A stretch of DNA of 64,000 nucleotides from Phycisphaerae bacterium (GCA_009783465.1 WRDM01000010.1:2660-66659), one strand, 5' to 3'. Shown: positions 1-64,000, numbered from the stretch's first letter. Numbers and translations: made by a program. Notes: generated by a model from the sequence alone, not told the origin.

Positions 1-1
1 C

Positions 2-661
2 CTGCCTCTGGACGCGCCGTCGCTGCCGCCGGGGATCGAGCAGAACCTATCGAATCACAAGCAATACAGCAACACGATGCTCCAGCGTTCCCGGACGGGC
101 GAGTCGCCCGTGGACGTGGTGGTCGTGCAGGCCTACGCGACGCCGGCGCAGGCCCAGGCCATCGCCAAAGACCTCGACGAACTCCGCCGTGCACAGCCCA
201 CGCCCCAGCGTCCGATCGAGGAAACCCGCGACCGACACGACCACTACCTCGCGTGGGCGTCGATGAACTATCGGTTCCAGAATCAACTCCGGGCCGAGAA
301 TCTGTCGCGAAATCAGTCGCAATTCCAGGCCCAGGAAATGGACGAATCCAACGCCTTCGCCCGTCTCGGAATTCACGACGGCGATGCGCTGAACCAGGCC
401 GCGATGAACCCACTTGCGTTGAACAACACGCGACATTCGCAGGCCGACCAGCAGGCCTCGCGGGGAAAATTGTCCGACGACGACTCCGCCGCCCCGCCCA
501 CGCCGATCGAGGCGCCGAAATCGCAATCCGTGCCCGCGACGACGCAACCCGCCGACAACCAACTCCAACGCGTGCTCGTCACGGTCGAATACCGACCCCT
601 CCCCCGAGCCGCCGTCACCACACGCCCAGCAAACGAAGCCACCTCGCAGGAAACAAAGTGA
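2..661 (+). CDS. Hypothetical protein, 5'-truncated by the window edge
   Basis: Frame is open from nt 2 through the ORF-track ORF 77..661; low-complexity C-terminus with a PATTQP motif. Confidence 0.6.
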   Translation: MPLDAPSLPPGIEQNLSNHKQYSNTMLQRSRTGESPVDVVVVQAYATPAQAQAIAKDLDELRRAQPTPQRPIEETRDRHDHYLAWASMNYRFQNQLRAENLSRNQSQFQAQEMDESNAFARLGIHDGDALNQAAMNPLALNNTRHSQADQQASRGKLSDDDSAAPPTPIEAPKSQSVPATTQPADNQLQRVLVTVEYRPLPRAAVTTRPANEATSQETK

Positions 662-667
662 TGTCGA

Positions 668-898
668 TATGGCTCCGCCTGTTTGCGTTGTAGGACGATC
701 CTGTCGGCACATATACGTTTACATGACTTCGCGAAGACCGAGCGGGATTACACGGATTAACGGATTACAAGATTACCGTATGGAACGAATAATCCTTAAA
801 TCCTCTAATCCGCGTAATCCCGCTCGGTCTTCGCGAAATCGGAATGATGCACGTTTATCCGACAAGGTCGTCCTATAGCGCAAACTGGCAAGCCATAT
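668..898. repeat. Nested palindrome: family-D-like outer arms around an inner GGATTA-repeat hairpin (728-837)
   Basis: Outer GTTTGCGTTGTAGGACGATCCTGTCGG pairs with CCGACAAGGTCGTCCTATAGCGCAAAC; inner TTCGCGAAGACCGAGCGGGATTAC pairs with GTAATCCCGCTCGGTCTTCGCGAA. Confidence 0.85.
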
Positions 899-954
899 CA
901 CCATCTCCTCTTCGCCTTGCCTGAACTCCTCGGGGTGGGTATGCTTTGCGTGTC

Positions 955-1665
955 ATGACAACGCCCCAACATCTTGCCGGGAATTTGCTGCGGGTTCGCG
1001 AGAGCATCGCGGCCGCGTGTGGCCGTGCGCGGCGGGATCCGCGCGACGTGACGATGGTGGCGGTGACGAAAACCGCGTCCGTCGAAGCCATTCGTGCGCT
1101 GGTGGATCTTGGCGTGGACGATCTGGGCGAAAGTCGCGTCCAGCAGTTGCAGGAGCGTGCGGCGGAGTTGGCTGCCCTGCCAGGGCGTGCGGTGCGGTGG
1201 CACATGATCGGGCACTTGCAGCGGAATAAAATCAAGGCCGTCCTCGACGCGGGCGTGGAGAGCTTTCACAGCGTGGACTCGTTGCGTCTGGCGGAGGAGT
1301 TGAACGAGCGGGCCGAGCGGATGGGCAAGCGGCTGTCGCTGATGATCCAGGTGAACTGTTCGCGCGAGCCGCAGAAATTCGGCGTGGCGGTGGGGGCGGC
1401 GACGTTCCTTGCCGAAATGCTCGCGTCGCTCAAGCACGTTCGGCTGACGGGGCTGATGACGATGGGGCCGCTGTCGGACGATCCCGAGGCGTCGCGTCCG
1501 TCGTTCGCCCGGCTGCGGGAGTTGATGGACGACATGCACCGCGACGGCATCGGCGGGCCCGAACTTCGCCACCTGTCGATGGGCATGAGCCACGACCACG
1601 CCGTCGCCATCGAGGAAGGCGCGACCATCGTGCGGATCGGCTCGGCGCTGTTTGCAGGCTGTTAG
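955..1665 (+). CDS. yggS: PLP homeostasis protein, YggS family
   Basis: VAVTKT, GESRVQ, WHMIGHLQRNK, LSMGMSHD...AIEEGATIVRIGSALF motifs. Confidence 0.95.
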   Translation: MTTPQHLAGNLLRVRESIAAACGRARRDPRDVTMVAVTKTASVEAIRALVDLGVDDLGESRVQQLQERAAELAALPGRAVRWHMIGHLQRNKIKAVLDAGVESFHSVDSLRLAEELNERAERMGKRLSLMIQVNCSREPQKFGVAVGAATFLAEMLASLKHVRLTGLMTMGPLSDDPEASRPSFARLRELMDDMHRDGIGGPELRHLSMGMSHDHAVAIEEGATIVRIGSALFAGC

Positions 1666-1711
1666 ACGGTTAGCAGGACGAACGCATGTGCATTAATCGA
1701 TTTGTCGCGTG

Positions 1712-1854
1712 ACCTTCGCATTCCGGCGTAACTGGCCGCAGGCCCTGCCAGTTTGCGTTTCAAGTTGTTGTGACAAACAAAACGTTTGTCGCACACCACG
1801 TTCTACAACGCAAAATGGCAGGGCCTGCGGCCAGTCACGCCTGAATGCGAAGGT
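1712..1854. repeat. Family D ~140-bp palindromic element
   Basis: Arms GGCGTAACTGGCCGCAGGCCCTGCCAGTTTGCGTT / AACGCAAAATGGCAGGGCCTGCGGCCAGTCACGCC; related copies at 3670 and 31828. Confidence 0.9.
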
Positions 1855-1964
1855 TGTGAAAAAAAGGAATATACATGCAGATGTCTTGTCTAACAGCCTA
1901 ACAGTCTTTCGCCCCACGACCCTTCCGTACTACAATGATGTAAGCAGAACGTGAGGCGGCAATC

Positions 1965-2606
1965 GTGGCCGAGATCAGTGTGAAACACGCGGACGAAACA
2001 GCGCAGCCCGACGACAGCGAACTGCTGCGTCGTTACCTTGACGGCGACGCGGATTCGTTTGCCGCGCTGATGGAGCGGTATCGCAAGGAGTTGTACAATT
2101 TCCTGGTCCGTTTCACGGGCGACGCGGCCTTGGCGGAGGATGTCTTCCAGGAGGCGTTTTTGCAGTTGCACATTTCGGCGGGGGCGTTCGATTCCAGCCG
2201 GCGTCTCAAGCCGTGGCTGTTCACGATCGCCGCCAACAAGGCCCGCGACGCGATGCGAAGCCGCTGGCGCCGCCAGGCCGCCCCGCTGGACGCGACCGTC
2301 GGACGCGGCGAGGGCGACCGCATCAGCTACGCCGACCTTATGCCCGCACAAATTCCTTCGCCCGACGACGCCATGATGAACCTTGAGATACGGCAGGCCG
2401 TACAAAAAATAGTCGATAAGATGCCGGAGAATCTCCGCGTCGTTTTGCTGCTGAGTTACTTTCACGATTTTCCGTACAAGGAGATCGCGGACATATTGAA
2501 CGTGCCCCTGGGGACCGTAAAATCGCGCCTGCACGCGGCCGTGAGACATTTTGCCAAAGCGTGGAAGGCGACGGCGGAAGCGATAGGTGATGAACGCGAA
2601 ACATAA
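1965..2606 (+). CDS. ECF RNA polymerase sigma factor
   Basis: Region 2 (AEDVFQEAFL, KPWLFTIAANKARD) and region 4 (YKEIADILNVPLGTVKSRLH). Confidence 0.95.
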   Translation: MAEISVKHADETAQPDDSELLRRYLDGDADSFAALMERYRKELYNFLVRFTGDAALAEDVFQEAFLQLHISAGAFDSSRRLKPWLFTIAANKARDAMRSRWRRQAAPLDATVGRGEGDRISYADLMPAQIPSPDDAMMNLEIRQAVQKIVDKMPENLRVVLLLSYFHDFPYKEIADILNVPLGTVKSRLHAAVRHFAKAWKATAEAIGDERET

Positions 2607-3582
2607 CGACGAAACGTTGTTGATTGATTTTCATCTTCGCCGGCTCGACGAGCCGCACGCGCATGAGGTACGGCGTCGGGTGGAGGAGGACGCCGCGTTC
2701 GCGTCCGCGTCGCGGGACGTTGCCCATGCGCTGGGCGCGGTGAATCTGCTGCCCGAACGCGAACCGCCCGCCGACCTCGTCGCCCGCACGATGGCGCGAA
2801 TCGCCCAGGCCAAACAGGACGACGACGTGGTCGCCGACGAGGAGACCGCCAGGCCGCTGTACCGCCCGACGTTTTCGCTGCGCGAAGGGGTGTTCGTGGC
2901 GGCGTCGCTGCTGATTATCGTGAGCATTTTCGTGCCCTCCATGATGGAGGCCAAACACGCCGGTCGGGCCAGGCTCTGCCGCGCGAACATCGGGCAGATC
3001 GGCACGGGCATCCAGGAATTCGCCTCCGCCCACGACGGTTTGCTCCCCTCGGCCGGCGGAAACACGCGCTGGCTCCCAGGCCGCGAACAGGGCGGCGGGA
3101 ACTCCCGCGCGCTCTTCCTGCTGGTACAGGGCAAGTACGTGCCGCAGACGCGGTTCCTCTGCCCGGCCGCCGAGTCGGGCCAACCGTACCAGATCACCGC
3201 GGACATGGAGGATTTTCCCGGCCATCGCAACATCCACTACAGCTACCAGCACACCGTGGGGACCCAGCGTCTCAGCCGGGAGGACCCCAACCTAGTGAAC
3301 GTCGCCTCGGAAATGGTGATCCTCGCCGACGCGACGCCGTTTTATCGCAACCGGACGTTCCGGGCCGACGACCCCGACAGCGCCCTCAGCGACAATCACA
3401 ACCGCACGGGCCAAAACGTGCTCTACTTGGACACGCACGTCGGCTGGACCACCCGCCCGCAGGCGGGCGTCAAGGGCGACCACATCTATCTCGCCGAGGG
3501 GATCTACACCTATTCCGGCGACGAAACACCCACCAGCCCAACCGACACATTTCTCCTGCCGGCCCACTGCGGAGAGGAGTAG
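2590..3582 (+). CDS. Putative anti-sigma factor fused to a DUF1559-like domain
   Basis: Overlaps the sigma gene; ASD-like N-terminus ending EPPADLVARTMARI; one TM after TFSLRE; CRANIGQIG, FLCP and NH..GQNVLYLDTHV motifs. Confidence 0.75.
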   Translation: MNAKHNDETLLIDFHLRRLDEPHAHEVRRRVEEDAAFASASRDVAHALGAVNLLPEREPPADLVARTMARIAQAKQDDDVVADEETARPLYRPTFSLREGVFVAASLLIIVSIFVPSMMEAKHAGRARLCRANIGQIGTGIQEFASAHDGLLPSAGGNTRWLPGREQGGGNSRALFLLVQGKYVPQTRFLCPAAESGQPYQITADMEDFPGHRNIHYSYQHTVGTQRLSREDPNLVNVASEMVILADATPFYRNRTFRADDPDSALSDNHNRTGQNVLYLDTHVGWTTRPQAGVKGDHIYLAEGIYTYSGDETPTSPTDTFLLPAHCGEE

Positions 3583-3669
3583 GCGCGGCTGGCGGACTGA
3601 TCAGGCTTTCCGTTCTGGTGGCGCGGGCAGGGCAAACGCAGGTGTATTTTCCGATTCTTCGTGTGATCG

Positions 3670-3805
3670 TCCTGTTCAGGCGTATCTGGCCACAGGCCCT
3701 GCCAGTTTGCGTTGTCGATCGTTGTGATAAACGAAGCGTTCCGTCGCTCACCACGTCTTACAACGCAAACTGGCAGGGCCTGTGGCCAGATACGCCTGAA
3801 CAGGA
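3670..3805. repeat. Family D palindromic element
   Basis: TCCTGTTCAGGCGTATCTGGCCACAGGCCCTGCCAGTTTGCGTTGT mirrored by its complement at the right end. Confidence 0.9.
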
Positions 3806-4112
3806 ATTCCGTGCGAAAGAGGAATGAGCATGCGTTTATTCTGTTCACGCACGAGGACGGAAATTCCCGAGGCGAGCACGTCAAAATTTTCCGAAAACCT
3901 GAAATAGTCATTGAAACAGCCATTCCAAACGCTTATACACATGGCGTTATCGTTGTTTCAGAGCGAAGCGCGACAGCGCCGGCGGGCCAGCGGAGGCTGG
4001 GCCGGGGTGATGGTACTCGCGTGGCGTCAATCAGGCGAGAATGCTCGAAGTTCCCTGTCAGGGTGACGGGGGCGTCTGGGCATTCGGAATGGATCCATCG
4101 GAAAAGGGAATC

Positions 4113-4619
4113 ATGAGTAAAATTCTTATGCTGTCTGTGGTATCAATGGTTGTCTTTTCCGGGTGCGCGTCCATCATATGCGGCGCGAGGAAGGATGTCA
4201 GAATCACCAGTTCGCCCGAGGCGGCCAGTGTGGTGATTTATGACCGCAACGAGATGAAAGTATGGGAAGCCTCCACGCCCACCGTCGCCAGCTTGAAGCG
4301 TGGGAACGGCTTTTTCCGCGGCGCGTCGTACCGTGTTGAAATCTCGGCCGACGACTTCGAAACCCAGGCCATCCACATCAAGCCGGTGTTGAACGGCTGG
4401 TATTTCGGCAACCTTCTGCTCGGCGGGCTGATCGGCATGGTGATTGTCGACCCGATCTCCGGCGCCATGTGGACGCTAAGCCCGGATGAAACGAACATCG
4501 CCCTGACGGAAGATCTGTCCTTCGACCGCAACGGGGATGCGGACAGGATTCACGTGGTGCTGAGAAAACAGATTCCCGACGACGTGTTCAATACTCTGAA
4601 ACTGGTCAGGCTCAACTGA
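4113..4619 (+). CDS. Lipoprotein with PEGA-like domain and GG-rich membrane hairpin
   Basis: Lipobox FSGC-ASII; ITSSPEAASV; NGWYFGNLLLGGLIGMVIVDPISGAMW. Confidence 0.75.
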   Translation: MSKILMLSVVSMVVFSGCASIICGARKDVRITSSPEAASVVIYDRNEMKVWEASTPTVASLKRGNGFFRGASYRVEISADDFETQAIHIKPVLNGWYFGNLLLGGLIGMVIVDPISGAMWTLSPDETNIALTEDLSFDRNGDADRIHVVLRKQIPDDVFNTLKLVRLN

Positions 4620-4620
4620 C

Positions 4621-5103
4621 ATGCGAGGCCATACGAACCGACTGGGGCGGGCCGCGGTCGCGATGGGGATGTTGGCGGCGTTGCTGTTCCTGGCGACGGG
4701 GTGTGTCGCGACGGTTCCGCTCGAGTCGGCGGCAACGGATGCCGAAAGCAAGCGGTTTCAGGGTCCTTCGGGCGGCATGGCCGGCGTGTATATTTTCCGC
4801 GTGCATACCTATGCGGGGTGCGCGCTGAAAAAAACGGTGAGCGTCGATCATGGGATGCTGGGGGAAACGGCGCCCGGAACGTACTTCTACACGGAGGTGG
4901 AACCCGGGTCGCACCTCATCACGACGCAAGCCGAATTCGACGATGTCAGCATACGTTTTGAAGCCGAGGAGGGGGAGCTTTACTTCTTCGAACAGCACAT
5001 CGTCATGGGCGTAGTCGTCTGGAGCGCGGATATTCGCCCCGTCCACGCGGAGAGCGGCAAGACGGGAGTGCGGTCGTGCCGGCAGGCCAGAGCCTTGCGG
5101 TAG
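4621..5103 (+). CDS. DUF2846-family lipoprotein
   Basis: ATGC-VATVP lipobox; AGVYIFR; GETAPGTYFYTEVEPGSH. Confidence 0.75.
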   Translation: MRGHTNRLGRAAVAMGMLAALLFLATGCVATVPLESAATDAESKRFQGPSGGMAGVYIFRVHTYAGCALKKTVSVDHGMLGETAPGTYFYTEVEPGSHLITTQAEFDDVSIRFEAEEGELYFFEQHIVMGVVVWSADIRPVHAESGKTGVRSCRQARALR

Positions 5104-5224
5104 AACAACGCATCGGGGGCGCGCCTGAAGTCCACAGTTTTTTGTGAAAATTCAACCACACCCACATCCATACGCCTCGCATGAAAGGTTCGCGGCGGCT
5201 TCGCCTTTGCAGTACAATATCCCC

Positions 5225-6583
5225 GTGGATTTATTCAAGCAACTGGAGGTGTCGGCGGTGGCGGCGCATGCGCCGTTGGCGGTTCGCATGCGCCCGCGGA
5301 CGCTGGAGGAGTTTTGCGGGCAGGAGGCGTTTCTGGGCGAGGGGCGGATGTTGCGGCGGATGATTCAGGCGGGGCGGCTGACGAGCGTGGTGTTTTTCGG
5401 GCCTCCCGGAAGCGGCAAGACGACGCTGGCGAACGTGATCGCGAGGCATTTCGATTGTGAGTTTCATCAGGTCAACGCGGCCAGTGCGTCGGTGAAGGAG
5501 GTTCGCGAGATCATCGACGGCGCGCGGGCGTTGCTGGCGTCGAGCGGGCGGCGGACCGTGTTGTTTATCGACGAGTTGCACCGGTTCAATCGCGCCCAGC
5601 AGGACGTGCTGCTCAACGACGTGGAGATCGGCACGATCATTCTGATCGCGGCCACTACGGAGAATCCGTTTTTTTCCATCAATTCGCCGCTGCTGTCGCG
5701 GTCGACAGTGTTCGAGTTCACGGCGTTGTTGGAGGCGGATGTTGTCGCGTTGCTGCGTCGGGCGTTGTCGGATCACGAGCGAGGCCTGGGGCGGTTTGAT
5801 GTGCGGGCGACGGACGAGGCGTTGCTGCATTTGGCGACGGTGTGCGACGGCGACGCGCGGCGGGCGTTGACGGCGTTGGAGGTGGGCGTGCTCAGTCAGG
5901 CCGCCCGCGCGGCGGCGGGGGGCGAGGGCGTGGTGTTCGACTTGCCGATCGCGCAGGAGTCGATTCAGCAGAAGGCGTTGCAATACGATCAGGCGGGCGA
6001 GGGGCATTACGACACGATTTCGGCGTTCATCAAGTCGATGCGTGGCAGCGATCCCGACGCGACGGTGTATTGGCTGGCGAAGATGCTGGTGGCGGGCGAG
6101 GATCCGATGTTTATCGCCAGGCGGATTGCGATTTTGGCGAGCGAGGACATCGGCAATGCGGATCCGCGCGCGATCAGCGTCGCGGCGGCGGCGTATGAGA
6201 TCGTGCATCGCATCGGAATGCCCGAGGGCCAGTTGACGCTCGCGCAGGCGGCGATTTACATGGCCTGCGCCCCCAAGAGCAACCGCTCGGCGGCGGCGAT
6301 CTGGGAAGCGACCGCCGACGTGAAGAACAACCGCACAGCCGCCGTGCCCAAGCATTTACGCAACGCCCCGCACTCGGGGATGAAGTCGCTTGGCTACGGT
6401 GTGGGGTATCAGTACAGTCACGAATTCGCCGGCGGCGTAAGCCCGGACCAGGATTACCTCGGCGTGGATCGGCAGTATTATCAGCCGACCGACCGCGGCT
6501 ATGAGAAGCACATCAAGGAGTACCTGGATTGGGCGGCGAAAATGCGGGAGGATGGGAAGCAGGGTGGGGCCAAGCCCGAATGA
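5225..6583 (+). CDS. rarA: Replication-associated recombination protein A (AAA+)
   Basis: PLAVRMRP, GPPGSGKTT, FIDELHRFNRAQQD, SAFIKSMRGSDPDA. Confidence 0.95.
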   Translation: MDLFKQLEVSAVAAHAPLAVRMRPRTLEEFCGQEAFLGEGRMLRRMIQAGRLTSVVFFGPPGSGKTTLANVIARHFDCEFHQVNAASASVKEVREIIDGARALLASSGRRTVLFIDELHRFNRAQQDVLLNDVEIGTIILIAATTENPFFSINSPLLSRSTVFEFTALLEADVVALLRRALSDHERGLGRFDVRATDEALLHLATVCDGDARRALTALEVGVLSQAARAAAGGEGVVFDLPIAQESIQQKALQYDQAGEGHYDTISAFIKSMRGSDPDATVYWLAKMLVAGEDPMFIARRIAILASEDIGNADPRAISVAAAAYEIVHRIGMPEGQLTLAQAAIYMACAPKSNRSAAAIWEATADVKNNRTAAVPKHLRNAPHSGMKSLGYGVGYQYSHEFAGGVSPDQDYLGVDRQYYQPTDRGYEKHIKEYLDWAAKMREDGKQGGAKPE

Positions 6584-6710
6584 CGAAGCCCGAATTCCGA
6601 AACAATGACGAAGTCCGAATGATCGAATGATGTGGCCATGCCACGCGATGAGTCGGAACACAAACCATTCGTCATTGATTCGTCATTCGGGTTTCGTCAT
6701 TCGGGCTTCG
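6572..6710. repeat. Family F (GAATGAC-repeat) palindrome that supplies the rarA stop
   Basis: AAGCCCGAATGACGAA... pairs with ...TTCGTCATTCGGGCTT; related right arm at about 36377-36413. Confidence 0.85.
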
Positions 6711-6715
6711 AACAA

Positions 6716-8389
6716 TCACCGCAACGCCAAACATCGCCGGATACGGGCGAGTGTTTTTTCTTTTCCTAAAATCGCCAGTGTGTCCGCGATGGGGGGGCTG
6801 ACGGTGGTGCCGGTGACGGCGACGCGGAGGGGTTGGGCGACTTTGCCCATGCCCAGCGCGTTGGTGGCGGCGAAGGTTTCCACGGCGTCGTGCAGCGGCT
6901 GAATTTGCCAGGCCTCCTGCGGCAGCGAGGCCAGGAGCGTTTCCAGTTGCGTGAGGACGTCGAAGCCGGCATTGTTGCCTTTTCGGAGGTTTTTTTCCAC
7001 GGCGGCGGCATCGAAATCGTACGCGTCGTCGGCCTCGAAGAGCACGTTGCACTTGGCGGGCAGGTCGGCCAGGGTGCGGAGCGTTGGCGTTGCCCGCAGC
7101 AGCGTGCGGAGCAGATCGTCGTTGCCGGCGGGGATCGTTGATGCGGGGTTTAAGCGTAGAAAGTCCTTCAACGCGGCCAGACGGCGAGGCTCATCGGCGG
7201 CGGCGAGATCATCGGTGTTGAAGGCGAGCAGTTTGGCCCGGTCAAATCGGGCGTTGGTTTTGCTGACCCGCTCGGACGAGAACATCTCGGTCAGTTCGGC
7301 CAGTGTGAATTTTTCGCGATCCTGGCCGGGATTCCAGCCCAGCAGGGCGACGAAATTAATGACGGCTTCGGGTAGGTAGCCGCTTCGGCGGAAATCGGCG
7401 ACGTCGATTTCGGGCAGGTGGACGTTCAGCGAGGCGGCGAGGTGTTCGAGTTTGGCCAACGGGATGGCGGCGTCGGCGCCGTCGAGCCAGGCGGTCGTTG
7501 TGGCCTCCTCCGCGCCCGCCCGCGAGGCCAGGCCGGCCCGCGTCAGGCCGCCTTTGGCCAGCGCGTCTTTGGCGGCGGCCCGCGTGAGACGGTGTTTGTC
7601 CCGCTTGGACATTTTGCTGTTGTCGGGATTCAAAATCAGCGGCAGATGGCAGTAGCCTTTGGGTTCGGCGAAGCCCCACGCCCGCCGCAGCAGAACGTGC
7701 CGCCACGTTTGCCCCAGGAATTCCTGCCCGCGGACGATGTAGTTGACGCCCATCAGCGCGTCGTCGATGACGTTGGCGGGGTGGTACGTCGGGAAGCCGT
7801 CGGCTTTGAGGAGGACGAAGTCGTCCATCTCGGCTGCCGGCATGGTGACGTCGCCGAACGCGTCGTCATGGATGGTGACGTCCTGCGCGGGGCAGGCGAA
7901 CCGCACGACGACGGGTCGGCCAGCGGCGCGGGCGGCATCGGCGTCGGCGTGCGTGGGGAACGTCGCCGGGCGCGGATAGCGGAAAGGCACCTTGGCGGCC
8001 TCCGCGGCGGCGCGAAGGACCTTCTCCTCCGCCTCCGTCTCGAAGCAATAATACGCTAGTCCCGCATCGACGAGCCGGCGGATGTGCTCAGCGTAAATCG
8101 CCAGCCGCTCGCTCTGCCGGTACGGCCCGTTGGGGCCTCGGCCGATCGGCAGGCCGTCGGGGCCGATATCCACGCCCTCGTTCCAATCCAGCCCCAGCCA
8201 GCGGAGGTCCTCGATGATCCGCGGAATGGCTTCCTCGATGTGCCGTTCGCGGTCGGTGTCCTCGATGCGAAGCACAAACTCCCCGCCGCTTTGACGGGCG
8301 AGGCAGTACGAAAATATCGCGGTCCGGGCCTGCCCGATATGCAGCAGACCCGTCGGCGACGGGGCGAAACGCGTTTTGAGTTTGTCCAT
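6716..8389 (-). CDS. gltX: Glutamate-tRNA ligase with an insertion after the KMSK motif
   Basis: TRFAPSPTG, HIGQ, LRIEDTD, KMSKR, PLRVAVTG. Confidence 0.95.
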   Translation of the reverse strand: MDKLKTRFAPSPTGLLHIGQARTAIFSYCLARQSGGEFVLRIEDTDRERHIEEAIPRIIEDLRWLGLDWNEGVDIGPDGLPIGRGPNGPYRQSERLAIYAEHIRRLVDAGLAYYCFETEAEEKVLRAAAEAAKVPFRYPRPATFPTHADADAARAAGRPVVVRFACPAQDVTIHDDAFGDVTMPAAEMDDFVLLKADGFPTYHPANVIDDALMGVNYIVRGQEFLGQTWRHVLLRRAWGFAEPKGYCHLPLILNPDNSKMSKRDKHRLTRAAAKDALAKGGLTRAGLASRAGAEEATTTAWLDGADAAIPLAKLEHLAASLNVHLPEIDVADFRRSGYLPEAVINFVALLGWNPGQDREKFTLAELTEMFSSERVSKTNARFDRAKLLAFNTDDLAAADEPRRLAALKDFLRLNPASTIPAGNDDLLRTLLRATPTLRTLADLPAKCNVLFEADDAYDFDAAAVEKNLRKGNNAGFDVLTQLETLLASLPQEAWQIQPLHDAVETFAATNALGMGKVAQPLRVAVTGTTVSPPIADTLAILGKEKTLARIRRCLALR

Positions 8390-8479
8390 GGCCGACACTA
8401 TAGCACAAGGAACGACGAGTGACGAGTGATGAGTGGCGAGGACTTCGAGATTGGCTGCATGTCACGATTTGTAGACGCA

Positions 8480-8537
8480 CATCATCGCATAGCCCAACCT
8501 AGCCACAGGCCCTGCCAGGTTGGGCTATGCGATGATG
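8480..8537. repeat. Short hairpin carrying the family-D core CCACAGGCCCTGCC in its loop
   Basis: CATCATCGCATAGCCCAACCT / AGGTTGGGCTATGCGATGATG perfect arms. Confidence 0.8.
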
Positions 8538-8587
8538 CTGCCTGTTCGCGTGACATACGTCCATTGTCTCTCATTACTTTTTTCTCC

Positions 8588-8603
8588 TGGCACGCCGTGT
8601 GCA
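8588..8603 (+). promoter_or_regulatory. Sigma54 (-24/-12) promoter of the flagellar export operon
   Basis: TGGCACGCCGTGTGCA = GG-N10-GC, about 25 nt upstream of the fliO ATG. Confidence 0.7.
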
Positions 8604-8628
8604 TGGCATCGCACAAATGCGCGCTGTG

Positions 8629-9372
8629 ATGAACAAAATTTTGACGTTACCGCAGGTCAAACGCACGTTGTGGCTGATGGGGGCGTTGTTGGCCTGCGTC
8701 ATCTGTTTGACGATCGCCTCGCCGGGGCGGGGACAATCGCCACCGACCGGACTGCCTCCGACGCCTCCGGCCGAACGTGGCGAGGGCGTCTCGCCCTCGC
8801 GGGATGTTCCGCCCGCGCCGGGGGACGAAGAGGGGTCGGCGCCTTCCGATGACCCTGCCCATGGGACGCACAACGCGGGCGAGACGCCCGCGTCACGTGA
8901 GGGGGGCACCCCGCCTGCCTCGCCACTGCCCACACGTGGCGAAGGCGGGCTGCCGACGAAGCCGAATCCGTCCACGCCGTTTGGGTGGGAGTTGTTGACG
9001 TCGGTGCTGGTTGTGCTGGTGCTGGGCGGCGTTGCGTTTGTGGTGATTAAGCGGGTTCTGCCGCGGTGGAAACTGGGTTCGCTGGTTGGCGGGGGGCGGC
9101 AGGTCCGGCTGCGGGAGTCGGTCAGCCTGGGGTTGCGGCAGCAGGTGCACTTGTTGGAGGTTGGTGGCCGGCGGCTGTTGGTTTCTTCCACGCGGGAAAA
9201 TATTCGCCTGCTGGCGGACGTCACGGATGCGTTTGACGAAGGCCAGGGCGTCGGCGCGGAAGCGGGCGCGGTGTCAGGCCCGGCGGCGGGGGCTGTGTCG
9301 GATCCAGGCCAACAGCGGGGCCAGGGCGGTTTTGCGGGACTTTTCGAGAAAAAACTGGGAGGCGATGCGTGA
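8629..9372 (+). CDS. fliO: Flagellar biogenesis protein FliO-like, with long Pro-rich linker
   Basis: TM followed by VRLRESVSLGLRQQVHLLEVGGRRLLV; directly upstream of fliP. Confidence 0.8.
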   Translation: MNKILTLPQVKRTLWLMGALLACVICLTIASPGRGQSPPTGLPPTPPAERGEGVSPSRDVPPAPGDEEGSAPSDDPAHGTHNAGETPASREGGTPPASPLPTRGEGGLPTKPNPSTPFGWELLTSVLVVLVLGGVAFVVIKRVLPRWKLGSLVGGGRQVRLRESVSLGLRQQVHLLEVGGRRLLVSSTRENIRLLADVTDAFDEGQGVGAEAGAVSGPAAGAVSDPGQQRGQGGFAGLFEKKLGGDA

Positions 9373-10196
9373 TGGTTCGCAACCTTCTACTTCTGGCCAC
9401 GGTGACGGCGACGCTTCTGCTGGCCGCCGACGTGGCCGCCCAGACGCCGCTCGCGCCCGCGCCCGCAGGCCAAACGCCCGCACAGGCCGGGCCCGCCGTG
9501 CCGGAAATCTCCGATGTCCTCAACGTCATCGACAAGGCCACCGCCTCCAACGGACAGGCTGCCAACGACTGGTCGGCGCCTGTCAAAACCGCCATCGTTT
9601 TCACGTTTCTCGCCCTCCTGCCGACCGTGCTGGTGATGATGACGAGTTTTACCCGCATCGTGATCGTGCTGGGGTTTGTCCGGCGGGCGCTCACCACGCA
9701 GTCGATTCCGCCGACCATCGCGATCATCGGCCTGGCGCTGTTTCTGACGTTCTTCACGATGGCCCCGACGTTCGGTAGAATCAAGGAGCAGGCGCTCGAT
9801 CCGTATTTGAAGGACCAGATTGCCTTCGACGTGGCCGTCATGCGCGGCAACGAAGAACTCAAGGAATTCATGATCCGCCAGACGCGGACGAGCGATCTGG
9901 GATTTTTCATCGACCTGGCGGGCATCGACATGCCGCAGTCGGTGGCGGAGGTGCCCAACTACATCGCGATCCCCGCGTTCGCCATCAGCGAATTTCGGAC
10001 GGCCTTCGAAATGGGCTGCCTGCTGTTTATCCCGTTTTTGCTGGTGGATCTGGTCATCAGCAGCATTCTGTTGTCGGCGGGCATGATGATGCTGCCGCCG
10101 GCGATGATTTCGCTGCCGTTCAAGATCATCCTGTTCGTCCTGGTCGACGGCTGGCAACGACTGGCCCAGACGTTGGTGATGAGTTTTTCATACTGA
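9369..10196 (+). CDS. fliP: Flagellar export gate protein FliP
   Basis: MMTSFTRIVIVL, GMMMLPPAMISLPFKIILFVLVDGW. Confidence 0.97.
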   Translation: MMVRNLLLLATVTATLLLAADVAAQTPLAPAPAGQTPAQAGPAVPEISDVLNVIDKATASNGQAANDWSAPVKTAIVFTFLALLPTVLVMMTSFTRIVIVLGFVRRALTTQSIPPTIAIIGLALFLTFFTMAPTFGRIKEQALDPYLKDQIAFDVAVMRGNEELKEFMIRQTRTSDLGFFIDLAGIDMPQSVAEVPNYIAIPAFAISEFRTAFEMGCLLFIPFLLVDLVISSILLSAGMMMLPPAMISLPFKIILFVLVDGWQRLAQTLVMSFSY

Positions 10197-10356
10197 AGCC
10201 AGTAGCCAATAGCCAGTAGCCAATAGGTAAGGAACGCCGGCGGCGAAAAGACAATGAAAGTGGGAATGAACATGGCCATGGAAAAAAAATCCGGCCCGTG
10301 TGATGCAACGGCAGGCCTGCCATACCTGCTGGCTACTGGCTATTGGCTATTGGCTG
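10197..10356. repeat. Family A element (GCCARTA heptamer arms, GGTA...TACC inner boundary)
   Basis: GCCAGTAGCCAATAGCCAGTAGCCAATAGGT ... ACCTGCTGGCTACTGGCTATTGGCTATTGGC. Confidence 0.9.
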
Positions 10357-10365
10357 GGGTGTCGT

Positions 10366-10635
10366 ATGGATGAAGACATGGTGATTTATCTTGGCCGGCG
10401 GACGTTGGAAGTGGCGATGTTGGTGGCGGCGCCGGTGTTGACGGTGGCGTTGGTGGTGGGCATCTTGACGGGCATGATGCAGGCGGTCACGTCCATGCGG
10501 GACATGACGACGGGCATGGTGTTAAAACTCGCCGCCGTCGGCGCGACGTTGATCCTCACCGGCGGCTGGGTGTTGCAGATGGCCAAGAGTTTCACCATCG
10601 AAATTTTCAACACGATGCAGGCGATAGGACATTAA
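10366..10635 (+). CDS. fliQ: Flagellar export protein FliQ
   Basis: 89-aa two-TM protein, MQAVTSMRDMT...KL, between fliP and fliR. Confidence 0.9.
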   Translation: MDEDMVIYLGRRTLEVAMLVAAPVLTVALVVGILTGMMQAVTSMRDMTTGMVLKLAAVGATLILTGGWVLQMAKSFTIEIFNTMQAIGH

Positions 10636-10636
10636 C

Positions 10637-10920
10637 GGCAGCCACTAGCCACAAGGTATGGAAGGGTTGGCCGCATGAAAACGACGATAAATCCGAAACA
10701 CGAAACACGAAATCCGAAACAAATTCTGAACGACAAGTTCGAAAAACCAAACGCTTCGCACCGGAGCGTCACGGCGTGCGGGAAGCGAAGCGTTTGGAGT
10801 TTGGTTTTTGTCGTTTGTGATTTGTTTCGGATTTCGTGTTTCGGATTTCGGATTTCCAATCGTTTTCATGCGACAGGGCGTGCCCTACCTTGTGGCTTGT
10901 GGCTAGTGGCTAGTGGCTTC
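10637..10920. repeat. Family A element enclosing a family B (CGAAATC/CGAAACA heptamer) palindrome
   Basis: Outer GCCACTAGCCACAAGGTA / TACCTTGTGGCTTGTGGCTAGTGGC; inner AAATCCGAAACACGAAACACGAAATCCGAAACAAAT / ATTTGTTTCGGATTTCGTGTTTCGGATTT. Confidence 0.9.
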
Positions 10921-10931
10921 GAGGTTGGAAC

Positions 10932-11687
10932 GTGAGTTGGCTTTGGCCCATCCTTTGGCCGTTTATGCCGTTGTTGGCGCGGGTGGGTGGTTTTTTGGTG
11001 GCGGGGCCGATTTTCAGTTCCGCGTCGGTGCCGATGGTGGTCCGCGTGGGCGTGGTGTTGCTGTTGACGGTGTTTTTCGGGCTTTCGGGCGGGTTCGCGG
11101 CCATGCCGCCGATGGACGGCAATCCGGTGGCGGATTCGCTGTTGTTGGCGAAGGAGCTGTTGATCGGGCTGGCGTTGGGGCTGTCGTGTAACCTGGTGTA
11201 CCTGGCCGTTCAGCAGGGCGCCCGCATCACCGCGCAGCAGATGGGTATGCACGACGCCGGGCTGCTGGACCCGATCTCGGGCGAGGAGGCCCAGGCGGTG
11301 GGCATGTTGTTCGAGATGGTATTCGCGATGTTGTTTCTGACGGCCGGCGGGCACTTGGTGATGTTGAATTTGTTGGCACAGAGTTATGGCGCGTTTCCGG
11401 CGGCGGCGCCGGTGGACACGGCGGCGTTGGCGGGCATGGTGATGACGGCCAGTTCGACGATGTTGGTATTGGCGTTGAAGATGGCGGCCCCGATGCTGGC
11501 GGCGTTTCTTGTGCTGTCGGTGGTGTTGGCGGTGTTGGCGCGCGTGCTGCCGGAGATCAACATTCTCCTGGCCAGCTTTCCGCTCCGCATCGGCCTGGGG
11601 CTGCTCATGGCGGCCGGCATGATGCCCGCGCTGGGCGGCATGGCGCAGTGGATCGCGGAATGGATGACAAGGATAACTGTTTTGTAG
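10932..11687 (+). CDS. fliR: Flagellar export protein FliR
   Basis: ARVGGFLVAGPIFS, KELLIG, QQMG, GGH, ARVLPEINI. Confidence 0.93.
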   Translation: MSWLWPILWPFMPLLARVGGFLVAGPIFSSASVPMVVRVGVVLLLTVFFGLSGGFAAMPPMDGNPVADSLLLAKELLIGLALGLSCNLVYLAVQQGARITAQQMGMHDAGLLDPISGEEAQAVGMLFEMVFAMLFLTAGGHLVMLNLLAQSYGAFPAAAPVDTAALAGMVMTASSTMLVLALKMAAPMLAAFLVLSVVLAVLARVLPEINILLASFPLRIGLGLLMAAGMMPALGGMAQWIAEWMTRITVL

Positions 11688-11730
11688 TTTGGAATGTGTT
11701 TCGAATTTCGAGTTTCGGATTTCGAATTTG
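11688..11730. repeat. Solitary right arm of a family B heptamer repeat
   Basis: TGTTTCGAATTTCGAGTTTCGGATTTCGAATTT immediately after the fliR stop. Confidence 0.7.
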
Positions 11731-11739
11731 AGTTGAGCG

Positions 11740-12903
11740 ATGGCTGAGCAAAGTGCTGCCGAAAAAAAACACGCCCCAACCCTTCAGCGGATCAAGAAGG
11801 CCCGCGAGGAAGGCAAGGTGCCCCAGAGCCAGGAGGTCTCCAGCGCGTTGATGCTGGTGACGCTGCTGGGTCTTCTGGCGGCCTGCGCGGGGTCGTTGTT
11901 GAATTGCTTCAGCGATTTGATTTCCCGCGGCGTGTCGTACACGTATCGGCCTGACATGACCGAGGCGGATCTGATGAGTTCGGCGCTTCACAGTACGATT
12001 ACGGCGGTGGGGGCGACGGCGCCGTTTCTGCTGGGGACGCTGGTCGTCAGCATTGCCGGCAGCTTTCTGGTCAGCGGATGGAGCTTCTCCCCCAAGGCGG
12101 CGAAGGTTGATTTCTCGAAGATCAACCCGGTCAAGGGAATGAAGAATCTGTTCAATTCCCGCAGCCTGGTGACGCTGGTGACGGCCTTGGTCAAACTGAC
12201 CGTGTTGGTGGCGATCGTGTGGGAATACGTGCACGACAAGAAGGAGACGTTGCTGTCGCTGACGAACTGCACGCTGGCGGAGACGCTCTCGCAGATCGGC
12301 TCGCTCGTGATGGGCGTGAGCGTCCGCATCGTGTTGGCCATTCTCGCCATCGCGGGCGCGGACCTGGTGTGGCAGAAATGGAAATACAAACGGGAACTGC
12401 GGATGACCGATCAGGAGATGAAGGAAGAACGTAAGCAGTACGACGGCAACCCGCAGGTCAAAGGGCGAATTCGCACGCTGCAAATCGAGATGGCCCGCAA
12501 GCGGATGCTCCAGGCGGTGTCCCAGGCCGACGTTGTGCTGGTCAACCCCACGCACGTGGCCGTGGCCATGCGGTACGACATGGCCACCATGGCCGCGCCG
12601 ATCGTGCTGGCCAAGGGCGGCGACCTGCTGTGCGAGAAGATCAAGGAGATCGCCCGCGCCCATTCCGTGCCGATCGTTCACAGGCCCGAACTGGCCCGCG
12701 CGATCTTCGGCCAGGTGGACATCAACGAACCGATCCCCGAAACCCTCTTCGTCGCCGTCGCCGAAGTCCTCGCGATGGTCTATCGAGTCAACCGGGCGAG
12801 ACGACGGACCGAGGCACCGGCTGGCACGCGGCGACGAGACAGCAGCCACAAGCCACTAGCCACAAGCCACAAGGTACGGGGCGACGACGGCGATGGCGTG
12901 TAG
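11740..12903 (+). CDS. flhB: Flagellar export switch protein FlhB
   Basis: KAREEGKVPQSQE; LVNPTHVAVA autocleavage motif; tail SSHKPLATSHK is translated repeat. Confidence 0.97.
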   Translation: MAEQSAAEKKHAPTLQRIKKAREEGKVPQSQEVSSALMLVTLLGLLAACAGSLLNCFSDLISRGVSYTYRPDMTEADLMSSALHSTITAVGATAPFLLGTLVVSIAGSFLVSGWSFSPKAAKVDFSKINPVKGMKNLFNSRSLVTLVTALVKLTVLVAIVWEYVHDKKETLLSLTNCTLAETLSQIGSLVMGVSVRIVLAILAIAGADLVWQKWKYKRELRMTDQEMKEERKQYDGNPQVKGRIRTLQIEMARKRMLQAVSQADVVLVNPTHVAVAMRYDMATMAAPIVLAKGGDLLCEKIKEIARAHSVPIVHRPELARAIFGQVDINEPIPETLFVAVAEVLAMVYRVNRARRRTEAPAGTRRRDSSHKPLATSHKVRGDDGDGV

Positions 12904-13383
12904 AGAAAATTAAGACAATAGCATGGTTGATGTGGAAAACAATCGATTGGCCTTCCCGGCCTCGCGCGGCAGTTCCGGCACACAGCCGCGGAGCGGCATC
13001 GTTTTTAGCCCAGGGCGAGCGGTACTCCGCGAGCCCTGGGGTGGTGGCCCATCACGGAATAAGCCCCGTAGGGGCGTTTTACCGTGCCATGAATTTTGGC
13101 ATTCATATGACAATACGACGCCCCTGCGGGGCTTGAGTGTTATACAACAACTTTCCCCAGAGTTCGCGGAGTACCGCTCACCCTGGGCTATAGATGACGC
13201 CCCTCCGGGGCTTTGTGCCGGCACTCCAAGCGCAAGACCGGGGAGGCCGATTTATCTGTCTTCAACGCCGAAACGACACGCCGGTAACGTGATCGTCTCG
13301 CTGATTTTTACACATAATCAGGATGATCTGATTCACAACAGGCCCGCCATACCTGGTGGCTTGTGGCTGGTGGCTTGTGGCTC
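12841..13383. repeat. Family A element enclosing a family C REPIN-like palindrome (about 12930-13265)
   Basis: GCCACAAGCCACTAG left arm, TGGTGGCTTGTGGC right arm; inner TAGCCCAGGGCGAGCGGTACTCCGCGA / TCGCGGAGTACCGCTCACCCTGGGCTA. Confidence 0.9.
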
Positions 13384-13389
13384 TTCCTC

Positions 13390-15507
13390 ATGACAACCCT
13401 CCCCACGAACAACCTGGCCGCTGGCATTGACGGCTCGCCGCTTGGGCGGTTGATCCGGCATAACGATTTGTTGTTTGCCGGCGGCGTGGCGATGGTGTTG
13501 GCGACGTTGCTCATTCCCATGCCGCTGTTCATCATGGACATGCTGCTGGCGGTCTCGATCGCCGTGAGCCTGGCCACGCTCGTCGTCGTCCTGTCGGCCA
13601 AGGAGAGCCTGGAGTTTTCCAGCTTCCCCTCGCTGCTGCTGTTCGTCACACTGTTCCGGGTGGCGATGAACGTCGCGAGCACGCGGCTGATTCTCACCGA
13701 GGGCGCCGCCGGCGACATCATTCACACGTTCGGCACGATGGTTGTCGGCGGCAACATCGTCATCGGTTTGGTGGTGTTCCTGATTCTCGTGGTGATTCAG
13801 TTCGTCGTGATCACGCGTGGCGCGGAGCGGATCAGCGAGGTGGCGGCCCGGTTCAACCTCGACGCCATGCCGGGCAAACAGATGGCCATCGACGCCGACC
13901 TCAACGCCGGCTTGATTGGCGAGGAGGAAGCCCGCTCCCGTCGCGGCAAAATCGTCCGCGAGAGCGAGTTTTACGGCGCGATGGACGGCGCGAGCAAGTT
14001 CATCCGCGGCGACGCGCTGGCGGGCTTGATCATCGTCGCCGTCAACCTCATCGGCGGTATCGTCGTGGGCATGGTCAAAGGGTTTGGCTTCGAAAAATCC
14101 ATCAACACGTATTCCATCCTGGCCATCGGTGACGGCCTGGTGACGCAGATCCCTGCTGTCATCATCGCCACCGCCAGCGGCTTCCTCATCTCGAAAACCT
14201 CCAGCCACACCAGTGTCTCGACCGATCTGGCCAAGCAATTGCTCCAACGCAGCCGACCGCTGTACATCGTCGGCGTGCTGTTCCTGGCCATGACGGCCGT
14301 CAAGGGATTTCCCAAGGTGCCGTTCCTCGTGCTGGGCGGCGCGACGATCGCCATCGCCCGCGTCCTCCGCCGGCAGGAAGTGCAAGCCGCCGCCGACGCA
14401 GCCACTCCGCCACCCGCTGCCGCCTCCGACGACTCCAACAATGTCGAGGAACTCCTCGAAGTCGACCGCCTCTCCATTCAGGTCGGTGCGAGGCTCGTCA
14501 AAATCATCGACCCGCGACGAAAGTCGAGCCTCGCCAACCGCATCGCGCCGCTTCGCAAGAAATTCGCCCAGAACATGGGACTCGTGCTGCCCCTGGTCCG
14601 CCTGCGCGACAACGTCGCGCTCGAACCCAACACCTACGAAATCCGGCTGTATAACCACGTCGTGGCCACCGGCAGGCTCGAGGCCGAAAAATTCCTCGCC
14701 ATGGACGGCGGCGGCGTGTCCAAGCCCATGGCCGGGCAAACCGCGCGGGAACCCGTTTTCAACCTGCCGGCCCTGTGGATCGGCGCGGAGCAGAAGGAAG
14801 ACGCCGAACTTCGCGGCTACACAGTCGTCGATCCCGAAAGCGTGCTCGTGACGCACCTGAGCGAAACGCTCCGCCGCCACGCGCACGAACTGCTAAGCCG
14901 CGACGACGTGCAGAAACTCGTCGACCGTCTCAAGGAGAAAAACCCCGCCGTCGTCAACGGCGTCATCGGCGACAGCGTGCCGCTGGGCCTGCTCCATCGC
15001 GTGCTGCAAAACCTGTTGCGTGACGGCATCGCCATCCGCGACATCGCACAGATTATCGAAATCCTCGCCGACAACGCCCTGCGAACCAAGGACATCAACC
15101 TGCTGAGCGAACTGGCCCGAAAGAGCGTCGTGCGAACCATCACCGAACAGCACGCCGACGAAAAAGGCCGCATTTTGGCCATTGTGCTCGATCCGCAACT
15201 GGAGCATCAGCTTCGTACCAGCCTCGGCGAGGAGGGCTTCTCGCTGCCGGCGGAACAGTTGATGGATCTGGTGCGTCGCACCGCCGACGCGTGGCGGTTC
15301 GCGATGGAGCAAGGCCTGGACAAAACGGTGATGCTATGCGACTTCCGCATCCGCGCCCAACTGGCCGCCATGCTGATTCGACAAATCCCAGGCCTGCCGG
15401 TGCTCGCGTACGACGAAATCGCCGCCGGCACGTCGATCCAGACGCTGCGGACGGTGAATCTTCTGCCGATGGTCGATGCGACGGCACAGAAAGCCACAAG
15501 CCACTAG
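13390..15507 (+). CDS. flhA: Flagellar export protein FlhA
   Basis: EVAARFNLDAMPGKQMAIDADLNAG, FYGAMDGASKFIRGD, IGDGLVTQIP. Confidence 0.97.
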   Translation: MTTLPTNNLAAGIDGSPLGRLIRHNDLLFAGGVAMVLATLLIPMPLFIMDMLLAVSIAVSLATLVVVLSAKESLEFSSFPSLLLFVTLFRVAMNVASTRLILTEGAAGDIIHTFGTMVVGGNIVIGLVVFLILVVIQFVVITRGAERISEVAARFNLDAMPGKQMAIDADLNAGLIGEEEARSRRGKIVRESEFYGAMDGASKFIRGDALAGLIIVAVNLIGGIVVGMVKGFGFEKSINTYSILAIGDGLVTQIPAVIIATASGFLISKTSSHTSVSTDLAKQLLQRSRPLYIVGVLFLAMTAVKGFPKVPFLVLGGATIAIARVLRRQEVQAAADAATPPPAAASDDSNNVEELLEVDRLSIQVGARLVKIIDPRRKSSLANRIAPLRKKFAQNMGLVLPLVRLRDNVALEPNTYEIRLYNHVVATGRLEAEKFLAMDGGGVSKPMAGQTAREPVFNLPALWIGAEQKEDAELRGYTVVDPESVLVTHLSETLRRHAHELLSRDDVQKLVDRLKEKNPAVVNGVIGDSVPLGLLHRVLQNLLRDGIAIRDIAQIIEILADNALRTKDINLLSELARKSVVRTITEQHADEKGRILAIVLDPQLEHQLRTSLGEEGFSLPAEQLMDLVRRTADAWRFAMEQGLDKTVMLCDFRIRAQLAAMLIRQIPGLPVLAYDEIAAGTSIQTLRTVNLLPMVDATAQKATSH

Positions 15508-15681
15508 CCACAAGGTAAGGAGCGACGACGGCGAAGGCGAGAAGCAGAAAGAGAAGAATGAACTCGAATGCGGCGTGAGATACGAAGAGGCCAAGAGATG
15601 ATTTTACACAGAAACAATCGGCACTGGTTTACGGCTGGACGTGCCATACCTGGTGGCTTGTGGCTAGTGGCTAGTGGCTTC
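15490..15681. repeat. Family A element that supplies the flhA stop
   Basis: AAGCCACAAGCCACTAGCCACAAGGTA ... TACCTGGTGGCTTGTGGCTAGTGGCTAGTGGCTT. Confidence 0.9.
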
Positions 15682-15701
15682 GTTTCCGGCGCGAGGCGAC
15701 G

Positions 15702-16139
15702 TTGAAACGATTCACTTGGCCATTGCAACGATTGCTGGACGTGACGCGTCAGCGTGAGTCGGCCGCTCGGGCGGCGGTGATTGCGTTGGCGCAGGCCATT
15801 GCCGTCGGGCGCGGGAAGATGGCCGCGTTGTATTCGCGGCGGCGGGATCTGCTCGACGAGTTGTCGCGCGACGACATCGCCCGGCGGGTGGCGAGGCAGG
15901 ATTTTGTGATGGCGTCAGCGGACCAGTTAACGAGCCAGTCGCGGGCGCTGGAAACGGAATTGGCCGGGCTGGCGGCGAGGCGGAAGGCTAAGACGGCCGA
16001 GTTGATGCAGATTCGCGCCCGCCGGCGGCTGCTCGAAAAGTTACGCGAACAGGCCCATGCACAGTGGCAACAGGAACAGAATCGGCAGGAACAGCGGCAT
16101 CTGGATGAAACCGCCAGCATCGCCTTTACGAGGAAATAA
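15702..16139 (+). CDS. fliJ: Flagellar export protein FliJ
   Basis: KRFTWPLQRLLD start, coiled coil, EQRHLDE end. Confidence 0.85.
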   Translation: MKRFTWPLQRLLDVTRQRESAARAAVIALAQAIAVGRGKMAALYSRRRDLLDELSRDDIARRVARQDFVMASADQLTSQSRALETELAGLAARRKAKTAELMQIRARRRLLEKLREQAHAQWQQEQNRQEQRHLDETASIAFTRK

Positions 16140-16140
16140 C

Positions 16141-16896
16141 ATGCCAGAAAAACTTCAAAAACCCACGGAAAAAGCCATGGAAAAATCGAACGGAAAATCC
16201 GCCGAAAAAACGGCGACCCTTGCCGAGGCCGTGACGACCCGGCGGGCCATGTTCATGCTCCTGCCCCTGTTGGTGCTGGTGGGCGGGGCCAGTTTTGTCG
16301 TGAGTTTTTTCCTGTTCCGTCCCGACCCGGTTGGGCCGGTCGCGTCGCCGACTGTCCCTATGCCGGTCAGCCGTCTGGGCGACCTGCCCGCCGACCGCGA
16401 CGCGTACCAGGAAAAAATCGCCGACGTCGAAGTGAATTTCGACGAACTCGCGCGCGAGCAAAACGCCCGCAAGGCTAGCCTGGATCAGAAGGAACTCCAA
16501 CTGCGACTCCAGGAAAGTCGCCTCGCGGAAGAGGCCGCCCGACTCAAACAGGAAATCGCCGCCCTCGAAAGCGTGCAGATGCAGACGCTCGAGGCCCTTC
16601 GCAAAGTCAACGAAGCCAAAATCGCCCTCGACCAGAACCGCGTCGTGATCGCCCGCGAGGAACGGACCAACCTGAAACACCTCGTGGCCAAGTATAACGC
16701 CATGACCACGTCACAGGCGGGCGAAATTTTCCATCGCATGTGTTCTAACGGCAGCGAGGACGTGGTGGTTCGCATCCTCTACACGATGAACGAACGCTCC
16801 GCCGCCAAAATTCTCGCCGACATGCCCGATAAATCCACCAGCGCCCGCCTGACCGAACTGCTCTTGCGAGTCCGCGACCAGCAAAACGCCACGTAG
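16141..16896 (+). CDS. Flagellar protein, YlxF/FlbB/MotE-like
   Basis: One TM, coiled coil, C-terminal YNAM...VRILYTMNERSAAKILADM (MgtE-N-like); follows fliJ. Confidence 0.7.
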   Translation: MPEKLQKPTEKAMEKSNGKSAEKTATLAEAVTTRRAMFMLLPLLVLVGGASFVVSFFLFRPDPVGPVASPTVPMPVSRLGDLPADRDAYQEKIADVEVNFDELAREQNARKASLDQKELQLRLQESRLAEEAARLKQEIAALESVQMQTLEALRKVNEAKIALDQNRVVIAREERTNLKHLVAKYNAMTTSQAGEIFHRMCSNGSEDVVVRILYTMNERSAAKILADMPDKSTSARLTELLLRVRDQQNAT

Positions 16897-17003
16897 AACA
16901 TTGTTTTTGCACCCCAAAACCTTGAGCACTTCAGGATTGAGACATTATCTTTTTAGCCGCTCTATAAAGATGACAGGTCATTTCTGGATTGCTCTAACCA
17001 CAT

Positions 17004-19298
17004 TCACGGCTTGGCGGGCCTGCGTTGCTGGAGGAGCCAATCATAGATTTCGCGGTTGTTGTACACGTGGCCGATGAAGTGGTCGACGCCGGGCATTTCG
17101 GTGTATTTGATGTGCGGAACACCGGTGTCGCCGTCGGCTTTGCCGGCGGTTTCGCCGTTTGTTTTGCCGTTGGCTTCGCGGAGGCGGTTGATCGGGCCGC
17201 GGGTGTATTCGACCGGGACGATGTTGTCGGCGTCGCCGTGGAAGGCCCAGATGGGCATGTCTTTGAGCCAGACCGCCTGCTCCGGGTCCATGCCGCCGCA
17301 CAGCGGCACGATGGCGGCGAAGCGGTCAGAATAACTGGCCGCGGTGTTCCACGTGCCGAATCCGCCCATGCTGATACCCGTCAAATATACGCGGTCCGGG
17401 TCCACGCGCATCGTCGCGATCAGTTGGTCCACCAGCGACATCACGGCGGCTGGCTGCCACCATTCGTTCTCGGGGCATAGCGGCGAGACCACAATAAATG
17501 GCGAATCCTCGCGAATCCACGCCTGGCTGTTCGCCCCTTCACGCCACAGCGTTTCCAGCGGGAGATGCCGCCCGCCGGCGCCGTGCAGGTGCACCAGCAG
17601 CGGCCAGCGCTTGGCCGTGTCGGTGTCGTAGGTTTTCGGCTTGATCATAATATATGGATAAACCGGCTTGTCGCTGATGGCCTGTTTGAGTTTGACAACA
17701 TAGGCGTGGTGGCTGGCGTCGGAGCTTTGCGAAGGCCGAAGCGGCACCTGGCCGGCGATGACGTCTTCCGGCAGTTCGGACAGTCCGGAGAGCATGGCGG
17801 CGAAGAAGCCTTCACTGTCCAGGCTGCCTCGGAGGAACCACTTGAACTCCGAACCGAATATGCGAGACGGATCGTCCGTCCACACCTTCGGATTCACGCC
17901 AAATCCCTCGGGCATGTTTTCGAAACGAACACGTAAATTGGTGCCGCCCCAGGTGCCCCAGTTCAATGCATTGCCGTCCGCGACGCGATATAAGGTGAAG
18001 AAACGCGTTTTCGTCTCGCCCAGGGCCGTGATCTCCACGACCGCGCCGTATCGGCCTGGCTTGTCGGCCTTCTCCACCGGCTTGGCGTCGGCGTCGAAGT
18101 AACGCGTTTTGATGGTATAGTTGAACCCGGAAAGAATGTCCGCCAGCATCGGTTGTTTGAATCCGCATTGCGGCAGATTCTCGCCAGCGAACACCCAGGG
18201 GTGGAATGTGAATTCCAGCGCGTTGAACTGTGCGCGGCGGGACGCGAGCATGTCGCCCAGCGCCAGCGTTGCCCGGCCGCCGCCGGGAAGAACAACGGTT
18301 GCCGATTGGGGCGATTTCCCGCCGGCAAGCGACATCGGCCAGGTCATCAATCCTTCGGTCCAGCCGCTCTGGACTTGGCCGAATTCAACGTGACCAACGG
18401 CCTTGCCGTCGATTTCCACCGTTGCCGTCTTGCCGGCGAAACTGCCGTCAGCCACCACGCGCAACGCCGCATCGGCCGGCCTGTACGAATCCGCCGTGAC
18501 CGTGACGGGCACCATCTCCCGACCGATCGCCGCCAGCACCGGCGCACTGCCAGCGCCCGCCTCCGCCAGACGAATCCGCTGAAGATCCACCGGCTTGCGA
18601 GGCCCGGCGATCTGTGGCGCCAACCGCGTAAACTGTGCCCTCGACGACCCCATGTCACCGGTCTGTAATTGAACACCCAACTCAAGGCCAACCGCCGGCG
18701 TGACTCCCAACGCCGTCCATGGAATCAACAGTTCAATCGCATACCCGTCCTCGGTCGTGCGACTGGCGTATTTCGACCCCTCGGGCGGCGCGTCGTCCCA
18801 TCGGTCACCATAGAGATGAATAGAGATAAACTGTATTCTCGGCTGATTAAACTCCGCCGTTCGCCCCGGCGCAATCAGGTACTGAATCCGATCGAAATTC
18901 CCCGCCGCCTCGCGACCGACGAAAATTTCCACACAGTCGCCCTCCCAAATCTTCGCCCCCTCCGCCGGTGTGGCGTCGCGAACATCCATATAGATCAATA
19001 ACCCCTCGTCATTCCATCCCAGCCGACACCGCGCCGCATGAAACTCCCCAGCCGCCGTGCCGTAATCGGTGTCCACCATCGCGGCCACGCGAAATCCAAC
19101 ATTCCCCCAATCCGCCGCGTCAACCGTTTTTTCCGGAACACGGGGAATGTCAAAAATCGTTGTGGCGGCAGCGAGCGGCTTGTCTGCCTCGGCTGAAAAT
19201 ATCGTGGGCGCCGCAGCCGGCTTATCGCCGCAACCGGCGACAACAAGGCCCAGGACCAACATCATCAACCAACCAGTACGGATCAATGCGACGTTCAT
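17004..19298 (-). CDS. Lipoprotein: CBM9-like domain plus C-terminal alpha/beta hydrolase
   Basis: VAGC lipobox; LGWNDEGLLIYMDVRD, WEGDCVEIF, ELLIPW; LHGAG, GISMGG, WAFHGDAD, DH. Confidence 0.8.
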   Translation of the reverse strand: MNVALIRTGWLMMLVLGLVVAGCGDKPAAAPTIFSAEADKPLAAATTIFDIPRVPEKTVDAADWGNVGFRVAAMVDTDYGTAAGEFHAARCRLGWNDEGLLIYMDVRDATPAEGAKIWEGDCVEIFVGREAAGNFDRIQYLIAPGRTAEFNQPRIQFISIHLYGDRWDDAPPEGSKYASRTTEDGYAIELLIPWTALGVTPAVGLELGVQLQTGDMGSSRAQFTRLAPQIAGPRKPVDLQRIRLAEAGAGSAPVLAAIGREMVPVTVTADSYRPADAALRVVADGSFAGKTATVEIDGKAVGHVEFGQVQSGWTEGLMTWPMSLAGGKSPQSATVVLPGGGRATLALGDMLASRRAQFNALEFTFHPWVFAGENLPQCGFKQPMLADILSGFNYTIKTRYFDADAKPVEKADKPGRYGAVVEITALGETKTRFFTLYRVADGNALNWGTWGGTNLRVRFENMPEGFGVNPKVWTDDPSRIFGSEFKWFLRGSLDSEGFFAAMLSGLSELPEDVIAGQVPLRPSQSSDASHHAYVVKLKQAISDKPVYPYIMIKPKTYDTDTAKRWPLLVHLHGAGGRHLPLETLWREGANSQAWIREDSPFIVVSPLCPENEWWQPAAVMSLVDQLIATMRVDPDRVYLTGISMGGFGTWNTAASYSDRFAAIVPLCGGMDPEQAVWLKDMPIWAFHGDADNIVPVEYTRGPINRLREANGKTNGETAGKADGDTGVPHIKYTEMPGVDHFIGHVYNNREIYDWLLQQRRPAKP

Positions 19299-19371
19299 TC
19301 TATACCCTTTCGTCTGTCTATTTTTTATATGGCAGTCGTTGCCGTGCTCGTTATTTTCTATACTTCGAGTA

Positions 19372-19827
19372 TCAAGCCGTCCGCTCAGTAAAATTGATTC
19401 TGTACGTTACCCCGGTGCCTTCGCCCATGTAAAACGCGTCGGCCAGGCGGATGCGAAGCAAGCACGTATTGGGATCGTTTTCGTTCACATCCCCGTTCGT
19501 GTACCAGCTGGCAAAAACCTTGCGAAGTTTTTCCATCATCGCTCCGTTTTCCGCGGCGAGGACATGTCCCATATTTTCGCCGACGCCGTGAGCGTTCAGG
19601 TAATTCCCCCACAACTGTCCGCATGTGATCGCGACACGGCTATTCGTTCCGATCTGCTTCATTTTGTTCGAGAGCGCGTTGGTTACAACATAGAACGCCC
19701 CATCCTCATAATACGAATTCACGACGCGTATACAGATGCGGTCGCCGTCCGTCGTCGCAAGCGAAAGAAACGTATCCTGCCCAAACCGCTGGGCAAGCGT
19801 CTGAAGTGCTTCATCGTACGTGCTCAT
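19372..19827 (-). CDS. Pyridoxamine 5'-phosphate oxidase-family protein
   Basis: LSLATT, IRVVNSYYEDGAFYVVT, KMKQIGTNSRVAI; lower GC than flanks. Confidence 0.8.
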   Translation of the reverse strand: MSTYDEALQTLAQRFGQDTFLSLATTDGDRICIRVVNSYYEDGAFYVVTNALSNKMKQIGTNSRVAITCGQLWGNYLNAHGVGENMGHVLAAENGAMMEKLRKVFASWYTNGDVNENDPNTCLLRIRLADAFYMGEGTGVTYRINFTERTA

Positions 19828-20143
19828 TGTGTTTTCCTTTCGTACCGTAGTTCACTTCGCACCACGGCGGTGCGACACGCTATTTTCTATAGAATCCGTT
19901 TGCCAGAGTCCCTGGAGTATCTCCACAACCTTGTTCAGCCGGTTGGCGCGGTCGCGGAGGACGGCGGCAACAGGGCGCACGCAGTCAGGCCAACAGCCCG
20001 TTTGTTCTTCATGGGTTTCCCCGATCGAATTGCACAAATACAACTAACAGAATGCGTACTTTCTGTACAATAGTCCATTCGTGGAGAAAACGAAAGCGAA
20101 AAAGCCAGCTTGCGAGAAAATTTTTCCGAGTTGTTTTGGTAAG

Positions 20144-20221
20144 TTTTTCGCCGCGAATCCCGCGGATATCACGAAATCGGTAAACCCATTCGCGACATCC
20201 GCGACATTCGCGGCGAAAAAT
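20144..20221. repeat. 9-mer (CGCGA-type) palindrome
   Basis: TTTTTCGCCGCGAAT / ATTCGCGGCGAAAAA arms with internal CGCGACAT repeats. Confidence 0.7.
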
Positions 20222-20291
20222 TCTACGGCAGGATTTATTGGAACCGCTCCAGATGCTTACCGTCGGGTGCGGTTTGTTGCCTGCGTATCGG

Positions 20292-21629
20292 TTACACTTC
20301 CCGCAGCCGCAGGCCGTATTCGCCGAGGCGTTGGACGATTTCGGTCAGGCTGGTTTGGCCGAAGTTTTTGCACGCGAGGAGTTCGGCCTCGGTGCGATGG
20401 GCCAGGTCGCCGAGGGTGGCGATTTTGAGGCTTTCCAGCGCCTTGCGGGCGCGGATGGAAAATTCCACCTGTGCCAGCGGAATGGACTTTACGCCTTCGT
20501 TGGACGGTTTGGCCGGCGCGGCGGGGAACGGGTCGGGCGTCGACGAGAACAACGACATGATCCCGGCCGCTTCCTCGGCCAATTGGCCCAGCCGCAATCC
20601 CTTGGCCGTGAGCATGTCCTTGATTTCTTTCAGCGACGTCTCGCCGAAATTCTTGTAGGCCAGCAGGTCGGCCTCGCTGGTGCGGACCAGGTCGCCCAGC
20701 GAGCGGACGTTCATTTTCTTGAGGCAGTTGCGTGCCCGCACCGACAGTTCGAAATCCGTCACCGGGATGTCGAGCACGGCGTTGCGTTTGGCGGTCCGCT
20801 TGGCCATGTCCTCATCGTAGTACATGGTGCGGGAGGCTTCGACGTCCTTGAGGAACAGCCTGGCCCGCGCGTGGCCGGGATTGGCGGCCAGGATGCGGCG
20901 GAGATAGCCCGAGGCGGCTTCGTATCGGGCGGAGTCTTCCATGAGAATGGCCAGGTTCATCAGCGCGCTGAGGTACACCGGCGGATGGGTGATGCAGGTT
21001 TTGTACAGTTCGATGGCCCGCTCTTCCTCACCGTGGAGGTCCAGGTAGTAGGCCAGGCGGAACGCGACTTCGCAGTTGTTGGGGTCGTTCGCCAGGGCGG
21101 CCTGGTAGGTGGCCATGGCCTGCTCGGTCTTGCCCGCGAGTTCGTCGACGAGTCCGCGAAGATACGCGTATCGTCCGCCCAGGGTGGCGGTGCTGAGTTG
21201 TTTGAGCGTCTTGGCCGCCCCGTCGGTGTCGCCGGCCAGGGCTTTGACTTCGACCAGTTGGGAATCGACGGCCACGCTGTCGAAGCCTTTGTCGCGGGCG
21301 CGTTCGAATTCCTCGGCGGCCCTGGCGAACTGTCGGAGTTGTTTGTAGCACAAGGCCTGGTAGAAGCGGCGGTCTTTGTTGTCGGTGGCGGCGGCGAGCG
21401 ATTCGGTCGCCTCGCGGAACCGGCAGAGCAGATAACGCAACATGCCGATTTTCAGGGCGGCGGCGCCTTTGGCGTCGGGATGACGCGACTCGGTTTCCTG
21501 TAGCAACACTCGCAGCCGACGAACGGCATCGCCGCCAGCGGCCTGCGACATCAGCGACTTGACATCCTCCGCCGACCACGATTCCTTGGCGGCCAATTCT
21601 TCAAACCCCAGCCCAACGGACTGTTCCAT
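20292..21629 (-). CDS. TPR protein with two RNA polymerase alpha-CTD-like domains
   Basis: TPR-like helices, then ELSVRARNCLKK...KNFGETSLKEI and EFSIRARKAL...KNFGQTSLTEI; SD AAGGAG. Confidence 0.9.
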   Translation of the reverse strand: MEQSVGLGFEELAAKESWSAEDVKSLMSQAAGGDAVRRLRVLLQETESRHPDAKGAAALKIGMLRYLLCRFREATESLAAATDNKDRRFYQALCYKQLRQFARAAEEFERARDKGFDSVAVDSQLVEVKALAGDTDGAAKTLKQLSTATLGGRYAYLRGLVDELAGKTEQAMATYQAALANDPNNCEVAFRLAYYLDLHGEEERAIELYKTCITHPPVYLSALMNLAILMEDSARYEAASGYLRRILAANPGHARARLFLKDVEASRTMYYDEDMAKRTAKRNAVLDIPVTDFELSVRARNCLKKMNVRSLGDLVRTSEADLLAYKNFGETSLKEIKDMLTAKGLRLGQLAEEAAGIMSLFSSTPDPFPAAPAKPSNEGVKSIPLAQVEFSIRARKALESLKIATLGDLAHRTEAELLACKNFGQTSLTEIVQRLGEYGLRLREV

Positions 21630-21758
21630 AGCGATAGACTCCTTGCGCCCCACCGGCTAGGCGAGACGAAAGCGACATTATACCCACCGGACGGCGTACT
21701 GCAACTCTTTCGATCATCACTGGCGTTGTATCGGTTCTGTGGGTAGTCTTTACGGATC

Positions 21759-22469
21759 ATGAAACACCTTCTAACGGCATTGGCGGCGTTGGTATGTGCG
21801 GTGGTGTTGGCGTCGTGGGCGATGGCGGCGGAGGCGGCCCAATCGCAGCCGGTTGATGTGGAAACGTCGCCAGTCCAGACTCAGCCGGCGGAGGAGGACG
21901 CGGCGGAGGAGGACGATCCCTTGCCGCCGGCGTATGCGTTTTTCGCGCGGGAGTTGGAGATGTCCGCCAGGCAGGTGGGGCAATTGCGGCTGGCGATTCG
22001 TCAGTCGGTGGAGGCGCTTACCGCGTGGGAGAAGGAAAACGTCGACACGGTCAAGGGCATGCAGCACGAGTTGGTGGAGGCCCATCGGGCCGGCGACCGG
22101 GAGACCGCCGCGGCGCTTCAGAAGCGGCTGGCTGTGTTGCAGAAGGAACGCCGCGACATTCTCACCGCCCACGAACGGACGTTCCAGGCCATTTTGTCGC
22201 CCAAACAAAAACAGCAATACGCCGTGCTCCAGGTGACGGCGGACGCGTTGGAATCGTATCGCGAGCTGAAACTCAACGACCGCCAGATCGACGTGATCAA
22301 AACGCTCGCGGGCAAGGCGCACGAGCAGATCGAAAAAGCCGGCGACGACAAAGCCGCCATCGAGGCTGCCCACGAGCAACTTCACAAGGAAATCGAAACC
22401 CGCGTGCTGACGCCGGAACAATTGCAGGCGCTTAAAGCCAAGCCCGCCACGCAGCCGGTGAAAAAATAA
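21759..22469 (+). CDS. Exported helical protein (Spy/CpxP-like repeats)
   Basis: Signal peptide; ILSPKQKQQ and VLTPEQLQ LTxxQ-like motifs. Confidence 0.7.
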   Translation: MKHLLTALAALVCAVVLASWAMAAEAAQSQPVDVETSPVQTQPAEEDAAEEDDPLPPAYAFFARELEMSARQVGQLRLAIRQSVEALTAWEKENVDTVKGMQHELVEAHRAGDRETAAALQKRLAVLQKERRDILTAHERTFQAILSPKQKQQYAVLQVTADALESYRELKLNDRQIDVIKTLAGKAHEQIEKAGDDKAAIEAAHEQLHKEIETRVLTPEQLQALKAKPATQPVKK

Positions 22470-22500
22470 CGCTGGCCCGGCCGAAAATTTGCTGTGTCGC

Positions 22501-22529
22501 TTGATTTTTGCAGGGTTGCAACCGATAAT
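22501..22529 (+). promoter_or_regulatory. Sigma70-type promoter convergent on the LPD3-like gene
   Basis: TTGATT-N17-GATAAT. Confidence 0.6.
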
Positions 22530-22535
22530 TTCTAT

Positions 22536-22632
22536 GTGGCCTGGAGACGGGTCACTAGGGTCGTCAGATGACCGGCTCGGCCTGGAACACGTTTCCTTGC
22601 GCGGCCATTAGCTCTGACGGCCCTGTTTGTTG
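22536..22632 (+). ncRNA. Putative structured small RNA overlapping the 3' end of the LPD3-like gene
   Basis: Starts just after the promoter; 5' hairpin GTGGCC/GGTCAC; 12-bp stem AGGGTCGTCAGA/TCTGACGGCCCT followed by GTTTGTT. Confidence 0.4.
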
Positions 22633-23091
22633 ACATGCAGGCTGTGGTGATAGTAGAGCCTCATGTCACCGACCCTGCCAATTTTGCGATTGCTTCTGTT
22701 CTCTACTTTGACGATCAACTCTGCAATGTACAACGTTTCGCGTATCTGCACGGTAATCTCGTATCGTTCGACGGCTACAAGATTTTGTTCCGGGCGCCTC
22801 CCTTCCTTCGGGGGGGGTTGGCGGTTCCGAATGGATGAATTGGGATCGTTCGATCATGTCGGGAAGAACGGCCAGCAGACGCACGGCATCGGGGTTGTAC
22901 GACGTGGCGATGGTGTGGTCGATTCCGTTTCCGGTAATTTCAATCGACCGCCCCGTGTCTTTATTGACAAACGTTTTCCCTTGAAACTGGTTTCTTGCCC
23001 ATTTTTTCGCGGCCTTGTACAACTGTTTCGGCGGAATGCCTTTGTCGAACGGAATCTCGTTCACGCGTATAACGTCTTTGTTGCTCGTCAT
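22608..23091 (-). pseudogene. LPD3-like (BECR-type) nuclease gene, frameshifted in a C8 tract at 22810-22817
   Basis: FQGKTFVNKDTGRSIEITGNGIDH; removing one C gives NLVAVERYEITVQIRETLYIAELIVKVE...RLYYHHSLHVNKQGRQS*. Confidence 0.65.
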
Positions 23092-23216
23092 CGGTATTCT
23101 CCATACCTGCCAAATCAGCCACGCGTGTATTGTGGCACCGAGTTGTCAAGAACAACTACAGGAAAATTCGGAGCGGCGCACCCGCATCAACCGGCGTCCG
23201 GTATTGGAAAACATGA

Positions 23217-23256
23217 AAACGACGGGATGATTTTCTTTCGGATCATCCCGTCGTTT
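23217..23256 (-). terminator. Probable intrinsic terminator after the PIN/TRAM gene
   Basis: AAACGACGGGATGAT / ATCATCCCGTCGTTT stem with T-rich tail on the minus strand. Confidence 0.6.
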
Positions 23257-23286
23257 CCCGTTTTCCCGTTCATCCGTGCCGTTGTT

Positions 23287-24432
23287 TTACATCCGTCGCC
23301 GTGGCGGGGGGGCGCTGTCGGTGCGGCCGAAGATCATGCGGCCTGCCGAGGTTTGCAGCACGCTCGTGACGGTGATGTTCACATCTTTGCCGATGTGGTC
23401 GCGGCCTCCCTCGGCGACGATCATGGTGCCGTCTTCGAGGTAGCCCACGCCCTGGCCGAACTCCTCGCCGGGCTTGATGATTTTCACGGTCATGCTCTCG
23501 CCCGGCAGCATGATGGGCTTGAGGGCGTTGGACAGATCGTTGATGTTGATGACGTCCACGCCGCGAAGCTGGGCGATTTTGTTGAGGTTGTAATCGTTGG
23601 TGACGACGCGCCCGTCGAGATGCTTGGCCAGGGCGACCAGCTTGTTGTCGACGTCGCCGACTTCATCGACGGCGGTGACGTGGGCGTCGAGAATCTGCAC
23701 GCCGATTTTGTCGATGGACTGGAGGCGGTTGAGGATGTCCAGCCCGCGTCGGCCTCGATTGCGTTTGAGCTTGTCGTCGCTGTCGGCGATGGCTTGTAAT
23801 TCGGTGAGGACGAACCGTGGGACGATGAGTTCGCTGTCGAGGATTTTCGTTTCGGCGATATCGGCGATTCGCCCGTCGATGATGACGGAAGTGTCCAGCA
23901 GCAGCGGGCGGGCGCCCTTGGTCTGCTTGCTGAATTCGACGTAGGGAATCACGAAGCGGAAGTCGTCCTTGGTCTGCAACACGAACGACACGCAGAAGTA
24001 GACCGCCGACGCGGCCAGGAACGCTTTGATGAGTCCGACGACGGGCATGGCCAACGCGGCCGACGCGACGGTGCTGGCACCGGCGGGTTCCACCCACGCG
24101 CTGGCGAGCAGATCGACGATGTTCGACAGCACGTACGCGACGATCAGGCCCGCGAGAATGCCGAAAAACAGACCGCTGATGATTTGCAGCCGTTTGTTCT
24201 TCCAGAACATGTCCAGCACCACCAGGCCGATGGCGCCAAGCAGCGGCAGCAGGATCATCAGCGTGACGTAGGTGGCCGACGTCGAGCCGACGGCGGCACT
24301 GCTCCCGGCAGGCTTGGCGGCGGATGCAACGGGCCCCGCTTCCGTCAAAGGAACGCTGGGCGTGGTGGCGTAGGCGTAAGCAAAACCAAGAACTACCAGC
24401 ACGTAAAACAGCCGCACGATGTACAGAAACAT
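23287..24432 (-). CDS. Membrane PIN/TRAM domain protein (YacL-like)
   Basis: [48 protein letters not shown]. Confidence 0.93.
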
Positions 24433-24554
24433 GCTGACCTCAATGGATGAAAAATCGTATGAATCCGCCGGGAGTATAGCGTGCCAAAAGCAAAAAGGAA
24501 GCGCCTATTTGTGCGAAATTGACTATTTTTGCAAAAATTCCCAGTTTCGCGACT

Positions 24555-25277
24555 TTACGGAACCGGATAAAAGTACCGGACCCACTCCGCATACGTGTCC
24601 TGAGCTGACAGGCAGGTGTCCAGCAGATAGCCGCGAACGGTGGCGAATTCCTTCAGCCCGCGGTAGTAGAACTGCTTGCGGTCGTCGTCGATGATGAACG
24701 GCGTCATGCCGTGTTTCAAACACTCGCGGAACAGAATCAGCCGGCCCACCCGCCCGTTGCCGTCCTGGAACGGGTGAATTGTCTCGAAGCGGTAGTGATA
24801 GTCGACGACCTCCTCGAACGAAACCTCCGGCAGCGAGTGGTACCAATGGTTCAGTTCGTCGATGGCGGCGGCCACGTGTTGCGGCAGGGTGGTGGGCATG
24901 CCGCCGACTTCGTTAGGCAGTGTTTTCCAGCTGCCGATGGCGAACCAGCCCTTCGTCGCGTCGGACGTGCCGGTCTTCAGAATACGGTGAAATTCCTTGA
25001 TGATGTCGCTGGACAAAGGCAAAACAATCGTGTCGAGCAGGGTATCGAACGCGACAAAGTGATTGGCTGTTTCGATGATGTCGTCGACCGGCACAGCCTC
25101 CTGATCCTTGAACCCGATCGTGCGTGTTTCGAAAATGTAGCGGGTTTGCTCCTCGGTGAGCTTGCTGCCCTCGATGCGGTTGGAGTTGTAGGCGAGATTC
25201 ACCTGCGTTTTATGGTACAGGCCTCCCGTGCGCCTCGCCTGCTTCTCGTCCCGGAGATGGGCCAGTACGGTGTTCAT
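24555..25277 (-). CDS. Fic-family protein
   Basis: HPFQDGNGRVGR active-site motif; SNRIEG inhibitory motif. Confidence 0.92.
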   Translation of the reverse strand: MNTVLAHLRDEKQARRTGGLYHKTQVNLAYNSNRIEGSKLTEEQTRYIFETRTIGFKDQEAVPVDDIIETANHFVAFDTLLDTIVLPLSSDIIKEFHRILKTGTSDATKGWFAIGSWKTLPNEVGGMPTTLPQHVAAAIDELNHWYHSLPEVSFEEVVDYHYRFETIHPFQDGNGRVGRLILFRECLKHGMTPFIIDDDRKQFYYRGLKEFATVRGYLLDTCLSAQDTYAEWVRYFYPVP

Positions 25278-25310
25278 AGGTGTGCAGCATTATATGGGGC
25301 GTCTCTATCG

Positions 25311-25352
25311 TTTACCACAGAGACACAGCCCGCGCTGTGTCCCTGGGGTAAT
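25311..25352. repeat. Minimal family H (ACCACAGAGACACAG) hairpin
   Basis: TTACCACAGAGACACAGC-CCGC-GCTGTGTCCCTGGGGTAA. Confidence 0.75.
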
Positions 25353-25381
25353 CAACAGAGGCGCCCATGCGATTCGGCGTT

Positions 25382-25603
25382 TTACAACGACTTTTTCGAC
25401 TCGGTTTTCTCGGGGTCGATGACGATTTTGTCTTCGAGAATTTCCTGGATCGCCACTTCCATGTCGGTCATGCCGCGGCGGCGCTCGACGAGCGGGCGGC
25501 TGCCCTGCATCAGTTCGATCATGCGTTTCTGAATCAGCACGGTCAGCTTGAACCGCCCGCCGCACTTGTTGATGATCTCTTCGCTACGCAATGCTTCAAT
25601 CAT
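25382..25603 (-). CDS. rpoZ: RNA polymerase omega subunit
   Basis: GGRFKLTVLIQKR, VAIQEILEDKI; downstream of gmk. Confidence 0.9.
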   Translation of the reverse strand: MIEALRSEEIINKCGGRFKLTVLIQKRMIELMQGSRPLVERRRGMTDMEVAIQEILEDKIVIDPEKTESKKSL

Positions 25604-25618
25604 TCGAAACTCCTTACA

Positions 25619-25668
25619 TCGTTAACAGATTAACGGGTTGACTAGTTAACTAGTTAACTAGTTAACCA
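25619..25668. repeat. Family G octamer repeats (GTTAACTA) that supply the gmk stop
   Basis: GTTGACTAGTTAACTAGTTAACTAGTTAACC. Confidence 0.75.
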
Positions 25669-26225
25669 ATAACGAGCCGACACACTTCCTCGACGGCCCG
25701 TTCCAGGTCGTCGTTTACCACTTCGATTTTGTACACGCCGCTGTCGCGCGCGATGGCCAATTCCCGTGTGGCCTTGCCCAGGCGGCGGGCGAGCTGGTCG
25801 GCGGTTTCGGTGCCTCGGCCGACGAGGCGGCGTTCCAGCTCCGCTTCGCTCGGCGGCACGATGAGGATGAACGTCGCGTCGGGCATCTTTGCCGCCACCT
25901 GGAGGCCGCCCTGCACGTCGATTTCCAGGATCATCGTCCGCCCGGCTTCGAGCGCCTGCCGCACGGGGGCCGCCGGCGTGCCGTAGCATTGGCCGAACAC
26001 GTCGGCGTATTCGAGAAATCCATCCGCCGCCACCAGCGCGTCGAACGCGGGCCGGTCGATAAAACGGTACGCTTGCCCGTCCACCTCGCCGGGCCGCGGC
26101 GGCCTCGTCGTCGCCGACACGCTCAACGCCACGCCCGTCCGCGCCACGGCCTGACGGGTGATGGTACTTTTACCAACGCCCGCCGGGCCGGATATCACTA
26201 CCAGTTTGCCTTGACGTTTTTCCAT
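25662..26225 (-). CDS. gmk: Guanylate kinase
   Basis: SGPAGVGKST, SATTRPPRPGE, YGTP, EIDVQG. Confidence 0.95.
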   Translation of the reverse strand: MEKRQGKLVVISGPAGVGKSTITRQAVARTGVALSVSATTRPPRPGEVDGQAYRFIDRPAFDALVAADGFLEYADVFGQCYGTPAAPVRQALEAGRTMILEIDVQGGLQVAAKMPDATFILIVPPSEAELERRLVGRGTETADQLARRLGKATRELAIARDSGVYKIEVVNDDLERAVEEVCRLVIG

Positions 26226-26230
26226 GCGTC

Positions 26231-26443
26231 TTTTTTACCACAGAGGCACAGAGATCACAGAGGGTTTTGGCCGTACGGCACATACCGGCTGGCTTACGGC
26301 GACCCGCACGGCTTCGCTGATCCTCAGATCACTCGTACATTACGGCCTTCCCTTCATTTCACAACCACAGAAACCGCACCTTCAGGCTGGACGTTCCAAT
26401 TACTCTCGCCTCCGTATTCTCTGTGTCTCTGTGGTAAAAAAAA
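26231..26443. repeat. Family H element
   Basis: TTTTTTACCACAGAGGCACAGAGA ... TCTCTGTGTCTCTGTGGTAAAAAA. Confidence 0.85.
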
Positions 26444-26452
26444 TCTCACCGC

Positions 26453-27334
26453 TCACTCGGCGTTGGCCGCCTGCTCCTTGATCCGGTCGATGGCGGTCTT
26501 GATTTCCACCACCGCGCGGGCGATGTCGGCGTCGTTGGATTTCGAGCCGATCGTGTTGGCTTCGCGAAGCATTTCCTGCGCGATGAAATCCAGTTTCCGC
26601 CCAGCCGGCTCGGGGCTGTCGATGGCCTCGCGAAACTGGGCGGTGTGCGCGCCAAGCCGGGAAATCTCCTCGGCCACGTCGCACCGTTCGGCAAAGACGG
26701 CCACCTCGCGGGTCAACTGTTCCGTGTCCAGCGGCAGCGAGCCGGCGTTCATCAGTTCGGCTACGCGGGCCGCCAGCCGGGCGTGGTAATCCCGCACGAC
26801 GTGCGGCGCCCGTTTGGCGACGATGGCCAACTGCTCCTCGACCACCGACACATTGGCCAACAGGTCCGCCCGCAGCACGCCGCCCTCGCGCTGCCGCATG
26901 GCCAGCAGGGCGTCGACGGCCTGCTCGACGAGCTTCATCAACGCGTCGTGCGTGGCTTCGAGCATCTCCTCCAGCGGCGGCGGCTCGCACACGCCGGGCA
27001 ACTGCATGATGCCCGCCAGGTCGATCCGCAACGGCGAACCGTAGCCCTTCGCCAGGCCCTGGAGCTGCTCGACGTACCCCTCCAACGCCTTGACGTTGAC
27101 CCGGTAGGCCTTCTTGTCCTCGGGAATCCGCATGCGGACGCTGGCGGTGACGCTGCCTCGCGTCACCTGGCGCCGGAGCACCTGCTCGATTTCCACGTCG
27201 GCCTTGGACCAGAACTCCGGCAGCTTCATGCTGGCTTTGAAGTAGCGGTTGTTGACGGAACGGAGCTCGACGACATACTCAATGCCGTTAACCTGCCCGC
27301 CGGCAGACCCGAATCCCGTCATCGATCGAAGCAT
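26453..27334 (-). CDS. yicC: YicC/YloC-family endoribonuclease
   Basis: MLRSMTGFG, SVNNRY, GRKLDFIAQEMLREANTIGSK. Confidence 0.95.
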   Translation of the reverse strand: MLRSMTGFGSAGGQVNGIEYVVELRSVNNRYFKASMKLPEFWSKADVEIEQVLRRQVTRGSVTASVRMRIPEDKKAYRVNVKALEGYVEQLQGLAKGYGSPLRIDLAGIMQLPGVCEPPPLEEMLEATHDALMKLVEQAVDALLAMRQREGGVLRADLLANVSVVEEQLAIVAKRAPHVVRDYHARLAARVAELMNAGSLPLDTEQLTREVAVFAERCDVAEEISRLGAHTAQFREAIDSPEPAGRKLDFIAQEMLREANTIGSKSNDADIARAVVEIKTAIDRIKEQAANAE

Positions 27335-27397
27335 GCAGACTCCTGTGTTTTCACTTTTTTTGCTGGGATTCGGGGATTCGAGGAGGCGTAAATCAAT

Positions 27398-27631
27398 TTA
27401 CGCTGATTTCGCTTTCTTCTGTCGTATCCGTATAAATTCGTCAATGTCCTGCACAAGGTACTTCGCACCAAACGAATGCAACATGTCATAGCATGAACCG
27501 AGATATCCCAGCACGCCGTACTGTTTGAACAACCGCATGGCGTCGGCACCTTTCATACGATGTTTATTCTTGTAATTTTCTAAACAAAACACCTTGAAAC
27601 GCAATATCTTCGAAGTCTGCCGTTTCGTCAT
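27398..27631 (-). CDS. DUF3791-family small protein
   Basis: FCLENYK...LFKQYGVLGYL...YDMLHSFG; third gene of the DUF3990 cluster. Confidence 0.75.
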   Translation of the reverse strand: MTKRQTSKILRFKVFCLENYKNKHRMKGADAMRLFKQYGVLGYLGSCYDMLHSFGAKYLVQDIDEFIRIRQKKAKSA

Positions 27632-27643
27632 TGTCAGCTTTCC

Positions 27644-27883
27644 TCACTGCGTGGGAAATTCCAGTTTTCCCGTCGCGATCTCGGTCTTGTACAAATCGTA
27701 CAACATGGGAACGCTGTAATACCAGACTTTCGTTTTTTCGTCTTCCAAGGCCGCGTATAGCGCGGAGGCGTACAGTCTGTCCATGGCGTCATTCACGCGG
27801 AGACCTTCCTCGGCGACAATTTTATCGGCAAGCCCGGCCACGATCACCGGAAGAACCGCTCCAAATTTTTTCTTTGTCATCAC
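27644..27883 (-). CDS. DUF3791-like small protein
   Basis: AMDRLYASALY..LEDEKTKVWYYS; overlaps the stop of the DUF3990 gene. Confidence 0.7.
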   Translation of the reverse strand: MMTKKKFGAVLPVIVAGLADKIVAEEGLRVNDAMDRLYASALYAALEDEKTKVWYYSVPMLYDLYKTEIATGKLEFPTQ

Positions 27884-28374
27884 GTTGTGCCCCCTACCGT
27901 TTCATACCCGATGTAACGGCAGAACCGTAACGACTTTTCTGTATGGAACAGAAGCTGATTGTACAATTTCCTATGCTTCAGCCGTTCGATGGCTTCTTCC
28001 TTGCGAAGAACACGGGTTTCGTACAATTGTACGGTCGTAAAAACGTCATCATCCGCAACAGGTCCCGAAACCATGTCGTACGGCTCGCCCGGCTTACGTC
28101 CGATCCGGTGGGCACAGACAAATTCCAGCCATGCTTCATCCGGTTTGTTGAAGCGGATGATCGTCAACTCTCTTTCTGCCGCGGAGCGGTCAAACTCATA
28201 TGTGGACACCACTCGTTCGGTGGTTTTATGGCGTTTGGCCACCACGATTGTCCACTGGACAGCCTGCTCACGATTCGCGGTGGTATAAAATCCCGCGCCA
28301 AAATCCAGCATACGTTCACTTTGCCGGATTTCCGGTGTTTTCACCGCGTCGATGCTGCCGTGATACAGGATCAT
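27880..28374 (-). CDS. DUF3990-family protein (ADP-ribosyltransferase-like)
   Basis: MILYHGS, DFGAGFYTT, WLEFV, YDMVSGPVADD, NQLLF. Confidence 0.85.
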   Translation of the reverse strand: MILYHGSIDAVKTPEIRQSERMLDFGAGFYTTANREQAVQWTIVVAKRHKTTERVVSTYEFDRSAAERELTIIRFNKPDEAWLEFVCAHRIGRKPGEPYDMVSGPVADDDVFTTVQLYETRVLRKEEAIERLKHRKLYNQLLFHTEKSLRFCRYIGYETVGGTT

Positions 28375-28378
28375 TGGC

Positions 28379-29026
28379 TCATGGGGTCTCCGTCGACTCG
28401 GCCCCGTTCTCCACGGGCGGTGTCTCCGGTTCCGTTGTCGGTTCCGTCGTCACCGGGGCGGGCTGCTGCTGGGCGGCTTCCAGTTCTGTCTGGGTCAGAT
28501 AGGTGACGCTGGCGACGGGGCTGTCTTTTCGGCCTGGGGCGGTGGCCATGGCCTTGACGGTCGTGCCCGGCTCCACCATCACGGGGTCGGTGCCGTAGGA
28601 GCGAGTCCCTTCCTTGTTGGGGACGGGGTCGTTTCCGTTGGTGGTGTAGAACAGCGTGTGTCCGGCGTGTCGGCTGCCTTCGCCGGGCAGCGCGATCTGC
28701 ACGAAGATTTTTCGGCCCTGGACGGTGGCTTCGATGGCGGCGGGGTCATGGGCCGCGGGCGCGATGTGGGGCGCCGGCAGCGGCGCCGGCTCGCGGCGGA
28801 CGCTCATGGCCGTGCCGATGGCCAGCAGCAGGAACAGGCCCGTCAGGACGATCGTGATCCAGGTGAAGACGTCGCCCGTGCGCGTGCCGAAGGCGGACTG
28901 CCCGCCGCCGCCAAAGGCCGCTCCCAAGCCGCCGCCACGCCCCTTCTGGAGCAGGATGACGATAATCAACAACACGCAGACAACCACAAACAACGTCCCT
29001 AGCAGGGCACTGCTCCACGTCACCAT
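28379..29026 (-). CDS. secG: SecG with C-terminal Fn3-associated/CHB_HEX_C-like domain
   Basis: [24 protein letters not shown]; then FYTTNGNDP...[18 protein letters not shown]. Confidence 0.9.
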
Positions 29027-29039
29027 AATCGCATTCCTT

Positions 29040-29168
29040 CGTTAACTCGTTAACTCGTTGATTCGTTAACTCGTCGACTCGTTCATTCGCCACATCGTTA
29101 TCTCGTCGAACAGCCGCAACTGTCGTAACGAGTTAACGAATTAACGAATCAACGAGGTAACGAGTTAC
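29040..29168. repeat. Family G octamer palindrome at the tpiA stop
   Basis: CGTTAACTCGTTAACTCGTTGATTCGTTAA ... TTAACGAATTAACGAATCAACGAGGTAACGAG. Confidence 0.85.
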
Positions 29169-29923
29169 ATTGCACCTTGGATAATTCCGACGAAATCGGC
29201 CACCTTCAGGCTCGCGCCGCCCACGAGGGCGCCGTCGACGTCGGCCTGGTTCAGCAATTCGGCGGCGTTGGACGCTTTGACCGATCCGCCGTACTGGATG
29301 CGGGTCGCGTCGGCGACGGCCTGTCCGTACAGCGTGTTCAGCAGCCCGCGGGTCATCGCGTGGACGTCCTGGGCCTGCTGCGGCGTGGCGGTTCGGCCTG
29401 TGCCGATCGCCCACACCGGCTCGTACGCCACCGTGACCCTGGCCATCTGCTCGCCGCTGACGCCCGACAGCCCGATCGTCACCTGACGGGCGACCACGTC
29501 GTTCGTCACGCCGCCGTCGCGCTCAGCCAGCAGCTCGCCGACGCAGAAAATCACGTCCAGCCCGTCGGCCAACGCTTTGACGATCTTGCGGTTGATCAGT
29601 TCGTCACTCTCGCCGATCACGTGGCGGCGCTCGGAATGGCCAAGAATGACGTACCGGCAGCCGACGTCCTTGAGCATGGCCCCGCTCACCTCGCCAGTGA
29701 ACGCGCCGTCGTTCTCGTAAAACATATCCTGTGCGCCGACGCCGATCGCGCTGCCCGACAACGCCGCCGCCACCTGCGGAATATACACAAACGGCGGGCA
29801 AACCGCGAGATCCACCGCGCCAAGAGAGGCCGCTTCCTTCGCCAACCCAGCCGCCAACGCCACCGACCCGGCCGCGTTGAGATTCATCTTCCAATTACCC
29901 GCGATAAACTTTTTTCGTGCCAC
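29165..29923 (-). CDS. tpiA: Triosephosphate isomerase
   Basis: AGNWKMN, GHSERR, AYEPVWAIGTG, YGGSV, LVGGASL. Confidence 0.97.
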   Translation of the reverse strand: MARKKFIAGNWKMNLNAAGSVALAAGLAKEAASLGAVDLAVCPPFVYIPQVAAALSGSAIGVGAQDMFYENDGAFTGEVSGAMLKDVGCRYVILGHSERRHVIGESDELINRKIVKALADGLDVIFCVGELLAERDGGVTNDVVARQVTIGLSGVSGEQMARVTVAYEPVWAIGTGRTATPQQAQDVHAMTRGLLNTLYGQAVADATRIQYGGSVKASNAAELLNQADVDGALVGGASLKVADFVGIIQGAM

Positions 29924-29956
29924 AATCGTCCTTTCGCTCAACGTTTCACTATTCAC

Positions 29957-30505
29957 TCAACGGCTGATGTCATCCACATGCGGATCCAGCAAGAAAAATT
30001 CGGATGCCGCCTCTTTCAGTTCTCGTGATGCGTGATACCAGAAGCACACGGTGACTTTGAAGCCGCGTTGCATGAGCAATTTCACCGCCGGCACATAATC
30101 GCTGTCGCCAGCGACAAGAATCATTTCCGTTTCACCGGCCTTCTGATTCCCAATGGCATCCATCGCATCGCCCATCATGGCGGAAATCACCCCGGTGTCG
30201 ATTTTCTTTTCGAGATTATCAAGACTGCGGTCTTCGACGGGCACCTCGAAACCACACTGCCGGGCCGCTTCCCACAGCGAGTCATTCTGCGGAGGACGCG
30301 AACCAAACAGCACCGCCTTTTTCAACCCGTTTCGAGCGCCACCGACCAGCGTCAACAACTTGCCAAAGTCATATTTCCAACTGGCCACCGAGATGTTTCG
30401 CGCATGCGCGTCCCGAATGTCAAACGCCAAGTCCTGCTCCACAGCGGCAACGAACTTGCCTTCGATCCAGACGTTCGAGTTGTCAACGTAAACGTACTTG
30501 TCCAT
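29957..30505 (-). CDS. NYN-domain (PIN-like) protein
   Basis: YVDNSN, EKKIDT, LVAGDSDYVP, ASRELK. Confidence 0.88.
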   Translation of the reverse strand: MDKYVYVDNSNVWIEGKFVAAVEQDLAFDIRDAHARNISVASWKYDFGKLLTLVGGARNGLKKAVLFGSRPPQNDSLWEAARQCGFEVPVEDRSLDNLEKKIDTGVISAMMGDAMDAIGNQKAGETEMILVAGDSDYVPAVKLLMQRGFKVTVCFWYHASRELKEAASEFFLLDPHVDDISR

Positions 30506-30544
30506 GTCAGTTCCTTGCGGCTGATTTTTTCGTCGTCCGCCGCC

Positions 30545-31690
30545 TCACGCCGTCTCTGCCGCCTTGGGGAAACTGCCCAGCACGTGCAGGAAACCGCAGT
30601 GCGGGCGGGCTTCTTCCAGGGCGTCGGCGAAATTCGCGTCCTCCGCATGCCCTTCGGCGTCGACGAAAAAATAATACTCCCAATTCCGCCGACGCGAAGG
30701 CCTGGTGTCGATATTCGTCAAATTTATCCCGTGCCGGCCGAAAATCGTCAACACGTCCACCAGTGCCCCAGCCTTGTGGGCGGTGGAAAACAACAAGGCC
30801 GTCTTGTCGTTGCCGCTTCGCCTGGCCGGGCGGGTCGAAATCACGAAAAACCGCGTCTGGTTCAGCGGATTGTCCTCGATATTCGCGAAAACGATCTTCA
30901 GCCCGTATAATTCCGCCGCCAGCGTCGATCCGATCGCCGCCAGACCTTCTTCCGCCGCCGCCATCTCCGCCGCCCGGCTGCTCGACGCGACCGGCACCTG
31001 CTGCACGCCCGGAAAACTCGACGACAGCCACTTGCGGCACTGGGCGAACACCTCTGGCTTGGAAGCGATCACCTTAATCTGCTCGGGCGGGCAATTGGCC
31101 AGCAGATTGTGATGAATCTCCACGATCGCCTCGGCGTACACGCTCACCGGGCTTTCGATGAACGCGTCCAGCGTGTCGATCACGCCGCCGCCGACGCTGT
31201 TTTCAATCGGCACCACGCCAAGATCCACGTGCCCGCGAACCACCTCGTCGAACACCGCGCGGATGTCCGTCACCGCGAAGTACTCCACGCTTCGACCGAA
31301 CTTCCGCATTGACGCCAGATGGCTGTAACTGCCCTCAGGACCAAGGTAGCCGACCCGGAGCGGTTTTTCCAGCATAAACGAGCCGCTCATCAGCTCGCGA
31401 TAGATCGCCTGGAGCGTTTTCTGCGGCAGCGGGCCCTGATTCAGGCCCGCGATCCGCTTGAACACCGCCTGCTCGCGGTCGGGACTGTACACCGGCAATC
31501 CGTCGGCCAGTTTGGCCCGCCCGACCTCAACCACCACGCGGGCACGATCGTTGAGCAACTCGATAATCTGCCGATCCAACTCGTCAATCCGCTGCCGCAA
31601 GGCCGGTAAATCCGCGCTGGACGCGTTCGCGCCCGGCACCGCCGAGGCCGCGTTTACCGCGCCACGAGTTGTCCTGCTCCTCTTCGCCAT
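30545..31690 (-). CDS. pheA: Chorismate mutase/prephenate dehydratase
   Basis: LRQRIDELD, YLGPEGSYS, PIENS, NQTRF, ACT domain. Confidence 0.95.
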   Translation of the reverse strand: MAKRSRTTRGAVNAASAVPGANASSADLPALRQRIDELDRQIIELLNDRARVVVEVGRAKLADGLPVYSPDREQAVFKRIAGLNQGPLPQKTLQAIYRELMSGSFMLEKPLRVGYLGPEGSYSHLASMRKFGRSVEYFAVTDIRAVFDEVVRGHVDLGVVPIENSVGGGVIDTLDAFIESPVSVYAEAIVEIHHNLLANCPPEQIKVIASKPEVFAQCRKWLSSSFPGVQQVPVASSSRAAEMAAAEEGLAAIGSTLAAELYGLKIVFANIEDNPLNQTRFFVISTRPARRSGNDKTALLFSTAHKAGALVDVLTIFGRHGINLTNIDTRPSRRRNWEYYFFVDAEGHAEDANFADALEEARPHCGFLHVLGSFPKAAETA

Positions 31691-31827
31691 AACCACACTC
31701 GGCGCGCAAAGCCCGCCTTGATAGACCCGCCTTTGTAACCTCTATTGCGACAATGGTCAAGGCGTTTTTCTTACGGCCAGGGCAAATCGGACCATCGCCT
31801 GTGCATTTTCCGTTTTTTCGCGTGACT

Positions 31828-31963
31828 TTCGCAGTCGGCGTAACTGGCCACAGGCCCTGCCAGTTTGCGTTGTAAGACGGTGTGAGCGACTGAGCGCTTC
31901 GATTGTCACAACGATCGACAACGCAAAATGGCAGGGCCTGTGGCCAGTTACGCCGAATACGAA
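31828..31963. repeat. Family D palindromic element
   Basis: TCGGCGTAACTGGCCACAGGCCCTGCCA / TGGCAGGGCCTGTGGCCAGTTACGCCGA. Confidence 0.9.
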
Positions 31964-32064
31964 TCCCATGTGAAATTGGGCAGTAAACGGATGCATCTAC
32001 TCTCCCGCGGGTGCACGCCTAAAATTGCCATCCGCCCCTGGGGGAATTCTGGTACAGTCGTCCC

Positions 32065-33555
32065 ATGATTCGTCAACCATTACTCTATACATTACTCATA
32101 ACCGTCGCGACCGGCCTGGTCGGGTGCGGGCCTGCGGTGCATTTTCCGGGGCCGGACATGCCCGAGGCCGCTCAACTCGTCGGCGCGTTTCGCGCGTACG
32201 ACGCCGACCGTGACGGCACGGCCGATTTCTTCCTGTTCACCAACGACCTCGGCCGCGTCGACCGCATCGGTTTTGGCTTGTTCGGACTCGGCCGGGGCGG
32301 CCCGCAAACGATCGTCCACCTCGACGAACTCGACCTCGCCGCCGCGCCGCACGTCGTCATCATTCTCGACGGCATCGGCTACGATGTGCTGCGGGCGTTC
32401 TACGACCGGGGCCATCTGCGATACTTCCACGCCCCGTCGCGCGTCGTCGCGCCCTACCCCTCGATGACCGACCTGTGCCTCGAAGACGCCCTCACCCATC
32501 GGCCCGCCAGGGGCGTGGAGGCCAAGTATTTCGACCGCAACGCCAACGCCATCGCCGGCGGATCGCTGGCCTACCTCCGCGGCGACAACCAGCCCTACCA
32601 GGCCCTGCTGCACTACCGCGCCGACCTCATCATGGACGCCCTCGGCTACATCGCGCCAAGCCGCGTCTACCGCCACGAGCTCAACGCCGCCAAAAAGGCC
32701 TTCGACAAACGGACATCACCGGAATTCATCGCGTATTTCGTCAGCTCCGCCGGACTGGGCACCGCCAAGGGCCAGGCCGGGCAGATCGAAGTCCTCGTCA
32801 ACGTCGAGCGGCTGGTCAACCAACTGATGTACGAAACGCGAGGCCAGGTCCGGCTGACGATGTTCAGCGACCACGGCCACTGCTACACGCGCGGGACGCG
32901 GATCCCGCTGGAAAAGCACCTCCAGGCCCGCGGCTGGAACGTGACGGACACATTGAAAGGTCCGCGCGACGTGGTATACGTGCGGTTCGGGCTGGTGACG
33001 TGCGCGAACTTCAGCACGGACAGCCCGGCGGCATTGGCCACGGATCTCGCCGCCGCCGAGGGCGTGGAGGTGGCCAGCCACGCCGAGGACGGCCGCGTGG
33101 TCGTGTACGGCCCGGCGGGCGGCAAGGCGGTCATCGGCCGGGCGGGCGATTCGTACACGTACGAAATGCGGGAAGGCGACCCGCTGAAACTTCGGGAGGC
33201 GTTGGCGACGATTTCCGCCAATCCCGACGGCTCGTACAACGACGCCGACCTGCTGGCCGCCACGGCGGATTGCGAGTATCCCTTCGCGTTGCAGCGGTTG
33301 TGGCGGGCGCATTTCGGCCTGGTGGAGAACCCGCCCGACGTGATCGTCTCGCTGGCCGACGCGTACTACAGCGGCACCGCCTGGATGGACTTCTTCGCGA
33401 CCGTCGCGTCCACGCACGGCAGCTTGAACCGCGTCAACAGCACCACCTTCGCGATGACCACGCTGGCCCCGCTGCCGCCCGTCATGCAAAGCCGCGACCT
33501 TGCCCCCGCCCTGGGCACCCTGCTGGGCGAACCGTTCCCCAAACGCAAGCCGTGA
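32065..33555 (+). CDS. Alkaline-phosphatase-superfamily lipoprotein
   Basis: LVGC lipobox; IILDG, PYPSMT, FSDHGH, THGSL. Confidence 0.7.
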   Translation: MIRQPLLYTLLITVATGLVGCGPAVHFPGPDMPEAAQLVGAFRAYDADRDGTADFFLFTNDLGRVDRIGFGLFGLGRGGPQTIVHLDELDLAAAPHVVIILDGIGYDVLRAFYDRGHLRYFHAPSRVVAPYPSMTDLCLEDALTHRPARGVEAKYFDRNANAIAGGSLAYLRGDNQPYQALLHYRADLIMDALGYIAPSRVYRHELNAAKKAFDKRTSPEFIAYFVSSAGLGTAKGQAGQIEVLVNVERLVNQLMYETRGQVRLTMFSDHGHCYTRGTRIPLEKHLQARGWNVTDTLKGPRDVVYVRFGLVTCANFSTDSPAALATDLAAAEGVEVASHAEDGRVVVYGPAGGKAVIGRAGDSYTYEMREGDPLKLREALATISANPDGSYNDADLLAATADCEYPFALQRLWRAHFGLVENPPDVIVSLADAYYSGTAWMDFFATVASTHGSLNRVNSTTFAMTTLAPLPPVMQSRDLAPALGTLLGEPFPKRKP

Positions 33556-33601
33556 CCGGGGCAGGGCGAACGCATTCTCGCAGTGTATGGGTGAAATCAT
33601 A

Positions 33602-33672
33602 CCGTTTGTTCGAGGGGATGATTTCGTTAACGAATTGACGAGTCAACGAAAACGTTCCTTCGGGCAAGCGGC
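33602..33672. repeat. Degenerate family G element
   Basis: CGTTTGTTCGAGGGGATG arm shared with 53036; GTTAACGA/GTCAACGA octamers. Confidence 0.7.
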
Positions 33673-33741
33673 GGGATTTCACCGTCGAATCACAAGGTTG
33701 CGTTTGCCCGTGTCTTGCGGAATGTCGCCTATGCTGTTGGC

Positions 33742-35067
33742 ATGGACACTCCACCGATTCCGCCGCCGCGTTTGCCTGGCGTTGGGTCCGCGTCGGCGGA
33801 TCGTGGGACGGTGCGGGCGGCGGTGGAGGTGCTGGACGGGTCGTCGCGTCGTCGGGTGTGGAGGCGGGTGTTGCCGTTCATGGGACCTGCGTTTATCGCG
33901 TCGGTGGCGTACATGGATCCCGGCAACTTCGCCACCAATCTCGAAGGTGGGGCGAAGCTGGGGTTGACGTTGTTGTGGGTGGTGCTGGCGAGCAATCTGA
34001 TGGCCATGCTGGTGCAGTCGCTGTCGGCGAAGTTGGGGATCGCGACGGGTCACAATCTGGCGGAGTTGTGTCGGCTGCGGTATCGACCGGCGGTGGTGTA
34101 CGGCATGTGGGTCGTCATGGAGGTGGTGGCCATGGCGACGGATCTGGCGGAATTTCTCGGCGGGGCGTTGGGGTTTTATTTGTTGCTGGGCGTGCCGATG
34201 TGGCTGGCGGCGGTGCTGACGGCGGTGGTGACGTTTGGCGTGTTGCTGTTGGAGCGGCTGGGGTTTCGGCCCATGGAGGCGGTGATCACGGTGATGATTG
34301 GCGTGATCGCGGTGTGTTACTTGATTGTGGTGGCGATGCGATTTCCGCCGATGGGGGAGGTGGTCGGCGCGGTGGCGGTTCCACGGCTGCCGTCTCGGGA
34401 GGCGGTGTATCTGGCGGCGGCGATTCTGGGCGCGACGGTGATGCCGCACGTGATTTTTCTGCATTCGGCGTTGACGCAGGGGCGGGTGGTCACGCGGAGA
34501 CCCAAGCAATTGCGTCGGTTGATGCGGTATGAAATGGTCGACGTGGTGGTGGCGATGGGCGTGGCGGGGTGCGTCAACGCGGCGATGTTGATCATGGCGG
34601 CCCAGACGTTCCATCGCGGCGGCGTCGAGGACGCGGGCACGATCGAGCGGGCGTATCAGACGCTCACGCCGCTGCTGGGTTCGGCGGCGGCGACGTTGTT
34701 CGCGATGTCGCTGCTGGCGTCGGGGCTGTCGTCGTCGGCCGTCGGGACGATGGCGGGGCAGACCATCATGCAGGGGTTCCTGCGGCGGCGCATTCCCGTT
34801 TGGCTGCGGCGGCTGATCACGATGGCGCCGCCCCTGACGATCATTCTGCTCGGCGCTGACCCGACGCGGACGCTGGTCTTCAGCCAGGTGGTGCTCAGTT
34901 TTGGCCTGCCGTTCGCGCTGGTGCCGCTGATCCTCTTCACCCGTCGCCGTGACCTCATGGGCACACTCGTCAATCGCCGATCCACCACCGCCCTGGCGGC
35001 GATCGTGGCGGGGGGGATTATTTTGCTCAATGGGTATTTGTTGTGGCAGATAGCCACTAGTGGCTAG
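33742..35067 (+). CDS. mntH: NRAMP divalent metal transporter
   Basis: AYMDPGN, ATDLAEFLG, GATVMPH, SQVVLSF. Confidence 0.93.
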   Translation: MDTPPIPPPRLPGVGSASADRGTVRAAVEVLDGSSRRRVWRRVLPFMGPAFIASVAYMDPGNFATNLEGGAKLGLTLLWVVLASNLMAMLVQSLSAKLGIATGHNLAELCRLRYRPAVVYGMWVVMEVVAMATDLAEFLGGALGFYLLLGVPMWLAAVLTAVVTFGVLLLERLGFRPMEAVITVMIGVIAVCYLIVVAMRFPPMGEVVGAVAVPRLPSREAVYLAAAILGATVMPHVIFLHSALTQGRVVTRRPKQLRRLMRYEMVDVVVAMGVAGCVNAAMLIMAAQTFHRGGVEDAGTIERAYQTLTPLLGSAAATLFAMSLLASGLSSSAVGTMAGQTIMQGFLRRRIPVWLRRLITMAPPLTIILLGADPTRTLVFSQVVLSFGLPFALVPLILFTRRRDLMGTLVNRRSTTALAAIVAGGIILLNGYLLWQIATSG

Positions 35068-35073
35068 TGGCTG
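35050..35073. repeat. Collapsed family A palindrome containing the mntH stop
   Basis: TAGCCACTAGTGGCTAGTGGCT with no spacer. Confidence 0.6.
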
Positions 35074-35094
35074 TTTCTGCACGAGGTGCCCACA

Positions 35095-36024
35095 ATGTCC
35101 GAGAACAACCGATTTCAAAAAATTTTGGTCCCTCTGGACGGTTCGCGTCTGGCGGAGTGTGCGTTGCCGCTGGCGGCGGCGATTGCCCGGCGGGCTGGCG
35201 GGGCGGTGATGTTGCTGCATGTGTTGGAGGCGTCGCCGCCCGATGCGGTGCATGGGCAGCGGCATCTTCGCACGGCGGCGGAGGCGGCGGAGTATTTGCA
35301 GGCCGTCGCCCAGGCCCATCGCGGCGGGGGGCTTGAGGTCGAGTGGCACGTGCATGAGCCGCCACAGTCCGACACGGCCGCCGGGCTGGGCGGGCACGCC
35401 GAGGAGTTCGTCAGCGACCTGGTCGTCATGTGTATGCATGGGCGGGCGCGGCTTCGGGATTGGCTTGTCGGCAACCTCGCTCAGCAGTTGGCGCGGCGGC
35501 AGCGTACGCCGATTCTGCTGGTGCCCGCCCGCAAGGGTCAGCCGCCGCCCGCGACGATTCGCCGATGCCTGGCGCCGCTGGACGGCGAGCCTGGCCATTT
35601 GCGGGGCCTGGGCGTCGCGGCGGCGTTTGCTTCGCTGATGTCGGCGGACGTGTTGCTGGCGACGGTGGTGAATCCGCGACATCGGGCGCGGAAGGCGCTG
35701 GCGGCCAACGCGCTGCTGCCGGGGACGATGCAGTCCATCGCGGAGTTTCGGCAGGAGCAGGCCGTCGCGTTCCTCCAGGAGCAGGCGTCGGCGCTGGCTG
35801 CCCGCGGCGTGCCGACGGCGGCGGTGATGATCATCGGCGGCGACCCCGCCCACGGCCTGGCCCGCCTGGCGAGGCAACGTCATGCCGACCTGGTCGCCCT
35901 CACGACGCACGGCCGATCGGGCACAAACGCATTCTGGTCCCGCAGTCTCCCGCCTCGCCTGCTGAGCAGGTTGAGCACGATGTTCCTCCTCGTGCCGGCG
36001 GAGGAGCAGAGTGAGTACGTCTGA
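35095..36024 (+). CDS. Tandem universal stress protein
   Basis: KILVPLDGS, VMCMHGR; second domain APLDG, ALTTHGRS. Confidence 0.9.
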   Translation: MSENNRFQKILVPLDGSRLAECALPLAAAIARRAGGAVMLLHVLEASPPDAVHGQRHLRTAAEAAEYLQAVAQAHRGGGLEVEWHVHEPPQSDTAAGLGGHAEEFVSDLVVMCMHGRARLRDWLVGNLAQQLARRQRTPILLVPARKGQPPPATIRRCLAPLDGEPGHLRGLGVAAAFASLMSADVLLATVVNPRHRARKALAANALLPGTMQSIAEFRQEQAVAFLQEQASALAARGVPTAAVMIIGGDPAHGLARLARQRHADLVALTTHGRSGTNAFWSRSLPPRLLSRLSTMFLLVPAEEQSEYV

Positions 36025-36058
36025 GTTTTTGCCGTTTTCGTGAGATTTTTACGAGGGA

Positions 36059-36420
36059 ATTGTCGTAAATCCGAAGCACGAAATTCGAAATCCAAAACAA
36101 ATTCTAAACGGCAAATCAGAAACCCCAAACGGCAAGGCCATGCCATGCGTCGAGGCGTGTGGCGTGGCAGGGCCATCGCATCTAAATTCCCCGTTTTTCG
36201 CGAAAAGGCTGTAGGCTGTAGTCGCGGCAGTTTTTGTGACAAATTTTTCGACACGGCATGTCGCGCCTACAGCCTACAGCCTAAAAACGGGACTTTTTCG
36301 ATGCGATGGCCCTGGGTGGCGTGGCGATAGCGTTTGGATTTTGAATTTTTCTGCACGACAATCCAGAACACAAGCCCATTCGTCATGGATTCGTCATTCG
36401 GGTTTCGTCATTTTGATTTT
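36059..36420. repeat. Triple-nested palindrome plus a family F arm
   Basis: Family B outer arms; CAGGGCCATCGCATC/GATGCGATGGCCCTG; inner AGGCTGTAGGCTGTAG/CTACAGCCTACAGCCT. Confidence 0.8.
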
Positions 36421-36518
36421 CGCCGTCGTTTGCCACCCACAAACGTGACGTACGCCGTAGCGCGAACGTTCCCACTCCTCCCTCGTCACGTCCGGTCCGC
36501 CGTGTTATACTTTCCCGC

Positions 36519-37793
36519 ATGAATGTTCGGTTTCTTCATGCGGCTGATTTGCACTTGGATACGCCGTTTTCGGGGTTGTCGGCGTTGGAGCCTGGCGTGG
36601 CGTCGGCGTTGCGGGACGCGTCGTTGGCGGCGTGGGACAATCTGGTGGCCTTGGCGGTGGCGAGGGCGGTGGATTTCGTCGTGCTCGCGGGGGATATTTA
36701 CGACGGCGAGGACCGCGGCGTACGGGCGCAGTTGCGGCTGGCGCGGGGGTTGGAGCGGCTTTCGGCGGCGGGCATTTCCACGTTCATCGCGCACGGCAAT
36801 CACGATCCGCTGGGCGGGTACAGCGCGATTCGCCAATGGCCTGCCGGCGTGCATATTTTCGGCAGCGAGCGTGTGGAGCGGCGGACGATCGAACGCGACG
36901 GGCGCGAACTGGCGCATGTGTACGGCGTGAGTTACTCGCAGCCGGCGGTTCGGGAGAATCTGGCGGCGGGGTTTTCTCGCGAGGGCGGTGGGGGGCTGCA
37001 CGTCGGCGTGCTGCATTGCAACGTGGGCGGCAGCGGTGAGCACGATGCGTACAGTCCGTGCGAATTGGCCGACCTGGAGCGGGCGGGCATGGATTACTGG
37101 GCGCTGGGGCACATTCACCGGCAGACGACGCTGCCGGCCCGCGGCTGTTGGGCGGTGTACAGTGGCAACACGCAGGGTCGCAGTCCCAAGCCCAGCGAGT
37201 GCGGCCCCAAGGGCGTGATGATCGTGGAGGCGGACTCGGCCGGCGGCGTGCGGTCGGCCGAGCACGTGCCGGTCGACGCGGCCCGGTTCGTGCACGACGA
37301 GTTGGACGTGGCCGACGTGGCGGATCTGTCGGCGCTGCGAGCGGCGTTGCTGGAACGCGCGGCGGCGCTGCGGGCCGAGCACGACGGGCGGGCGCTGGTG
37401 ATTCGGATGACGCTCGCAGGCGCGGGGCCGGTCCACGCGGATGTGCGGCGGCCTGGCGCGATGGAGGAGTTGCTGGCCGAGTTGCGGCGGGAGTGCGAGG
37501 CCGAGCGGCCTGTGTTGTATTGGGAGGGGCTGTTGGACCGCACGCGGGCGGCGTTGGCGTTGGACCGGATCGCCGAGCGGGGCGATTTTTCCGCCGACGT
37601 GCTCGCGCAGGCCAGGCTGCTGTCGCGGGATCCCGAGCGGCTTGACGAGTTGATGCAGGCGCACACGGCGGAGTTGAAACGGATTCCCGCGCGCTGGACG
37701 CGCGACCTGCCGCCGGCGGATGCGCAGGCGATTCTCGACGGCGCGATGTGGCTGGCGCTGGAGATGCTGCGGGAAGGGGAGAAGACAGAATGA
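36519..37793 (+). CDS. SbcD/Mre11-like nuclease (YhaO type)
   Basis: HAADLHLD, AGDIYD, GNHD, ALGHIH. Confidence 0.93.
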   Translation: MNVRFLHAADLHLDTPFSGLSALEPGVASALRDASLAAWDNLVALAVARAVDFVVLAGDIYDGEDRGVRAQLRLARGLERLSAAGISTFIAHGNHDPLGGYSAIRQWPAGVHIFGSERVERRTIERDGRELAHVYGVSYSQPAVRENLAAGFSREGGGGLHVGVLHCNVGGSGEHDAYSPCELADLERAGMDYWALGHIHRQTTLPARGCWAVYSGNTQGRSPKPSECGPKGVMIVEADSAGGVRSAEHVPVDAARFVHDELDVADVADLSALRAALLERAAALRAEHDGRALVIRMTLAGAGPVHADVRRPGAMEELLAELRRECEAERPVLYWEGLLDRTRAALALDRIAERGDFSADVLAQARLLSRDPERLDELMQAHTAELKRIPARWTRDLPPADAQAILDGAMWLALEMLREGEKTE

Positions 37794-38345
37794 CGGAAAA
37801 TCCGAAATGCGAGAGGCGACATTCGAAACAAAGCGAGCCTGTGGCATTGCGTGTGTGTGGATTTCACATTGAAGGCGCATCACGTGGCCTCCCCGGTCTC
37901 GCGTTGCAGTGCCGGCACACAGCCCCGGCAGGGGCGTCTTGGGTAGCCCAGGGTGAGCGGTACGCCGCGAACCCTGGGGCAGGCGTTGTATCAAATTCTC
38001 TTGTCGTGCCTGACGCCACTGGCCGAGGGCGCCTACGCGGGCCTGTATGGATTCGAACGACACGCACAGGGGAACGAGCGCGTCGTTCGCTGCCGTATTC
38101 ACATGACGGTGTGCCCTCGGCCAGTGGCGTCAGGCACGAGGAGGGAGTAAAAAGGGCCTTGTCCCCAGGGCTCGCGAGTACGCTCGCCCTGGGCTACCCA
38201 AGACGCCCCTGCCGGGGCTGTGTGCCGGTACTTCGACGCGAGGCTGTGGAGGCTTCTTGTTGCGCCTTCAGCGTCGAAACCACACTCCTGCAACGCGACA
38301 GCCTCCGTTTGTTTCAAATTTCGAGATTCGGATTTCGAATTTCAG
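37788..38345. repeat. Family B shell enclosing a ~440-bp family C palindrome
   Basis: AGCCCCGGCAGGGGCGTCTTGGGTAGCCCAGGG / CCCTGGGCTACCCAAGACGCCCCTGCCGGGGCT; GTGCCTGACGCCACTGGCCGAGG inner arms. Confidence 0.9.
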
Positions 38346-38383
38346 ACGCACCGATACGCGGTTTGATTTCATGAAACGAAAAA

Positions 38384-40831
38384 ATGTTTATAAAAACCAT
38401 ACACATCGAAACCTTCGGCATTCTCCGTGACTGGTCGGTTGACCTGTCGCCGGGGCTGACGGTGTTTGTCGGGCCTAACGAGGCGGGCAAGAGCACGTTG
38501 CTGGGGTTTGTGCGGGCGATGCTGTTCGGGTTTCCGTCGCGTCGGTCGGCGGAGGTTTCGTATCCGGCATTGGGTGGCGGGCGGCTTGGCGGGCGGATCG
38601 TGCTTGGACTGACGGAGCGTGACGGCGTAGCGGTCGGCGGGGAGATGGTTGTGGAGCGGTTCGACGAGAAGCGTGGCGGGTTGTCGATCGTGTTGCCCGG
38701 CGGCGGTGAGGGTGGGGAGGAGTCGTTGCGTGCGTTGCTTGGGCAGGCGGACCGGGGGCTTTTTCAGAGTATTTTCGCGTTCAGTTTGACGGAGTTGCAG
38801 TCGTTCGCGACGTTGAACGCGGCGGGCGTGCGGGATCACATTTTTTCGGCGAGCATCGCGGGGGCGGGCCGGTCGGCGTCGGCGGTGAAGGGTCGGCTGA
38901 CGGCGGGCATGAAGGAGATTTATTCACCGGGCGGTCGTAAGCACGGTGTGGCGGCGGTTGTGGAGGAGTTGGAGTCGTTGTCGCGGCAGATCGACGAGTC
39001 GCGAGCGGCGTTGCGGCGGTACGGGTCGGTGTGCGAGGCGCAGCAGGCGTGCGAGGCGGAGATGGCGGCGTCGGCGTCGGCGGAGGAGACGCTGTGGGCC
39101 GAGCAGGGGCGGCTGGAGACGCTGCTGGCGTGCTGGCCGATTCAGACGCGCGCGGCGGACATTCGGGCGAAGCTGGCGGAGTTGTCTTCATCGACGTCGG
39201 CGGAGGAGACATTCCCTGTCGACGGTCTGGCGCGGTTGGCGGAGCGTACGGCGCGATTGGAGTCGGCCGAGCGAGCAGCCTCGGAGGCGGCGAGCGAGGA
39301 CGAGGCCGCAAGGTCGGCGGAGGATGCGGCAGCAAAATCGTTGGCGGAGGCGGACGCGGCGGGGCTGCCGGCGGACTGGGACGCGGCAGAGACGGCCTTG
39401 GCGGAGCTGCGGGCGGCGTCGGCGAGGCAGGACGAACTGGACGAGCAGTTCAAGGCGGCGCAAACGGCGTACGAGGTGGCGGTGGCGGCGGCGGAATTGT
39501 GCCGCCGCCGGTACAAAAATGCCAGCACGCGTTGGGTGGTCGGGAGTGTGGTGGTCATATCCCTGCTGGTCGCGGTGATGCCGTGGCAGGCCAGGAGTGG
39601 CAACGCGGCGGTGACGGTTCTGCTGTCCGTGGTGTTCGCGGCGTTTGTGTCGGTTGCGCTGTGGCGGCAGGCGGTGTTGAAGCGGGAGTCGGTTCCTCCG
39701 GAGGATCCGTCGACGTTGGGGCGTCGGTTGGAGGCGTTGTCGGTTCGTCGTGAGGCGGCGCGGGCGTTGGTGGCGGAGCGGTCGCGTGCGTTGGGGCTGG
39801 CGGCGGAGGCGTCGTCGGCGGAGGTGGCCGCGCTGGATCAGCGGTGGCGTGCGTGTCGGCGGGTGGCGGATCAGCGGGAGGCGCTGGCGGCTCGTGTGGC
39901 GGAGGCGGGGCGTCGGCTGGCGGCGCGGGCGGCGGAGGCCGAGCGGGCGCGGGAGGCGGTGGCGGCGTTGTTTGCGGAGGCGGGCGTGGTGGACGAACGG
40001 GCGTTTCGCGAGCGGAGCGAGATGACGCGGGCGCGGCAGGAGTTGCGGCGGGAATTGACGGCGTTGGAGTCGCAACTGACGGAGCGTCTTGGCGGCCCGT
40101 CTTCGCTTCGCTCCGTCGCGGAAGGGGCAGCGGTGTTGGAGGCGGAGTTGGTGACGGGGCAGGTGGATGGTTGGCGGGAGCGGCTTGCGGAGGCGGGCGA
40201 GGCGTTGACGCGGGCGAAGGCGCGTCACGAGCAGGCGGTGCGGGCGCATCAGGACGCCGGTCGGTCGCGGGCGGCGATGGAAGAATCGGTCGACGTGCCG
40301 ACGCTGGAGATGGTGTTGGCGTCGCGTCGGAGCGAGTTGGCGGGGTTGGTGGATCAGTGGCGTGTGCGGGCGTTGGCGCGGACGCTCGTGGAGGAGACGT
40401 TGCGGGAGTTCGTTCGTGCGCGTCAGCCGGCGGTGCTGGCGCAGGCGGCGGCGAGTTTCGAGGCCGTCACGGGCGGGGCGTATGCGCGGATCGAGCAAGA
40501 GATCGAATCGGACACGCTGACGGTGACGGATCGGCAGGGCGGTCGGAAGTCGCCCGAGCATCTCAGCCGTGGGACGGCGGAGCAGTTGTATTTGTGTTTG
40601 CGTCTTGGATTGGCGTCGGAGTTCGCGAGGCAGCGTTCGGCGTTGCCGGTGGTGATGGACGACGTGCTGGTGAACTTCGATCCGTTGCGGGCGTCGCGGA
40701 TGGCGGCGGAGCTGGTCCGGTTCGCCCGTGAGCACCAGGTGCTGTTGATGACCTGCCAGCCTGGCACGGTGTCGCTGCTTCGGGAGGCGTGCGGGGACGA
40801 GGGCGTGCGGGTGGTGGAGATGGGGCGTTAA
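38384..40831 (+). CDS. SbcC/Rad50-like SMC ATPase with TM segments (YhaN type)
   Basis: GPNEAGKST, two TM helices mid-protein, LSRGTAEQLYL, VMDDVLVNFD. Confidence 0.92.
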   Translation: MFIKTIHIETFGILRDWSVDLSPGLTVFVGPNEAGKSTLLGFVRAMLFGFPSRRSAEVSYPALGGGRLGGRIVLGLTERDGVAVGGEMVVERFDEKRGGLSIVLPGGGEGGEESLRALLGQADRGLFQSIFAFSLTELQSFATLNAAGVRDHIFSASIAGAGRSASAVKGRLTAGMKEIYSPGGRKHGVAAVVEELESLSRQIDESRAALRRYGSVCEAQQACEAEMAASASAEETLWAEQGRLETLLACWPIQTRAADIRAKLAELSSSTSAEETFPVDGLARLAERTARLESAERAASEAASEDEAARSAEDAAAKSLAEADAAGLPADWDAAETALAELRAASARQDELDEQFKAAQTAYEVAVAAAELCRRRYKNASTRWVVGSVVVISLLVAVMPWQARSGNAAVTVLLSVVFAAFVSVALWRQAVLKRESVPPEDPSTLGRRLEALSVRREAARALVAERSRALGLAAEASSAEVAALDQRWRACRRVADQREALAARVAEAGRRLAARAAEAERAREAVAALFAEAGVVDERAFRERSEMTRARQELRRELTALESQLTERLGGPSSLRSVAEGAAVLEAELVTGQVDGWRERLAEAGEALTRAKARHEQAVRAHQDAGRSRAAMEESVDVPTLEMVLASRRSELAGLVDQWRVRALARTLVEETLREFVRARQPAVLAQAAASFEAVTGGAYARIEQEIESDTLTVTDRQGGRKSPEHLSRGTAEQLYLCLRLGLASEFARQRSALPVVMDDVLVNFDPLRASRMAAELVRFAREHQVLLMTCQPGTVSLLREACGDEGVRVVEMGR

Positions 40832-40885
40832 AAAACATCGCGGCGGACACCGCCGTGGCAGGGGCATCCGCCGCTCATGTTGTTT
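40830..40885. terminator. Bidirectional terminator-like hairpin
   Basis: AAAAAACATCGCGGCGGA...TCCGCCGCTCATGTTGTTT between convergent genes. Confidence 0.6.
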
Positions 40886-40932
40886 ACCTCGTTACCGAGG
40901 TCGTCGCGGGCTTGCGCCGCGACCTGGTTGGG

Positions 40933-41004
40933 TTACTTCTTGGCTGTTTTCTTCGCGGCCTTCTTTACAGCTTTCTTCGCGGCTTTCTTCGCAGCTTTCG
41001 CCAT
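40933..41004 (-). CDS. 23-aa histone-H1-like Lys/Ala microprotein
   Basis: MAKAAKKAAKKAVKKAAKKTAKK*; SD AAAGGAGGTGA 4 nt before the ATG; absent from the ORF track. Confidence 0.75.
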   Translation of the reverse strand: MAKAAKKAAKKAVKKAAKKTAKK

Positions 41005-41251
41005 GGTGTCACCTCCTTTCGGAGTTTCCTGAGATGTCGACTCGAGTCATTCCGTGACTCGACATTTCCTATATCACGTCTTATATCACGCACGCGGATA
41101 CTTGCAAGCACATCACACATTTTTTCGTCATTTTTCGGTGAAAAAAATGAATATTTTTCTCACGTGCACACCGCGATAGAGAGGCGTCGGCATGACGGAT
41201 CGCAAAAAGATGAAAATTTATTAGGAAAATCGAATATTTTCGATGGAGGTA

Positions 41252-41290
41252 TTTTTTGCCACAGGGGCACAGAGGAGACAGAGATGGGCG
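41252..41290 (+). repeat. Family H left arm (partner at 44481-44518)
   Basis: TTTTTTGCCACAGGGGCACAGAGGAGACAGAGA. Confidence 0.65.
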
Positions 41291-41461
41291 TTTGGTGTGT
41301 GAAAAATCTTTCGCGACGGCTTGCCGTTTTGCGCTGTGGGACGTTTTACGGCGCAAAAGGCGAACCGTCGCGAAACTTTTTTCGTTCGTGAGCGTCTCAT
41401 TCCGTGTATCCTCAGATACGATTGTGGAAAAAACCGTCGGTTTCTTGCGGGAGAAAACACC

Positions 41462-43972
41462 ATGACGTTCAACCGGGTTTTTGCGGCAGCGATGGCGTGC
41501 GCGGTGGCGGCCTGGTGTATCGACGCCTCGCGGGCCGATACGCAGCAAGCCGACATGGCCACGACGGCACCGACGACGATGACAGCATCGGCCACCGCCA
41601 CCGCGCCAACCACTCAACCCGCGCCGCTTCCGGACTGTCTGACCGACGACGAGCGGCTGTTGGCCCAACAACTCGACCAGCGCGTCGTCCAACTGCTGGC
41701 ACTGCTGGGCGCCAAGCCAAATCCCGACACGATGGTAATTCAGGCCCCCGTTCTTCCCGACCATTTCCCGCCGCCAGGCAGCAACGAGCTTATTCCCGAC
41801 ACGAAGGACGGGGCCGATCAGAACGCCACCCTGGTTGCCTTGTTCTCACAGCTCGAGGGCGATTTCGTGCCCCGCGAGTTCGGCGATCAGCACGCCGCCC
41901 GGGCCGCCTTGCTGGCGATGCACGATGCCTTCGCGATGAGCCTGATCCGCCACCTCGACGACGATGCCAACGCCAAGCCCGCCGCCACCGCTGAAATCCG
42001 CGCGCGGATCACCGATACGCTGGCGAAAACCGCCCGGCAAACACGCGAAGCCGTCATGCTTTCCTGTCTCTCCGCCGACCAGCGCGAGGCGCTCGAGGAA
42101 CTCCGCCGACTCCAGCCGCGACTGCACGCCGATGCCCTCAGCAATGATCTCGACCGCCGCCGCACCGCCATCAAAGCCCTGGCCGACAAAAACATCCCGC
42201 TGGCCCAGGCAGAGCCGCTGCTGATCTTGACGCTACAATCGGAACAATGGTGGCAACTCCGGCCCGTCGTGATCGAGACTATCCACATCGGCAAATACCG
42301 CAGCAACGAACTGGAAGACACCCTGGTGCACCTGGCGTTCCAGAGTCCCTGGTTCAACAAAGGAGCTTGCGGCCTGCTGCGATCCTGGAAGTCCACTCGC
42401 GTCACGCCACGCCTGCTGGCCGTCATGAAACGGAACAACGCCCGATCGGACAATACCCCCTCGGGCGTTCTCGTGGAATTGCTTGCCGACCTCAACGATC
42501 CTCGCGCCATTCCCGTGTTGATGGCCATGTTCGAAGAGGCCTCGACAAAGGTCGAACGAACCGCAACCCTCGGAGAAAAAACATACACCTTGTCGAATGC
42601 CGACGCGCCGCTCTACCTCTTGATCCGCCTGACGGGCCAGTCGCCCGACGACTACAACGTGACTCCGATGGCGGAATATTATCACGAGGCCATGAGACAA
42701 TGGGGCGGTTGGGACGGCTGGGTTACGGACGAAACGTACGGCTTTCTCGCGGGTCCAAGCCGCCAGGAGGCCATCGACAAGTTCAAGGCTTGGTACGCCA
42801 AAAACAAGGGCCGCTACGCGAACCTCCCGGCGATGGAACTGCCGGACGCGGACGCCAGGCCCCGGTATTTCGTCATGAATTCCTGGGCTTGGGCGGGCAA
42901 GCGGTTCGGTCTGGAACAATCTCTGGCGTCTCGGACGGACGTTCCCGCCACGCTGTGCGAGGCGATTGAGCAGGCCGTGGCGAAGATTGTGCCGGATCTG
43001 GATGCCGCCTCGCCGGCGGCACGAACGCGGGCACAGGACCGCCTGCTGGTCCTGCACGACCGGCTGACGGCGCCGCTGATCGACGCCGCCCGCGGACAGA
43101 CTGACCATGACGACCCCGGTGCCCGCTTCCTGCTGCAATACATGGCCGCGTTGTCCGAGGGCCTGTCCCACGCCGCCACGCTGGACGGCCCGGCACGGGA
43201 AAAACTGCTCCGATTCCGCGCCGAGCAGGGTTGGCTCTTTCGCCTGTACTTTTCGATGGACGACTCCAACCAAGACGTAGCGCTCAGCCAGTTGGCTCAC
43301 GTCAAAGACCCCGACGCAAACGCCGAGCCGCTGGTGGTCCTGGCGCTGCGGAGCGAAAATTCGGAGATCTTCCAGCAGGCCTGCCGCATCATCACCACGA
43401 AGAAGTACCGCGGCCCGCAGATCGTCGACCGGCTTTGCAAGGCCGTCGCCACCGGCAAAATGGACCGCCACGCCGAATACGCCGCCGCCAAGGTCCTGGG
43501 CGTTCTCAATGACCCGAACACAACCCCTCTGCTGCTGGAACGGCTCAGGGAACGGGCATCGCCAGCCGACTCGTGGTATGTGATGGGGGGGAGGCTCGCC
43601 GCCGTGTATTCCGACGCGATGGTGGCGATGCAGGATCGGCGGCTGATTCCCGTGCTGGTCGAACGGTTGAGCCAGGACAGCAAGATCAGCAACCTGAACA
43701 GTACACGCACCATGACGTACTGTGTGAACGATTACTATCTATACATCCTGTTGCGGCTGACGGGACAATCGCCGGAGGACTATCAACTCCTGCCCGCCGG
43801 CAGGAACGTCGTACTGCCCGAAAGCGACGACGCGCCGCCGGGATTTCTCGAGGAGGCCAACACGGACAAAAACGCCCGCGCCGCCGCGTACGAGAAAATG
43901 CAGCAATGGTGGGCCGAGCATAAGGATCAGCCGCCGTACAAGGATCTCGAACCGCTGCCGACGGCGGAGTGA
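41462..43972 (+). CDS. Exported HEAT-repeat-like protein with internal duplication
   Basis: Signal peptide; halves end LYLLIRLTGQSPDDY...KFKAWY and LYILLRLTGQSPEDY...KMQQWW. Confidence 0.75.
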   Translation: MTFNRVFAAAMACAVAAWCIDASRADTQQADMATTAPTTMTASATATAPTTQPAPLPDCLTDDERLLAQQLDQRVVQLLALLGAKPNPDTMVIQAPVLPDHFPPPGSNELIPDTKDGADQNATLVALFSQLEGDFVPREFGDQHAARAALLAMHDAFAMSLIRHLDDDANAKPAATAEIRARITDTLAKTARQTREAVMLSCLSADQREALEELRRLQPRLHADALSNDLDRRRTAIKALADKNIPLAQAEPLLILTLQSEQWWQLRPVVIETIHIGKYRSNELEDTLVHLAFQSPWFNKGACGLLRSWKSTRVTPRLLAVMKRNNARSDNTPSGVLVELLADLNDPRAIPVLMAMFEEASTKVERTATLGEKTYTLSNADAPLYLLIRLTGQSPDDYNVTPMAEYYHEAMRQWGGWDGWVTDETYGFLAGPSRQEAIDKFKAWYAKNKGRYANLPAMELPDADARPRYFVMNSWAWAGKRFGLEQSLASRTDVPATLCEAIEQAVAKIVPDLDAASPAARTRAQDRLLVLHDRLTAPLIDAARGQTDHDDPGARFLLQYMAALSEGLSHAATLDGPAREKLLRFRAEQGWLFRLYFSMDDSNQDVALSQLAHVKDPDANAEPLVVLALRSENSEIFQQACRIITTKKYRGPQIVDRLCKAVATGKMDRHAEYAAAKVLGVLNDPNTTPLLLERLRERASPADSWYVMGGRLAAVYSDAMVAMQDRRLIPVLVERLSQDSKISNLNSTRTMTYCVNDYYLYILLRLTGQSPEDYQLLPAGRNVVLPESDDAPPGFLEEANTDKNARAAAYEKMQQWWAEHKDQPPYKDLEPLPTAE

Positions 43973-44065
43973 TCGCATCAATCATGTGTGAGCGACCTTC
44001 TTTTCTGGCAACGGTACGGGGCGATTAAGTCATACGGCTGGACGTTCAAAAGACTGGAGTTTCCA

Positions 44066-44403
44066 AGCCCCGGCAGGGGCGTCTTGGGTAGCCCAGGGTG
44101 AGCGGTACTCCGCGAACCCTGGGAACGGAGTTTTTTCTCATCCACAAATCATGCCTGACGCCACTGGCCGAGGTCACGCACGCGGGCCTGTACGGCTTCG
44201 AACGACGCGAACAGCAGGGAATGTGTGTGTCGTTCGATGCCGCCTTCCCGTGACGGTGCGACCTCGGCCAGTGGCGTCAGGCATGATGAAAGAATTCGCA
44301 AAACGTCTGGTCCCAGGGTTCGCGGAGTACCGCTCACCCTGGGCTACCCAAGACGCCCCTTCCGGGGCTGTGTGCCGGCACTCCAACGCGAGGCCGGGGA
44401 GGA
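44066..44403. repeat. Family C palindrome
   Basis: AGCCCCGGCAGGGGCGTCTTGGGTAGCCCAGGGTGAGCGGTACTCCGCGAACCCTGGG mirrored at 44312-44369. Confidence 0.9.
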
Positions 44404-44480
44404 ACCATTTTTCGTGCGGAACGTTTTACAATGTAAAAAGGCAGAGCCATCGCGAAATATTTTTCATATACCATGTGCCC

Positions 44481-44518
44481 CTCCTCTCTACGTCCTCTGT
44501 GTTTCTGTGGTAAAAAAA
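44481..44518 (-). repeat. Family H right arm
   Basis: CTCTCTACGTCCTCTGTGTTTCTGTGGTAAAAAAA. Confidence 0.65.
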
Positions 44519-44521
44519 CGT

Positions 44522-45256
44522 TCACTCCACCAATCGTCCGTCGAGGAGGTGGAGGACGTGGTCGGCTTGTTCGGCGATGGTGGCGTCGTGGGTGACCATG
44601 AGGATGGTTTGGCCCAGTTCGCGGTTGGTTTTGCGGAGGACGTCGAGAATTTGCCGGCCTGTGTTGGAGTCGAGGTTGCCGGTCGGTTCGTCGGCGAGCA
44701 GGATTTTCGGTTGGTTGATGAGGGCCCGCGCGATGGCGACGCGTTGGCGTTCGCCTCCGGAGAGTTCCTTGGGTTTGTGCGAGAGTCGGCCTCCCAGGCC
44801 CAGGCGGTCCAGGAGCGTGGCGGCGCGTTTTCGCTGTTGGCCTCGTTGGGCGAGCCAGCCGAGCGTCGAGTGGTCCACCATGGCGGCCAGCGCGACGTTT
44901 TCCAGCACGTTCAGCTCCGACAGCAGGTGGTAGAATTGGAAGACGAATCCGATGTCGCGGCAGCGCATGCGGTGTCGCTGCCCGCTCGAAAGCGTCGCCG
45001 CCGCCCGGCTGTCGAGCGTGATCTCGCCCTCGTCGGGCTTGTCCAGCAGGCCGATCAAATGCAGCAGCGTGCTCTTGCCGCTTCCGCTGGCGCCAACCAT
45101 GGCCACGAACTGCCCCTTGCGAACCGACAAACTCACGCCCCGCAGCACCGGCAACGTCGTTTTGCCGAGATGATACGTTTTATGCAAATCCCGCACGACA
45201 ACGGCGGCGTTGGTTGGGGCGGGGTTGTTTATTTTTTTGCCGATGGTGAACCTCAC
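44522..45256 (-). CDS. lolD: Lipoprotein-release ABC ATPase, LolD-like
   Basis: GASGSGKST, FVFQFYHL, LSGGERQR, ADEPTGNLD. Confidence 0.9.
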   Translation of the reverse strand: MRFTIGKKINNPAPTNAAVVVRDLHKTYHLGKTTLPVLRGVSLSVRKGQFVAMVGASGSGKSTLLHLIGLLDKPDEGEITLDSRAAATLSSGQRHRMRCRDIGFVFQFYHLLSELNVLENVALAAMVDHSTLGWLAQRGQQRKRAATLLDRLGLGGRLSHKPKELSGGERQRVAIARALINQPKILLADEPTGNLDSNTGRQILDVLRKTNRELGQTILMVTHDATIAEQADHVLHLLDGRLVE

Positions 45257-45267
45257 TCAATATCAAA

Positions 45268-45459
45268 AAGCCAATAGCCAGTAGCCAATAGCCAGCAGGG
45301 CTTGCGGTGCATTTTTGTAAAATCGCACATTACGCTGGCGAGAGTGGTCTTGATACTTCGCGGACTCAAAGGCCGGTATCATATTTACACCGTCAATCTG
45401 CTCTGATTTACAGAAATTTTTTCCATACCTATTGGCTACTGGCTGATGGCTATTGGCTC
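45268..45459. repeat. Family A element
   Basis: AGCCAATAGCCAGTAGCCAATAGCCAG ... TACCTATTGGCTACTGGCTGATGGCTATTGGCT. Confidence 0.88.
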
Positions 45460-45464
45460 GTTTT

Positions 45465-47486
45465 TTATTCATATCTCAATGCCCTCACCGGTTGCATGTG
45501 GCTGGCGATGATGGCGGGGATCAGCGATCCCAGCAGGCCGGCGATGATGGCGCCAACGGCGATCGACAGCAGCGAGGACGCGTCGACCTGTGCGGGGATT
45601 TCGTCGAACATGAACCACTCGCGATTCCACACGTGGAAGCCGTACGTCCGCCCGACCCAGTCGTGGATGGCGTTGATGTGCTTGACGAACTGCCAGCCTC
45701 CGAGGATGCCCAGGACGGCGCCAATCAGTCCGGTGGCTCCGCCGTATCCCAGGAAAATGGAGGCCACGCCCATACTGGATCCGCCGAGGCTTTTGATGAC
45801 GCCGATGTCCTTGGTCTTTTGCAGGACGATCATGTAGAAGATGACGAAAATCAGCACGACGGCGACGGAGCTGATGACGGCGAACATGATGACGACGAGG
45901 GTGCGCTGGCTTTGGATCTGCCCGACGAGGAACCGCTGCCGCTCCCGCCAACTGGAGGCGCGGAGTTCGGTGCCGGCGAACCCGGCTGCGTATCGGGGGT
46001 CGTTGCGAAGCTCCATACCGATGCGTTGGATGTCGGCGGCGACTTCGTCCAGCGCGTCGCGCAGGCGCGGTTCCATGCCCAGTCGAACGGCCAGCCGGCT
46101 GTTGGCGCGCTCGCGGGCCTGGGCGAACGCGGGCCTGACTTTGACGTGAATCTGGCTGGTGCGTGCGGGCCGGGCGATTCGTCCGGTCTCGTCGTCGATT
46201 TGCGGCCCCATTTTGTTGATTTTCTGGAGCGTTTCGAAGGGCAGATAAACCGTGTTGGCGTCGACGGTGGAGACGTCGGTGCGGCTTTCGTCGATGATGG
46301 TGAAGACGTCCCGCACGAGCAGGTTGCCGGTGAGGCTTTTTTCGCCGAACGGAATGAGCGTCAGCACGATGTCGTTGCCCGGCCCTGCCATGCGGACGAC
46401 CGTGCCGTCCTCGGTGCGGAAGATGAATCCCGGCAGCCCCAGCCCGACAATCGCGCGTCGCCCCGGCGGCTGAAAGGGAAACGACACGTCGCCGGCGTAG
46501 CGGTCGGACCCCGCCATCTCGGTCAACCGATTGAGTTGCTCCCGCAGCGCGTCCTCTTTGGTTTTGACGGTGAGTCCGTCGTCGTTCCCGGACGCGTCGC
46601 CCTCGGCAGGCTCATCGGCGGTGCCGTCGGCGATGGCCTGGTTGATCTGTCGCTCCAACTCCGCCATCTGGGCCTGATACGGCTTGGCGCGGACGAGAAT
46701 CTCCTCCATGTCCCGCTGCTGAAAGGCCGCCGTGTAGAGATTGCGCAGTGGAATGGTCACGTTGGGGTCGGGCGAGCCGAGGTAGCTGAACAACGCGTAG
46801 ATGACGATGGCGCTTCGGCCTTCGAGGCGGTCGCGCTGTTCGGGCGGCTGTTTTCGCCAGACGGTTCCCAGGCGGTCGTTCTGTTCGGGCGAGAGACTGC
46901 CCCAGGCATCTTCGAAGCGGTCGCGCTGCGGGGGCGGCAATTGTTTCCATGCGTTTTCGAGCCGGTCGTACAGGCCTTTGTCTCGCGCGACGTCGCGGGC
47001 GAGGCGGTCGGTCTGGTGGATCTGCCGGCGGATGTTTTCCAGCAGGTGTTCGAGAGGCGGATCGAACGTCGGCTGGTCGATGTCGCCCTGGTACGTCAGC
47101 CCCTGGCCGAACGCGCTGATGCGCGTGTGCTCGGGCAATCGGATGCCGGCGATCTGCACGGTCTGGCGGCTGTTGGCGCTGAAGAACGGCGCCTCCAGCA
47201 GGCCGTACGTCAGAATGAACGGCGAGGCATCCTCGACTTTGTCGGGAAGCTGGCGTTTGATTTCGGCGATGAGCTCGTCGTAGTAGGGCAGGCCGTCGAG
47301 GGATTTGCCGTCGACGACGACGTCGCCGTACAGCCCCTTGGCGGCCACCTCGATCTTCGACACAAACCCGTCCATCACGCTGATGGAAACCACCAGCATA
47401 AACACGCACAACGCCACCGCGATCACGGCCGCCCAGGCCGCGAACCGACGTCGAAGATAGCGGAAGCAGAGGAATAGTTTATACAT
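45465..47486 (-). CDS. LolC/E-like permease with large periplasmic insertions
   Basis: MYKLFLCFRYL, SVMDGF, KTKDIGVIKSLG, PVRALRYE. Confidence 0.88.
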   Translation of the reverse strand: MYKLFLCFRYLRRRFAAWAAVIAVALCVFMLVVSISVMDGFVSKIEVAAKGLYGDVVVDGKSLDGLPYYDELIAEIKRQLPDKVEDASPFILTYGLLEAPFFSANSRQTVQIAGIRLPEHTRISAFGQGLTYQGDIDQPTFDPPLEHLLENIRRQIHQTDRLARDVARDKGLYDRLENAWKQLPPPQRDRFEDAWGSLSPEQNDRLGTVWRKQPPEQRDRLEGRSAIVIYALFSYLGSPDPNVTIPLRNLYTAAFQQRDMEEILVRAKPYQAQMAELERQINQAIADGTADEPAEGDASGNDDGLTVKTKEDALREQLNRLTEMAGSDRYAGDVSFPFQPPGRRAIVGLGLPGFIFRTEDGTVVRMAGPGNDIVLTLIPFGEKSLTGNLLVRDVFTIIDESRTDVSTVDANTVYLPFETLQKINKMGPQIDDETGRIARPARTSQIHVKVRPAFAQARERANSRLAVRLGMEPRLRDALDEVAADIQRIGMELRNDPRYAAGFAGTELRASSWRERQRFLVGQIQSQRTLVVIMFAVISSVAVVLIFVIFYMIVLQKTKDIGVIKSLGGSSMGVASIFLGYGGATGLIGAVLGILGGWQFVKHINAIHDWVGRTYGFHVWNREWFMFDEIPAQVDASSLLSIAVGAIIAGLLGSLIPAIIASHMQPVRALRYE

Positions 47487-47498
47487 TGCGTATCTCAG

Positions 47499-47675
47499 AG
47501 AGCCACAAGCCACTAGCCACAAGCCACCAGGTATGGTCTGGTTTGTCATCAACCAAGCCACACTGACGGTGTAACGAACTTCGAGTCAGCGAAGCATCGA
47601 GACCACTCTCTCGAACGTGGTGTTCCATTTTGTCACCACGCTTCGCAAGCCCTGGTGGCTTGTGGCTGGTGGCTC
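47499..47675. repeat. Family A element abutting the lysS stop
   Basis: AGCCACAAGCCACTAGCCACAAGCCACCAGG ... CCTGGTGGCTTGTGGCTGGTGGCT. Confidence 0.88.
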
Positions 47676-49167
47676 ACGCCTCGGGCCTCAGCAGCGGGAA
47701 CAGCACCACGTCGCGGATGGACGTGGTGTTGGTCAGCAGCATGATGATGCGGTCGATGCCGATGCCCAGCCCGCCCGCCGGCGGCATGCCGTGACGCAAC
47801 GCCGTCACAAAATCCTCGTCCATCACCCGCATCGTCTCGCCGGCCGCCTCGCCGCGAACCTGCTCGCGGAAATTCGCCTCCTGCACCGCCGGATCGTTCA
47901 ACTCCGTGTACGCGTTGGCGATCTCCATGCCCGCCACGAAACACTCGAACCGAAACGCCACGCTCGGGTCCGCCGGGTCTCGCCGCGTCAGCGGACATAT
48001 CTCCGCCGGATAATCCAGCACGAACGTCGGATGGTCCAGCGCCGCCAGCGCCGGCTCCACGACGGCCTCGAAAATATCGTTCACCACCACGGCCAGGTCC
48101 TTGTTCGCCTCATCAAGCCGCAGCGCCCGCGCCTTGGCCCGGACCGCCGCGTCGTCCTTCCAGTCTACGCCCGCATGTTCCAAAACAAGGTCACGATATT
48201 TCCGCCGCGACCAGGGCCTGGAAAAATTAATCTCCCGCTCGCCGTACGCCAGCCGCTCCGAACCGCTCACCCGCTGCGCCGATTCCGTCACCAGCTCCTC
48301 CGTGATTTCCATCATCACGTTGTAGTCCGCGTAGGCCTGGTAGAGTTCCATCAGCGTGAACTCGGGATTGTGACGCGTGTCGATGCCCTCGTTGCGGAAA
48401 ACCTTCGCGAATTCGTACACGCGCTCCATGCCGCCAACCAACAGCCGCTTGAGATACAACTCCGGGCTGATCCGCATGAACAAATCAATGTCCAGCGCGT
48501 TGTGGTGCGTGGTGAAAGGCCGGGCGGCCGCGCCGCCATAAATGGATTGCAGCGTCGGCGTCTCCACCTCCGAAAACCCGCGCGCCTTGAGTAACTCGCG
48601 GAACGTCTCGATGATCTTGATCCGCTTCTGGAACACCGCCAGGCTGTCGGGATTGGTCATCAAATCCAGATAGCGCTGGCGATAGCGGGTCTGCACGTCG
48701 CTCAGGCCGTGCCATTTTTCGGGCATCGGGAGCTGGCTTTTGACCATCAGTTCGAGATTGTCGGCGAAGATGGTGATCTCGCCGGTCCGCGTTTTGTGGA
48801 GCAGTCCGCGGGCGGCCACGATGTCGCCGAGGTCGAGCAATTTGGCGAGTTTCCACTGCGTTTCGCCCAGGCCTGCCGGGGGTTTTTCGGGCTGATCCTT
48901 GCGGAGGCAGATTTGAATGCCCTTGGGATGGCTTTCGTCGCGAATATGGGCGAACATCATCTTGCCCATGTCGCGCAGCAGAATGATGCGCCCCGCCGCG
49001 TCGGCCCGCTGGTCGGGCGCGGGCTGGCCGTCGACTTCCTGGTAGCGGGCGAGAATCGCATCAATCCGCTCCGCCGCATAAGGCGCGCAAGGCCCGCACG
49101 GATCAATCCCCAACGTACGAATGGCCTCCAACTTGGCCAACCGATCTTCCTGTACCTTTTCCAGCAT
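47674..49167 (-). CDS. lysS: Lysine-tRNA ligase, class II
   Basis: RYRQRYLDL, EVETP, FRNEG..HNPEF, GLGIGIDR. Confidence 0.97.
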   Translation of the reverse strand: MLEKVQEDRLAKLEAIRTLGIDPCGPCAPYAAERIDAILARYQEVDGQPAPDQRADAAGRIILLRDMGKMMFAHIRDESHPKGIQICLRKDQPEKPPAGLGETQWKLAKLLDLGDIVAARGLLHKTRTGEITIFADNLELMVKSQLPMPEKWHGLSDVQTRYRQRYLDLMTNPDSLAVFQKRIKIIETFRELLKARGFSEVETPTLQSIYGGAAARPFTTHHNALDIDLFMRISPELYLKRLLVGGMERVYEFAKVFRNEGIDTRHNPEFTLMELYQAYADYNVMMEITEELVTESAQRVSGSERLAYGEREINFSRPWSRRKYRDLVLEHAGVDWKDDAAVRAKARALRLDEANKDLAVVVNDIFEAVVEPALAALDHPTFVLDYPAEICPLTRRDPADPSVAFRFECFVAGMEIANAYTELNDPAVQEANFREQVRGEAAGETMRVMDEDFVTALRHGMPPAGGLGIGIDRIIMLLTNTTSIRDVVLFPLLRPEA

Positions 49168-49229
49168 CGATGTCCCTTTGAAAGCGTTCTATCTTCGCGT
49201 GTGATGGAGGGGAAGTCAAGGAAGGCGTA

Positions 49230-49337
49230 GTGACAAGCGACAAGAGCAGGAACATCGTGCCTTTTAACACGATCGCTTTGTGCGAGAACATGGAAAAAGA
49301 CAGGCATCTCCTTCTCTTGTCACTTGTCTCTTGTCCC
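49230..49337. repeat. GACAAG heptamer-arm palindrome
   Basis: GTGACAAGCGACAAGAG ... CTCTTGTCACTTGTCTCTTGTC. Confidence 0.7.
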
Positions 49338-49392
49338 TATGTCTTTACCGCCTCCTGTGGTATGATTACCCGTGCTACTAAGGAGCGAACAG

Positions 49393-50390
49393 ATGGTTGT
49401 GATTATGCAGCCCGGCGCGGGCGAGAGTGAGATTTCCGGCGTGGTGGAAGCGATTCAGTCGTACGGCATGGACGCCCACATCAGCCGCGGCAAGGAACGG
49501 ACGATTATCGGCATCATCGGCGACGAGCGCGAAGTGAACTTCGACTCCATCGCCAGCCTGGTCGGCGTCGAGAAGGCCATGCCCATTCTCAAGCCGTATA
49601 AGTACGTCAGCCGAAACGTCAACGATCAGGACAAAATCATCGACGTCGGCGGCGTGCGGATCGGCAAGGACATGATCTTCGCCGCCGGGCCTTGCAGCGT
49701 GGAAGAAGAGGACACGACGCTGCGCATCGCCGACGAGGTGAAAAAGGCCGGGGCGCAGTTCTTCCGCGCCGGCGCGTACAAGCCGCGCACCAGCCCGTGG
49801 AGTTTTCAGGGCCTGCGCGAAAAAGGGTTGGAAATCCTCTCTAAGTCCGCGCCAAAACGGGCCTGCCGATCATCACCGAAGTGATCGACTCTGCCGACAT
49901 CAAACTCGTCGGAGAACACACGGATATCTACCAGGTCGGCATGCGGAACATGCGGAACTACACGCTGTTGGCCGAGCTGGGCAAAACCGGCAAGCCCGTC
50001 CTGCTCAAACGCGGCGACAGCGCGAAGCTGGAAGAATGGCTGGCCGCGGCCGACTACATCTATCGCAACGGCAACGAGAACATCATCCTGTGCGAGCGGG
50101 GCATTCGGACGTTCGAGGACTACACGCGCAACACGCTGGACCTCGCCGCGGTGGCCGCCGCCCGCAACGAATCCTGTCTGCCGATCTTCGTCGACCCCAG
50201 CCACGGCACAGGCCGCGTCGAACTGGTCCGCCCGATGAGCCTGGCCTCGATCGCCGCCGGCGCGAGCGGACTGCTGCTGGAAGTCCACTTCGACCCGCAA
50301 AAAGCCTGGTCCGACGGCAAGCAAACCGTCACGCCGGCCGTGCTGAAAAAAATTATCGACGATTGCCGCCACATCGCGGGCGTGGGATAG
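49393..50390 (+). pseudogene. aroF: DAHP synthase (type I-beta) with a 1-nt frameshift at about 49845
   Basis: AGPCSVE and KPRTSPWSFQG in one frame; LLKRG, CERGIRTF, DPSH in the other; one added G restores EILSKVRAKTGLPIITEV. Confidence 0.85.
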
Positions 50391-50405
50391 GGCGAGAGTT
50401 TTTTC

Positions 50406-50527
50406 AAGGACATCTTTCTTTTACCACAGAGACACAGAGAACCACAGAGGGAAGAAGGAAGCCACCATCGGCTTCCTTCTTCCCTCTGTGGTTCTCTGTG
50501 TCTCTGTGGTAAAAGAAAGATGTCCTT
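50406..50527. repeat. Perfect 58-bp-arm family H palindrome with 6-nt loop
   Basis: 50406-50463 is the exact reverse complement of 50470-50527. Confidence 0.95.
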
Positions 50528-51814
50528 TTAGAACACCACCTGCAACCGCAGTCCACCGACGAGGGCGTCGCGGTTTTCGCCGCCGGCGTGGGTGATGTGC
50601 TGGAGGCCCGGCGTGAGCATCAGCCAGGGGGTGATCTGGACGTTGTAGAACAGTTCCAGGGCCGTCTCGCGGCGGCGGTCGAAGCCGAAGTCGCGGTTGA
50701 GGCAGCCGCTGGCGATGCCGATGCCGATCACGTCGTTGTCGCGGGTGGGGATCAGGCCCTGGTAGCTCAGGCCGGCGCTGTAGAACTGGCGGGTCGGGCT
50801 GACGTCGCCGTCGGCCAGGCCGAATCGGCCGAAGACGCCCAGGCCTTGCTTGTCGTTCTTGTCGTCGTTTTCCTTGAAGATCATCTGGTCGAAGTTGGCG
50901 TACAGGCCGACGTCGTTTCGTTTGACGTCGCCGGCGAACGTCAGCTTCGGCTGCGGGTCATACCACATACCGACGCGATAGCCGCCGGGCATCGGGCCAT
51001 TGGGGGAGTCGAACTTCGGTGTGACGCCCACTTCGGCCATCGCGATCACGCGCGTGTCGTGTTTGAAGGCCGAGGCAAAGCCGGTCGTCCTTCGGTCGGC
51101 CTGCGAGTCCGCAACGCCCAACAGCACGTACACCTCATCGACAGGTGAGATGTACAGAACCGTGCCCAGGCCCTGCTCGGGGAACGGAATCAGCGGGTTG
51201 ATGACGAGCGCGCCGTTGAGGAATTGCGTCTTCTCGCAGTTGGCGTAGGCGTTGGTGTCGAACCACATGGGATGGCTGCTGCCGTCGCCGGGGCCGCCCG
51301 TCAGGTCGATCTTACCGGCACGAATCCGGATGCGGTCGTCGAGGAGCCGCTGCTGGTACCATAACTCCAGCAGGTCGATCGAACGATAGCCGCGGGCGCC
51401 GCCGTTGACGTTGGACAGGCTGCCCACCGAAGGCCCGTCGATGCCTTCCGACCAGCTTCCGCCGGCCAGGGCGTACACGCTGCCGCCGGGGATGAACTTG
51501 AGCTTGTCAAAGTCCACCATGAGTTCCAGATTGTAGTACCCGCTGTATCGGCCGGCCTTGCGATGCGTGCTCAGGCCGCCGTGAAAATTCTGCTGATACA
51601 CGTTGATGACGGTCAGATTGACGTCGAGGCCTTTGTCGGAGGCCTGGTCGCGGCAGTCGAACCAGCCATCCATCAGCCGGTCGCGCTCCCATATGCTGGG
51701 CGTTTCGGAGGAAGTCGTCGCGGTCGAGGCCGTCTCCTCGGCCTGGGCGTGACAAATCGAAGGCGTTGCCAGCAATAAAACCGTTACCAGTGCGTAGAAC
51801 CCATAGCGTGTCAT
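50528..51814 (-). CDS. Carbohydrate porin, OprB family
   Basis: Signal peptide; ELWYQQ..DDRIRIRAGKID; ELFYNVQITPWLMLTPGLQ; terminal F. Confidence 0.88.
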   Translation of the reverse strand: MTRYGFYALVTVLLLATPSICHAQAEETASTATTSSETPSIWERDRLMDGWFDCRDQASDKGLDVNLTVINVYQQNFHGGLSTHRKAGRYSGYYNLELMVDFDKLKFIPGGSVYALAGGSWSEGIDGPSVGSLSNVNGGARGYRSIDLLELWYQQRLLDDRIRIRAGKIDLTGGPGDGSSHPMWFDTNAYANCEKTQFLNGALVINPLIPFPEQGLGTVLYISPVDEVYVLLGVADSQADRRTTGFASAFKHDTRVIAMAEVGVTPKFDSPNGPMPGGYRVGMWYDPQPKLTFAGDVKRNDVGLYANFDQMIFKENDDKNDKQGLGVFGRFGLADGDVSPTRQFYSAGLSYQGLIPTRDNDVIGIGIASGCLNRDFGFDRRRETALELFYNVQITPWLMLTPGLQHITHAGGENRDALVGGLRLQVVF

Positions 51815-51933
51815 CGTAATTCTCCTTATTCCTTTGTAGGGGAATTTCCGTAGTTGCCGGTAGTATCGGCATGGCTGCGCGTTTTACTAGAGAAAATTTA
51901 ATTTTTTGTTAAAGTCGGCAGGAGGAGCGGCGC

Positions 51934-52998
51934 ATGAATAAACAGGAACGGATGCACGCGTTTTGGGCCGGCGAGAGGCCCGACGTGGTGCCGCTGTCGA
52001 TTTACGGCTGGTTTTTGGACGAATATCGCGGCGGCGCCCTCGGTCGCGATCCGCTGATGCAGCAATTCCTCCGCGAGGGCGAACTGATCGGTTATTACAA
52101 TCTCTCGCCGTCGGTGACGCGGTTCACGTCCAACGACGTCGTGCCGTTCCGCGAGAGTTTTGACCAGGACGGCAGGCCCTGGATCCGCCATGGCTTCCGC
52201 ACGCCGGTGGGCGAAATTTTTGCCCTCGACGACGCCGGTTGGCGGCAGAAATATCTGCTCGAAAAGGCCGACGATTACCGCGTGATGGCGTATGTGCTCG
52301 AACGGCTGGAAATCTCGCCCGATTACGAGGGCTTCCGCCAAGCCCTCGCCAGGCTGGGGCCGGGTTGCATCGGCGGGAGCATGATCGGTCGCACGCCGTT
52401 GCAGACGATCCTCGTGGATTACACGGGGCTGGAAAATTTTTCGGAGCACCTGTACGAGTGTCCCGACGCGATGCGGCTGTTGTACGACGTGCTGCTGAAA
52501 AATTTCCGCCGCCAGGTGGAAATCGCCGCCGGCGCGCCGGGGCCTTACGTGGAAGTGCTGGAAAATTTCACGTCCGAGACGATGGGGCCGGGACGGTTCG
52601 CGGAATTTACGCTGCCGGTGTATCGCGAGCTGTTTCCGCAACTGCACGCGGCGGGGAAAATCGTCGGCGTGCACTACGACGGCAAACTCGACAGTTGTAA
52701 GGACCTCATCGCCGAGGCGCCAGTCGACCTGATCGAAAGCCTCACCGAGCCGCCCGAGGGCGACATGACGCTCGCCCAGTGCCGCGCCGCCTGGCCGACA
52801 AAACTCTTCTGGGTCAACCTCAACCTGAGCGACTACGATCGCGACGACGCCTCCCTCCGCCGACGCGTGCTGGAGGCCGTCGCCGCCGGCGGTGTCAACG
52901 GCCGCCAACTCGCGATCGAAATCTCCGAGGATGTCCCGCCACAATGGCGGGAAAAAATCCCCGTCATTTTGTTGGCGCTGGAAGAGACTCGCGGGTAG
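51934..52998 (+). CDS. Uroporphyrinogen decarboxylase-family (URO-D-like) protein
   Basis: MNKQERM..FWAGERPDVVP, MGPGRFAEF, HAAGKIVGVHYDG, PPEGD. Confidence 0.75.
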   Translation: MNKQERMHAFWAGERPDVVPLSIYGWFLDEYRGGALGRDPLMQQFLREGELIGYYNLSPSVTRFTSNDVVPFRESFDQDGRPWIRHGFRTPVGEIFALDDAGWRQKYLLEKADDYRVMAYVLERLEISPDYEGFRQALARLGPGCIGGSMIGRTPLQTILVDYTGLENFSEHLYECPDAMRLLYDVLLKNFRRQVEIAAGAPGPYVEVLENFTSETMGPGRFAEFTLPVYRELFPQLHAAGKIVGVHYDGKLDSCKDLIAEAPVDLIESLTEPPEGDMTLAQCRAAWPTKLFWVNLNLSDYDRDDASLRRRVLEAVAAGGVNGRQLAIEISEDVPPQWREKIPVILLALEETRG

Positions 52999-53031
52999 GG
53001 CGGCTGCGCCCTCGTGACGTAACGGTAAAAT

Positions 53032-53172
53032 CATGTCGTTTGTTCGAGGGGATGTTTTCGTTAACTCGTTGACTCGTTAACTGGTTGACTGGTTGACTGG
53101 TGGGGTTTTTCGAGTTTACGAATTAACGAGTCAACGAGTTAACGAAAACATCCCCTCGAACAAACGACCATG
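53032..53172. repeat. Family G octamer palindrome
   Basis: TCGTTTGTTCGAGGGGATGTTTTCGTTAACTCGTTGACTCGTTAA mirrored at the right end. Confidence 0.9.
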
Positions 53173-53274
53173 TTTATCCAGACGTCGCGAGAGCACATCC
53201 GCCTGAACAAGCCCATATCATCCACCCTCGCCGTCTGGTATCGTAGGGGTTTACGCACGCGGAGTCATGAGGCT

Positions 53275-55197
<1,923 letters not shown>

Positions 55198-55212
<15 letters not shown>

Positions 55213-55362
55213 CCAATAGCCAGTAGCCAATAGGTACGGATCGCTATGGGCGAAAAGGCAGTGAAAGCGGAAACAAACATGGAGATAATGTAAGGATATG
55301 ATCGTGTGAGTTGTGGCAGGCTTGTCCATACCTGATGGCTACTGGCTAATGGCTATTGGCTG
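55198..55362. repeat. Family A element that supplies the ABC-F stop
   Basis: GCCAGTAGCCAATAGCCAGTAGCCAATAGGTA ... TACCTGATGGCTACTGGCTAATGGCTATTGGCT. Confidence 0.9.
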
Positions 55363-55382
55363 TTTTTTCGAAAGGATTTCCC

Positions 55383-55922
55383 ATGCACACAGAGCATCCC
55401 GGCCCCGTCGAGTTGCGAATGTCGGCCGGCGGCGAGCGGTTGATGTTGGAGCTGTTTCCGCTGCCGCTGTTGCCCAGTGCGGCGGTGGCGTTGCTGGGCG
55501 CGGGGCTGCTGGTGTGGATTCCGTGGGCGTTGCAGGGCTGGCGGGTGCCGGTGGGAGAGTTCGTGATGTTTGTGCCGCGTGAGGCGGTGTCGGCGGTGGT
55601 GGTGGCCTCGCTGCTGGCGGGCGGGGCGTTGTTGTCGTTCGGGCTGGCCGGCCTGTGGTCGGCGATCGCGGGCGGGCCCGTGACGTTCGACCGCACAGCC
55701 GGCAGCTTCTGGCGAGGCGGACGCCGCCAATCCACACGCCACGCCAAACCCCTGGCCGACATCCGCCACGTGCGACTCGACCGCCACGGCAATCTCAGCC
55801 GACTCCTCATCGAAACCGACGACGCCACACTCACCCTCGCCAGCGACACCCACGCCGAAGCCGTCGCCCTGCCCGGAAGACAACTCGCCGAATTCCTCAA
55901 CCTCCCCCTGGCGGGACAGTGA
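55383..55922 (+). CDS. Hypothetical membrane protein
   Basis: Two hydrophobic segments, then VTFDR...LADIRHVRL...QLAEFLNLP. Confidence 0.65.
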   Translation: MHTEHPGPVELRMSAGGERLMLELFPLPLLPSAAVALLGAGLLVWIPWALQGWRVPVGEFVMFVPREAVSAVVVASLLAGGALLSFGLAGLWSAIAGGPVTFDRTAGSFWRGGRRQSTRHAKPLADIRHVRLDRHGNLSRLLIETDDATLTLASDTHAEAVALPGRQLAEFLNLPLAGQ

Positions 55923-55924
55923 GA

Positions 55925-56079
55925 GGCAGCCAGTAGCCAATAGCCAGGAGCCAGCAGGTGTGGAAAGACAAGGGCGAAAAAGGCAATGAATGCGGCAATG
56001 ATTGTTGTACAGCGAAGAATTTTGATCGTGTGAAGAACAATAAAGTTCGCCATACCTACTGGCTATTGGCTACTGGCTT
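55925..56079. repeat. Family A element
   Basis: GCCAGTAGCCAATAGCCAGGAGCCAGCAGG ... TACCTACTGGCTATTGGCTACTGGCT. Confidence 0.88.
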
Positions 56080-56169
56080 GTCTCCCTCGAACGAATCGCT
56101 CGCTCACGCCACGCGATCGGAAACCCACAGGCCCTTCCACGCATCGCCGCGGGATGGTACATTCATTCC

Positions 56170-57321
56170 ATGCCAAGCACTCACGTACGACAACACAGGA
56201 TTGCCACCGCCCGGCGGGTGGTGGTGAAGGTGGGCACGAACTCCATCACCGGCGAGAACGGGCGGCTGGACCACGCCGTGCTGGGCGATTTCGCGCGGCA
56301 GATCGCCGAGGTCGTCCACCAGGGCCGCGAAATCATCCTTGTCGCCAGCGGCGCGGTCGGCGCGGGGTTGGCCGAACTCGACTTACCAGGCCGTCCGCGC
56401 GAACTGCCCATGCTCCAGGCCACCGCCGCCGTCGGGCAAGGCCGGCTGATGCAGGCATTCTACGAAGCGTTTGGCCGACACGACGTGAAAGTCGCTCAGG
56501 TGCTCGTCACGCGGGACGCCTTTGAGGACCGCCGGCGATACCTCAATATCCGCAACACGCTCACGACGCTCGCCCGGCTCGGCGTACTGCCGATTCTCAA
56601 CGAAAACGACGCCGTCGCCGTCGACGAAATCCGCTACGGTACCGACGTCTTTTCCGCCAAGTTCGGCGACAACGACGTCATCGCCGCCCACGTCGCCAAC
56701 ATGCTCGACGCCGACGTCCTCGTCCTGCTCTCCAACGTCGACGGCGTGCTCGACAAAGGCGCCGTCCTCGACGTCATCGAGCAGGTCAACGACGACGCCC
56801 TCTCCGTCGTCTCCGCCACGCGAAGCAAACTCGGCTCGGGCGGCATGGGTTCGAAAATGCGGGCCGGCGGCATGGTCACGTCCGCCGGCAATGTCGCCGT
56901 CATCGCCAACAGCCGCACGAGCGACGTCCTGCCCCGCCTGCTGGCGGGCGAAAAACTCGGCACCGTGTTCGTGCCCGCGTCGCGGCGAATGTCAAGCCGC
57001 CGGCGGTGGATCGGGCAGACCTCGCGCACAGCGGGAAAAATCCTCGTCGACGCCGGCGCCGCCGCCGCACTCCGCCAACGCGGCAAAAGCCTCCTCCCCT
57101 CAGGAATCCTCGCCGTCAGCGGTTCCTTCGCCAGCGGCGCCGTCGTCGACATCCTCGACCCCGCGGGACAATCCGTCGCGCGAGGCGTCGCCAACTTCTC
57201 CGCCGACGACATCGACCGCATCAAGGGCATGAAAAGCGCAAGCATCCTCAAACTCCTCGGCGACAACGCCGCCACCGAGGTCGTCCACCGAAACAACATG
57301 ACCCTGGCCGAGGCCACCTGA
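56170..57321 (+). CDS. proB: Glutamate 5-kinase with PUA domain
   Basis: VVKVGT, SGAVGAG, NENDAV, FGDND, GSGGM, VDAGA. Confidence 0.95.
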   Translation: MPSTHVRQHRIATARRVVVKVGTNSITGENGRLDHAVLGDFARQIAEVVHQGREIILVASGAVGAGLAELDLPGRPRELPMLQATAAVGQGRLMQAFYEAFGRHDVKVAQVLVTRDAFEDRRRYLNIRNTLTTLARLGVLPILNENDAVAVDEIRYGTDVFSAKFGDNDVIAAHVANMLDADVLVLLSNVDGVLDKGAVLDVIEQVNDDALSVVSATRSKLGSGGMGSKMRAGGMVTSAGNVAVIANSRTSDVLPRLLAGEKLGTVFVPASRRMSSRRRWIGQTSRTAGKILVDAGAAAALRQRGKSLLPSGILAVSGSFASGAVVDILDPAGQSVARGVANFSADDIDRIKGMKSASILKLLGDNAATEVVHRNNMTLAEAT

Positions 57322-57349
57322 CAATGGGAGGCGTCAACCGATTTCGCGT

Positions 57350-58474
57350 TCACCGCGGCGGCTTGCCCGCGACAGGCTTTAACACACCCAGGCCGGCTTC
57401 CATGACGACCCGCTGGCCGTCATGACTGATCAGCCAACCGACGATCTTTCGCGCGGGGCTGTCCGCCGGCTCGTCCTTGCGAATGACCGCGAAATACCCC
57501 ATGACCAGTTTGTATTCCTTCGATGCGATCGTCTCCGCTGTTGGCGTCACGCCGTCCACCGCGAGCATCTTGATATCGAGCGGCTTGTTGCCGACCCGAT
57601 GCCAGATCTGCATGCGCTGCACATAATAGAATACCGAATATCCCAGCGCATAAATATTTTCTCTCGGATCGTTCATGCGAATAACATGATCCTCCATCAT
57701 TTCAATGATGCGAATCATTCCGCCGACCATAAAAGGCTCCTGGGCGATTTCAGGACGCACGGCCTTTCCTCGCAATACCAGATTTTCCATCTGGGCATGA
57801 GAGCCGGAATCCCTGTTGCGGCTGAGTGGTATAATTCGGCCGCTTTTTCCGCCCAGGTCGGCCCAGTTCGTGATCGTTCCGTCGGAATAGATGTTCACGA
57901 TCTGCTCCACCGTAACGGAATCCACGGGATTTTTCCCCGACGTGATAAACACCAGGCCTTCCATGCCGATCGGTATATATTCCAATTCCACGCCCGCGGC
58001 GATGGCCTGTTGTTTCACGTCGTCCGACGGGTCGGGAACAATAATCAAATCGACCTTGCCGGCAATGAGTTTTTCATAGGACGCGACCGTCTTGGCCGCT
58101 TCCGTGGGCATTCCGAGATACCCCCCGTCGCGTGGGGGCATTCTGGTGTCGTCGTCAAAGAGCACGCCCTCATCGCTGCTCTCCATGGCGATCGGATTGA
58201 ACATGTTACAATAGATTCCCTGCACCAGCGGCAACGTGGAAGTCGAACCGTCGATGAACGGGTAGTTCTCCGACGTGATGCCTATGGCCGTCGCCAACTC
58301 CGACGGGGCCAGCGGCACCGCGCGCTTCGTCGTGACCCGTGTGGTCGGCAGATCTGTTGTTGACGCCGTGTCCGTTACGTCAGGCGATTCTGTTGTTAGT
58401 GTGCATGCCGGAAGGAGTACGATCATCATCAATACCATCATTGCCAAAACAATAGTTTTGTCTTGCATGTTCAT
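57350..58474 (-). CDS. PstS-like phosphate-binding lipoprotein
   Basis: LPAC lipobox; YPFIDGSTSTLP, EGLVF, RNRDSGS; lower GC. Confidence 0.78.
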   Translation of the reverse strand: MNMQDKTIVLAMMVLMMIVLLPACTLTTESPDVTDTASTTDLPTTRVTTKRAVPLAPSELATAIGITSENYPFIDGSTSTLPLVQGIYCNMFNPIAMESSDEGVLFDDDTRMPPRDGGYLGMPTEAAKTVASYEKLIAGKVDLIIVPDPSDDVKQQAIAAGVELEYIPIGMEGLVFITSGKNPVDSVTVEQIVNIYSDGTITNWADLGGKSGRIIPLSRNRDSGSHAQMENLVLRGKAVRPEIAQEPFMVGGMIRIIEMMEDHVIRMNDPRENIYALGYSVFYYVQRMQIWHRVGNKPLDIKMLAVDGVTPTAETIASKEYKLVMGYFAVIRKDEPADSPARKIVGWLISHDGQRVVMEAGLGVLKPVAGKPPR

Positions 58475-58487
58475 GTTCCACTATATA

Positions 58488-58980
58488 CGGGTGTGCCCAC
58501 ATTTTCTGGCACAGGGCGAGTCGTTGGTTTTTCGTCGAAAACAACCGCTTGCCTTCCCTGGCCTCGCGCGGAAACGCCGGGTCGTAGCCCCAACGGGGCG
58601 TCTTGGGTAGCCCAGGGTGAGCGGTACGCCGCGAACCCTGGGACGAGGTTCGCTGTTCGTTTTTCATCGTGCCTGACGCCACTGGCCGAGGTCGCGCACG
58701 CGGGCCTGCACGACTTCGAACGACACGAACAAGGGAATATGCGAGTCGTTCGAAGCCGTGTTCGCGCGACGGTGCGACTTCGGCCAGTGGCGCCAGGCAC
58801 GATGAAGGAATTCGTACAACACTCGCAATCCCAGGGTTCGCCGAGTACGGCTCACCCTGGGCTACCCAAGACGCCCCGTTGGGGCTGCGACCCGGTGTTT
58901 CCGCGAAGGGCTGGGGAGGATAGCCGGTTATTTTCGACGTGAAAACCATACGGATGACCTTGTGCCAGATATTTTTTCGC
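58488..58980. repeat. Family C palindrome flanked by 11-bp direct repeats
   Basis: Long mirrored arms; TCCACTATATA at 58477-58487 and 58981-58991. Confidence 0.88.
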
Positions 58981-59049
58981 TCCACTATATAACCATACAA
59001 CGGACATACCAACGCCGCGAAGTTCTCGTCACTCGTCACTTATTATTCA

Positions 59050-60171
59050 TTATTTCGACGTTTTTCTCGCGAAAAGGTTGCCGGGTTGTTGTTTGACCGC
59101 GCCTTTGATGACGAGCATGGTCATGGCCGCGGTGGCGCGGGCGGTTTCGAGGTTGGTTGCGCGGACGAGTTCGTCGAGGGTGCGCGGGGCGGCGGCGAGG
59201 GCGTCCCAGATCCGTTGTTCGGTCGCGTCCATGTTGGCGGGCGCGAACGGCAGCGTGGGTTCGGCGGCCTTGGCGTCGGTGAGCGACTGGCCCACCGGGC
59301 CGAGGTGTTCGAGCACGTCGTCGAGCCCCTGCGTGAGGATCGCGCCGTTGCGGATGAGGTCGTTGGCGCCCTGGCTGGTGGGGGAGTCCACGCGTCCTGG
59401 GATGGCGAAGACGGTTTTGCCCTGTTCGGCGGCCTCACGGGCGGTGATGAGCGAGCCGCTGCGCCGGGCGGCTTCGACGATCAGCACGCCCAGCGACAGG
59501 CCGGAGATGATGCGGTTCCGTGTGGGGAAATTTCCCGCCAGCACCGCCGTCCGCATGGGCAGTTCGCTGAGGAGCGCCCCGCGGCCGTCGCGGACGATGG
59601 ACTCGAAAAACTCGCCGTTTTCCGGCGGAAAGTGCGTGCAAAGTCCGCAACCCATGACGGCGACGGTTCGGCCTCCCGCCTGCAACGCGCCGCGATGGGC
59701 GGCGGTGTCGATCCCCCGCGCCCCGCCGCTGATGAGCGTCAGCCCCGCCTGCCCGAGCAGTTCGCCAAACCGCTGCGCCTGCTCCAGTCCGTAATGCGTG
59801 CACCGACGCGACCCCACCACGCCCAGCGACACCGCGTCGCTCTCCCGCAGCGACCCGCGAACGTACAGCACCGCCGGCGGATCGTCGATGTGCTTGAGCG
59901 ACAGCGGATACTCCACGCTCTCCTGCGTCAGCACGCGGGCGCCCGCACGCTCCGCCACGGCCAATTCGTCGTCGACGTCCTTGTCGGTGATCGCGGAAAT
60001 GGCCGCAACGATCTTCTCGCCAATGTGCGGCACGCGAAGCCACTCCGCCGGCCCCGCCGCCAGCACGGCCTCGGCGCTGCCGAACGCCTTGACCAACCGA
60101 AGATACGTCACCGCCCCGACCCCGTCGGCCAAATGCAGTCGCAACACCGCACGTACATGTGAATCGCCCAT
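59050..60171 (-). CDS. dprA: DNA processing protein DprA
   Basis: PAVLYVRG, VVGSRR, SGGARGID, FPTRNRIISG, SGSLITA. Confidence 0.95.
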   Translation of the reverse strand: MGDSHVRAVLRLHLADGVGAVTYLRLVKAFGSAEAVLAAGPAEWLRVPHIGEKIVAAISAITDKDVDDELAVAERAGARVLTQESVEYPLSLKHIDDPPAVLYVRGSLRESDAVSLGVVGSRRCTHYGLEQAQRFGELLGQAGLTLISGGARGIDTAAHRGALQAGGRTVAVMGCGLCTHFPPENGEFFESIVRDGRGALLSELPMRTAVLAGNFPTRNRIISGLSLGVLIVEAARRSGSLITAREAAEQGKTVFAIPGRVDSPTSQGANDLIRNGAILTQGLDDVLEHLGPVGQSLTDAKAAEPTLPFAPANMDATEQRIWDALAAAPRTLDELVRATNLETARATAAMTMLVIKGAVKQQPGNLFARKTSK

Positions 60172-60218
60172 AACCGCTCCCGTTCGGAGGTATTGTAAAA
60201 TGGCGTACACGCAGTCAC

Positions 60219-60357
60219 AAGCCAGTAGCCATCAGGTATGGCTGGGTTTGTTGCCCATTGCACGATCCTGGTATTTGTCGCTCACATGCCCGTTCCCGTT
60301 TTCACTGCCTTTTCGCCTTTGTCTTTCCATATCTACTGGCTATTGGCTACTGGCTTG
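60219..60357. repeat. Family A element, spacer inverted relative to the 55198/55925 copies
   Basis: AGCCAGTAGCCATCAGGTATGG ... TACTGGCTATTGGCTACTGGCT. Confidence 0.85.
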
Positions 60358-60411
60358 TTTCCCTCGAACGAATTTTTCGCTCGCTCAACGAGATGGAAAA
60401 TCACTCGCCGT

Positions 60412-61563
60412 TCACCCCGTATTCCGTTGCGGACGGAAGCCGAATTTCACGAACGGGTTGGCGCCTTTGATTCGCGGGAACAGCAGCGACCAGTCGCGCA
60501 GGCTGGCGATGGGCGTGCCGGCGTGCCGCATCTCGATGATTCGCTGGGCTGTGATCGGCCCGACGCCCGGCACGCGGAGCAGTTCCCACTTACTGGCCCG
60601 ATTGACGTCCACGGGAAAATAGTGTGGATTTCGCGACGCCCACGCCGTCTTCGGATCCGTCGCGAGCGACAAATTGCCGTCGGTCTCGAACGGAATTTCC
60701 TCATCCGAAAAGCCGTATTTCCGCATCAGCCACTCGGCTTGATAAAGCCGATGCTCGCGTGTCAGCACGTCGTTGGGGTTGGCCAGTTCACGACGTTCGC
60801 CAGGCAGGCGTTCGTCGCCCAGGCCCCGCTGGTAGGCACTGTAATACACGCGGCTCATCCCCATACGGCGGTACAGGCCGAACGTCGCCTTGACCAGGTG
60901 GGTATCCGTCTCGTCGGCCGCCCCGACGACGAACTGCGTGAACGGCTTCACCCGCGAGTACTTCGCGCCGGGGGCGGTCAACTGGGCGATCCGCCGGATG
61001 CCGCCGACGATGTCGCGCTCGAAATCCTTCGTTGGCGACAACTGCTTAAACGCGGCCTGATGCGGCGCCTCCACATTCAACGACACTTGCGACGACACGC
61101 GCAACGCCGCCTCAATGGCCGCATCCGACGAACCCGGAATGATCTTCAAGTGAATGAACCCGTGAAACTGATGCCGCCCCCGCAGCACCTCGGCCACCTC
61201 CACAAGTTTGCCCATCGTGTGGTCCGCGTCGCGAATCACACCCGAACTCAAAAACAGTCCAAACACCAGCCCCCGCCGCACGTACGACATCAACGCCGTC
61301 GCGATCTCCTCCGCCGCCAGGCTGTACCGCGGCACGTCCCGCCCGTCGCGGAAGGGGCAGTAGCGGCAATCGTTGACGCACACGTTCGACAGCAGCGTCT
61401 TGAAAATAATGTCCCGCCCGCCCCGCGGCGTCGACATCGGATACAGCCACGCGCCGTCCTTGCCACGAACGCGATGCGTGTCCTTACTCTTCGTCCCGCA
61501 CGCGCACGCCAGGTCATACCGCGACGCGTCCGCCAAGTACTCCAACTTTTGTTGCGTGTCCAT
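60412..61563 (-). CDS. Putative DNA modification/repair radical SAM protein with HhH
   Basis: CVNDCRYC, FLSSG, IHLKIIPG, REHRLYQAEWL, LLRVPGVGP. Confidence 0.9.
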   Translation of the reverse strand: MDTQQKLEYLADASRYDLACACGTKSKDTHRVRGKDGAWLYPMSTPRGGRDIIFKTLLSNVCVNDCRYCPFRDGRDVPRYSLAAEEIATALMSYVRRGLVFGLFLSSGVIRDADHTMGKLVEVAEVLRGRHQFHGFIHLKIIPGSSDAAIEAALRVSSQVSLNVEAPHQAAFKQLSPTKDFERDIVGGIRRIAQLTAPGAKYSRVKPFTQFVVGAADETDTHLVKATFGLYRRMGMSRVYYSAYQRGLGDERLPGERRELANPNDVLTREHRLYQAEWLMRKYGFSDEEIPFETDGNLSLATDPKTAWASRNPHYFPVDVNRASKWELLRVPGVGPITAQRIIEMRHAGTPIASLRDWSLLFPRIKGANPFVKFGFRPQRNTG

Positions 61564-61639
61564 GCTCTCGCTCCCCGACAGGCTTGAAGCCCGTCACTGT
61601 TCATAAGTTCCAAACGTCAAAACCGCCCACGGGCAAATC

Positions 61640-62179
61640 GGGTGTGGTTGAATTCTCCGGCACGGCGAAACGGTCTGGTTTTTCGTGGGAAACAACCGAT
61701 TGTCCTCCCCGGCCTCGCGCGGTAGCCGCCGGTCCGCAGCCTCAACGGGGCGTTTGATGTAGCCCCCTGCTTCGCTCTGCGAGCTACGCAGGGTGAGCGG
61801 TACTCGCGAACCCTGGGTTTGCGGGCGTTTTTTGGCTTTTCACCGCGGCCTGACGCTACTGGCCGCACGTCATACCGTCGCGTGAAGGCGGCGGCGAACG
61901 ACTCACACATTCCCGTGTACGCGTCGTCCGAAGCCGTATTCGCATGACGGTGCGTCCTCGGTCAGTGGCGTCAGGCCGCGACGAGGACGAGAAAACTTGT
62001 CCCCAGGGTTCGCGGAGTACGCTCACCCTGCGTAGCTCGCAGAGCGAAGCAGGGGGCTACATCAGACGCCCCGTTGGGGCTGCGTGCCGGCGACTTCCGC
62101 GCGAGGCCGGGGAGGACAATCGGTTGTTTCCCACGGAAAACCAGACCGTTTCGCCGTGCCGGAAAATCTAACCACACCC
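61640..62179. repeat. 540-bp family C palindrome with a mirrored insert in both arms
   Basis: GGGTGTGGTT...AACCACACCC ends; about 250-bp arms. Confidence 0.92.
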
Positions 62180-62335
62180 AGACCAATCCATATTATCACG
62201 AAGGGAAGTAGTTTGTTAGCATACCTATCAATTATATAACATCAAGAAGAAAAAGAAAAATTTTTGAAACTTTCGCCAGGCTCGTGCGTCGAACCGTGTA
62301 ATCTGGTTTTTTAACACCGTGGAAGGAGAGTCGAC

Positions 62336-64000
62336 ATGAACGTGGTTTATCGCATCGTGGCTGTGGGATTGCTCGTCACCGTGGGCGTGCTGTCGGCCCG
62401 CCCCGTATCGGCCCAGGGCGCCGCGGCGCTCGCGTCGGCGGGGCAGATCGAGACCGTGACCGTCTACCGCGGGCAGGCGATGGTGACGCGCGTGCTGTCG
62501 TTCGACCTCAAGGCGGGCCTGTCCGAATTGGTTGTCACCGACTTGCCGCAGGGCGTCGTCGGGCACAGCCTCGTCGCCAGCGCCGACGGCGCCGTGCAGG
62601 TTCAGGCCGTCCGATTCCGCACGCGGGCCGTCCAGGACAATCCGCGAAAGGAAGTCGCCGACCTCCAGGCGGAGATCAAAACCGTCGCGCAAAGTCTCCG
62701 TGCCAACGCGGCCCAGCAGGCCCTGCTCAAGAAAAAAGAAACCTTGCTGGACAATCTCGAAACCTTCTCCGCCGATCGCGCCAAGGACGACCTCGCCAAG
62801 GGCACGCTCAACGCCGAAAGCCTCATCGGCGTGGCGGACTATATCGTCACGCAGCGGACCACGCTGGCCGAGGCGGCGTTCACCCTGACCGAGGAGGCGG
62901 CCGCCGTCAATGAAAAACTCGCCCTGCTCCAACGACAACTGGCCGAGATGGTCGCCTCCTCGACGCGGACGGCCCGCGAGGCGGTGGTCTTCCTCAGCCT
63001 CCCGCAGGCGGGCAAGGCCACGGTACGGCTGAGTTACATGGTCGACGGCGCGACCTGGTCGCCCAGTTACAATCTGCGAACCGACGCCGCTGGCAAAGAG
63101 ATCGCCCTGGAGTATTCCGCCATCGTGCAGCAGGTCAGCGGCGAGGACTGGAACGGCGTGAAACTGACGCTCTCGACCGCCCAGCCGAACATGGCCGCCG
63201 ACGCGCCACTCCTGATGCCGCTCTGGGTGACGCTTACGAGCGATCGCGACGGCAATGCTCGCGGCGGGGGCAGCGAACGGTTTTTAAACGCCAAATCGGC
63301 CAGCGAATTGGCCGTGGAGCAGTCGGCGATGAGGAGGGAGATCGCCTCGAACCTGGCCGTCCGGCAGAGCAATCAGAAGGACATCTCCGGAAGAATTTCC
63401 GAAGATTGGGCGGCCAATTCGATCACGAACCGCCTGCAGATTCTCGACCTCACCAATTCACGCGACGTCCTGCTGGGCGTCAAGGACGCCGCCCTCGACA
63501 GCGACGCGATGGCCGTCATCTATCCGATCCCCGGCGGCATCTCCGTCGCCAGCCGGCAGGATCAACAGATGGTCCGCATCGCGACGATGAAACTCAAGGG
63601 CGACTTCTACTACCTCGCCGTGCCCGTCATGACCGCCAATGTCTATCTCCAGGCCGACATGGTCAACACCAGCGATATCGCGCTGCTCTCAGGCCCGGTG
63701 AGCAGTTACATGGACGGCCAATTCATGGGCACAGGCCGTCTGCCTGTGGTGGTCAAGGGACAGCGGTTCACCGTGGGATTCGGCGTGGATTCGCAACTCC
63801 GCGCTCGCCGCGAACTGGTGGACAAAACCGAAACCGTCCAGGGCGGAAACCGCGTGATGTCGTTCAAATATACCCTTGCGATGGACAACTATAAGGACAA
63901 ACCCGTCGCCGTCCGCGTGCTGGATCGCCTGCCCGATCCCAAGAACGCCGACATCCGCGTGACCCTGGGCCAGCCCAGCGTCGAGATCAGCAAGGACGCG
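62336..64000 (+). CDS. DUF4140/DUF4139 (MuiA-like) exported protein, 3'-truncated
   Basis: SD AAGGAG; signal peptide, IETVTVYRGQAMVTR, WSPSYNLR, QVSGEDW..V.LTLSTA; runs off the window, so absent from the ORF track. Confidence 0.85.
   Translation, partial: MNVVYRIVAVGLLVTVGVLSARPVSAQGAAALASAGQIETVTVYRGQAMVTRVLSFDLKAGLSELVVTDLPQGVVGHSLVASADGAVQVQAVRFRTRAVQDNPRKEVADLQAEIKTVAQSLRANAAQQALLKKKETLLDNLETFSADRAKDDLAKGTLNAESLIGVADYIVTQRTTLAEAAFTLTEEAAAVNEKLALLQRQLAEMVASSTRTAREAVVFLSLPQAGKATVRLSYMVDGATWSPSYNLRTDAAGKEIALEYSAIVQQVSGEDWNGVKLTLSTAQPNMAADAPLLMPLWVTLTSDRDGNARGGGSERFLNAKSASELAVEQSAMRREIASNLAVRQSNQKDISGRISEDWAANSITNRLQILDLTNSRDVLLGVKDAALDSDAMAVIYPIPGGISVASRQDQQMVRIATMKLKGDFYYLAVPVMTANVYLQADMVNTSDIALLSGPVSSYMDGQFMGTGRLPVVVKGQRFTVGFGVDSQLRARRELVDKTETVQGGNRVMSFKYTLAMDNYKDKPVAVRVLDRLPDPKNADIRVTLGQPSVEISKDA

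Follow-up and report, generated by a model that had tools for sequence, protein, structure and literature searches.

Ralph and McClelland reportedly described, in 1993, 23S rRNA intervening sequences with an S23p / PF05635 ORF. According to remarks in NCBIfam/TIGRFAMs, short tandem repeats flank the genes of TIGR02436 and TIGR04256, and the STRR of cyanobacteria are intergenic heptamer repeats. TAACTGA heptamers of Beggiatoaceae and cyanobacteria are direct repeats according to the relevant passages of PMC4679880, which count 169 sets, one of them inverted. REPs and REPINs are treated in the pertinent sections of PMC3116915 and PMC3733652 together with RAYT (Y1 HUH) transposases and TIRYT variants; those of PMC3733652 also define the GTAG and CGTC tags of REPs and already mention REP dimers embedded in larger palindromes, for which empty targets were not found.

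The window analyzed here, the whole stretch of 64,000 nt, lies on WRDM01000010.1 of the assembly GCA_009783465.1 (about 70% complete) of a Phycisphaerae bacterium from termite gut. It contains two repeat classes rather than one system, and we estimate at roughly 0.7 the probability that it is strewn with two kinds of selfish palindromic insertion in gene-less copies: cassettes with tandem-repeat arms (kind 1) and GC-rich REPIN-like fold-backs (kind 2). The elements are as follows (no strand is assigned unless given; z, folding z-score); the initial annotation, which spoke of about 30 copies in about nine families, had counted them fairly.

660-905: D-family fold-back; inner GGATTA-type octamer arrays 745-769 and 790-820; z -12.5
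1671-1879: E-family REPIN-like fold-back; arms 1712-1759 / 1807-1854; z -15.3
3626-3843: E-family fold-back; arms 3670-3727 / 3748-3805; z -15.5
6572-6708: tandem-repeat cassette, unit CCCGAATGACGAA; convergent genes on either side; z -9.3
8414-8440: GACGAGT heptamer array, unpaired (TRF)
8480-8537: small hairpin; loop formed by the E core motif
8774-8917: unclassified dispersed GC-rich repeat; 57 minus-strand matches
10197-10355, plus strand: A1 cassette, AGCCANT arms, conserved polar core; begins 1 nt past the upstream stop
10640-10920: nest with ungapped 120-nt arms; AGCCAC arms enclose a CGAAAYA-heptamer cassette, which encloses an inner hairpin
11699-11729: TTTCGAA heptamer array, unpaired; gap between the fliR-like gene and flhB
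12844-13382: nest in the flhB / flhA gap; AGCCACA arms 12844-12879 / 13347-13382
12932-13266: C element with small-hairpin core, inside the preceding nest
15491-15679: AAGCCAC cassette; flhA stop within the left arm
20144-20220: hairpin made of CATTCGCGA units, not dispersed genome-wide; z -8.5
25621-25666: self-complementary octamer array, GTTAACTA
26231-26441: CACAGAG-unit cassette; unit also flanks the GxxExxY gene C12:42891-43235
29039-29167: TAACTCGT octamer cassette; z -7.9
31789-31975: E-family fold-back; arms 31816-31885 / 31906-31975
33578-33688: partial octamer-family element; end motif TTCGAGGGG
36067-36444: composite; palindrome 36168-36314 with GGCTGTA arrays 36206-36221 / 36265-36283; flanking arrays CGAAAT-type on the left, CGAATGA-type on the right
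37798-38342: nest; near-unique palindromic rim with CGAAAT units around O around C around B; ungapped 162-nt arms
41301-41383: small low-copy hairpin
44066-44369: C[B] composite fold-back, followed by a CACAGAG half-array at about 44480-44520
45258-45458: AGCCAAT cassette
47501-47674: AGCCACA cassette
49229-49344: GTGACAA-unit cassette; unit also flanks the PF05635 gene C18:23914-24231
50406-50527: CACAGAG hairpin; convergent genes on either side; arms of 58 nt with 100% complementarity; z -19.9
53035-53168: octamer cassette, GTTGACTG/TAACTCGT; outer motif TTCGAGGGG on both sides; z -15.3
55204-55362, plus strand: A1 cassette; stop of the ABC-F gene within the left arm
55928-56078, plus strand: A1 cassette; motif TTCGAGGGA at 56083-56091
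58505-58969: multilayer C[B] fold-back with additional outer layers
60213-60399, minus strand: A1 cassette, reversed; minus-strand genes on both sides
61640-62179: C[B] enclosed in five concentric layers, the largest fold-back; arms of 178 nt at 92%

Genes were called by our own crude caller, whose start codons are unreliable. By these crude calls, a dispersed palindromic repeat or an array of 7/8-mers occupies 29 of the 40 window gaps of at least 50 nt, including co-directional gaps within the fliR-flhB-flhA run, so that most gaps, even inside operons, do hold a hairpin as initially described; genome-wide, 936 of 1340 gaps are occupied. An inverted-repeat search yielded 55 inverted pairs at most 700 nt apart in the window, the fold-back at 61640-62179 having the longest arms, and TRF found many period-7/8 arrays arranged as inverted pairs. 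Genome-wide TRF rows peak at periods 7 (660) and 8 (467), with 20 at period 5, 126 at period 10 and 103 at period 11. The folding z-scores of all eight elements folded range from -7.9 to -19.9, none of 200 shuffles being as good. The hairpins at junctions thus fold better than chance, and this pattern of junction-filling fold-backs is real and in part new; the other half of the initial observation, symmetric nesting of unrelated families, is only partly true (see below). A profile search with Y1_Tnp, RVT_1, TnpB-TNB, PF05635 and TIGR04256 gave zero matches to these five models on the window's contig, in agreement with the earlier statement that the window holds no transposase. Copies are mostly 70-80% identical to each other; only 134 of 21566 matches of at least 120 nt reach 95%, so the activity may be ancient, though the assembly breaks at young repeats.

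The repeats also stand at contig ends, and Logan contigs over the window are fragments with numerous chimeric joints, as would be expected of an artefact in the assembly or binning of a metagenome-assembled genome. Such an artefact is nevertheless extremely improbable, since the elements are flanked by conserved genes in syntenic order inside long contigs, run X1 contains 0.81 of the words of 9300-16200, and 38 of 41 related genomes, as well as named isolates of other phyla, show the same architecture.

Kind 2 comprises the GC-rich fold-back families C, with alternative cores, and E, which form 81 and 90 inverted pairs genome-wide, respectively, in narrow spacing classes. As in REPs and REPINs, short palindromes are paired in inverted orientation within one long hairpin, each family has about 80-100 copies, and one copy per family encloses a Y1-type gene; the C arm has a GTAG ahead of a 7-bp stem and also a hairpin with a CGTC end, thus carrying stems with both REP tags. 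The C pair C23:13319-14094 surrounds a 176-aa ORF (Y1_Tnp, 87 bits), and the E pair C1:94358-95085 a 197-aa ORF with weak Y1/RAYT matches, below every curated cut-off; these are the only two such copies in the 70%-complete assembly. Hence the search for full-length ORF-enclosing copies, proposed initially, produced a Y1 gene in C arms and a weak RAYT-like ORF in E arms. Kind 2 differs from REPIN/RAYT systems in that the C protein fits the NCBIfam IS200 model NF033573 (76.6 bits, cut-off 55) and not the RAYT model NF047646 REP_Tyr_transpos, to which the C and E ORFs score 29 and 25 bits, respectively (cut-off 80), and in that its elements are up to 540 nt long, with as many as five concentric layers around cores that are B, a small hairpin or a transposase. 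Kind 2 belongs to an already known kind of element and appears to resemble the REPIN system in its workings, although its proteins score below the RAYT cut-off; by homology, it most likely moves by RAYT/IS200-type single-strand cut and paste.

Kind 1 cassettes consist of two inverted arms, each of three to six tandem 7- or 8-nt units, with a short core between them. There are at least 242 such inverted array pairs genome-wide; under a strict rule, 484 of 873 tandem arrays have an inverted partner within 1.2 kb and the other 389 are unpaired. With TAACTGA repeats and STRR they share tandem 7-nt units, intergenic position near gene ends and stop codons, but their arrays face each other in inverted orientation across a core, and they are linked to cargo genes. 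All four PF05635 four-helix-bundle genes of the genome (44-127 bits; the three compared with TIGR02436 score 106-120 bits, cut-off 24) are flanked by inverted arrays sharing units with window elements: arms of CCCGAATGACGAA, as at 6572-6708, surround C50:1209-1421, and GTGACAA arms, as at 49229-49344, surround C18:23914-24231. PF05635/TIGR02436 is the 23S rRNA IVS protein family. The sole TIGR04256 (GxxExxY) match in the genome (134 bits) lies between CACAGAG arms at C12:42891-43235, so that all five genes of the two families that had been linked to short tandem repeats do sit within arms of window-type units.

The four-helix-bundle cassette C18:27124-27726 and the A1 consensus, built from 43 copies, have in common about 23 nt following the left arm and about 26 nt preceding the right arm; this shared sub-terminal sequence suggests that A1 is a deletion derivative. 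Judged by their sequences, the kind 1 cassettes of the window are gene-less, internally deleted derivatives of gene-bearing cassettes in the genome. Like MITEs, they have terminal inverted repeats, no ORF and sequence in common with a gene-bearing element, which they far outnumber; the difference is that the gene-bearing form encodes no recognised transposase. The 70%-complete assembly holds no gene-bearing copy of the octamer families CTAACAGY, TAACTCGT and GGATTA or of the heptamer family CGGATTT. To our knowledge, four-helix-bundle and GxxExxY proteins have no catalytic domain and, since neither reverse transcriptase nor TnpB was found in the 70%-complete assembly, kind 1 has no recognised mover.

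Kind 1 can also be compared with the intervening sequences of 23S rRNA, which RNase III excises from the transcript. The cargo family (in gene-bearing copies only) and the inverted repeats forming a long stem are as in 23S rRNA intervening sequences, and gene-less insertions occur beside gene-bearing ones, as noted for rRNA in the relevant part of 10.1101/2024.02.27.582315. However, no PF05635 cassette was seen in an rRNA helix, every copy seen lying between protein genes, the arms are tandem 7/8-nt units, and there are hundreds of gene-less copies. Looping-out or excision of the inserts at the RNA level, as envisaged initially, would be tied to intervening sequences through the family of the cargo protein only.

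PF05635 is present in 38 of 41 genomes of the family, and inverted tandem arms occur at 28 of 31 loci (counted without shuffle control); among 77 loci from many phyla, 52 do better than 20 shuffles, and a period of 7/14 or 8/16 is present in 40. We found no published account of the gene-less expansion, junction insertions, orientation rule or inward stops of kind 1, and the gene-less expansion looks new.

Most relatives are compact at the stop/start junctions where kind 1 cassettes sit. At the flhB-flhA junction this is true of seven of ten relatives of the same family; of the other three, one has about 100 nt without arrays and two have arrays of other units, the unit sequences at the same junction differing from genus to genus. 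The gene pair around the C18 cassette is 614 nt apart here and 47-82 nt apart in five of seven relatives, so the comparison of empty and filled orthologous junctions suggested initially found them empty in most relatives. The A1 core is aligned with transcription in 28 of 29 co-directional contexts; the four-helix-bundle gene has the direction of both neighbours in 24 of 31 loci and opposes both in one (mixed neighbours in four, one neighbour uncalled in two). The upstream stop lies inside the arm or within 20 nt of it in 116 of 217 cases. All three frames are closed by 251 of 484 arms read inward versus 98 read outward, while 42 arms read inward and 226 read outward have no stop. These orientation and stop-codon biases could reflect selection following random insertion.

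The tightness to stops, the strong polarity and the high genome-wide occupancy could alternatively mean that the hairpins are host-selected RNA elements (RNase III sites, 3'-end stabilisers, terminators or translational decouplers), retained at junctions because they tune operon expression, with their repeat nature secondary; roles of this kind for REPs and TAACTGA repeats are discussed in passages of PMC3733652 and PMC4679880. We consider this unlikely, as most relatives have the same junctions compact, units differ between genera at one junction, there are gene-bearing master copies, a U-tract is missing from most elements (by eye), and Rfam revealed neither a known RNA family nor rRNA within the window. 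Intrinsic terminators were also rejected as candidates: the stems are 30-260 bp long, lie inside operons and are mostly without a T-run (by eye).

Under the reading as selfish insertions, kind 1 cassettes are related by internal deletion to cassettes with a small gene in the core; this gene encodes either a four-helix-bundle protein of the 23S rRNA IVS family or a GxxExxY protein, and each of the two has a unit of its own. They land at the stop/start junction of adjacent genes, aligned with transcription, and arm stops in all frames for ribosomes entering from either side keep the cost to the host low. Tentatively, kind 1 may move via folded single-strand intermediates, with the cargo protein recognising the tandem-unit arms and gene-less copies borrowing this protein in trans. 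At the RNA level, all elements would make long stems within operon transcripts, and RNase III-type cleavage of such stems is plausible.

Nesting is real and mostly an inherited composite architecture (C[B]; D with octamers), independent nests being few. The D fold-back at 668-898, initially regarded as a nest of unrelated families, represents one family, since 23 of 24 D-arm pairs genome-wide hold the same GGATTA-type octamer arrays. C[B] is a constant composite: 62 of 81 C pairs have an interior of 167-196 nt, and the C and B axes are at most 2.5 nt apart in 36 of 47 scored C/B pairs. Two of the proposed nests, 10640-10904 and 37798-38342, proved to be true symmetric multilayer palindromes with the ungapped arms listed above. 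At 12844-13382, C within A is a true nest, but the claimed symmetry is absent: C is 14-15 nt off centre, with unequal and unpaired spacers. The proposed triple nest at 36059-36360 carries unlike arrays on its two outer sides.

The initial annotation, whose interpretation is supported in part by the gene-bearing copies and the empty junctions above, inferred one shared trans-acting machinery that recognises hairpin apices and gene ends and inserts all families, producing concentric nests. The two independent, unique nests symmetric to the base fit this idea, as do G arms enclosing either E or C[B], D arms that once enclose G[C[B]] with the core replaced symmetrically, and the outer motif TTCGAGGGA common to AGCCANN and AAC..GTT octamer cassettes (136 exact copies versus a mean of 12 for 20 permuted motifs). 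Intervening sequences of rRNA, which replace helix tips, also count in its favour. A single machinery is still quite improbable: at least two different Y1-type genes, unrelated to one another, each come with a separate palindrome family, and there are the tandem-repeat cassettes besides; TTCGAGGGA occurs in none of 31 GGCTGTA and none of 30 CTAACAG cassettes; no empty outer hairpins were found; and the spacers of G[E] nests are unequal. Apex targeting is not supported as a rule either, most nests being inherited composites and only four of 242 tandem-repeat cassettes containing another scored element, each 15-31 nt off axis.

The layers might instead not be insertions and have grown outward in place, a fold-back intermediate carrying its flank and cross-hairpin copying making this flank palindromic. 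Copy number in layered elements drops stepwise from core to rim, the outer 80 nt or so of 37798-38342 are nearly unique in the genome yet paired with their partner, outer modules are never seen empty, and the arms have few indels despite 75-82% identity. We give this explanation little credence as well, because module G around two unrelated cores would also need core exchange, and low-copy families may look unique in a 70%-complete assembly. Under the preferred reading, the nests would be mainly composites spreading as a unit, with a few elements inserted secondarily into another's unpaired core. Insertion sequences targeting REPs, as described in the relevant part of PMC1525189, are a precedent for mobile DNA inside palindromic repeats; those are full elements with DDE/DEDD transposases, whereas the inserts here are small palindromes.

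The assembly comprises 2.48 Mb in 70 contigs with 62% G+C and is about 70% complete; a DNA run labelled as termite gut metagenome contains 0.81 of the words sampled from window positions 9300-16200, and no RNA run was found for that stretch. Genes were called with a simple codon-usage caller trained on long ORFs, in which stop positions are reliable and starts are not. The whole genome yielded 1852 genes (84% coding, median gap 160 nt), 52 of which fall in the window, and the window genes are ordinary housekeeping ones, including flhA, GluRS, LysRS, an ABC-F protein and an SMC-like ATPase.

The presence of hairpin elements in most gene gaps, reported in the initial annotation, was borne out, and its estimate of some 30 copies belonging to about nine families is fair. 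A dispersed repeat or array was found in 29 of the 40 window gaps of at least 50 nt and in 936 of 1340 gaps genome-wide; the window holds 55 inverted pairs within 700 nt (longest arms 178 nt, 92%), and per nucleotide the minimum free energy of the folded gaps reaches roughly -0.5 to -0.85 kcal. Eight representative elements had fold z-scores from -7.9 to -19.9, equalled by none of 200 shuffles. Dozens of period-7 and period-8 arrays detected by TRF in the window are arranged as inverted pairs, and genome-wide the TRF rows have sharp peaks at period 7 (660) and period 8 (467). Minus-strand self matches cover 8.8% of genome bases three or more times, and Rfam gave no match at the gathering score. 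Since the identity between copies is mostly 70-80% and reaches 95% in just 134 of 21566 long hits, most copies are old. Near-identical copies (98%) were observed at contig ends (for example, C18:1-139, C30:1-136, C11:1-133 and C60:5723-5854), so that the assembly breaks at the youngest elements, whose number is under-counted.

The repeats form two classes, each with gene-bearing copies: tandem-repeat-armed cassettes with inverted arms of 7- or 8-nt units (class 1) and GC-rich REPIN-like fold-backs (class 2). For class 1, we merged the period-7/8 arrays of the genome into 873, with 85% of array bases intergenic; nearest-first pairing produced 242 inverted pairs and, under its strict rule, left 389 arrays unpaired. 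The cassette interiors cluster at 25-50 nt and at 100-150 nt. Five cassettes carry a gene of a known family.

Gene-bearing class 1 cassettes (contig:positions of the gene)
C18:27251-27565, PF05635 (four-helix-bundle) gene between inverted arrays of unit AGCCAAT
C18:23914-24231, PF05635 gene between inverted arrays of unit GTGACAA
C31:13364-13678, PF05635 gene between inverted arrays of unit GGCTGTA
C50:1209-1421, PF05635 gene between inverted arrays of unit CCCGAATGACGAA
C12:42891-43235, TIGR04256 (GxxExxY) gene within CACAGAG arms, 134 bits, the single match in the genome

Full-length copies enclosing an ORF, which the initial annotation had proposed to look for, are thus present, four with a four-helix-bundle gene and one with a GxxExxY gene inside same-unit arms. 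Inverted arrays flank all four genomic PF05635 matches, and their units recur in window elements; likewise, window elements 26231-26441 and 50406-50527 and a half-array near 44480 are built of CACAGAG. All five cargo genes are therefore matched by a gene-less family with the same unit. The three four-helix-bundle proteins tested scored 106-120 bits against TIGR02436 (cut-off 24), and two of them weakly matched Avd, a protein of diversity-generating retroelements (DGR); the closest solved structure is Xanthomonas XCC0516 (2gsc, five chains). Gene-bearing copies of the octamer families CTAACAGY, TAACTCGT and GGATTA and of the CGGATTT heptamers were not found in the incomplete assembly. The ORFs of six other large cassette interiors (9-10 frames) had no Pfam or NCBIfam match above noise and therefore show no third cargo type. 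At C60:47-837 and C13:16496-17476, cassette-like inverted arms of CTAACAGT and GGCTGTA enclose ORFs of 159-240 aa without a family match, one of them with a weak motif for N-terminal methylation; they could be host genes that were trapped, or additional kinds of cargo.

In the AGCCANN family (A), 98 pairs were obtained by a first pairing that could mis-join arms of neighboring cassettes. Their cores are a conserved non-palindromic stretch of about 100 nt (type A1), palindromic, or hybrids of both. The consensus of 43 A1 copies matches the four-helix-bundle cassette just inside both arms, over about 23 nt on the left and about 26 nt on the right, which is the pattern of an internal-deletion derivative. 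Compensatory change between arms was also considered, but the signal is too weak: over 95 A cassettes the mean score was 26.4 with the own partner and 21.9 with foreign ones, the own partner being best in 9 of 95 only.

Comparison of empty and filled orthologous junctions in relatives, as suggested initially, shows that the cassettes are insertions at gene junctions. The order fliR-flhB-flhA is conserved in the family, and among ten relatives with both flhB and flhA the junction is compact in seven, measures about 100 nt without arrays in one, and is occupied in two by heptamer arrays whose units are quite different; in the source genome it spans 459 nt and contains A[C], a C palindrome nested in an A cassette. 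The gene pair around the four-helix-bundle cassette of contig C18 (1-1407 of the extracted locus) is separated by 47-82 nt in five of the seven relatives having both genes on one contig, by 143 and 377 nt in the other two, and by 614 nt in the source genome. The left arm of this cassette begins directly after the last conserved codons of the upstream gene, whose reading frame crosses the arm and ends in a TAA on the inner border of the arm, and the right arm stops 4 nt short of the downstream ATG. Similarly, homology of FlhB (window 11740-12903) stops at residues 355-364 of 387, and the tail, roughly residues 369-387, is translated from the repeat arm. Protein ends annotated in this genome are therefore often repeat-derived, and annotators should be aware that the C-terminal tails of many of its proteins come from repeat arms.

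Other junctions were less informative or add minor observations. The ABC-F gene was found in three of five genomes, without conserved neighbors; in one relative an octamer array of CCAGTTAA (positions 669-705 of the locus on G003:C360) lies about 20 nt past the end of the ABC-F match, that is, another genus and another unit with the same habit. Contigs G003:C71 and G011:C180 of two relatives, which have the empty C18-pair junction, also carry PF05635 genes a few kb upstream, so that different genera were hit at neighboring junctions of one gene cluster. In a cyanobacterium, a gene of the four-helix-bundle family lies between cmr3 and cmr2 according to PMC3936711, a location which agrees with the junction habit of the cassettes. 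Contigs assembled from four DNA runs and aligned to window 1-20000 were short unitigs only and often joined one copy of a repeat to another (e.g. 12891 to 13346), and in them empty sites are not distinguishable from other copies.

Class 1 cassettes have sense polarity and inward stop codons. The A1 core is co-oriented with transcription in 16 of 17 contexts with both neighbors forward and in all 12 with both reverse. Window copies at 55204 and 55928 are forward and the one at 60213 is reverse, 4 kb apart, hence the orientation follows the genes and not the contig. The four-helix-bundle genes of 31 family loci are co-oriented with both neighbors in 24 cases and opposed to both in one, with four mixed and two having one neighbor uncalled. 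Of 484 arms, 251 have stops in all three frames when read inward and 42 have none; read outward, the numbers are 98 and 226, respectively. In 116 of 217 cases the upstream stop codon falls within the arm or at most 20 nt away from it.

The 9-mer GTTCGAGGGA / TCCCTCGAAC stands on both sides of many A1 copies and TAACTCGT-type octamer cassettes. It has 136 exact copies in the genome, 68 per strand (20 permuted motifs: mean 12, maximum 42), 116 of them outside gene bodies.

Window copies of the outer motif GTTCGAGGGA / TCCCTCGAAC
53043-53051
53152-53160
56083-56091
60360-60368

Within the window, TTCGAGGGA at one mismatch is not enriched (18 matches vs 17.5 expected), the enrichment being genome-wide and of exact copies. 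The 9-mer flanks 67 of the 242 cassettes, but none of 31 GGCTGTA and none of 30 CTAACAG cassettes, so only some families share the outer end. Possibly the AGCCANN heptamer and AAC..GTT octamer cassettes form one super-family, with this motif as its true terminal repeat.

PF05635 is multi-copy in 38 of 41 family genomes. Inverted flanks that resolve into tandem units of 7, 8 or 14 nt, with many different unit sequences, were seen at 28 of 31 family loci and were missing at three, as counted without a shuffle control. In a wider set of 77 loci (Bacteroidota, Planctomycetota, Acidobacteriota, Chloroflexota, Firmicutes, a cyanobacterium, Mesorhizobium and others) the inverted flank match exceeded 20 shuffles at 52, and 40 of these show a periodicity, of 7 nt in 20, of 14 nt in 12, of 8 nt in seven and of 16 nt in one. 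The closest relatives of the four-helix-bundle proteins have 54% identity or less.

The heptamer repeats of cyanobacteria and giant sulfur bacteria are a decades-old puzzle, and NCBI family descriptions note tandem repeats beside four-helix-bundle and GxxExxY genes. Our literature search found no description of gene-less heptamer hairpins as derivatives of such cassettes, nor of their polarity or stop-codon design. The present genome links the two, the repeats being the arms of small cassettes and the proteins their cargo; gene-less copies fill about two thirds of the intergenic gaps and split translationally coupled gene pairs, sealed off by stop codons. It is conceivable, though doubtful, that class 1 mobility involves a folded single strand with arms recognised by the cargo protein; no catalytic partner was identified, neither RVT_1 nor the TnpB TNB domain being found in the 70%-complete assembly. 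On RNA, by analogy with rRNA intervening sequences, the stems would be RNase III substrates. We put at about one in five the probability of the full reading, in which these cassettes would be distinct, phylum-spanning intervening elements: a pentameric four-helix-bundle (or GxxExxY) protein would recognise the array of its own cassette, four to five units of 7 nt, the folded single strand would enter stop/start junctions and hairpin tips in sense, gene-less copies would be moved in trans, and RNase III would cut the stem from mRNAs as from 23S rRNA, splitting operons post-transcriptionally at hundreds of sites. The link between repeats and cargo turns an annotation curiosity into a testable system, with respect to binding of the cargo to its own unit array, cutting of the stem in mRNA and the moving enzyme. 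CRISPR or repeat finders will stumble over class 1 arrays.

In class 2, seeds derived from the window retrieved about 200 arms of palindrome family C (81 pairs), 136 of B (58 pairs) and 194 of E (90 pairs) from the genome. Among C interiors, 62 of 81 are 167-196 nt long with B, and 17 are 92-116 nt long with a small hairpin. Two pairs enclose an ORF.

Gene-bearing class 2 pairs
C23:13319-14094, C pair with a 653-nt interior and a 176-aa ORF
C1:94358-95085, E pair with a 197-aa ORF containing the motif H-I-H-V-L

The RAYT-like ORFs sought in such copies were found in part: the ORF within C arms is a Y1 gene (87 bits to Y1_Tnp, above the NCBI IS200 cut-off and below the RAYT cut-off), and the ORF within E arms is a weak match (Y1_Tnp 18.5 bits, RAYT model 25 bits, both under cut-off). 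The C arm bears a GTAG-tagged stem and a CGTC-ended hairpin, tags which are those of Di Nocera et al. (PMC3733652). Class 2 therefore resembles REPIN systems in its biology, but the model scores do not place its Y1-type ORFs in the RAYT clade. Class 2 would move by Y1 single-strand transposition, for which single-stranded hairpin loops would be natural targets. A second weak Y1_Tnp match (40 bits) was seen at C1:1556-1828 within an open frame of 942 aa.

Most nests are inherited as composites. C[B] is one: 47 of the 58 B pairs lie inside a scored C pair and most remaining ones inside C variants, with spacers of 23-29 nt on either side and axes agreeing within 2.5 nt in 36 of 47. In 23 of 24 pairs of family D the arms enclose GGATTA-type octamers, so the window element 668-898 is one family. 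Other combinations are clearly independent. Arms of family G wrap E in at least three chains and C[B] in at least four, these counts being lower bounds, since the strict module thresholds overlook diverged copies; D wraps G[C[B]] once, with its octamer core replaced symmetrically; and two combinations occur once only, 10640-10904 with ungapped arms of 120 nt and 37798-38342 with ungapped arms of 162 nt. The initial claim that unrelated families nest symmetrically at each other's centers is thus borne out only partly, C[B] and D with GGATTA being single composites.

Several observations speak against the targeting of hairpin apices as a rule. Only four of 242 tandem-repeat cassettes contain another scored element, 15-31 nt from the axis; the spacers in G[E] nests are unequal; scans of the genome with modules and motifs found no empty outer hairpins; and the outermost sequence of 37798-38342 has hardly a match elsewhere in the genome and is still palindromic, which hints at outward growth and not insertion. 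The palindromes lengthen outward in discrete steps (0-15, about 35, 50-60, about 100 and about 140 nt), and the copy number drops stepwise from core to rim. PMC3733652 reports REP dimers inside larger palindromes with empty targets that could not be found, and PMC1525189 describes REPs serving as insertion targets.

Two further window repeats stand apart. At 8774-8917 lies another dispersed, GC-rich repeat; its 57 matches have about 70-76% identity, its palindromy is unlike that of the others, and it may be partly coding. At 20144-20220, a strong hairpin made up of CATTCGCGA units and flanked by T-rich sequence has no dispersed copies in the genome and could be an ordinary terminator.
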